The notes below the pieces were generated by a model. The model searched no databases. It was not told the DNA's origin and saw nothing but the letters and a program-made list of their open reading frames with translations. This document shows positions 1 to 28,436 of a stretch of DNA of 28,436 bases, in pieces. Position 1 is the first letter of the stretch. Each line of letters starts with the position of its first letter. The translations under genes and the position numbers were made by a program. Origin of the DNA: an uncultured Verrucomicrobiae bacterium (lineage in GTDB: Bacteria; Verrucomicrobiota; Verrucomicrobiia; Limisphaerales; JAFGQR01); contig CAWBHS010000041.1 in NCBI GenBank assembly GCA_963788655.1, positions 1 to 28,436 on the forward strand, read 5' to 3'.

Positions 1-88
1 AATTTCCCGCCGTTGGCCTAACGTCACGCCCGCATGCTGAACCAATGCAGAATTAGAATGCGAAAACGCTGCCGCAAGGACGACTGCT

Positions 89-349
89 ATGAGCAAAAAG
101 ATCGATTCCCTCTGGCCGACGCCGACCGCCCACTCCGCGCCAAAGATCAAAACGATTGGCCTCCACCTGGCCAGCACCGACCGCAACCTGCCGCGGAAGA
201 TCAAGGTTGTCTTTGACTTGGCCCAAAGCTCGGGTCAGGAACTGGATCTCACGTTCAGCTTCAAGCCGCCGGGACGAAGCACTCCCAAGCAACGGTCGGC
301 TCAAGAACAAGAAATTCTGGATCCTCCCCCGCATCGCTGGCTGCTTTGA
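89..349 (+). CDS. hypothetical 86-aa protein
   Basis: ATG at 89 preceded by AAGGA; TAGAAT -10-like hexamer at 54-59; followed by a hairpin at 391-421. No family recognised. Confidence 0.4.
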   Translation: MSKKIDSLWPTPTAHSAPKIKTIGLHLASTDRNLPRKIKVVFDLAQSSGQELDLTFSFKPPGRSTPKQRSAQEQEILDPPPHRWLL

Positions 350-390
350 ACCGGCCGTTGACTTTACTGACAGACGCCAACCCCTGGGGC

Positions 391-421
391 CCTCTCCTCC
401 GCATTTGCGGAGGGGGAGAGG
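391..421. repeat. GC-rich palindrome (CCTCTCC...GGAGAGG type), REP-like or terminator
   Basis: cctctcctccgca-tt-tgcggagggggagagg folds into an imperfect hairpin. Confidence 0.55.
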
Positions 422-488
422 TCAATTGGTGCCGGCAATGTTACATTTCCGTCGGCCGTGAACCCAAAGCGTCCCCATCGATTTGATT

Positions 489-638
489 ATGAATGCTGCC
501 AAACTTTCCCTGACCCCGCTGGGCCGCGCGTTGTTGCACGCCTTGTGCCTGTGCCGCCGCCCCGCCGCCGCCGGCTTCTATCTCCGGGGCCTCACGCGCA
601 GTTTGCGCGAATGGAGCCGCCACGGCACCCCTCGATGA
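489..638 (+). CDS. possible 49-aa small protein MNAAKLSLTPLGRALLHALCLCRRPAAAGFYLRGLTRSLREWSRHGTPR
   Basis: ATG 489 to TGA 638, below the ORF-track cutoff; mostly G/C third positions; AT-rich sequence before the start. Confidence 0.3.
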   Translation: MNAAKLSLTPLGRALLHALCLCRRPAAAGFYLRGLTRSLREWSRHGTPR

Positions 639-857
639 TCGGGACGAATGGTCGCTTCCCGCGGCCAGATGCGCCGCCGCGTGCAGGGAGTTTGAACGGG
701 GAAATACCAAGCGCGGGAAGGAACAAACGCGCGGACACCCGTTGTTCGAGGATGGCGGCAGGGATTCATTACCCGGCCAGCGCGGGGCCAGCGCGGGGAA
801 CAGGTGCACGACAGGTGGCTACCGGCTACATTCGGGAAATTGCATGTTCTGAGCAAG

Positions 858-902
858 GTAGGATTATACCCCATTGCACGCACCCAGCCCAGGGCGTAGT
901 GT
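858..902 (+). promoter_or_regulatory. 17-bp box GTAGGAT-TAT-ACCCCAT + 22 nt + -10-like TAGTGT
   Basis: Matches the motif and spacing found before six other transcription units in the window. Confidence 0.65.
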
Positions 903-1232
903 TGGCATCGTTCGAAAAGGCAAACGATAAACGCCGGCAATGCAAACATCCCATGAACGCGAAGCCCAGTTCGCACGAAGGACAATATGCAGTCCAAGAT
1001 CCGCCGTTAGCCAAAAAGGTCGGTCGGCAGATTGGCAGCGCGGGAGGTTTCAACGGGAGCGTGACCTTGAAGGCACCGTCCTGTTCCGGTTTCATCGGGT
1101 TGTCGCTCAGCGGGTCCATCCATGACTATCTCTTGAAACCGCACTCCACTTGGCTCCCGAACTCAATCCATCCGCAACAACGGCTGTTTTCCGCAGCGTT
1201 ATTTCCATGTCCCGAAAATATCCCAAACCATC

Positions 1233-4200
1233 ATGAAAACATCTGCTCTGATTCCCCTCCTCCTGGCTCTGGCGGGGTTCGTCGGCATCGTCCCATCCAC
1301 CGATTCCCAGGTCATCCTCGATCCCAACACCATCAGCGGCACGGTCCGCTTCAGCAATGTCAATCCGGACATTCTCGACCTGCTGAATCCGCCGGGCGAC
1401 GAAGGCATGGACTCGGTCTATGTGGTCGCCTACAGCCAGCCGCCGGCGCCGTCCTTCAACGCCGGCACGGACGATGTTCCAACCACGTCCCGCACCAGCA
1501 CGACGTTTGAAGTGGTCGTGGATTCCAGCGAGGCGGGATTGCTTACTCGGTGGTGCCGCGCATCACCATGGCCAACGTGCCGGAGCAGTATTATTTCGAG
1601 GCCCGTACGTCGGAGCCTGTCTTCGCCGGTGGACCGCCGGTGACGGTGGATTTCGCGGAATGCGTGGGCGTGTTGACCGTTCATTTCGTGGATGCCAGCG
1701 GTGATCCGGTGGCCGTGGATGGCGGCCTAATCCACAACGACAGCTATACGATCTACCGGTATTCCATTCCGGCTGGCGCCACCGAAGCGCGCGTCTATTT
1801 GCCCGGCGGCACGTCCGAGGACCTCAACCTCACCGGGTATCGCGGCACGGACTTCTACACCGACCGGCTCACCTTTTTCCTGCGCACCAACATCACCGTC
1901 GCGTGCGACGAACTGGCGACGGTGGACATGGTGATTCCTGATACCGGCGACCTGGGGCAGATCACCGGCGAAGTCGATTTGCTGGGGGAGTTTGAACTCA
2001 CCGTGGATGGCCGCGACGATCTCAATTTCCCCGATTCGACCGCGGTGATCGCCAATTATGGGCCGTTTGGCAATCAGCGTTGGGCTGCGGTACCGGGACT
2101 GGATTTCGTGCTTCCGTCCAGCGGCGGTTACCTGTTGCCGAATGTCGCGCCGTCCACGCTGGATCCGGCATCGCCAGGCTATGCCCTGTATGCGCAGATT
2201 ACATCCGAAGTGGCCGCCAGATTCAGTCGTTTCGTTCGCCGGCACTGGGCTGGGGCGCCAATCCGGCGGTAACCGTGCTGCCGGGGGAGAGCGTGGACCT
2301 GGGTAACTTGTTGGTCATTGATCCGGGTTACCTCGACGGGCAGATCGTTTTACAAGGACCAAATGAAAGTCCCGGTCACGATTCGCTGTTGCGCGGGTTG
2401 CTGCACGCCAGCGACGATGATCTGGACATGGACGGTGTGCCGGACAGTCTCGGCACGTACGGCGTGTATTGGAGCAGCGTCAGCGCGGACGGGGTGGATC
2501 AATTGGCTGCCGGCGCGACTCACACCGCGGCCTTTGGTACGCCAACGCGGATTTTTCCCTGTCATTCAATCCCGACAGCCTCGCCTTCGAGGGCAATTAT
2601 GAGTTGGCCCTGGGCGGGCTGAACAGCGAACCCAGTCTCTGGCTGCCCCGGACCCTTAGCCTGTCATTGTCCTCGCCACCCGAGGCTCCGGACAGCAATT
2701 ATTTCTATAATGTCTTCTCCGTAACCGACCAACGGGACATCACGATGGAAATCACCCCGGGCCAGGCAGCCACGCACGACATCGGTTATTGCTTCAGCGA
2801 GGTGACGTTGGTGTTCCGTTCCTCCGGTACGCCGTTCTTCAGTCCGCAGGTGCGTTTCAGTGAGGGGTCATTCCAGGGTCCGGATTTTCAAGGCAATGCC
2901 GCCGATTACACCGTCTATATTGACGCGGATTTCGGCATGCCCAACACGGCGGAAACCGCCGCTACCGTGGGGCAAGTGATCCTGGCGCTGCCGCAAGGCT
3001 CCTACCATTTGCTCCCCTTTGTGACACCGGCGGATTCCGGTTATGCGTTGACGGGATTGCAACCGATCGACCTTACGGTCGGCTGCGGCGAGCGGATCGT
3101 GCTCGAGCAATGTCTGCAAGTGCAACTCGCCGTGCCACCCTGCGCGGTGCCCGGACCCACCCAATTGACCGGCACGGTCCGCAGTTGCACCAACGCGGTC
3201 ACGTTAATCACCTACGAATTAAACGGCTCCGAGCCGATCATTGTGTGCGAGGAATGCGGCCCGGAGCCGGCCTTCGTCTTCGACCTGACCTTGGATCCCG
3301 GTCCCAACGCCCTGACCGTGACCGCGTACGATGACCAGGGAGGAACCAGTTCCGTGACCACCACGCTTGCCACCGATACTCTGCCGCCCATCATTCAGTG
3401 TCCGGAGGACATCGCCGTTGAAGCCACGCGTCCTTGTGGGGCCATCGTGGAGTTCACCGTAACCGCCACAGACAATTGCGACTTGGCTCCGATCCTTGTT
3501 TGCACGCCGCGTTCCGGCAGTCTATTCGCCGCCGGCGACACTGTCGTGAACTGCACGGCGACCGATGCGGCAGGCAATGTCGCCGAATGCGTTTTCAATG
3601 TGAACGTAACTGGTGGACCCGAGTTTCTGCCGCCAACCATCAGTGGCGTTTCACCCCAACTGATCGGGGATTCCGGCGGCGCCCAACTCACTATCAGCGG
3701 CGCCGATTTCACCGTGGATGACGAAGTATTGCTGAACGGCGTGCCGTTGCTGTATCCCGTGTTGGTCAGCGCGGAAGAAATCCAGGGCCAGTCGCCGCCG
3801 CTCCCGGCCGGCGCCTATGAACTGCAAGTCCGCCGTTGTGGCGAGATCGTGGCGAGTCTCCCCGATGCGTGTGTGAGCGGAACGTTGCCACGGATCCTCT
3901 CCGTTGATCTACCCCAAGCTTTTGCTGCGGGTGGGAATTATGTGACCGTTCTCGGGTCGAACTTCATCGCCACCACGCAGGTCCGCATCGGCTTCGCCGG
4001 ATCCAATCTGCTTCAGAATATTACGGTGTCCGAGGACGGCACCACCCTCATCGGTCAGGTGCCGGCGTTGCCCAACACCGAGGCGCTGGGACCGCGCGAT
4101 GTCATCGTCGAGGATGAGCGGGGCAGCGATATTCTGCCCGCGGGATTGACCTATTTGCCAAATCCATTCGAAACCGACCCCCAGGTCCTTGGCCTGCGCG

Positions 4201-7028
4201 CGCTGCAAACGGCTTCGACGGACCCGGTGGATTTGTATTGGCGTAATGGATTTCCGGGAGGAATGACTGCTCGCGTCAACGTCACGGGAGCAACACCCGA
4301 AGCGCGGGCGCGCTCGTTTGTTCGCAGTTTCAAAGATCTCTTGCGGGTGGAGAATCCGGATGCTGAGTTGGCAACGAAGCGAGTCCATTCCGAAGGACTC
4401 GACGATGTCTGGCTGGCTCAGACCTATGGCGGGCTCCCCGTGTTCGGCTCGGAAATCGTCGTCACCCTGGATGGCAATGCGGTCGTCTGCCTGACCGGCA
4501 ACCTCCTGCCCTCCGCGGCGCTCGATGCCCTGGGATTCGATCCCACCCCCGCCCTGAGCTCGGACGAGGCGGTGGAATTGGCCAAGGCGGATCAGAACCT
4601 TCAGCAACCCACCGCGGACCTGGCGGCGACGACTGAACTCATGGTGTACGACCAGCGTCTATTCATCGAAGCGCCGCTTGATCCCCATCTGGTTTGGAAA
4701 GTGGTGATGCGATTTTCCGACCTTGTCCACCTGGTGGACGCGCATACCGGCCAGATCGTGGCCCAGTTGGCCCAGGCGCCCTCGCACGAGTTCGACCTGG
4801 ACATTCAGGACGCCGAGCACGAAGCCAACGCCAACGACGACTGGTGTTTCAACTTGAGCAGCGACACAGACGTGGCGGATGAGGACGATTTCAATTCCGA
4901 CTACAACGGCGACCTGGACGCTGTGCTGGCCAACCGTTTCGCCATCGATTGCTGGCACTACTTCGACCACCATTTCGGCTGGGGCTCCTACGACAACGAC
5001 GACTCGCAACTCGAGATTTTCATTCACACGACCATCGCTCCGGCGGTCGTGGCGCAGTGGAGCAAGCAGTGTGATCTAATCCAGTTCGCCGATGGCGCCG
5101 TGGATTACGATATTCTGGTGCATGAATTCACCCACGGCATCATCGCGAGCACCAGCGGCCTCCAATACCAGTTCCAGTCCGGCGCGCTCGATGAGAGCTA
5201 CGCGGACACCATGGGCGTCATCGCCGACCGCGAACGGGGCGAAGTCGAAAGTGGCCAGCCGATCAACTGGATGATTGGCGAGGGCCGCCGGGCTCCGCAG
5301 CCGACGTTTCTGGTCCGCAATTACGATTTCCCCGGCGCTCCCCGCCCGGGTGGGCGTGGGGGGCAGCCGGACCACATGCGCAGCCTCTGCTGCATGGCCG
5401 TGGGCAGCCCAAACCAGGGTAATGATTTCGGGGGCGTTCATTCCAACAGCGGCATTCCCAATCGCGGCGGGTATTTGATGAGCGAAGGCGGCGCGACCAA
5501 TGGCTTCCTGGTTCGCGGCATGGGCATGGACAAAGTCCGGCTCATGAAATTTGCGGCCATGCGGAATCTGCCGTCGAACGCCGTCTTCACCGATGCGCGC
5601 GCGCGCGAAATCGCTGCCGCGCAATGGTTCAAGGATAACGCCCAGGGCGGCTTCGTGATCGAGGACCTCTGCACGGTGCGCGACGGCTGGGCGGCGGTCG
5701 GCGTGGGTCTCGGCGATTCCAACTGCGACGGGGTGGAGGACAACCGCCAGGACATTGATAACGATCTCATCGCCAATCGGGTGGACAATTGTCCCTCCAA
5801 GGCGAACCCGGACCAGAAGGACAGCGACGGCGATGGCCGCGGCGATGCCTGCGATAACTGCCCGTTGATGCCGAATCCCGGCCAGGAAGACCTGGACGGC
5901 GACGGCCAAGGCGACGTGTGCGACGCCGATCGTGACGGCGATGGCTGTCTGAACGCGGTGGATCAGAATCCGGACTCCAATCAACAGATCATCGGGAGTT
6001 TCCTCGGGCCTTTGTGCAATCCCCAAAGCGGGCCCATTTTCGGTTTTGCGGGGAACGATACCGACCATGACGGTATTCTGGATTGTCAGGACGAGGATGA
6101 TGACGGCGACGGAATCCCCGATGCTATCGACGCCTGCCCAGTGGGCGCGCTGGCCGGCGCCACTCTAGGCCCATGCACGGTGCTCAGAGATTGCCCGCTG
6201 GTTCCCAATGATTGGTGGCGCACCTGCCTGGGCGGTGGCTGCGTCGAGTTATACTCCCGATTTGTGAACGTCATTAATCCCGACCCCACCCGGACGGTCA
6301 TCATTGACACCGTCTCCATCGTGAACCAGACCCTGTACCTGCAGCCCAACACCGGCACCTCTGTGGCCGGTCTCGCCCAGCGAATTGCGCAGGTCGGTCA
6401 GCTTGCCGCGGTCGGCCGCGCGGCGCTCAACTCCGAACCGGGCCGCGTGCGCATCGAGCTTTGGGCGCGGGCGACTGACACCACGCCGGCTCATCTGGTC
6501 GCCATTGTGGGCGAATACGATCCGGCACTTCTGGAGCTGGGCCAGGTGGATTCCGGCCGCTTGCTGGCGCTGACTCCCGGTGGCGACGGCGTCCCGCCCA
6601 CCCTGGGCGCAACTTGGCAGCCCGGCACGGACCCGGCCACGGCCAGTCAGGACAACGATAATGATGGCATGGTGGATGGCTGGGAAATTCAGCACGGCCT
6701 CAACCCCCGAAATCCGGACGACGCGCTCCTCGATTCCGATGGCGATGGCGTGAACAATCTGGGCGAATTCCAGGACGGCACCGATCCGAATGATCCCGCG
6801 AGTGTGTTCCGCATTCTGCGCATCGCGCGGATGGCCGGCGCCGTGCGGATTGAATTCGTGGCCACCCCGGCTCGCCGCTTCCAACTGGAACGGAGTGCCG
6901 GGTTGGGGCAATCCGAATGGACGCCAATTGCCGAGTTGTCCGGCCGCGGCGGCATCGAGTCGCTGACGGATACCGGTCCTGCGGCTGAGAGCCAGGTGTT
7001 TTACCGGCTGAGTTCCATGCCGGACTAA
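1233..7028 (+). CDS. secreted multidomain thermolysin-family (M4) metalloprotease, ~1930 aa: signal peptide, long N-terminal beta region, HYR, 2x IPT/TIG, FTP/PepSY propeptide, M4 catalytic domain, thrombospondin type-3-like Ca repeats, C-terminal FYRL domain; 3 apparent frameshifts
   Basis: Signal MKTSALIPLLLALAG. ORFs 1233, 1550, 2080 and 2469 join with single-base deletions at ~1536, ~2200, ~2537. HYR DTLPPIIQCP...TATDAAGN (~3375-3608); HEFTH (5121-5135), GALDESYAD, DFGGVHSNSGI; DNCP..NPDQ.DSDGDGRGDACD repeats. Confidence 0.9.
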
Positions 7029-7068
7029 AGATTCGGTCTTCACCGGTCAACGGTTGAGTTATGAATAA

Positions 7069-7245
7069 ATGCGGATTTCTCGTCCTGCTGGGCTGCGTTC
7101 GGTCGCAGCCGGCTTGCGGCTGGATTCCTGGCTCATGACCGACAATCTCGTCACGGTGCGGGAATCAGAAATTGATTCCGTCCTTGGCCGGTTGCCGGAC
7201 ACAGCAGCGGACGCTGCGCTCAAACACACGTTTGCACTTTCATGA
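7069..7245 (+). pseudogene. 3' fragment of a PemK/MazF-family toxin gene
   Basis: Reads GLRLDSWLMTDNLVTVRESEIDSVLGRLPDTAADAALKHTFALS*, resembling PemK/MazF C-terminal halves. The N-terminal RP-containing half is absent. Recognised from memory, not searched. Confidence 0.6.
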
Positions 7246-7265
7246 GCAACGTTTGGTTCATCCTC

Positions 7266-7351
7266 GTAGCAGCCGAGGTAACGAGGCTCACTTCGATTTT
7301 GGATTTTGGATTTACGATTTTCAGTCAGAGCCTCCTCACGTCGGCTGCTAC
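7266..7351. repeat. GTAG-type REP-like inverted pair enclosing a (GATTTTG)-like short tandem repeat
   Basis: gtagcagccgaggtaacgaggctc (7266-7289) and gagcctcctcacgtcggctgctac (7328-7351) are 21/24 complementary. Confidence 0.8.
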
Positions 7352-7410
7352 CAAGGCAAAGGAGGCATGGAGGAATGAGCGACGGCTTCCGAAAGGGTGG
7401 GCGTCCGGCC

Positions 7411-7610
7411 AGCCCGGTTAGGGCGAAAGACAATAGCCCGCCGATTCATCGGTGGGACGCCATGCGTGTTTGGAACGAGTCCCGATAGGGACGAAAGAAA
7501 TCGGGCGCGTCATTCCCAGCATTCTTTCGCCCCTCCGGGGCTTGGGGGATTTTGGATCACGTTAACCCAGCGATAAATCGCTGGGTTATTTTCGGGTGTC
7601 CCGGTGGGAC
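7411..7610. repeat. composite palindromic REP/BIME-like element
   Basis: agcccggttagggcgaaaga and agtcccgatagggacgaaagaa are inverted to ttctttcgcccctccggggct; internal hairpins cccgccgattcatcggtggg and aacccagcgataaatcgctgggtt. Confidence 0.75.
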
Positions 7611-7896
7611 AAACCTAACCGGAGGCGTGGAGAAATGAACGATGACCCGGCTGCTCGAAGGGTGGCTGAGCGAAGTCCGCACGGCGGTGGAGCAGGCAGG
7701 CGAGTTGACGGAGGCGGCCATTCAAAAGCTCGTCCGTGGATTCGGGGGCAAAGGGCGTGAATGAACAGTGCCTTTTTGCCAAACGAACCCATCTTGAATA
7801 CGCCAGGCCGCGTCGGGGGGAACCAGGCCGGATCAAAGCAACCCAACGCGGTGAACCAAGTCAACCCTACAGCGACAGTTCCGGCGAATCGCGGCA

Positions 7897-7985
7897 GGAG
7901 CGCGGCGTTTACGCCGCTTCACCGTCCTATCCCGCAAGCCGCTGGTTGGCCTTTGGTGCTTGAAGCGGCCTAAAGGCCGCGCGCC
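7897..7985. repeat. REP-like inverted pair
   Basis: ggagcgcggcgtttacgccgcttca (7897-7921) and tgaagcggcctaaaggccgcgcgcc (7961-7985) are 22/25 complementary; each arm is itself a hairpin. Confidence 0.8.
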
Positions 7986-8099
7986 TATCTGTGATATGTG
8001 TCGCTGTAGTGTTAAACCCGTTGAGCCAGAGGTGAGCGGTCCCCCTTCCATCGCTCCTCCGAGCCGAATCAGTCGGGGCGGGTCAGGGCGGCCGCGGAG

Positions 8100-8144
8100 G
8101 TAGGGTTTTACCCCATAGCCAAAGACCGCTGCATCCCGGAGACT
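8100..8144 (+). promoter_or_regulatory. box GTAGGGT-TTT-ACCCCAT + 22 nt + GAGACT
   Basis: Box identical to 13091-13107; part of the duplicated GT4 5' region. Confidence 0.65.
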
Positions 8145-8159
8145 GATCCGGACGCAACA

Positions 8160-8501
8160 ATGGAATCACCATCCGAAATTCGAAAGATCGCGTTCCTTGG
8201 CGACTACTTGCCGCCCGAATGCGGCATCGCCACGTTCACGTCCGACGTGCTCCCCGCCGTGGCGGCGGAACACCCGGAGAGCCAGTGCTTTGCCGTGCCG
8301 GTGAACGACCTCCCGGGTGGCTACGAGTATCCGGGCGTGGTGCGCTTCGAGATCGAGGAGCAGAACCTGTCTTCCTATCAACGCGCCGCGGACTTTCTCA
8401 ATATCAGCAGCGCGGACATCGTCTGCGTGCAGCACGAGTTTGGCATCAACGACGGCCCGGCCGGCAGCCATCTGCTGGCGCTACTGCGCGAATTGTGGAT
8501 G
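8160..8501 (+). pseudogene. truncated diverged copy of the first 114 codons of the GT4 glycosyltransferase at 13151
   Basis: MESPSEIRKIAFLGDYLPPECGIATF...LLRELWM aligns without gaps to MEPTSEIHKIAFLGDYLPRKCGIATF...LLRELRM; similarity stops at 8501. Confidence 0.9.
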
Positions 8502-8592
8502 GCTGCTGGTGCAGGTGTTCCTTGGCGAACGAGGATGGTTGTTCAGATGATGTCTCATTCCCGAAACTCTTCGACGCCAGCCGCGGTGGCTG

Positions 8593-9609
8593 GTGTTGAT
8601 CGAGGCGTTGATGCTGGTGGGAGTGATCGGATGGTTTGACCACGCGACCAGCTCGGAATGGAGTTTCTTCCCGCCGTTTGCCTTGCCTATCATCCTCGGC
8701 GCTTGGAAGACCGGGTGGCGGCTGGGCTTTGCCTATGCCTGGCTGAGCGCCGCGGCCTTTTGGGTGGCACATCTCAGCAGCAACCCATATCACACCCACT
8801 GGGGCTTCGCCGTGGCGGTGTTGGGGCGTTGGTTTTACTTCGCCGTCTTCGTGCTGGCCGTGGCCGCGCTGAAGACCAAGTGGGAACTGGACCAGGCGCG
8901 CATCGCCAGCCTCCAACGGGCGGAGGCATTGGAGCGGGAGATCCTTCAGGTCGCCGATCAGGAAAAGGAGCGCCTGGGGAGGGAGTTGCACGATGGTTTG
9001 TGCCAGACGCTGGCGGGAATTTCGGCCCTCAGTGCGACGCTTTCCCGGAGGCTGGCGGCCGGCTCCGAAGTCGTTGCGGCACCCGCTGCCGTTGAAATCA
9101 CCAAACTGTTGCACGCCGCCATCAGCGAAGCGCGCGATCTGGCCCGCGGTTTCGGCCCGCTGGGCCTGGAGGCGGGCGGTCTCGACGCGGTGCTGGCCAC
9201 GCTGGCGGTCAGTCTCCAGAACCAGTTTGGCGTCACCTGCACCATTGAGTGTCCTCAGCCCTTTGTCCGGCTTCGCCATGGGGTCGCGTTGCACCTGTTT
9301 CGCATCGTCCAGGAAGGGGTGAACAACGCCCTGGCTCACGGCCGGGCGCAACGGATCGAAATCAGCCTGAGCCGCCAGGACGGGCAAGGGCTTTTAAGCG
9401 TCCGGGACGATGGGGTGGGACTGCCCGAGGAGGCCCTCCAGCGCGACGGGGTCGGGCTGCACACGATGGCCACTCGGGCGCGCCTGATCGGCGGTGCCAT
9501 CGAACTCCGCCGGCTCACCCCGCGCGGCACGGCGGTCCACTGCACTTTTCCCCTGCCCGATCCGCCCGATACCCTGGACCATTCCGATCATGCACCCGAA
9601 ATCAAGTGA
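8593..9609 (+). CDS. membrane sensor histidine kinase, NarX/NarL-associated type (HisKA_3 + HATPase_c)
   Basis: Hydrophobic N-terminal segments; ERLGRELHDGLCQTL H-box; EGVNNALAH, DDGVG, GVGL. True start may be ATG 8547/8550 with a 1-nt indel (LIPETLRRQPRWLVL is in frame upstream). Confidence 0.92.
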   Translation: MLIEALMLVGVIGWFDHATSSEWSFFPPFALPIILGAWKTGWRLGFAYAWLSAAAFWVAHLSSNPYHTHWGFAVAVLGRWFYFAVFVLAVAALKTKWELDQARIASLQRAEALEREILQVADQEKERLGRELHDGLCQTLAGISALSATLSRRLAAGSEVVAAPAAVEITKLLHAAISEARDLARGFGPLGLEAGGLDAVLATLAVSLQNQFGVTCTIECPQPFVRLRHGVALHLFRIVQEGVNNALAHGRAQRIEISLSRQDGQGLLSVRDDGVGLPEEALQRDGVGLHTMATRARLIGGAIELRRLTPRGTAVHCTFPLPDPPDTLDHSDHAPEIK

Positions 9610-10279
9610 ACACCGCCCGCCGGCCCCGAAGACGATTCTCATCGTGGACGACCACCCCATGCTGCGTCGCGGGCTGGCCAGTCTAATCGCGTCCGAGCCC
9701 GACCTCGCCGTCTGCGGGGAAGCCGCTACCTGCCAGGCCGCGCTCGCGGCCATCCGGGAGCGCGAGCCCGAGCTAGTGCTCGTGGATCTCACCCTCGAAG
9801 GAAGCGACGGCCTGGACCTGGTCAAGGATCTGAAGCTCCGCCACCCGAAGATCCCGGCGCTGGTGCTCTCGATGCACGACGAAGCGACGTATGCAGAACG
9901 GGCACTGCGGGCCGGCGCCCGGGGCTACGTCTCCAAACAACAACTCGACGAGACGATCCTGGTCGCCATCCGCCAGGTGTTTGCCGGTGAGACTTACCTG
10001 AGCGAAAAGCTCAAGGCACGGCTGGCGGCGCGATTCCTGGGTGGGAGCACCCTGGAAACCGGCTCCCCCCTCGCCGCACTCAGCGACCGCGAACTGCAGG
10101 TGTTTCGTTTGCTCGGCCAGGGCCGGGGCACGCGCCAGATCGCGGAAACCCTCCATCTCAGCATCAAGACCATCGAATCCCACTGCGAGCACATCAAGGT
10201 CAAGCTGAGCTTGCAGTCCGCGGCCGAACTCGCTCACTGCGCCACGCAATGGATGGAATCCAGCAGCCGCGGAGGTTGA
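9590..10279 (+). CDS. NarL/FixJ-family response regulator (REC + LuxR HTH)
   Basis: ILIVDDHPMLRRG, LVDL phospho-Asp, LSDRELQVFRLLGQG..IAETLHLSIKTIESH. ATG 9590 overlaps the HK end. Confidence 0.95.
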   Translation: MHPKSSEHRPPAPKTILIVDDHPMLRRGLASLIASEPDLAVCGEAATCQAALAAIREREPELVLVDLTLEGSDGLDLVKDLKLRHPKIPALVLSMHDEATYAERALRAGARGYVSKQQLDETILVAIRQVFAGETYLSEKLKARLAARFLGGSTLETGSPLAALSDRELQVFRLLGQGRGTRQIAETLHLSIKTIESHCEHIKVKLSLQSAAELAHCATQWMESSSRGG

Positions 10280-10300
10280 ATCGACCATTCCGGATACAGA

Positions 10301-10323
10301 TAGGCGGACCTGCCGGTCCGCCC
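10301..10323. repeat. REP-like hairpin GGCGGACC-TGCC-GGTCCGCC, copy 1
   Basis: Same sequence at 10983-11005 and 12724-12748. Confidence 0.85.
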
Positions 10324-10377
10324 AAACATCATCCGCACTTGGTATGACTCCCGATTTCCTCTTCCTTCGGCTCCGGC

Positions 10378-10446
10378 ATGGGGCATTGCCCCATGCCATA
10401 AATGGGGCGTCGCCCTGATGCTTTTGCACCCCGGGTGAGCCACATT
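10378..10446 (+). promoter_or_regulatory. tandem boxes ATGGGGC-ATT-GCCCCAT (10378-10394) and ATGGGGC-GTC-GCCCTGA (10402-10418) + 22 nt + CACATT
   Basis: First box is a perfect 7-3-7 palindrome; spacing to the hexamer matches the other promoters. Confidence 0.7.
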
Positions 10447-10494
10447 TTGCTGATTGATACCAATTAACAATTCGGATGATCTGCCCCCTGAGTC

Positions 10495-10941
10495 ATGGAC
10501 GACAAAAGCTTTTCACCCACACCGCCCGCCCGGCGGCGCATCCTGATCGTGGACGACCATCCCCTGCTGCGCCGCGGGCTCGCCGCGCTCATTAAGAGCG
10601 AGCCCGATCTCACCATCTGCGCCGAAGCCACCACCCAGCGAGGCGGGCTGGAAGCGGTCGCCAGCTCCCGGCCCGACCTCGTCATCACCGATCTCTCGCT
10701 TGCGGACGGCGATGGTCTGGCCTTGGTAAAGGAAATTCGCCTGGCCCAGGAATACCTGCCGGTGCTGGTGCTCACGCTTTACGACGCACCCGCCTACGCG
10801 GAACGGGCCTTCCAAGCCGGCGCCAACGGCTACGTCACCAAGGAGGAAATGGATGAGACCCTGCTGCTCGCGGTTCGCCGTGTGCTCGCCGGGGAGAAAT
10901 ACGTCAGCCCGAAACTCCAGGCCGCGAGCGCGACGACGTAG
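10495..10941 (+). CDS. single-domain response regulator (NarL-like receiver, no HTH)
   Basis: ILIVDDHPLLRRG, ITDL, GYVTK; ends after the receiver domain; paralogous to the RR upstream. Confidence 0.9.
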   Translation: MDDKSFSPTPPARRRILIVDDHPLLRRGLAALIKSEPDLTICAEATTQRGGLEAVASSRPDLVITDLSLADGDGLALVKEIRLAQEYLPVLVLTLYDAPAYAERAFQAGANGYVTKEEMDETLLLAVRRVLAGEKYVSPKLQAASATT

Positions 10942-10982
10942 CCACCATCACGGATCGAAGCACCGGTCCTGCCTGCCACGGA

Positions 10983-11005
10983 AGGGCGGACCTGCCGGTC
11001 CGCCC
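10983..11005. repeat. REP-like hairpin copy 2
   Basis: agggcggacctgccggtccgccc. Confidence 0.85.
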
Positions 11006-11078
11006 AACTTTTTCGCGGACGTGGCAGACAAGAGCGAACCGGCCTCGCCTCGCGTGAAAGGCGCGCCACCCGCCGGCT

Positions 11079-11148
11079 ATAGGGCATTCCCCCACCCCAA
11101 GAATCAGGGCCGCTCCCTGATGCGCGAAGCGGCCCTGTCTGTCAGATT
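11079..11148 (+). promoter_or_regulatory. tandem boxes ATAGGGC-ATT-CCCCCAC (11079-11095) and TCAGGGC-CGC-TCCCTGA (11104-11120) + 22 nt + CAGATT
   Basis: Same tandem layout as 10378-10446. Confidence 0.65.
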
Positions 11149-11172
11149 CCTGGCAGTCTATTTTAAAACACC

Positions 11173-12438
11173 ATGAATACACCGAATCATATCAGTCCCT
11201 TACGCCAGCTCATCGCGAAGGTCTTTAACATCGTCGTCGCTGCATTTTTTCTGGGCTCGACCCTGGCCTCATTCGCCGCCGACCAGGTGGTGCTCAACAC
11301 TGCCGATTCCGGCGCCGGCTCCTTGCGGCAGGCCATTGTCGATGTCGGCAGCGGTGAGACGATCACCTTCGACTCCGCCCTGGACGGCCAGACCATCACC
11401 CTGGGCGGGACGGGAATCCAATTCAACAAGAGCCTGACCATTGATGCTTCGGCCTTGACCGGCGGCCTGACCATCTCGGGCAACAACGCCTCTCAGTTGT
11501 TCCTCATTTACGGCGGAACAACGACAATGAACAGTCTTGCTTTAACCGGCGGCAACGCTTCGTTTCGCGGCGGGGCGATTTCCCTCAACTCCGGAGCCAC
11601 TCTAACTCTCATCAATTCCACTCTCTCAGGCAATACCTCCAGTGACATTGGGGGAGCCATTAACTGCGACGATAGCAACGTCAGTCTCACCAACTGCACT
11701 CTGTCGGGCAACGTCAGCGGAGGGGTGGGAGGAGGCATCGCCAACTTAAGCGGTGTGCTGACTCTCATCCACTGCACGCTCTCGAGCAACGTGGCCGCCA
11801 CTTATGGCGGGGGCTTTTATACCCAAGGCAGCACACCGGTCACGATCATGAATTCCCTTATCGCTGGCAATTCTGCCAACTCGGGAGCCGTCCGCGATAT
11901 CTATCGATCGGGCAGTTTCGCCTTCGTCATCGGCGGCACCAACCTCATCGGCGACAACGCGACGGTCTCCGCCGATTTCCCCGCCGGCCCGCTGGTCGGC
12001 ACGGCGGCCAGCCCGCTCAATCCGCTGCTCGCCCCGCTCGGCAATAACGGCGGCCCCACGCAAACCATGCCCCCGTTGCCCGGCAGCCCGGCCCTGGATG
12101 CGGCCAGTTCCGGACTCGCCACCGATCAACGCGGCGTGGCCCGGCCACAAGGCGGCAACTTTGACATTGGCGCGGTGGAAGTCGTTGTCGTTGCGGCCGG
12201 CCCCACGCTATTGGCGGCCCCGACTCAATTGGGAGACGGATCGTTCCGGTTCACGTTCACCTACGCGACCGGGTTGACCTTCACTGTGCTGGCCAGCACC
12301 AATGCGGCGTCGCTGCCAAACGCGTGGTCCGACCTCGGCCCCGCCACCGAGGCTCCGGCCGGCTCCGGCCAGTTCCAGTTCACTGATCCACAGGCGACGA
12401 CCAGCTCACACCGGTTCTACCGCGTGCGCTCGCCGTGA
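11173..12438 (+). CDS. secreted beta-helix protein with GGAI repeats, choice-of-anchor Q-like domain and C-terminal FYRV domain
   Basis: Signal peptide ending ASFA; DSGAGSLRQAI; GGAI/TLSGN repeats; LAPLGNNGGPTQTM..PGSPALD..DQRG..R..DIGAVE; ends QFTDPQATTSSHRFYRVRSP. Confidence 0.9.
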   Translation: MNTPNHISPLRQLIAKVFNIVVAAFFLGSTLASFAADQVVLNTADSGAGSLRQAIVDVGSGETITFDSALDGQTITLGGTGIQFNKSLTIDASALTGGLTISGNNASQLFLIYGGTTTMNSLALTGGNASFRGGAISLNSGATLTLINSTLSGNTSSDIGGAINCDDSNVSLTNCTLSGNVSGGVGGGIANLSGVLTLIHCTLSSNVAATYGGGFYTQGSTPVTIMNSLIAGNSANSGAVRDIYRSGSFAFVIGGTNLIGDNATVSADFPAGPLVGTAASPLNPLLAPLGNNGGPTQTMPPLPGSPALDAASSGLATDQRGVARPQGGNFDIGAVEVVVVAAGPTLLAAPTQLGDGSFRFTFTYATGLTFTVLASTNAASLPNAWSDLGPATEAPAGSGQFQFTDPQATTSSHRFYRVRSP

Positions 12439-12452
12439 CCGGTGTTGCCTTT

Positions 12453-12612
12453 GACGCACCCGCCTGCGCGGAACGGGCCTTTCGGCCGGCGCCAACGGCT
12501 ACGTCACCAAAGAGGAGATGGATGACACCCTGCTGCTCGCGATTCGCCGGGTGCTCGCCGGGTAGAAATACGTCAGCCCGAAGCTCCGGGCCGGGATCGA
12601 GACGACGTAGCC
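12453..12612 (+). pseudogene. degenerate copy of the 3' end of the receiver-only gene (10783-10943)
   Basis: gacgcacccgcc...ggctacgtcaccaa...aaatacgtcagcccgaa...gacgacgtagcc is in both; this copy has a 1-nt deletion and GAG>TAG at ~12562. Confidence 0.9.
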
Positions 12613-12723
12613 GGGCCATGTCGCTGAGATTGATTTTTCCACGATCCCTCGAACCGATGTTCCGCCTTCAAAAGACCCAAGTCGCCTCACGTGAGAGGTG
12701 CGGGGAATGACCGAAATATAGTG

Positions 12724-12748
12724 GTAGGGCGGACCTGCCGGTCCGCCC
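12724..12748. repeat. REP-like hairpin copy 3 with intact GTAG head
   Basis: gtagggcggacctgccggtccgccc. Confidence 0.85.
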
Positions 12749-13011
12749 AAACTTTCCGCTGATGCTGCCGGGCCACCAGCGGCGTTGGCCAAGATTGACC
12801 AGAACATCCACGCAAAACTGGCCTGGGAACTCGTGACTCACCACGACGCAAGATTCCGGAAGTTTGTGGATCAACTCCGCTCGTCCGCGCAGATCGTCAA
12901 GCATTGAGCCGTTTCGCAAAAGAGGACGGACCCTCAGATCGCCCCGTGGCCCACGAGGCGTTTTTGCTTGCTTGGGGAATGTCGTGCGTCAACGCGTGGA
13001 CGCGAATCTGA

Positions 13012-13035
13012 GGCGGCGCGGCAGCGCCGCCCTGC
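13012..13035 (-). repeat. inverted variant of the same REP-like family
   Basis: Reverse complement gcagggcggcgctgccgcgccgcc keeps the head, TGCC loop and stem, with compensatory changes. Confidence 0.65.
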
Positions 13036-13090
13036 TAAATCCGTCCCTGGAGTGAACGGCCTGCCGGGCCGGCTCTGCTAGCCGCGGGAG

Positions 13091-13135
13091 GTAGGGTTTT
13101 ACCCCATAGCCAGTCGCCGGCAAAGGTCGCACACT
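13091..13135 (+). promoter_or_regulatory. box GTAGGGT-TTT-ACCCCAT + 22 nt + CACACT
   Basis: Directly upstream of the GT4 start at 13151. Confidence 0.75.
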
Positions 13136-13150
13136 GATAGGGACGAAATA

Positions 13151-15547
13151 ATGGAACCAACATCTGAAATCCATAAAATCGCCTTTCTTGGCGACTACTT
13201 GCCGCGCAAATGCGGCATTGCCACGTTTACGTCCGACGTGCTCTCCGCCGTATCGGCGGAACACCCGGAAAGCCAGTGCTTTGCGGTGCCGGTCAACGAT
13301 CTCCCGGGCGGCTACGATTATCCCGAAGCGGTGCGCTTCGAGATCGAGGAGCAGGATTTGACTTCCTACCAACGCGCCGCGGATTTTCTCAACATCAGCA
13401 GCGCGGACATCGTTTGCGTGCAGCACGAATTCGGCATCTACGGCGGCGTGGCCGGCAGCCATCTGCTGGCGCTGCTGCGCGAATTGCGGATGCCCGTCGT
13501 GACCACCCTGCACACCGTCTTGCGCGAACCCAATACCGAGCAGCGGCGCGTCATGCGGGAGTTGATTGCCCGCTCGACGCGGCTGGTGGTGATGACCGAG
13601 CGGGGGCAGCGGATGTTGCGGGAGATTTACCAGGCGCCCGCGGCTCGCATTGATCTTATCCCGCACGGCATTCCCGACATGCCGTTCGCCGATCCCAACT
13701 ATTACAAGGACCAGTTCGGCGTGGAAGGCCGGCTCGTGCTGCTCACGTTCGGACTGCTTTCCCCCAACAAAGGCATCGAGCATGCGCTCAACGCGCTGCC
13801 GGAGATCCTGGCGGAGTTTCCCAACGTCGTTTACATCGTTCTGGGCGCCACCCATCCGAACCTGGTGCGCGAGCACGGCGAGTCCTATCGCTTGAGTCTC
13901 GAGCGGCTGGCCAAGAAGAACAACGTCCAAAAACACGTCATCTTTTACAATCGGTTCGTCGAACTCGAGGAACTGAAGGAATTCATCGGCGCGGCGGACC
14001 TTTACCTCACGCCCTACTTGAACGAAGCGCAGATCACCTCGGGCACCCTGGCGTACGCGTTTGGCGCGGGCAAGGCGGTGATCTCGACGCCCTACTGGCA
14101 CGCGGCGGAATTGCTCGCCGACGGGCGTGGCGTGCTGGTGCCGTTCGGCGACAGCAAAGCCATCGCCCGGGAAGTCATCGGCCTGCTGAACGACGAGACG
14201 CGCCGGCACGCCATGCGCAAAAACGCTTACAAGCTGGGCCGCGAGATGGTGTGGAGCCACACGGCGCGGCTCTACATGCAATCCTTCGAGCGCGCGCGGA
14301 TCGAAGGGGCGGTGTGGTCCCGCAAATCGTTTGCCGTGAAAACCCTGGACCAGGCGCCGCGGGAGTTGCCAAAACTCGAGCTGGAACATCTGTCGCGGAT
14401 GACCGATTCGACTGGGATTTTCCAGCACGCCATTTTCACCGTGCCAAATTTTTCCGAAGGTTACTGCACGGACGACAATGCGCGGGCCTTCATCCTGGCC
14501 GTGCTGCTGGACGAGATGAAGGAAGAACCAGAGCAGGTGCGGACCCTGGCCACGACGTATGCGGCGTTTCTGCATCACGCGTTCAATCCCCAGACCAAAC
14601 GGTTCCACAACCACCTTAGCTTCGAACGGCGCTGGCTCGATGACCAGGGTTCGGAGGACTCTCATGGCCGGGCACTTTGGGCGTTGGGCCTGGGCGTGGG
14701 GCACTCCCCGTATCGCAGTTTTCAGGTCATGTCCGGACAGATCTTCGCTCAGGCGCTGCCCGCCGTGGCGGACTTCAAGTCGCCGCGCGCCTGGGCCTTC
14801 ACCTTGCTGGGCATTCACGAGTACCTGCAGCGGCTGAACGGGGATCGGTTTGCCCACCAGATGCGGGACTCGCTCATGACGCGGCTCATGGAATTGTACG
14901 ACCGGACGGCCCGACCGGATTGGCCCTGGTTCGAAGACGTGTTATCCTACGACAACGCCAAGTTGGCCCATGCCTTGATCCTGAGCGGGCGGGCGACCGG
15001 GCAGGCACCGGTGTTTGAGCGGGGCCTGCAGGCGCTCCGCTGGCTGACAGAAATGCAAACGGCCGAGAGCGGTGATTTCCGGCCGATCGGCAGCAACGGA
15101 TTCTACCCGCGCGGCGGCACTCGCGCGACCTTCGACCAGCAACCCATCGAGGCGCACTCGATGGTGTCGGCCTGTCTCGAAGCTTACCGCGCCACGTTGG
15201 ACCCGCAGTGGTATGCGCACGCCCAGCGCACCTTCGACTGGTTCCTCGGCTGGAATGATCTCGGTTTGGAACTATACTGCTCGGCCACTGGCGGCTGCCG
15301 TGATGCGTTGCACGTGGATCGCGTCAACCAGAACCAAGGCGCGGAATCCACCCTCGCCTTCCTGCTCTCGCTGGCGGAAATGCAGCTTATTCAACCCGCG
15401 ATCACGGTATTCAACCCGCCCCCGACGGAGCCAAACGCCCTCCCGGATCAACGCAGCCCTCTCACTCCGTCCAACTCCCTCAGTGGGGGAGAATGTGACT
15501 TCGAGGCAGATGCGAGGGAACGCGTCCCAACCCCGCTGCCCGTTTGA
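13151..15547 (+). CDS. glycosyltransferase family 4 (GT-B) fused to a C-terminal helical (alpha/alpha barrel-like) domain
   Basis: PRKCGIATF, TFGLLSPNKGIE, QITSGTLAYA, STPYWHA; C-terminal GYCTDDNARA, FDQQPIE, NQGAESTLA; adjacent to a GH130 gene as is usual for this family. Confidence 0.93.
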   Translation: MEPTSEIHKIAFLGDYLPRKCGIATFTSDVLSAVSAEHPESQCFAVPVNDLPGGYDYPEAVRFEIEEQDLTSYQRAADFLNISSADIVCVQHEFGIYGGVAGSHLLALLRELRMPVVTTLHTVLREPNTEQRRVMRELIARSTRLVVMTERGQRMLREIYQAPAARIDLIPHGIPDMPFADPNYYKDQFGVEGRLVLLTFGLLSPNKGIEHALNALPEILAEFPNVVYIVLGATHPNLVREHGESYRLSLERLAKKNNVQKHVIFYNRFVELEELKEFIGAADLYLTPYLNEAQITSGTLAYAFGAGKAVISTPYWHAAELLADGRGVLVPFGDSKAIAREVIGLLNDETRRHAMRKNAYKLGREMVWSHTARLYMQSFERARIEGAVWSRKSFAVKTLDQAPRELPKLELEHLSRMTDSTGIFQHAIFTVPNFSEGYCTDDNARAFILAVLLDEMKEEPEQVRTLATTYAAFLHHAFNPQTKRFHNHLSFERRWLDDQGSEDSHGRALWALGLGVGHSPYRSFQVMSGQIFAQALPAVADFKSPRAWAFTLLGIHEYLQRLNGDRFAHQMRDSLMTRLMELYDRTARPDWPWFEDVLSYDNAKLAHALILSGRATGQAPVFERGLQALRWLTEMQTAESGDFRPIGSNGFYPRGGTRATFDQQPIEAHSMVSACLEAYRATLDPQWYAHAQRTFDWFLGWNDLGLELYCSATGGCRDALHVDRVNQNQGAESTLAFLLSLAEMQLIQPAITVFNPPPTEPNALPDQRSPLTPSNSLSGGECDFEADARERVPTPLPV

Positions 15548-15568
15548 AGCGAGAGGCCAAAATCTAAC

Positions 15569-17024
15569 ATGAACACCGCTACGATTCAGCGCACCAATGT
15601 TGTCCTGCATCCCGACCGCACCCGGGTGCTGCTCCGACCGTTTCTGCTCCCGAACGAGCCGCGCGCCCGGACGATTTGCGGCCAGGTCATGGCGCTGCCC
15701 GAAACCGAAGTCCACGCGCTCTGGAAGCAAGTGCAGGCCGAGTTCGGCGAACGCCACGCGAAAACCCGTGAGTTCCTCGGCCAGCGCTTCGAGCAGGCCC
15801 GCCCCTATCTGAGCACTGACGCGAAGCTCTCCGCGGAACGCGAGTGGTTGCTCGGCGCGTATTTCAGCCACGAGTATTCCCTCGAAGCGGCGGCGCTGTT
15901 CAATCCCTCGATCGTGCCGCACCCGGACCAGTCGGAGCTTCCGCCGGGTTCGCTGCGCTTCATCCTCAGCCTGCGGGCCACCGGCGAAGGACACATTTCT
16001 TCAATCACCTTTCGCGCCGGCGTCCTCGACGTCCTGGGCAACCTCACGGTCAATGTGCCCAGCCGATATTGCCTGGAGCCCGAGCAAGTGCCCAATGCGT
16101 CCTTCGAGAAAGAACTGTTCGAGCGAAAGCTTCGCGAGCTGGGCTTGATCGGGGACTTCACTCGCCAGACCCTCCAGTCCCTGGGCGAGGCGTTTACGCT
16201 GGAGGAATTGCGCGTGGCCGTCGGTCGCGCCACCGAACACCTGGGCGCGCGCGATAGCCAAACCAAAGCCGTGGCCCGCAAAACCCTGATGCTGGCCCAA
16301 TCGAATTACGACGTGCAGTTCGCGCCGGACTCGCGGTTGTCCGAGCGCGTGCTGTTCCCCACCACCCCGTCGCAAAGCAATGGCATCGAGGACGCCCGCT
16401 TTGTTTTGTTCCAGGACGAGGACGGCACCCGGACTTATTACGCGACCTACACCGCCTACGACGGCAAAATGATTCTGCCGCAGTTCATCGAGACGCCCGA
16501 CTTTTTGCATTTCAAGTTCATCACGCTGAACGGTCCGGCGGTGCGGAACAAAGGGATGGCGCTGTTCCCGCGCAAGATCAATGGCCACTACGCGATGCTC
16601 AGTCGGCAGGACAAGGAAAACATCTACCTCATGTTTTCGGATCATCTGCATTTCTGGCACACCGCGCAGGTTCTCCTGGAGCCGAAGTATCCCTGGGAAT
16701 TCATCCAGTTGGGCAACTGCGGCTCGCCGATTGAAACCGAGGCCGGCTGGCTGGTGATCAGCCACGGCGTCGGCGCCATGCGTAAATACTGCATCGGCGC
16801 CTTCCTGCTCGACCGGGACGATCCCACCCGGGTGCTCGGCCGCTTGCGGGAGCCGCTGATCACGCCGAACGAGAACGAACGCGAAGGCTACGTGCCGAAC
16901 GTGGTCTATTCGTGCGGCAGCCTCCTGCACGGTCGCCAACTCATCATCCCCTACGCGATGTCCGACTACGCCACCACCTTCGCCACACTGCTCGCTCGAG
17001 GCGGTGCTGGCGGCGCTGGAATAG
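15569..17024 (+). CDS. glycoside hydrolase family 130 (PH1107-related) protein; +1 frameshift near 16990
   Basis: ALFNPS, NGIEDARF, NKGMALFP, GNCGSP, YVPNVVYSCG. Removing one base at ~16991 gives TLSLEAVLAALE* (TAG 17022-17024), as the duplicate at 20771 confirms. Confidence 0.92.
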
Positions 17025-17087
17025 GCAAACGGAGAGTAGGAATCATCGAGGCCCGGGGCGAACCTTTGGCCACGGCCAGGACCAAAG

Positions 17088-17132
17088 GTAGGGTTATACC
17101 CCATATCCCCCGCCCGCGCACTAGTGTATGCT
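17088..17132 (+). promoter_or_regulatory. box GTAGGGT-TAT-ACCCCAT + 22 nt + TATGCT
   Basis: Good -10; ATG 17139 is at the expected +1 position. Confidence 0.78.
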
Positions 17133-17135
17133 TAA

Positions 17136-20100
17136 ATGATGATTATCAGATTACTTAAATACCTAGCCTCTCGGCGAAGCCGCGCCAGCGCTTGCGCACT
17201 GGTCACTCTAACCGCTGTCCTGGGGACAGTTCCCGCGACCCGGGCCGCCGACACGGAAATCCTCTCCTTCACCCCGGAAGCCTGTTGCGGTCCCGGCAAC
17301 TATGTTTTGCGCGCTCGCGTGCCCAGCAATTCCGTGGTCCAACTCCATGGGCGCGCCAATCTGGCAACCAATGCCGACTGGATCGACTTTGGCGCTCCGG
17401 TGTTTGTCTTGAACCGCGAGGAAGTGGAGTTCTACGTGCCTTACGTGCCGGAACCTAATTCCTTCTTCCGGCTCTCCGCGGCATCTGCGCAAATCTCCTT
17501 GACGGACGACGGCAGTCAATTCCACCTCCAGACGACAAATCCCGTTCCCCTCGGACTGATCCTGCAAGCGGCTGGGGGCACTGCAGGCACGGAGGTGTTT
17601 CTCGTGGGCACGAACTGTGATCCCTTCGCACTGGTCGATCCGATCGATACTACCGCCATTGATTTGGAGGGACTCTTCCGCCAACTGGGTTGCACCGTCC
17701 GAGTGGCCCCGCCGCCGGGCGACACGACCAATTCCACCAGCCGCTTCGCGCTCGATTCTAGTCTGCAAAACGATCCTCTCCCAGAAACACCCGGCGTGGG
17801 TCTGTTGGAAGACGGCCATCCCGGCGATTCCGGCTTCCCCGATGCGGGTGTGGGCGACCTGGATCCGGAACCGCTGCCCACCCATGACAAGGGCCTGGTC
17901 CAGGAGATCCCGCCAGGCCCCGACACCGGCGGGCCTGAAGACGATCCAACCCTGGTCGAACCGGGCCGGCACTTACGGGTGAAAGTGACCCTTCAGCACG
18001 ACGGTGGGGTGACGTTGACTCGCGCGTTCGAGAATACCGGCGACGCTCGCTTGGCCTGGCCAACGATGCCTTTGGAGGACGATACGGTGGTGTGTGTCGT
18101 GCGTTCACCGCTCCACACGAACGATCCCGCCGGAATTTACTTTATCAATGCGCTGGCCGATCCGTTTGAAATCCGCAGCTACGACCCGCCGCCCGAGGGC
18201 CGGACGCACTTTGGGCACCAGGAGTCAATCGCTCTGCGCCTGCCGATTCCCCTGTTGCCGGAAGACACCGATCTGAGCGGACTGTTGGTGGAGTTTCACC
18301 GCGTATTGGCCAATCCGGACGGTGAGATGCTGGATGCAACCGCGTTCGACCGCCATCCCGAACTCTTCCAGTCGTTGGGGCAAATCACCGGCGACGAACT
18401 GGCCCTCTTGCTGCGGTCGGGCGGCGGGCGGCGGGTGGCCCAAGCGCCGTCCAACGCCACGCTGCACACCCTCTATCGCGGCGGTTCGATGGCCAGCAAA
18501 TACAACCTGGTCTTCGTCGCCGACGGTTTCGACGACAGCGCCTTCGACCAACAACGCTTCAGCAACTGGGTCCAAACGGTCGCCCTGGAGAACGTGTTTG
18601 GCCGCGATATCGGCCCGGAGATCATGAATGCCATGAACATCTTCCGCATCGACACGGATTCCGTGGACTCGGGCATCACGCTATCCGACCCCAACAACGT
18701 GGTAACCAACGCCAAGAACACCGCACTCGATTTCCGCTACAATGGCACCTGGGGCAAGTGCTGGATCGACGTTGGTCCCAATGGGCAGCAGCGCCTGGAC
18801 GACATTATTGACGAATTGCTGCCGCAGGCCGACGGCATCGCGGTGGTGCTGAATCGGTTGGCCAATGGCGGCTGCGCCTCCGGCATCCTGGTCCGCCTGC
18901 CCCTGGGAACCACCTTCGCCGACAACTGGGGCACCCTGGCCCATGAGTTCGGCCACTCCTTCGGCAAACAAGGTGACGAGTATTCCTGCGGTTTTGGTGA
19001 ATCACTCACCAACAGCGCCTGCATCACCTACACCGACCCGGAACCCAGCGCCGGCAACCTCACCACCAATCGTTACCGCAAATTCCTCAAATGGGGCGAG
19101 TGGGTTCCCCCGTGGCGACCGCTGCCGACCCCGAAAGACAAGGTGGCCGACATGATCCAGGATGTGGGCGCGTTCCAAGGCGCCACCAAGAGCGCGAGCA
19201 AGTAACTGGTCTTGGCCTCTATCGGCCCTCGTTCGATAGCCGTATGGCGGGCGGCAGTCAGCAATTCAATCCAGTGAATTACAATGCCACGCGCAAGGGT
19301 GCCCACAAATACGCTGCCCATTACTTCTCGCACAACACCGCCGTCGGCGATTTCGACGGCGACGGGCACGCCGATCTCGTGCAGCGCGCGGATCGGCAAC
19401 TCAGCTTGTTCCTGTCCGGTCCGCGCCCGCTCGGCGCGGATGATCCGCTCACGGGCAGCAACCCGCGCTCGGCGGGCACCGTGCTGTTGCCCACCTGGAC
19501 CGCCAACGACCGCATTTATTCCGCCTCCGGCAACAGTTACTGGAAATTCGACCGGGACGACGAGGTGCTGCCCGGCGATTTCGACGGTGACGGCAAGACG
19601 GACCTCTACTGCATCAATCGCCAGGGGTGGTCGCATCGCTACGTGTGCCTGCTCAAGTCCCAAGGCACGAACTTCATTCCGGTCGCCTACTACGTGGACC
19701 AGCTCCCGGGTTGGGGCGCCCTGCGGCCCACGGACGAGTTCTACGTCGGCGACCTGGACGGCGATGGCCGCGATGACTTGATGGTCTTCAACGGACTCGA
19801 ATGGAACATGCCCTACTTCTGTCTTCTGCGCTCAACCGGCACGGCCTTGACCTACCTCAAACGTTACGACAACAACCTGCCGGGCAACCAAATGGGCCGG
19901 CACGAGACATTCCGCATCGCCGATCTCAATGGCGATGGCCGGGCGGACGTGGTGAGCTGGAATACGAAAGATTGGGCCAAGCCGAACCTGGGTTTCTATA
20001 CGTTCAACAATGGCAAGCTGAACTTCGTCACCCGCTACTACGGGACCATCACCGGCCCGGCGGGCGGCGGCTTCAGCTACACGCTGCGCAAACGCGACCA

Positions 20101-20608
20101 ACTCACTTTTGGCGATCTCAACGGCGACGGTCGCACCGACCTGGCCCTCTTCAACGACCTCAACTGGAGCAAGAAGTATCTCACGCTCTTCGCGTGCGAC
20201 GCGTCGGCCCGGCTCCAATTCCTGACCGGCTATGTGGACCAGGTGCCCGGCTGGACGCTGAAGTATGGGGACACATTCTACGCCGCCGACGTGGACGGCG
20301 ACGGCGACAAGGACTTGATCGCCCAAAACACCATAGGCTGGGAGAACCACTACCTCGGTATCCTGCGCTCGAATGGCACGGGACTGTCCGGCGCTGTGCA
20401 GCAGATGACGGCTTTCTCCGGAAAAGGGCTCAACGTCGTGTACGGCACCGTGGCCGATTTCCACGGCAACGCCGGCTGGGAAGACCTCTTCCTCTACACG
20501 ACCCAGCGCCTGGTCCTGATCCGCAGCCAGAACACGAAACTGAGCGTGGAAGCTGTTTATCCGGACTTCATCCACAACCACCGCTTCCACGCACAGGGCT
20601 GGTGGTGA
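17136..20608 (+). CDS. secreted M64 (IgA peptidase)-like zinc metallopeptidase with C-terminal FG-GAP/VCBS repeats; frameshift at ~19204-19213
   Basis: Signal peptide ending ATRA; YNLVFVADGF, HEFGH (18942-18956)..GDEY, KWGEW. Removing two bases gives KYWSGLYRPSFDSRM and joins the ORF with six GDFDGDG-type repeats. Confidence 0.85.
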
Positions 20609-20645
20609 GCAAAACCAATTATCGGTTGAATGCCATCTCCGACTC

Positions 20646-20670
20646 GGGCGGCGTACTGGGTGCGCCGCCC
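20646..20670. terminator. GC-rich hairpin after the peptidase stop (terminator or REP-like)
   Basis: gggcggcgtac-tgg-gtgcgccgccc; no U-tract. Confidence 0.4.
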
Positions 20671-20770
20671 AGCCTGTTGGCACGTGTTCCAGTCGCCGAC
20701 CTTGATAACAAATTGCCGAGCTGCCATAAAATCATCTGGCAAACGAGACACGGCAGTTTGCGAATCGAAA

Positions 20771-20894
20771 GTGGTCTATTGTTGCGGCAGCGGCAAGCAC
20801 GGCCACCAACTCATCATCCCCTTACGCGATGTCCGACTACGCCACCACCTTCGCCACGCTCTCGCTCGAGGCGGTGCTGGCGGCCATGGCGTAG
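20771..20894 (+). pseudogene. diverged copy of the GH130 3' end (16901-17024)
   Basis: About 15 differences in ~125 nt by hand alignment; both copies end at the TAG. Confidence 0.92.
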
Positions 20895-21061
20895 AATCTG
20901 GAGAACCGAAACGGCCAACCACATCGAACGGCTCCTGGCCAGCGCGGCGGATGAGGCCCAACCGACTGCGGAGCCAGACCGGAAACAAGTGTGATCTGTA
21001 GTCAATCAACAGCAATCAGTAATCAGTTGGAACATTTCAGCGTGCGAGGTGGTTCACCCCC

Positions 21062-21976
21062 ATGATTTGGTCGCCGCTGAACCTCACTGTCCGGGTCGGC
21101 TGCCACCTGGCCTACCAAACCACCGTCCCCACGCCGGTGCTGTTTGTGCTCAAACCCCGGCTCGAAGGCCAGGTGCTGGTGATGCAGGAGAAGCTCTCGT
21201 TTGGCATTGGGCAGCCTGCGTATGAATTTCAGGACTCGCATGGCAACATCACCTCTCGCTCGATGTTGATGCCGGGGGGCAACGACATTCAGCATGATGC
21301 GCTGGTCGCCGTTTCGGCTCAGCCCGACAACCGGGAAGTGCTGGGACCGATTCAGCCCGTGGCCCAACTCCCTTCCGAGCTGTTGCGCTACACGTTACCC
21401 AGCCGCTATTGCGATTCGGATAAGCTGATGAATTTCGCCTGGGAACAATTCGGGCAGATCCCTCACGGCCTGCCGCGCGTGCAAGCCATCTGCGATTGGG
21501 TCCACAAGAATATCGAATACCGCTACCTGTCCGGCCGGGCGGACCTCTCCGCCTCCGAAGTCATCGAACGGCGCTTCGGGGTTTGCCGCGACTTCGCCCA
21601 TGCGGCCATTGCGCTGTGTCGCGCCTTCAATCTACCCGCCCGCTACGTCACCGGACACCTGCCGGACATCGGCTGCGCCGACGCGGGGACGCCGATGGAT
21701 TTTCATGCCTACTGCGAAGTCTATCTCGGCCAGGACTGGCTGACTTTCGATCCGCGTTTCAACGTTCCGCGCATTGGCCGGGTGAAGGTCGCGCACGGCG
21801 CGGACGCGGTGGATGGCGCGTTTGCGACGATCTATGGCGAGGCCAAGCTGACCACGTTTGAAGTGTGGGCGTATCAGGTGAATCCGCTGGAAGTTTCCGT
21901 GGGCGATCCCATTGATTTATCCCAACGCCTGGATGGCCAGCCGACGGTGCGACTCAGTGCGTCAGGACCACCATGA
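21062..21976 (+). CDS. transglutaminase-like family protein
   Basis: PSRYCDSD, GVCRDFAH (catalytic Cys), DFHAYCEVY, TFDPR. Confidence 0.93.
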   Translation: MIWSPLNLTVRVGCHLAYQTTVPTPVLFVLKPRLEGQVLVMQEKLSFGIGQPAYEFQDSHGNITSRSMLMPGGNDIQHDALVAVSAQPDNREVLGPIQPVAQLPSELLRYTLPSRYCDSDKLMNFAWEQFGQIPHGLPRVQAICDWVHKNIEYRYLSGRADLSASEVIERRFGVCRDFAHAAIALCRAFNLPARYVTGHLPDIGCADAGTPMDFHAYCEVYLGQDWLTFDPRFNVPRIGRVKVAHGADAVDGAFATIYGEAKLTTFEVWAYQVNPLEVSVGDPIDLSQRLDGQPTVRLSASGPP

Positions 21977-23437
21977 CGATGGCCGTTGGCAATCTGGTGC
22001 ATGACGTCTGGCACCTCGCGGCCATCGGACTGGGGCTGCTGCTCTCGGTGGTGGCGACGGGACACGCAGTGCTCCACAAGCGGGATTCGCGCGCCGCCAT
22101 CGCGTGGGTGGGTTTCGTGTGGCTTGTGCCCCTGGTCGGGGCGGTCCTGTACTTCATCTTTGGCGTCAATCGCCTTCGCCATAAGGCCGCACTGCTGCGT
22201 CGAAACCTGGAACGTTACCGGGCCCAAGCCGCAGAACCCGAATGTTTGCCGGAAGCGTTGCCGCGCCATTTGCCGGATTACGGGGGGCATCTCCAGATGC
22301 TGGCCCGCGTGGTTGAGGGGGTGGTCGATCGGCCCCTGCTGCCGGGCAATCGGATCGATCCGTTGGTGAACGGCGATGAAGCATATCCGGCCATGCTGGA
22401 AGCGATCCAAAACGCCCGCCAGACCATCTGCGTTCGTGACCTACATCTTCGATCGGGACGAAGTCGGCATGGCCTTTGCGCAGGCGTTGGGCGCGGCCGC
22501 GCGCCGGGGCGTGGAAGTGCGGGTGCTGGTTGACGCGACGGGAGCTCGATACTCCTGGCCCACCATTCTCCCCACGCTCCGACAAGTGGGAGTGAAGTAT
22601 GCCCGCTTTCTCCCGTCCTTTGCGTTGTGGCATCTGATGTCGATGAACCTGCGCACCCACCGTAAGATCCTCGTGGCGGATGGGCGCGTGGGCTTTACCG
22701 GCGGCATGAATATTCGCGTGGGCCATTGCCTGCACCGGCAACCGCGCCACCCGGTTCAGGATCTCCATTTCCGGGTGACGGGCCCGGTGGTGACTCAACT
22801 GCAGGAAGTGTTCACCGACGATTGGCTCTTCACCACCGGCGAAGCGTTGCGCGGTGAGGCGTGGTTCCCCCCCACCGAAAGCGCGGGGCCGGTTTTGGCG
22901 CGCGGCGTGACGGATGGCCCGGATGAGAATTTCGAGAAGCTGCTGTGGACGCTGCTGGGTGCCCTCGCGATTGCCCGCGATTCCGTCCGGATCATGACGC
23001 CCTATTTCCTGCCGGACCCGACCGTGGTCTCCGCCCTGAATCTGGCCGCCATGCGGGGGGTGCAGGTGGATATCGTTCTGCCCGCGCGGAGCAACCTGCC
23101 GTTCGTCTTATGGGCCTCCCGGGCAATGTGGTCGCAAGTGATCCGGCATGGCTGCCGCATCTGGCTGACTCCGCCGCCCTTCGATCATTCCAAACTCATG
23201 CTGGTGGATGGCTGCTGGGTGCTGCTGGGATCGGCCAACTGGGATGCGCGCAGCTTGCGCCTGAACTTTGAGTTCAACCTGGAATGTTACGACGCCGCCC
23301 TCGCCCAACGGTTGGAGCAGTGGGTCGATGCGAAACGCAAGGGCGCCCATCCGGTGACAATGGCGGAGGTCAATAGCCGCCCCCTGCCGGCTCGCCTGCG
23401 GGATGGCATCGCGCGTTTGCTGACGCCGTACTTGTAA
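21973..23437 (+). CDS. cls: cardiolipin synthase (PLD family); +1 frameshift at ~22430
   Basis: N-terminal membrane PLDc_N-like region; two HKD motifs HRKILVADG and HSKLMLVDG; GSANWD.RS; ATGA coupling with the upstream gene. Confidence 0.92.
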
Positions 23438-23459
23438 TCCGGGACTTGTGGGTGGTGAG

Positions 23460-23506
23460 ATGGGGTAAACACCCCATAGCACAACACCGGGTTAGGGGAC
23501 TATTTT
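23460..23506 (+). promoter_or_regulatory. box ATGGGGT-AAAC-ACCCCAT + 23 nt + TATTTT
   Basis: Perfect 7-4-7 palindrome; ATG 23513 is at the expected +1 position. Confidence 0.72.
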
Positions 23507-23512
23507 CAGACG

Positions 23513-25009
23513 ATGAATGTATTGCTGCTCTACCCGGAGTTCCCGGACACGTTCTGGAGTTTCAAGCACGCGTTGAAATTCATTCGCAAGCGAGCATCGC
23601 TGCCGCCGCTGGGCCTGCTGACCGTCGCGGCGATGTTGCCGCCGGAATGGGCGAAGCGGCTCGTGGATGTCAACGTGCGGCAAGCTGCGCGACCAGGATC
23701 TGGCCTGGGCGGACGTGGTGTTCATCAGCGGGATGATCGCCCAACAGGATTCGGCGCACGAATTGATCGCGCGTTGCCGCGCAGCGGGCAAGACCATCGT
23801 GGCGGGGGGGCCGCTGTTCACCCTCGAGCACGAGCAGTTTCCTGAGGTTGACCATTTCGTGCTGAATGAGGCGGAGGTGACGCTGCCGCGAGTTCTTGCG
23901 TGACTTTGAGCGCGGCAATGCCCGACGCGTGTATGCGTCGCCCGAGTTCCCGGATATCCGCCAGACGCCGGCGCCATTATGGGAACTGGCGGACGTGAAA
24001 CGCTATGCTTCGATGAGCGTGCAGTTCTCGCGCGGCTGCCCGTTCGACTGCGAGTTCTGCAACGTCACCGCGATGTTCGGGCATCGGCCCCGCACCAAGA
24101 CCACCGCCCAAGTGATCGCCGAGTTGGACGGTCTCCACCGGGCGGGCTGGCGCGGGTCCGTCTTCTTCGTGGACGACAATTTCATCGGCAACAAACGCGC
24201 GCTCAAGGAGGAGTTGCTGCCGGCGTTGATCCAATGGCAGCACGGCAAGCGCGGCACCCCGTTCTTCACCGAGGCGTCCATCAATCTCGCCGACGACGAG
24301 GAATTGATGCGCTTGATGGTCGAGGCGGGATTCAACCAGGTGTTCGTCGGCATCGAGACGCCCGAGGAGGCGAGCCTGGCCGAGTGCAACAAGCGCCAGA
24401 ACCAGCAGCGCGACCTGGTCGCCGACGTGAAACGCATCCAGCGCGCGGGATTGGAGGTGCAGGGCGGATTCATCGTCGGATTCGACAACGACTCGCCCAC
24501 GATTTTTGCGCGGCAGATCGAGTTCATCCAGCAAAGCGGCATCGTCACGGCGATGGTCGGCCTGCTGCAAGCCATCCCCGGCACGAAGCTCTACCAGCGG
24601 CTGAACGTCCAGGGCCGCCTGCTCGGCCACACCACGGGCAACAACGTGGATGGGACCACCAATTTCATTCCGCGGATGAACCGGGAGACGTTGCGCGAGG
24701 GTTACCAGCGTCTGATGAGACACATTTACTCGCCCGGCCCGTATTACCAACGAATCCGCACCTTCCTGCGCGAGTACCAGCCACCGAAGGTTTCCCGCGC
24801 GATGAACTGGGAGAGCATCCGGGCCTTCCTCCACGCCAATGTCCGCCTCGGCATTTTTGGCCGCGAACGTTTCCATTACTGGAGTTTGCTGCTCTGGACG
24901 ATCTTCCGCCGCCCGGCCCACCTGTCCGCTGGCCGTCACGTTTTCCATCTACGGCCACCACTTCCGCAAGACCTGCCGGGCGCTGGGGCTGGGAGGTGAT
25001 CCGCTATGA
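23513..25009 (+). CDS. B12-binding radical SAM protein with DUF4070-like C-terminus; +1 frameshifts at ~23681, ~23889, ~24925
   Basis: [45 protein letters not shown]. Corrected end [20 protein letters not shown] overlaps the next ATG. Confidence 0.9.
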
Positions 25010-26131
25010 AATGGTCGCTCAAACTCGGCAAACTGCTCGGCATTGACGTGTATCTGCACTTCACGTTTCTGCTGCTGCTCGCCTTTCTGGGGTTCGTTTA
25101 CTGGCGCGCCACGCAGAACGCTGAGGCCGCGCTGCGGGGCGTCGCCTTCATCGTCGCCTTGTTCGGTTGCGTGGTGCTGCATGAACTGGGGCACGCCTTG
25201 ATGGCGCGCCGCTACGGCATCCAGACGCGCGACATCACCCTGCTGCCCATCGGCGGCATTGCGCGCCTGGAGAAGATGCCGGAGAAACCGATGCAGGAAT
25301 TCTGGGTCGCGCTGGCCGGACCGGCGGTGAACGTGGTCATCGCGGCCGTCCTGTTCGTCGGGCTGGCGGCCACCGGCGGCTTCACTCCGGTGGAGGAACT
25401 CAGCGTGACCGGCGGTTCCTTCTGGCAACGGCTGATGCTGCTGAACCTGTTCCTGGTCGCCTTCAATCTCCTGCCGGCCTTCCCGATGGATGGCGGCCGG
25501 GTCTTGCGCGCGCTGTTGGCCATCCGCCTGGGCCGGCGTCGCGCCACGGCCATCGCCGCCAACGTGGGGCAGGTCATGGCCATCCTGTTCGGCATCGTCG
25601 GGTTCTTCTACAACCCGTTCCTCATTTTCATCGCCATCTTCGTGTATCTCGGCGCGCAGGCCGAGGCCGGCCTGGTTGAGATGCAGTCGGCGCTGGCGGG
25701 TTTGCGCGTGCGCGACGCCATGATGACGCGGTTCCGCACCCTCGCGGCGCAGGACACGCTGGCCAAGGCGGTGGATGAATTGCTCGCCGGTTCCCAGCAG
25801 GATTTCCCGGTGCTCGAAAACGAGCAACCCGTCGGCATTCTTCGTCGCAATGATCTGGTCAAGGCGCTTTCCGAAGGCCGCCGCGATACCGCCGTGACCG
25901 AGGGCATGTGCCGCGATTGCGAGACGGTGGATGAAGCAACTCCGCTGCGAAGCGCCGTCGAATCCATGCGCGCCCGGCAATGCGGCACGATGCCGGTCAT
26001 GGCCGACGGGTCGCATCGTCGGCCTGCTGACGCTCGAAAACATCAGCGAGATGATCATGGTCAATGCCGCGATGGAGCACCAAGGCGCGGCCCATTCGCG
26101 GCCACCAAAACTGAGCACCCAAAATGTATGA
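25006..26131 (+). CDS. site-2 protease (M50) with CBS pair; +1 frameshift at ~26011
   Basis: HELGH, AGPAVN, FNLLPAFPMDGGR, VRDAMM, QQDFPV. Corrected end GRIVGLLTLENISEMIMV...QNV* overlaps the dodecin ATG. Confidence 0.92.
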
Positions 26132-26333
26132 AAGACAAAGTCTATAAACTCATCGAACTCACCGGCACCTCGACCAAGAGCATCGAGGACGCCGTCAACA
26201 CCGCGCTCAAACGCGCCGGCAAAACCATCAGAACCTTTGCTGGTTCCAGATTGTCGAAACCCGCGGGAGCATCGAGAAGAACCAGGTCAAACACTGGCAG
26301 GTCACCCTCAAGGTCGGTTTCGCTGTCAAGTAA
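26128..26333 (+). CDS. dodecin family flavin-binding protein; 1-nt deletion at ~26230
   Basis: [27 protein letters not shown] / [33 protein letters not shown], 68 aa. Confidence 0.92.
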
Positions 26334-26420
26334 CCCAAGCCGTGCCGCCCCGGTGGCGGCGGATCAACTTGTTCAACCGTGGCTGGATCGTCACGGCTTG
26401 GTCAGGCAGCACAAGTCGCT

Positions 26421-28436
<2,016 letters not shown>

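Follow-up and report, generated by a model that had tools for sequence, protein, structure and literature searches.

Look-alike dyads at seven promoters of a verrucomicrobial gene island belong to two kinds of operator

Seven promoters in the window (the whole 28,436-nt stretch of DNA analyzed here) carry similar dyads at a fixed distance from the -10 element, and a NarL/FixJ-type response regulator is encoded among them. Do they form one regulon? An earlier note had read the dyads as a single motif and the local regulator (9590-10279) as the activator of most of the island, including three secreted proteins. The boxes and their fixed distance from the -10 are real; however, they represent two kinds of operator and not one regulon.

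Three classes of box at seven promoters

All nine boxes (858, 8100, 10378, 10402, 11079, 11104, 13091, 17088, and 23460) were found exactly where they had been reported, and the seven hexamers read as quoted, 22 nt 3′ of the distal box or, for 23460, 23 nt. The proposed 17-bp consensus matched the window six times with at most one mismatch, compared to a mean of 0.15 (maximum of 2) in 100 shuffles; the boxes at 10402, 11104, and 23460 lie outside it at this threshold. Predicted +1 positions (909, 8151, 10453, 11155, 13142, 17139, and 23513) are arithmetic from the hexamers, and those at 17139 and 23513 coincide with an ATG, making them candidate leaderless transcripts. A generic sigma70 scan of positions 7000 to 17400 returned 0 promoters versus 2.1 in shuffles, which shows only that the -35 elements are poor.

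Matrices trained on other genomes only divided the boxes into classes A, B, and C. The boxes at 858, 8100, 13091, and 17088 scored 25 to 32 bits on the class A matrix, and that at 23460 scored 30.8 bits on the 18-bp class C matrix. The pairs 10378+10402 and 11079+11104 reached 48.2 and 43.4 bits, respectively, on the bipartite class B matrix and -1 to -30 bits on the class A matrix. One motif for every site was ruled out by this cross-scoring.

The class A operator (GTAGGGTTWYACCCCAT, 17 bp) and the class C operator (ATGGGGTRAAYACCCCAT, 18 bp) have the promoter-side half, ACCCCATAG, in common and differ in distal half and spacing, with GTAGGGT at 3 nt in class A and ATGGGGT at 4 nt in class C. 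Class A was found in 58 of the 200 other order genomes (59/201 with the present genome, G000, included; five matches in the reversed control) and also in other classes of the phylum; class C was found in 73/201 order genomes (reversed control, 0). At 70 of 90 class A sites in other genomes an nAnnnT hexamer lies exactly 22 nt away (next best spacing, 9), and class A/C promoters look sigma70 type, with a TAnnnT -10. No conserved second site was seen within 24 nt upstream. The check on coding DNA came out in favor of the motif: 13 of the 14 genome-wide class A matches fall outside gene calls in a genome that is 78% coding, and the 14th (17088) lies 3′ of the GH130 C terminus, encoded up to 17024 in a different frame. 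Genes of the general-stress type stand 3′ of class A/C boxes (CsbD, BON, DUF883, catalase, ferritin-like, and HSP20). The islands further encode holin-X/YqjE-like, DUF892, PfpI, entericidin, PRC-barrel, and YflT proteins, the catalase being of the long type; CsbD, BON, DUF883, DUF892, catalase, ferritin-like, entericidin, and PfpI are hallmark general-stress targets. A search of the open-access literature found no published description of the class A/C boxes, of a verrucomicrobial stress regulon, or of the class B operator.

All features of the window described here lie on the forward strand. The first class A operator (858..874; one mismatch, 25.1 bits; -10 TAGTGT at 897-902) is 5′ of a gene for a secreted M4 (thermolysin-like) metalloprotease with HYR, TIG, and TSP3 domains (1233..7028, in three frames at 1233, 1550, and 2469). 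Every box had been placed upstream of a gene start; 858 is 324 nt ahead of the signal-peptide start at 1233 and does not adjoin it. The operators at 8100..8116 (31.4 bits; -10 GAGACT at 8139-8144) and 13091..13107 (-10 CACACT at 13130-13135) do lie within a duplicate, as had been suggested (8091-8501/13081-13492; 85%). The latter precedes a GT4 glycosyltransferase gene (13151-15547), as the same box does in G057. The former precedes a truncated copy of the GT4 5′ end (8160..8501; 85% to 13151-13492) that adjoins a kinase gene, and between 8151 and that kinase there is no clear terminator apart from a weak 6-bp stem at 8519. GT4 and the following GH130 phosphorylase gene (15569-17024) are regulon genes common to other islands, and a box stands 3′ of GH130 in three other genomes too, ahead of other genes. 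Here, that box (17088..17104; -10 TATGCT at 17127-17132) precedes a gene for a secreted M64 peptidase with FG-GAP repeats (17139..20608, two frames). Homologues had a box upstream at 0/7 loci (six other genomes) for the M4 protease and at 0/4 loci for the M64 peptidase; by this comparison both genes appear to be recent recruits to class A promoters. The class C operator (23460..23477; -10 TATTTT at 23501-23506) precedes a B12-binding radical SAM/DUF4070 gene in pieces (23513..24999), followed by M50-CBS, dodecin, and LapA genes, and G068 has a class C box ahead of the same gene.

A cassette with a tandem operator

The class B operator is bipartite, with a strong dyad near -67 and a weak site near -43 in tandem. 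Operator 1 (10378..10420; primary dyad 10378-10394, secondary site 10402-10420, -10 CACATT at 10441-10446) lies 5′ of the gene for a lone receiver protein (10495..10941; 54% to the receiver of the local regulator), a conserved cassette member and a probable phosphate sink. Operator 2 (11079..11122; primary 11079-11095, secondary 11104-11122, -10 CAGATT at 11143-11148) precedes the gene for a secreted choice-of-anchor Q protein (11173..12438), which occupies a variable cargo slot. These are the only two composite class B sites in the genome. Upstream are the genes for a membrane HisKA_3 histidine kinase (8547..9609; open frame from GTG 8593) and for the local NarL/FixJ response regulator (9590..10279; receiver with Asp and GerE HTH). 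The start of the kinase orthologue at locus L045 corresponds to 8547-8550, which in the window is one base off the reading frame; the orthologue seems to have its own promoter, and the window kinase may have one too.

The class B operator travels with this kinase-regulator-receiver cassette across several phyla; the cassette was found in Acidobacteriota and in Alpha-, Beta-, and Gammaproteobacteria, including named Bradyrhizobium species. With a matrix whose training sites were chosen by eye beside orthologues, class B was found within 1.5 kb at 17 of 23 regulator loci of at least 60% identity, compared to 7 of 62 below that value and 0 of 30 loci of RR-V, another regulator described below. 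An nAnnnT hexamer lies 22 to 23 nt away in 36/39 class B operators. Fifteen metagenome loci were picked solely for their class B pattern: 11 had a 9590 or 10495 orthologue at most 1.5 kb upstream, 4 had no cassette gene in the 1 to 1.5 kb of sequence covered, and none had RR-V within 1.5 kb upstream. Neither class A nor class C boxes were found in 1.29 Mb around relatives of the local regulator, and the regulator had no match above 57% identity in the 200 other order genomes, 58 of them with class A. Orthologues of 9590 travel with class B and not with A/C; therefore, 9590 most likely drives only the 10495 and 11173 promoters, which are two of the seven and cover one of the three secreted proteins, instead of most of the island.

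A candidate regulator of classes A and C

The other five promoters most likely point to RR-V and not to the local regulator. RR-V is a NarL-type regulator whose gene lies some 9 kb to the left of the window (G000:C18:37-730); the link runs through a 99% overlap of the window with contig C18, and C19 is a third copy (98%) that continues differently. At C18, RR-V is the last gene of a cheB/cheR-PAS and HisKA_3 kinase operon and is frameshifted in the assembly; an intact paralogue is found at C97:3290-3982. A class C box (G000:C18:9760-9777), 6 nt beyond the left end of the window, serves this operon and, divergently, a small conserved ORF (89..349). RR-V and 9590 both comprise PF00072 and PF00196 with the phospho-acceptor Asp present, and each adjoins a HisKA_3 kinase (8593 for 9590; L117:2017-3267 for RR-V). 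A search of solved structures returned general family members only (VraR, DesR, NarL, and DevR). The two fall into different clades of a regulator tree made by a quick method with SH-aLRT support only, from which loci with fewer than 190 aligned residues or with a stop (e.g., L034 and L045) were excluded.

Presence of RR-V was scored at E ≤ 1e-60 on 14 or 9 candidates per genome, in genomes that are incomplete. It was detected in 51/58 class A-positive versus 34/142 A-negative order genomes without G000 (odds ratio, 23) and, in a separate phylum sample, in 17/24 box-positive genomes versus 17/276 others (odds ratio, 37), while the broad subfamily of the local regulator gave an odds ratio of 2.3 for class A in the same order genomes; such ratios overstate, since related genomes are not independent samples and any gene of an island that moves as one block would co-occur. 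Within RR-V-positive genomes, the broad subfamily had no effect (39/51 versus 24/34). Location agreed with co-occurrence. A class A or C box lay within 1.5 kb at 19/30 RR-V loci versus 0/85 loci of the local regulator's family, and a box was at most 6 kb from RR-V in 12 of the 17 phylum-sample genomes having both; two one-contig genomes have a single box, near RR-V (G366, 1.1 kb; G397, 2.3 kb). At the same threshold, 7/58 (order) and 7/24 (phylum) box-positive genomes were without RR-V, one such genome (G038) having four class A and three class C boxes, and 18 genomes with RR-V gave no match to either of the strict box patterns used. The claim of a NarL-type activator thus survives in part: a NarL-type binder is likely, with the dyad near -43 before a sigma70-type -10, but the local regulator is not upheld as the binder of all seven boxes.

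We consider it probable that the island is shared by two NarL/FixJ-type activators from separate clades, RR-V acting on classes A and C and the local regulator on class B, with the cassette behind a stress promoter. A phosphorylated RR-V dimer would bind the fixed half ACCCCATAG and a distal half 3 nt (A) or 4 nt (C) off; for one protein to read 17- and 18-bp dyads with different distal halves would be unusual. Centered near -43 and abutting a poor -35, the dyad would recruit sigma70 polymerase to general-stress operons and to the signaling operon of RR-V itself, in a positive loop. Kinase (8593), regulator (9590), receiver (10495), and secreted gene (11173) would form a horizontally spread cassette with class B, in which the local regulator would activate both the cargo and the receiver, the latter probably as negative feedback. 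The cassette is placed behind the duplicated GT4 stress promoter (8100), and RR-V would therefore license it; the two protease genes would have landed behind pre-existing class A promoters.

RcsB pairs with partner proteins as a heterodimer. Class C could likewise be the homodimer site of RR-V, with the asymmetric class A recognized by RR-V in a heterodimer with another LuxR-type protein or else by a second factor. Only the promoter-side half is common to both classes, and a symmetric version of the class A left half (GTAGGG-N5-CCCTAC) lies 3′ of another regulator clade (L053 and L072). We nevertheless regard this arrangement as unlikely, because no second LuxR-type gene recurred in the islands examined (one other LuxR-type domain among the proteins scanned, in G068), because A and C co-occur with one another (C in 49/58 A-positive versus 23/142 A-negative genomes) and to an equal degree with RR-V, and because the boxes next to RR-V genes retain ACCCCATAG but have a freely variable distal half, in keeping with a single protein that has one strong half-site and one tolerant one.

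We hold control of the island by the local regulator, through binding to all seven boxes, to be very unlikely. An intact 9590 does sit amid the boxes while the nearest RR-V copy is frameshifted, CCCCAT is common to the half-sites, and class A boxes reach 8 to 15 bits on the class B primary matrix. Cross-binding of 9590 to class A boxes is possible; with an intact RR-V on C97, it would be incidental at most and peculiar to this genome. As a class A binder, 9590 was rejected on the lack of close orthologues in class A genomes and of A/C boxes near its relatives.

We give slightly less credence to the idea that the right half serves an alternative sigma factor as a -35-type element, or that the binder is a protein from another family encoded elsewhere. 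The conserved block is directional, reaching AGC on the promoter side, and stress regulons with such genes are usually sigma controlled in the part of the EcfG account drawn on here (PMC7083833). However, CCCCAT ends 22 nt ahead of the -10, too distant for a -35; the -10 is TAnnnT; class C is a true dyad serving divergent promoters (C18:9760); boxes cluster close to RR-V genes; and no sigma factor or Crp was found among the 131 and 55 island proteins scanned (of 163 and 75 called). CCCCAT as a Sigma32-type -10 was discarded, there being no conserved -35 upstream. Least credible is the reading of the boxes as a short repeat or a recombination scar that duplication has spread and that plays no part in regulation. 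Among several local duplications in the island, one did copy a box, but flanks are unconserved apart from the -10 at its fixed distance, the geometry is constant in dozens of genera and in other classes, and the boxes point to a gene every time.

Meaning and comparison with known systems

The A/C boxes most likely constitute the operator of a previously undescribed verrucomicrobial stress-response switch whose gene lies outside the window. Tentatively, Verrucomicrobiota may have a general stress response that needs no alternative sigma factor, in which a CheB/CheR-PAS kinase relay would feed a single response regulator able to recognize one half-site within both 17- and 18-bp dyads (two tiers or dimer forms?), with promoters as landing sites and a two-step cascade. 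If so, stress promoters would have put incoming genes (two secreted proteases and a whole cassette) under stress control, and the cross-phylum cassette would be an "expression cassette" equipped with an undescribed tandem operator of its own and a slot for exchangeable cargo, the cascade being caught as it arises. Verrucomicrobiota are abundant in soil and sediment, and the literature search found no account of a stress regulator or operator in this group; with a 17- to 18-bp box and a named candidate regulator, their stress regulon could be predicted from sequence and tested with a single purified protein. The class B operator defines a small portable cassette that could be tested in a tractable host. 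The window also illustrates how a single regulon may wrongly be inferred from similar boxes that belong to two clades of paralogues.

SigB and RpoS are sigma-factor general stress responses with overlapping target families. The staphylococcal NreC is a NarL-type regulator that recognizes a GC-rich TAGGG...CCCTA palindrome with 4-nt spacing; the TRGGG-N-CCCYA core is spaced by 5 or 6 here instead, and the N4 form is at background level in this genome (11 matches, like other spacers). The EcfG system of Alphaproteobacteria, in the part of PMC7083833 drawn on here, resembles the present one in its targets (csbD, catalase, ecnAB entericidin, envelope proteins, and signaling genes). It differs in that here no alternative sigma factor was found among the 186 island proteins scanned and the promoters are not of the GGAAC-N16-CGTT form, the output apparently being a DNA-binding response regulator at sigma70-type promoters.

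In the material used from PMC10853779, a dimer of E. coli NarL at yeaR is centered at -43.5, abutting the -35, and ogt uses two sites (-44.5 and -77.5). The dyads of the window likewise lie near -43 before a sigma70-type -10. NarL sites, however, have a 7-2-7 architecture with the TAC.. half first (TAACCAATAAATGGTA at yeaR), whereas here ACCCCAT forms the right half and the spacing is 3 or 4 nt. Both regulators score below the NCBIfam NarL cutoff (129 and 138 versus 250 bits), and equivalog score and site architecture together place them, as judged from sequence, outside NarL/NarP proper.

DevR/DosR of Mycobacterium tuberculosis is a NarL-family regulator of a large stress and dormancy regulon that includes its own operon; as far as the portion of PMC3177182 used here goes, its sites are 18-bp G-rich dyads, with primary and weak secondary boxes in tandem and the proximal box 33 to 34 nt from the start, all its promoters have two to four boxes, and C7 is invariant. 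Class B has the same primary-secondary tandem layout. In contrast to that account (PMC3177182), class A/C promoters show one box each as far as conserved sites in the 24 nt upstream go, position 7 is T in classes A and C and mostly G in class B, and the system belongs to another phylum, with a gene set of the CsbD/BON/catalase type and cheB/cheR-PAS kinases upstream.

Three operator forms at the window promoters

The earlier note had described nine boxes at seven promoters as one 17-bp motif. Each box was present at its position (858, 8100, 10378, 10402, 11079, 11104, 13091, 17088, and 23460), the consensus with at most one mismatch gave 6 window matches compared to 0.15 expected, and the arithmetic for the seven hexamers and predicted start positions was correct. 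However, the single motif did not survive cross-scoring with matrices from other genomes, which split it into three forms. The class A consensus is gGTAGGGTTWYACCCCATAGC, and boxes 858, 8100, 13091, and 17088 scored 25 to 32 bits on a matrix trained on other genomes. The 18-bp class C consensus, aTGGGGTRAAYACCCCATAGC, has its promoter-side half in common with class A and includes box 23460 (30.8 bits; training set again from other genomes). Class B is bipartite, with ATGGGGSWWTSCCCCAY followed by 7 nt ending in AA and then by a weak site ending in CCCYGATG. Its matrix gave 48 bits for 10378+10402 and 43 bits for 11079+11104, whereas the same pairs scored -1 to -30 as class A; no further composite B site above 7 bits was found when the whole genome was scored.

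An nAnnnT hexamer followed the class A box after 22 nt at 70 of 90 sites of other genomes (9 sites at the next best spacing), and class C boxes (n = 25) had it at 22 (10), 23 (6), or 24 nt (4). For class B operators, 36/39 had a -10 element at 22 to 23 nt. An ATG lay 6 to 7 nt past the -10 at 9/77 class A and 5/15 class C sites; several box promoters, including those at window positions 17139 and 23513, would thus yield leaderless mRNAs.

In the 8.96-Mb assembly (86% complete), of which the window is contig C41, GTAGGGTTATACCCCAT occurred 14 times at up to one mismatch and never at two mismatches: four copies in the window, four on contig C42, three on C35, one on C11, and two on C18/C19, the latter being duplicates of the 858 site. 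A class A matrix from other genomes only recovered the same 14 sites (column-shuffled matrices, 2 to 4 hits). Thirteen of the 14 class A sites fell outside the genes as roughly called here, although 78% of the genome is coding. Judged from the sequence, the window boxes are real operators. Other class C sites were located on C35, C42, C76, and at C18:9760, 6 nt beyond the left end of the window. Five CTGGGGCRWYGCCCCAG palindromes within 1 kb (C100:16657-17636) look like a REP-type array with no relation to the boxes.

Candidate binders of the three forms

The local NarL/FixJ regulator (9590-10279), previously proposed as the common binder, most likely drives two of the seven promoters (class B); the remaining five (A/C) point to a different regulator. 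Its relatives were collected as 79 loci from many phyla. At the 25 loci with at least 60% identity, TRGGG-N5-CCCYA occurred 32 times compared to 0 to 3 times for other spacers, and the class B dyads always sat at one of two positions, behind the regulator gene or behind the gene of the lone receiver. The 1.29 Mb of loci around the relatives yielded neither A nor C boxes. In a quick tree, the 9590 clade (SH-aLRT 98) joined proteins of Acidobacteriota, Pseudomonadota, and Eisenbacteria, and 18 of its 26 members had a B box within 1.5 kb. A DNA-first search with the B pattern yielded 15 metagenome loci; an ortholog of 9590 or of the lone receiver (10495) lay just upstream in 11, RR-V (the other NarL-type regulator) in none of the 15, and the remaining 4 are stand-alone targets or unexplained. 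The gene behind the second B operator differs in each genome and is often secreted-looking. Given the fixed B places, the DNA-first loci, and this varying cargo, the kinase, regulator, and receiver form a portable cassette together with the cargo slot. The lone receiver is probably a phosphate sink, since it retains its Asp and would be induced by the local regulator, which it resembles.

Regulators of another clade of the subfamily are followed by a GTAGGGTTGCRCCCTAC dyad and a second site, which is a further operator variant (L053:4388, L072:10696, L058:10102, and L080:8709). Related GGG-N5-CCC dyads directly follow regulator genes of other paralog clades (L050:10687, L054:10639, L067:10649, L063:10839, and L070:4076) and offer material for a helix-to-site code.

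For classes A and C, the candidate is RR-V. Its gene is the last in an operon of cheB/cheR-PAS and HisKA_3 kinases that lies on C18, 9.05 kb to the left of the window (frameshifted there in the assembly; the C97 paralog is intact). Among 200 other genomes of the order, none had a 9590 match above 57% identity, and RR-V was present in 51/58 A-positive versus 34/142 A-negative genomes (odds ratio, 23) and in 61/72 C-positive versus 24/128 C-negative genomes; these counts include related, hence not independent, genomes, and the island travels as one unit. The broad subfamily of 9590 gave an odds ratio of 2.3 for class A and no effect once RR-V was fixed. In a separate phylum sample, RR-V occurred in 17/24 box-positive versus 17/276 box-negative genomes, with a box within 6 kb in 12 of the 17 having both. 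Two one-contig genomes carry their sole strict box 1.1 and 2.3 kb from RR-V, and boxes frequently lie 20 to 160 nt after the RR-V gene and upstream of its operon. The RR-V clade (SH-aLRT 97) had A or C in 19/30 members and B in none; named neighbors in the tree also point to a verrucomicrobial order for the genome of the window. Against RR-V stand 7 (order) plus 7 (phylum) box-positive genomes without a scored RR-V and 18 RR-V genomes without either strict box. Adjoining RR-V genes, ACCCCATAG is constant and the distal half variable; the assignment is weakest where it has a single protein read the A as well as the C form. In two genomes, the first gene of the RR-V operon, behind a class A box, encodes a protein of 239 aa that has HisKA_3 at its C terminus and no ATPase domain (L122:11532-12248 and L127:9846-10562).

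Islands, targets, and local history

Within the order, 59/201 genomes carried class A (control, 5 hits) and 73/201 class C (control, 0); the strict class A pattern occurred in 25/301 genomes of the phylum, most of them from other classes. A/C sites are grouped in islands, of whose called proteins 131/163 (three genomes) and 55/75 (this genome) were scanned with Pfam. CsbD, BON, DUF883, DUF892, long catalase, ferritin-like, HSP20, PfpI, entericidin, PRC-barrel, and YflT families were found; these are hallmarks of general stress. Islands of this genome additionally hold an N-ATPase operon (window 26832-28436 and C42:1-7518; beta, epsilon, AtpQ, AtpR, a, c, b, alpha, and gamma, the last two separated by a VIT1-family gene), upstream of which no A/C box was found. 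Since C18 overlaps window 1-7255 (99% identity) and C42 overlaps 26900-28280 (98%), the island continues past both window ends. C35 carries a sister island, in which three class A boxes and two of class C were found; a transglutaminase-like gene (21061-21983) is 99% identical to its copy at C35:12364-13286.

The promoter and 5' end of the GT4 gene recur at window 8091-8501 (85% identity), some 50 nt ahead of the kinase. With the pattern used, the 1.5 kb upstream of 18 kinase orthologs contained no A or C box (L034 had one loose look-alike), and RR-V would therefore drive the cassette here through the duplicated promoter. The truncated GT4 frame (8160-8639) runs into an ATG matching the L045 kinase start (8547-8593); a GT4-kinase fusion, depending on a one-base shift there, is possible. 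The class A box after GH130, followed by the M64 gene in the window, recurs before other genes in three other genomes. Homologs of M64 (4/200 genomes) and of the M4 N-terminal part (6/200) had no box in the 0.6 to 1.5 kb examined upstream (0/11 loci), so both proteases are recent recruits rather than core members.

Three diverged direct duplicate pairs of gene ends (85 to 91%; 8091-8501/13081-13492, 10783-10943/12453-12612, and 16896-17014/20766-20884) bracket the cassette, cargo gene, and M64 gene and look like scars of homologous-recombination insertion. The interval from the M4 gene to the promoter at 8100 contains members of two dispersed repeat families with many genome copies (7409-7610 and 7859-8015). 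Single-base shifts split many genes (M4, kinase start, GH130 end, M64, cls, radical SAM, M50/dodecin, and RR-V on C18), and window 1-7255 exists in three copies at 98 to 99% (C18, C19, and C41), which probably reflects errors in the assembly or a mixture of strains.

Proposed mechanism and known systems

RR-V and 9590 would both act as phosphorylation-dependent activators of sigma70 promoters. Their recognition helices (KTVEKHRQ in RR-V versus KTIESHRE in the 9590 clade) differ at the positions expected from an alignment to NarL residues. Searches of the openly available literature turned up no description of these boxes. Both systems appear to be undescribed instances of NarL/FixJ regulons. 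The EcfG regulon of Sphingopyxis includes csbD, catalase, and ecnAB, which it has in common with the A/C islands (PMC7083833). If the -10 is taken to span -12 to -7, the center of the proximal dyad falls near -43, and the dyad overlaps a poor -35, which resembles NarL at yeaR, centered at -43.5 (PMC10853779). The class B primary dyad lies near -67, and its primary-secondary tandem resembles DevR promoters (PMC3177182). The RR-V and 9590 systems are DosR- or NarL-like in their presumed working but members of neither.

Follow-up and report, generated by a model that had tools for sequence, protein, structure and literature searches.

How do gene blocks come to lie between diverged duplicates of a neighbouring gene's end, in a region where no recombinase is in view? 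This question is raised by one contig from the draft genome of an uncultured soil Verrucomicrobiae bacterium (8.96 Mb in 115 contigs, 86% complete, 5.6% contamination). The window, that is, the whole 28,436-nt stretch of DNA that was analysed, carries three direct-repeat pairs that bracket gene blocks within 13 kb. Each pair consists of a full gene end and a cut, diverged copy, here called a stub. All of the evidence comes from this one contig of one draft genome; positions are those of the window, and all features lie on the forward (+) strand.

Organisation of the locus

Pfam domains upheld the gene labels given in the initial annotation: a HisKA_3 kinase (HK), a NarL-type regulator (RR), a receiver-only gene (REC), a choice-of-anchor Q protein, a GT4 glycosyltransferase, a GH130 gene, an M64 plus FG-GAP gene and a transglutaminase. 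The cargo consists of ordinary chromosomal genes. Alignment and a whole-genome similarity search showed the three brackets to be real and unique to the contig, the six repeat copies having no further match anywhere in the 8.96-Mb genome. Low-copy local direct-repeat pairs number 65 genome-wide, 3 of them in these 13 kb. The absence of a recombinase was also borne out: Pfam detected none in the 32 window ORFs covered, 20 of them main ORFs and 12 from the gaps, and the genome's 20 Phage_integrase matches all fall on other contigs, with none in or beside any of the three blocks. A repeat search of the window found no inverted repeats of at least 40 nt.

Pair A brackets the HK-RR-REC-Q block with the GT4 promoter and codons 1-114. 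Its copies (8091-8501 and 13081-13492) are 85.4% identical over 412 nt, with weaker similarity extending to 8074 and 13065, and the longest identical run in the alignment is about 26 nt. The stub, A1 (8074-8501), comprises a box promoter (8099-8117), an ATG at 8160 and GT4 codons 1-114, in a reading frame that is still open and continues to 8639. GT4 similarity stops about 90 nt before the kinase start, at junction J1, which is followed by the kinase-gene leader (8502-8592). The other copy, A2 (13065-13492, box at 13090-13108), forms the promoter and 5' end of the full-length GT4 gene (13151-15547). Behind A1 lie the kinase (8593-9609, HisKA_3 and HATPase_c domains) and the NarL/LuxR-type response regulator (9494-10279, REC and GerE domains), whose true start is probably near 9590. 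A weak trend towards a switch near codon 74 within repeat A (outgroup-like sites 26:16 vs 3:7, rough Fisher ~0.08) is not significant.

Pair B lies inside this block and brackets the Q-domain gene (11173-12438), whose homologues align up to the last residue. The receiver-only gene (10495-10941), a NarL-type regulator ending in the linker, supplies the full copy, B1 (10783-10943). The stub, B2 (12453-12612), starts about 14 nt past the Q stop, at junction J2, and is 90.7% identical to B1 over 161 nt; its lesions are one 1-nt deletion and one GAG-to-TAG change. Fragments of 3' ends had been described as ending at or 2 nt past the stop codon. This applies to pair C, but not to pair B, which picks up again at a 22-nt hairpin terminator (10980-11019 and 12723-12762, 88% identical). 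The hairpin occurs three times in the whole genome, always in this locus, with the remaining copy (10298-10337) following the regulator gene at 10302. The region reads as three serial units (regulator and hairpin, receiver and hairpin, stub and hairpin); between the regulator and the receiver-only gene, the receiver domains share 68% identity. A hairpin confined to the locus in three serial copies points to local paralogy for pair B, which speaks against the uptake from outside that had been proposed for it.

Pair C brackets the M64 peptidase-like/FG-GAP gene (17136-20608) with the GH130 3' end. Its copies (16896-17014 and 20766-20884) are 90% identical, and the alignment continues to a TAG in each (17024-17026 and 20892-20894). 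C1 (16896-17026) belongs to the GH130 gene (15569-17158) and includes its orthologous stop at 17024-17026. C2 (20766-20894), the stub, has junction J3 at its left edge, carries a 1-nt insertion and ends in AMA-stop. The right flank is a transglutaminase-like gene (21062-21976), of which a second, 99% identical copy lies on contig C35. That one copy of each pair is intact and the other decaying holds only in part. The stub is cut in every pair, but decay is mild, amounting to the lesions just described for B2 and C2 and to none that closes the frame of A1. The supposedly intact GH130 copy is itself frameshifted at its end, since one extra base relative to 13/13 aligned orthologues puts the last ~12 codons out of frame and extends the ORF to 17158. 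The M64/FG-GAP gene is likewise split into two frames near 19191-19214, its three full-length homologues being single ORFs of 1171-1187 aa. The contig has three frameshifts in 13 kb, the sites being ~16990-17000, 19191-19214 and ~22430.

Repeat edges and divergence of the stubs

The outer and inner edges of the repeats differ in kind. On the outside, the repeats are bounded by the limits of modules, with A starting 8-25 nt ahead of the box, B ending just beyond the terminator and C ending at the stop codon. Inner edges, at J1-J3, cut genes, in GT4 at codon 114 and in the receiver and GH130 at 160 and 124 nt, respectively, upstream of the stop, and spare the cargo genes, falling 90 nt before HK, 14 nt after Q and 157 nt after FG-GAP. 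Each block adjoins a full homologous gene on one side, a potential homologous anchor.

Divergence was measured solely as counts of copy-specific differences against outgroups. By this measure, the A1 stub has 23 changes vs 29 in A2, the B2 stub 6 vs 7 in B1, and the C2 stub 12 vs 4 in C1 (8 vs 4 with clustered changes counted once). Summed over the three pairs, stubs carry 41 and full-length partners 40, so that stubs overall have diverged no faster than their partners. C2 alone has a 3:1 excess, as expected for a fragment decaying from birth. A maximum-likelihood tree of 54 GT4 5' ends pairs A1 with A2 as sisters (ultrafast bootstrap 99), on branches of 0.084 and 0.078, and third codon positions account for 13/19 changes in A2 and 8/17 in A1, as tallied from the outgroup site list. 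Together, these counts, branches and tallies suggest that the stubs were under constraint, as parts of working genes, for most of their divergence. With equal divergence of stub and partner, and A1 and A2 as sisters on equal branches, the pairs read as two diverged functional homologues that were joined, rather than as a local copy that then decayed.

Box promoters

Each cargo had been thought to carry its own box promoter, which was not what the sequence bore out. Strict boxes occur in the window at 857, 8099, 13090 and 17087 only, and the M64/FG-GAP gene is the sole cargo with one. The HK-RR genes have none of their own and lie behind the duplicated GT4 box, by which they are predicted to be driven, while REC and Q have only box-like variants, read directly in the sequence at ~10378-10398 and ~11078-11100. 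The box 3' of GH130 (17087-17105), the preceding spacer and GH130 itself are common to the metagenome locus L055, with 87% identity up to 17105, where similarity ends. Genome-wide there are only 14 boxes, all in the same orientation and on few linked contigs. The box motif string had no match in the literature searched.

Related loci and the ancestral arrangement

All window proteins and blastn were used to screen 80 metagenome and ~15 genome loci with GT4-GH130. None of them has a second stub, an HK-RR-REC-Q block upstream or an M64 gene downstream, and neither a donor nor an empty site nor an alternative allele came to light. Repeated integron-like accretion, as first envisaged, finds no support in these ~95 GT4-GH130 loci, which lack both a second stub and the same cargo. 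An empty site had been anticipated as GH130 beside the transglutaminase gene; in genome G037 these two genes are neighbours, but in convergent orientation. The genes after GH130, with or without a box, differ among relatives, and stubs occur in none of the ~95 loci, which include no close strain. A search for a hidden GH130 stub upstream of the box module on C35 found none.

In the congener G001, the genes upstream of GT4 are orthologous to 790-9428 of contig C18 of the host genome, and the end of C18 matches window positions 1-7255 at 99% identity. From these matches, we infer that C18 and this contig are linked and that A1 probably occupies the ancestral GT4 position; the 7.4-kb block linking the two exists in three versions in the genome. 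The full GT4-GH130 copy shows uniform identity along its length to G001 and G004, with no shift in a mosaic test, and looks native to its lineage.

A model for the repeats and its alternatives

From the repeats and where their edges fall, the equal rates of divergence and the absence of a recombinase, the mechanism that we infer is homology-anchored insertion-duplication, with the pairs as its scars, a reading that we judge to be evenly poised between right and wrong. The recombining partners would be versions of the same genes, ~9-15% apart, from different neighbourhoods. Incoming DNA would consist of a gene block and a piece of a conserved neighbour (the GT4 promoter and 5' end, the 3' end and terminator of the receiver gene, or the GH130 3' end), and this piece would pair with the resident copy. 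Fixation would require one exchange within this piece plus an illegitimate joint, either through single crossover of a circle (Campbell-type) or through homology-facilitated illegitimate recombination of linear DNA. The outcome would be one working gene, the block and a truncated gene-end copy beyond it, with no need for a site-specific recombinase. In pair A, the kinase-regulator genes would come to lie behind a copy of the GT4 stress-type promoter.

The earlier proposal of single-crossover uptake through gene-end homology arms fits this geometry, in that outer edges sit at module boundaries, inner edges cut genes, divergence is equal and no recombinase is seen. However, its three independent events are not required. 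A single resident GT4-GH130 operon could have had its middle exchanged for a 12.3-kb block (8502-20765) with a GT4-GH130 of its own, leaving A1 and C2 as the two ends of the old operon, and A and C may thus mark a single replacement. With one draft contig as the evidence, the locus is for now a well-described lead rather than proof of a mechanism.

Local segmental duplication in cis, by tandem duplication or template switching and followed by deletions of redundant parts that left stubs, is unlikely but keeps appreciable weight. The serial regulator, receiver and stub units with their locus-only hairpin and 68% identical receiver domains suit it, as do C2 with three times the changes of C1, the status of A1 and A2 as each other's closest relatives, and a genome rich in 2-7 kb duplicates in addition to its 65 local repeat pairs. 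For A and C, though, it would call for a number of full copies that are not observed and, for each pair, two or more additional deletions, and it gives no reason for three outer edges to fall on a promoter, a stop codon or a terminator. It also predicts faster change in stubs from birth, a pattern absent from A (23 vs 29) and B (6 vs 7). An assembly artefact, in which paralogous loci or co-assembled strains were joined in a chimeric contig, appears very improbable. The draft state of the assembly, the three frameshifts, and the presence on C18, C19 and C42 of 98-99% twins of both contig ends (the first 7.25 kb and the last 1.4 kb) are what such a chimera might bring, yet a graph chimera switches within shared sequence, and the joints here lie where similarity ends, beside unrelated DNA. 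A1 and A2 share no identical run beyond ~26 nt, and the genome holds no second GT4, GH130, kinase, Q or M64 gene to act as the other parent. Whole-genome strain mixture was rejected as the main cause because duplicates of at least 2 kb total less than 0.3 Mb and sit at contig ends.

Recombination at defined sites could take two forms. A recombinase whose gene lies elsewhere could have integrated the blocks and restored the target gene through att-like duplications, which would account for direct gene-end repeats with one intact copy, and 20 tyrosine-recombinase matches exist elsewhere in the genome. Nevertheless, no block has an integrase in or beside it, and the repeats are 120-430 nt long and 9-15% diverged with no core common to the three pairs; with no inverted repeats of at least 40 nt in the window and ordinary chromosomal genes as cargo, this explanation is highly implausible. 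Alternatively, the box promoter may be the point of exchange, with box and gene modules shuffled at its 19-21 nt as cassettes without an integrase. Similarity blocks do begin or end at box edges (the window and L055 up to 17105; C35:6385 with C42:15598), repeat A begins 8-25 nt before a box, the 14 boxes share one orientation on few linked contigs, and the genes after the GH130-side box vary by lineage. However, any gene unit has a promoter as its first conserved element, so that such limits are expected without any role in recombination; J1-J3 lie away from boxes and informative cases number only three, which leaves little likelihood for this form of exchange. A wider system, in which box and gene modules of this verrucomicrobial stress-regulon island would be taken up, popped out as circles between stub and full end and re-integrated, with gene ends and possibly the box as portable recombination sites (integron-like, without integrase or attC), is improbable as well.

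Comparison with known systems

Insertion-duplication has a history in the laboratory. Homology on one side can trap foreign DNA, and when a circle integrates by a single crossover, the homologous piece is present twice, flanking the insert. Both routes, homology-facilitated illegitimate recombination and Campbell-type insertion-duplication, were reportedly described in transformable bacteria by de Vries and Wackernagel in 2002 and Prudhomme et al. in 2002. There, donors are known and joints are sequenced, whereas the searches reported here yielded no donor. Integrase-borne islands that restore the end of their target gene also leave direct repeats of that end, with one copy intact. The present locus resembles such islands and integrons in its gene blocks in series, short bounding repeats and preserved target gene, but no integrase lies at a block end. 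Unlike integrons, it lacks an IntI-type recombinase, its block edges are gene ends rather than a shared attC/attI-like site, and its repeats are much longer and more diverged. Its GT4 (box at 13090) and M64 (box at 17087) genes each have their own predicted promoter and are not promoterless cassettes read from a common one.

The closest precedents come from polymorphic toxin loci. For Rhs loci, integration by single crossover of circles carrying a conserved gene piece and new DNA has been proposed, with no recombinase (Jackson et al. 2009, PMC2935791). In the C-terminal tip displacement outlined in that paper, the full gene precedes the cargo, beyond which lies a partial copy of the conserved part, with direct repeats of varying length. 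The locus described here likewise has a partial conserved-gene copy beyond the full gene and direct repeats around inserted DNA, pair A being a mirror-image, 5'-end case. Set against this outline, the genes do not encode polymorphic toxins but a glycosyltransferase, a glycoside phosphorylase-like protein and a receiver, the stubs end at a stop codon or terminator without an alternative tip or immunity gene, one pair is a 5' end with its promoter, and the repeats are 85-91% identical rather than near-identical.

Growth of the type VI secretion effector-immunity arrays of Vibrio cholerae by sequential displacement has been attributed to DNA that is anchored by homology at one end and joined illegitimately at the other (Kirchberger et al. 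2017, PMC5361080), and the authors compare this growth with that of integrons, with no integrase involved. The model proposed here shares the one-sided anchor, the illegitimate joint and the freedom from an integrase. As presented in that study, the arrays rest on many strains with alternative alleles and retain whole immunity genes, in contrast to one contig, no alleles and cut gene ends here. The mechanistic idea has thus already been published in these accounts of Rhs and T6SS loci (PMC2935791, PMC5361080) and is not new. Nothing relevant on xenologous displacement with remnants was found in the literature searched.

If the joints are real, the locus would be a natural case of one-sided-homology trapping of gene blocks outside polymorphic toxin loci, with three scars in 13 kb, one of them a 5'-end case that places a kinase-regulator pair under a stress-type promoter. 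Growth as a 'displacement array' would then extend, in an uncultured phylum, to genes of ordinary metabolism and regulation. Each repeat pair would further allow its cargo to be excised as a circle capable of integrating into relatives.

Origin of the cargo genes

Competence and cargo homologues bear on where such blocks could come from. The genome contains comEC and dprA, which are no proof of competence because the same families occur in 10/14 control genomes. A scan of genome contigs found no close relative of M64 or of the kinase, whose best match was 34%. The closest M64/FG-GAP homologues in 150 genomes of the order are 36-41% identical. The Q protein is a widespread repeat domain, and a kinase-regulator pair stands beside a Q protein in one genome only (G021).

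Repeat architecture of the locus

The draft genome (8.96 Mb in 115 contigs; 86% complete, 5.6% contamination) contains this region as one whole contig, C41 (28,436 bp), and the genes described here all lie on its + strand. Two ORFs at the left end, which the family search left without a match, precede an M4 peptidase gene (2469–7028). These are followed by a GT4 5' stub (from 8160), a HisKA_3 histidine kinase (8593–9609), a NarL/LuxR-type response regulator (up to 10279), a receiver-only gene (10495–10941), a choice-of-anchor Q protein (11173–12438), a receiver 3' stub, the full GT4 gene (13151–15547), GH130 (from 15569), an M64-peptidase-like/FG-GAP gene (17136–20608), a GH130 3' stub and a transglutaminase-like gene (21062–21976). 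The right part holds, in order, a cardiolipin-synthase-like PLD gene, a radical SAM gene, M50-CBS-dodecin and the ATP synthase beta subunit.

All three direct-repeat pairs proposed by the initial annotation were recovered at the stated coordinates. Repeat A, the GT4 promoter and 5' end (A1, 8074–8501; A2, 13065–13492), is 85.4% identical across 412 nt (8091–8501 against 13081–13492) and brackets the kinase, regulator, receiver and Q genes. Repeat B, the receiver 3' end (B1, 10783–10943; B2, 12453–12612), is 90.7% identical across 161 nt and brackets the Q gene, while repeat C, the GH130 3' end (C1, 16896–17026; C2, 20766–20894), is 90% identical across 120 nt, aligns as far as the stop codon and brackets the M64/FG-GAP gene. 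A1, B2 and C2 are stubs, and their partners lie within full genes. No further copies of these repeats were found elsewhere in the genome. A genome self-comparison for direct, local, low-copy pairs (100–700 nt, 78–96% identity) returned 65, three of which fall within these 13 kb, against about 0.1 expected by proportion.

The outer edges of similarity coincide with natural module limits, just 5' of the promoter box in A, at the stop codon in C and past the terminator in B. At the inner edges of all three pairs, the duplicated gene is cut at an arbitrary point and the cargo genes are left whole. The 3' fragments had been thought to stop at, or 2 nt past, the stop codon, which holds for C but not for B, where both copies continue through an indel-bearing spacer into the same 22-nt GC-rich hairpin and T-run. 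This hairpin occurs three times in the genome, always at this locus, with the third copy behind the regulator gene.

One member of each pair had also been placed in an intact gene. A full GH130 is indeed present, but it carries one base more than 13 of 13 aligned orthologues, which throws the final ~12 codons into another frame and extends the ORF to 17158; all but two of the 13 orthologues share an Ala-Met-Glu-stop tail. Three otherwise conserved genes are frameshifted in total: GH130 in its tail (~16990–17000), the M64/FG-GAP gene, broken into two frames near 19191–19214 where three full-length homologues are single ORFs of 1171–1187 aa, and the PLD gene (~22430). These are either assembly indel errors or real pseudogenes.

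Elsewhere in the genome, four further pairs (C60:360916/365843, C81:93927/96819, C90:152620/163388 and C50:7354/12782) combine the gene end of a long ORF with a short ORF, a few kb distant, that contains its copy, suggesting that gene-end stubs may be common in this organism.

Divergence of stubs and full copies

If a fragment is useless from the moment of copying, its expected rate of change is two to three times that of the partner still under constraint. A maximum-likelihood tree of GT4 codons 1–114 (54 sequences) joins A1 and A2 as a sister pair to the exclusion of all relatives (ultrafast bootstrap 99), on branches of nearly equal length (0.084 and 0.078). Copy-specific changes, counted where the copies differ and one departs from the outgroups (a simple comparison on small numbers), were 23 in A1 and 29 in A2, and 6 in B2 and 7 in B1; for B, the outgroup was a distant one, the receiver of the regulator. 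C2 has 12 against 4 in C1, or 8 against 4 events when adjacent changes are merged. Summed over the pairs, the stubs carry 41 changes and the full copies 40, with an excess in the stub seen for C alone, on small numbers. By codon position, 13 of 19 coding changes in A2 and 8 of 17 in A1 are at third positions. A1 does show a few substitutions at positions that are invariant among all relatives.

By this measure, the description of the second copies as decaying fragments suits C2 alone; the stubs of A and B have not evolved faster. We conclude that, for A and B at least, most of the 9–15% difference accrued while both copies were in working genes. Their source genes would then have belonged to two sister lineages or two paralogous loci, with truncation coming late.

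Synteny in relatives

GT4 and GH130 are closely paired in all related loci examined (~15 genome loci of the order and 80 metagenome contigs with 70–88% GH130 identity), in widely different surroundings. In none of these ~95 loci does a close kinase-regulator-receiver-Q block precede the pair, an M64 gene follow it, or another partial GT4 or GH130 copy lie nearby. One related locus, L055, is 87% identical to 15587–17105, covering GH130, a 60-nt spacer and the box; similarity ends at the final base of the box, after which other genes follow. This points to the GH130-spacer-box arrangement of the full copy being native to a lineage, with lineage-dependent genes after the box. In genome G021, a choice-of-anchor Q protein of 2186 aa is immediately preceded by a kinase (49% identity) and a regulator (45%), so the kinase-regulator-Q association is probably native rather than chance cargo.

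In the congener genome (G001), GT4 is preceded by a hybrid kinase and a CheB-CheR-PAS fusion, orthologous to C18:790–9428 of the present genome. The last 7.4 kb of C18 are 99% identical to 1–7255 of C41. If C18 and C41 are neighbours, A1 would occupy the position of GT4 in the congener. This link is no more than plausible, since there are three versions, 98–99% identical, of the 7.3–7.4 kb block and its 1519-aa M4 peptidase gene (C41:1–7255, C18:9783–17037 and C19:168–7417). The C19 copy has an unrelated housekeeping context, being followed by a 1.6 kb element and then hisS and sucD; the element is present on at least six other contigs, frequently at contig ends.

Between alaS and an AsmA-like gene, another member genome of the order (L027, G026:C291, 6985–8093) carries a GT4 5' pseudogene in a decayed state, with frameshifting and truncation. 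It is 83–85% identical to the full GT4 of that genome, on other contigs.

The box motif

The strict box, GGTAGGGTT(A/T)TACCCCATA, occurs in the window only at 857, 8099, 13090 and 17087. In its bipartite form, GGTAGGGTT(A/T)TACCCCATAGC is usually followed, after a gap of ~16–18 nt, by a (C)GTAGCGTG-like element. Each cargo had been credited with its own box promoter. This is borne out for the M64/FG-GAP gene (17087), but the receiver-only and Q genes have merely box-like variants, as read directly from the sequence, and no box belongs to the kinase-regulator genes themselves, which now stand downstream of the duplicated GT4 box promoter.

The genome has 14 box sites in 8.96 Mb, all on the + strand (C41, C42, C35, C11, C18 and C19). 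The box lies upstream of GT4 in the congener and two other genomes (G004, G019), and 3' of GH130 in 7 of 83 related loci with sufficient downstream sequence, as well as in the congener. Across this genome and its relatives, it precedes GT4-GH130 and genes for HSP20-like (HSP20 in L055), DnaJ C-terminal domain (DnaJ_C), Trk (TrkAH), N-type ATPase (an operon) and Mla (MlaDE) proteins. This rarity and gene set suggest that the box may act as promoter or operator for a small regulon of the stress type, a candidate for Verrucomicrobiota; a literature search returned no match to the motif string. Near-perfect palindromes resembling the box core (ATGGGG-N5-CCCCAT) lie at 10378–10398 and 23460–23483, one of them upstream of the receiver-only gene.

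Origin of the repeats

We favour, with roughly even confidence and for this one contig of a draft genome, insertion-duplication anchored by homology. A circle carrying a gene-end piece and cargo could integrate through one crossover, or linear DNA could be fixed via one homologous exchange and one illegitimate joint. The asymmetric edges are expected from pairing and recombination between copies of one gene that lie in different contexts. Homology between those contexts would end at the outer edge, and the inner edge would be where a circle closed or an illegitimate joint formed. Duplication in cis followed by deletions, which we regard as unlikely overall, accounts best for B. However, for A and C it has to assume several unobserved copies as well as additional deletions, and it leaves the equal rates unexplained and, as tandem duplication, offers no reason for the asymmetry.

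An assembly chimera might be suspected from the near-identical twins at both contig ends of a draft and from the three frameshifts, yet graph chimeras switch inside shared sequence rather than at its end, and no gene involved has a second copy in the genome, making this improbable. Shuffling of modules through the box has a similarly small probability: similarity edges do coincide with the box in three informative cases, but a promoter is the expected first conserved element of any unit, and the inner joints of the three stubs lie away from boxes. A recombinase acting in trans is more doubtful still, given the lack of a nearby integrase and of a common core. The earlier statement that no recombinase is in view holds, with recombinase domains in none of the 32 window ORFs and none of the genome's 20 Phage_integrase matches on this contig.

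Within insertion-duplication, a possible simpler account of A and C together would be a single replacement in one resident operon (U-box-GT4-GH130-transglutaminase). Its interior, beginning at GT4 codon 115 and ending 124 nt short of the GH130 stop, would have been swapped for one 12.3 kb block containing kinase-regulator-receiver-Q, its own box-GT4-GH130 and box-M64/FG-GAP, which would leave A1 and C2 as the opposite ends of a single dead operon. In keeping with this account, A (12%, coding) and C (~10–12%) have diverged to a similar extent, whereas their different decay ratios fit it less well. B, inside the block, may be a separate local event. Judging from the structure, recombination of each stub with its partner would release the cargo as a circular molecule and restore one hybrid gene.

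Comparison with known systems

The structure, and the mechanism first proposed for it, match two described models. In the Rhs 'C-terminal displacement' model, direct repeats made of partial cores lie 3' of the full gene, and integration proceeds by a single crossover of a circular intermediate (PMC2935791). In Vibrio cholerae T6SS effector-immunity arrays, sequential displacement via homology-facilitated illegitimate recombination is likened by its authors to integrons without an integrase (PMC5361080). Unlike these systems, the genes here are ordinary metabolic and regulatory ones rather than polymorphic toxins, the stubs are without alternative tips or immunity genes, one case is at a 5' end and includes the promoter, the repeats are 9–15% diverged, and three scars are nested in 13 kb. 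In tests of their defining features, the locus qualified neither as an integron nor as an integrase-borne island.

Other duplicated segments

The transglutaminase gene (21061–21983) is 99% identical to C35:12364–13286. The identity begins near codon 3 and ends 8 nt beyond the stop, between completely unrelated flanks, a pattern suggestive of gene conversion or of a gene-length copy made very recently. C35 also holds, behind TrkA, an M50 peptidase gene remnant in two pieces (16597–17032) with 93–94% identity to 25399–25627 and 26124–26333 of C41, which again indicates that paralogous island segments decay in different ways. A 155-nt repeat (7859–8015) has more than 25 copies genome-wide at 80–96% identity. 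A 200-nt repeat (7409–7610) has five further copies and holds an Rfam Acido-Lenti-1 RNA match (7411–7456, minus strand) just above the gathering score.
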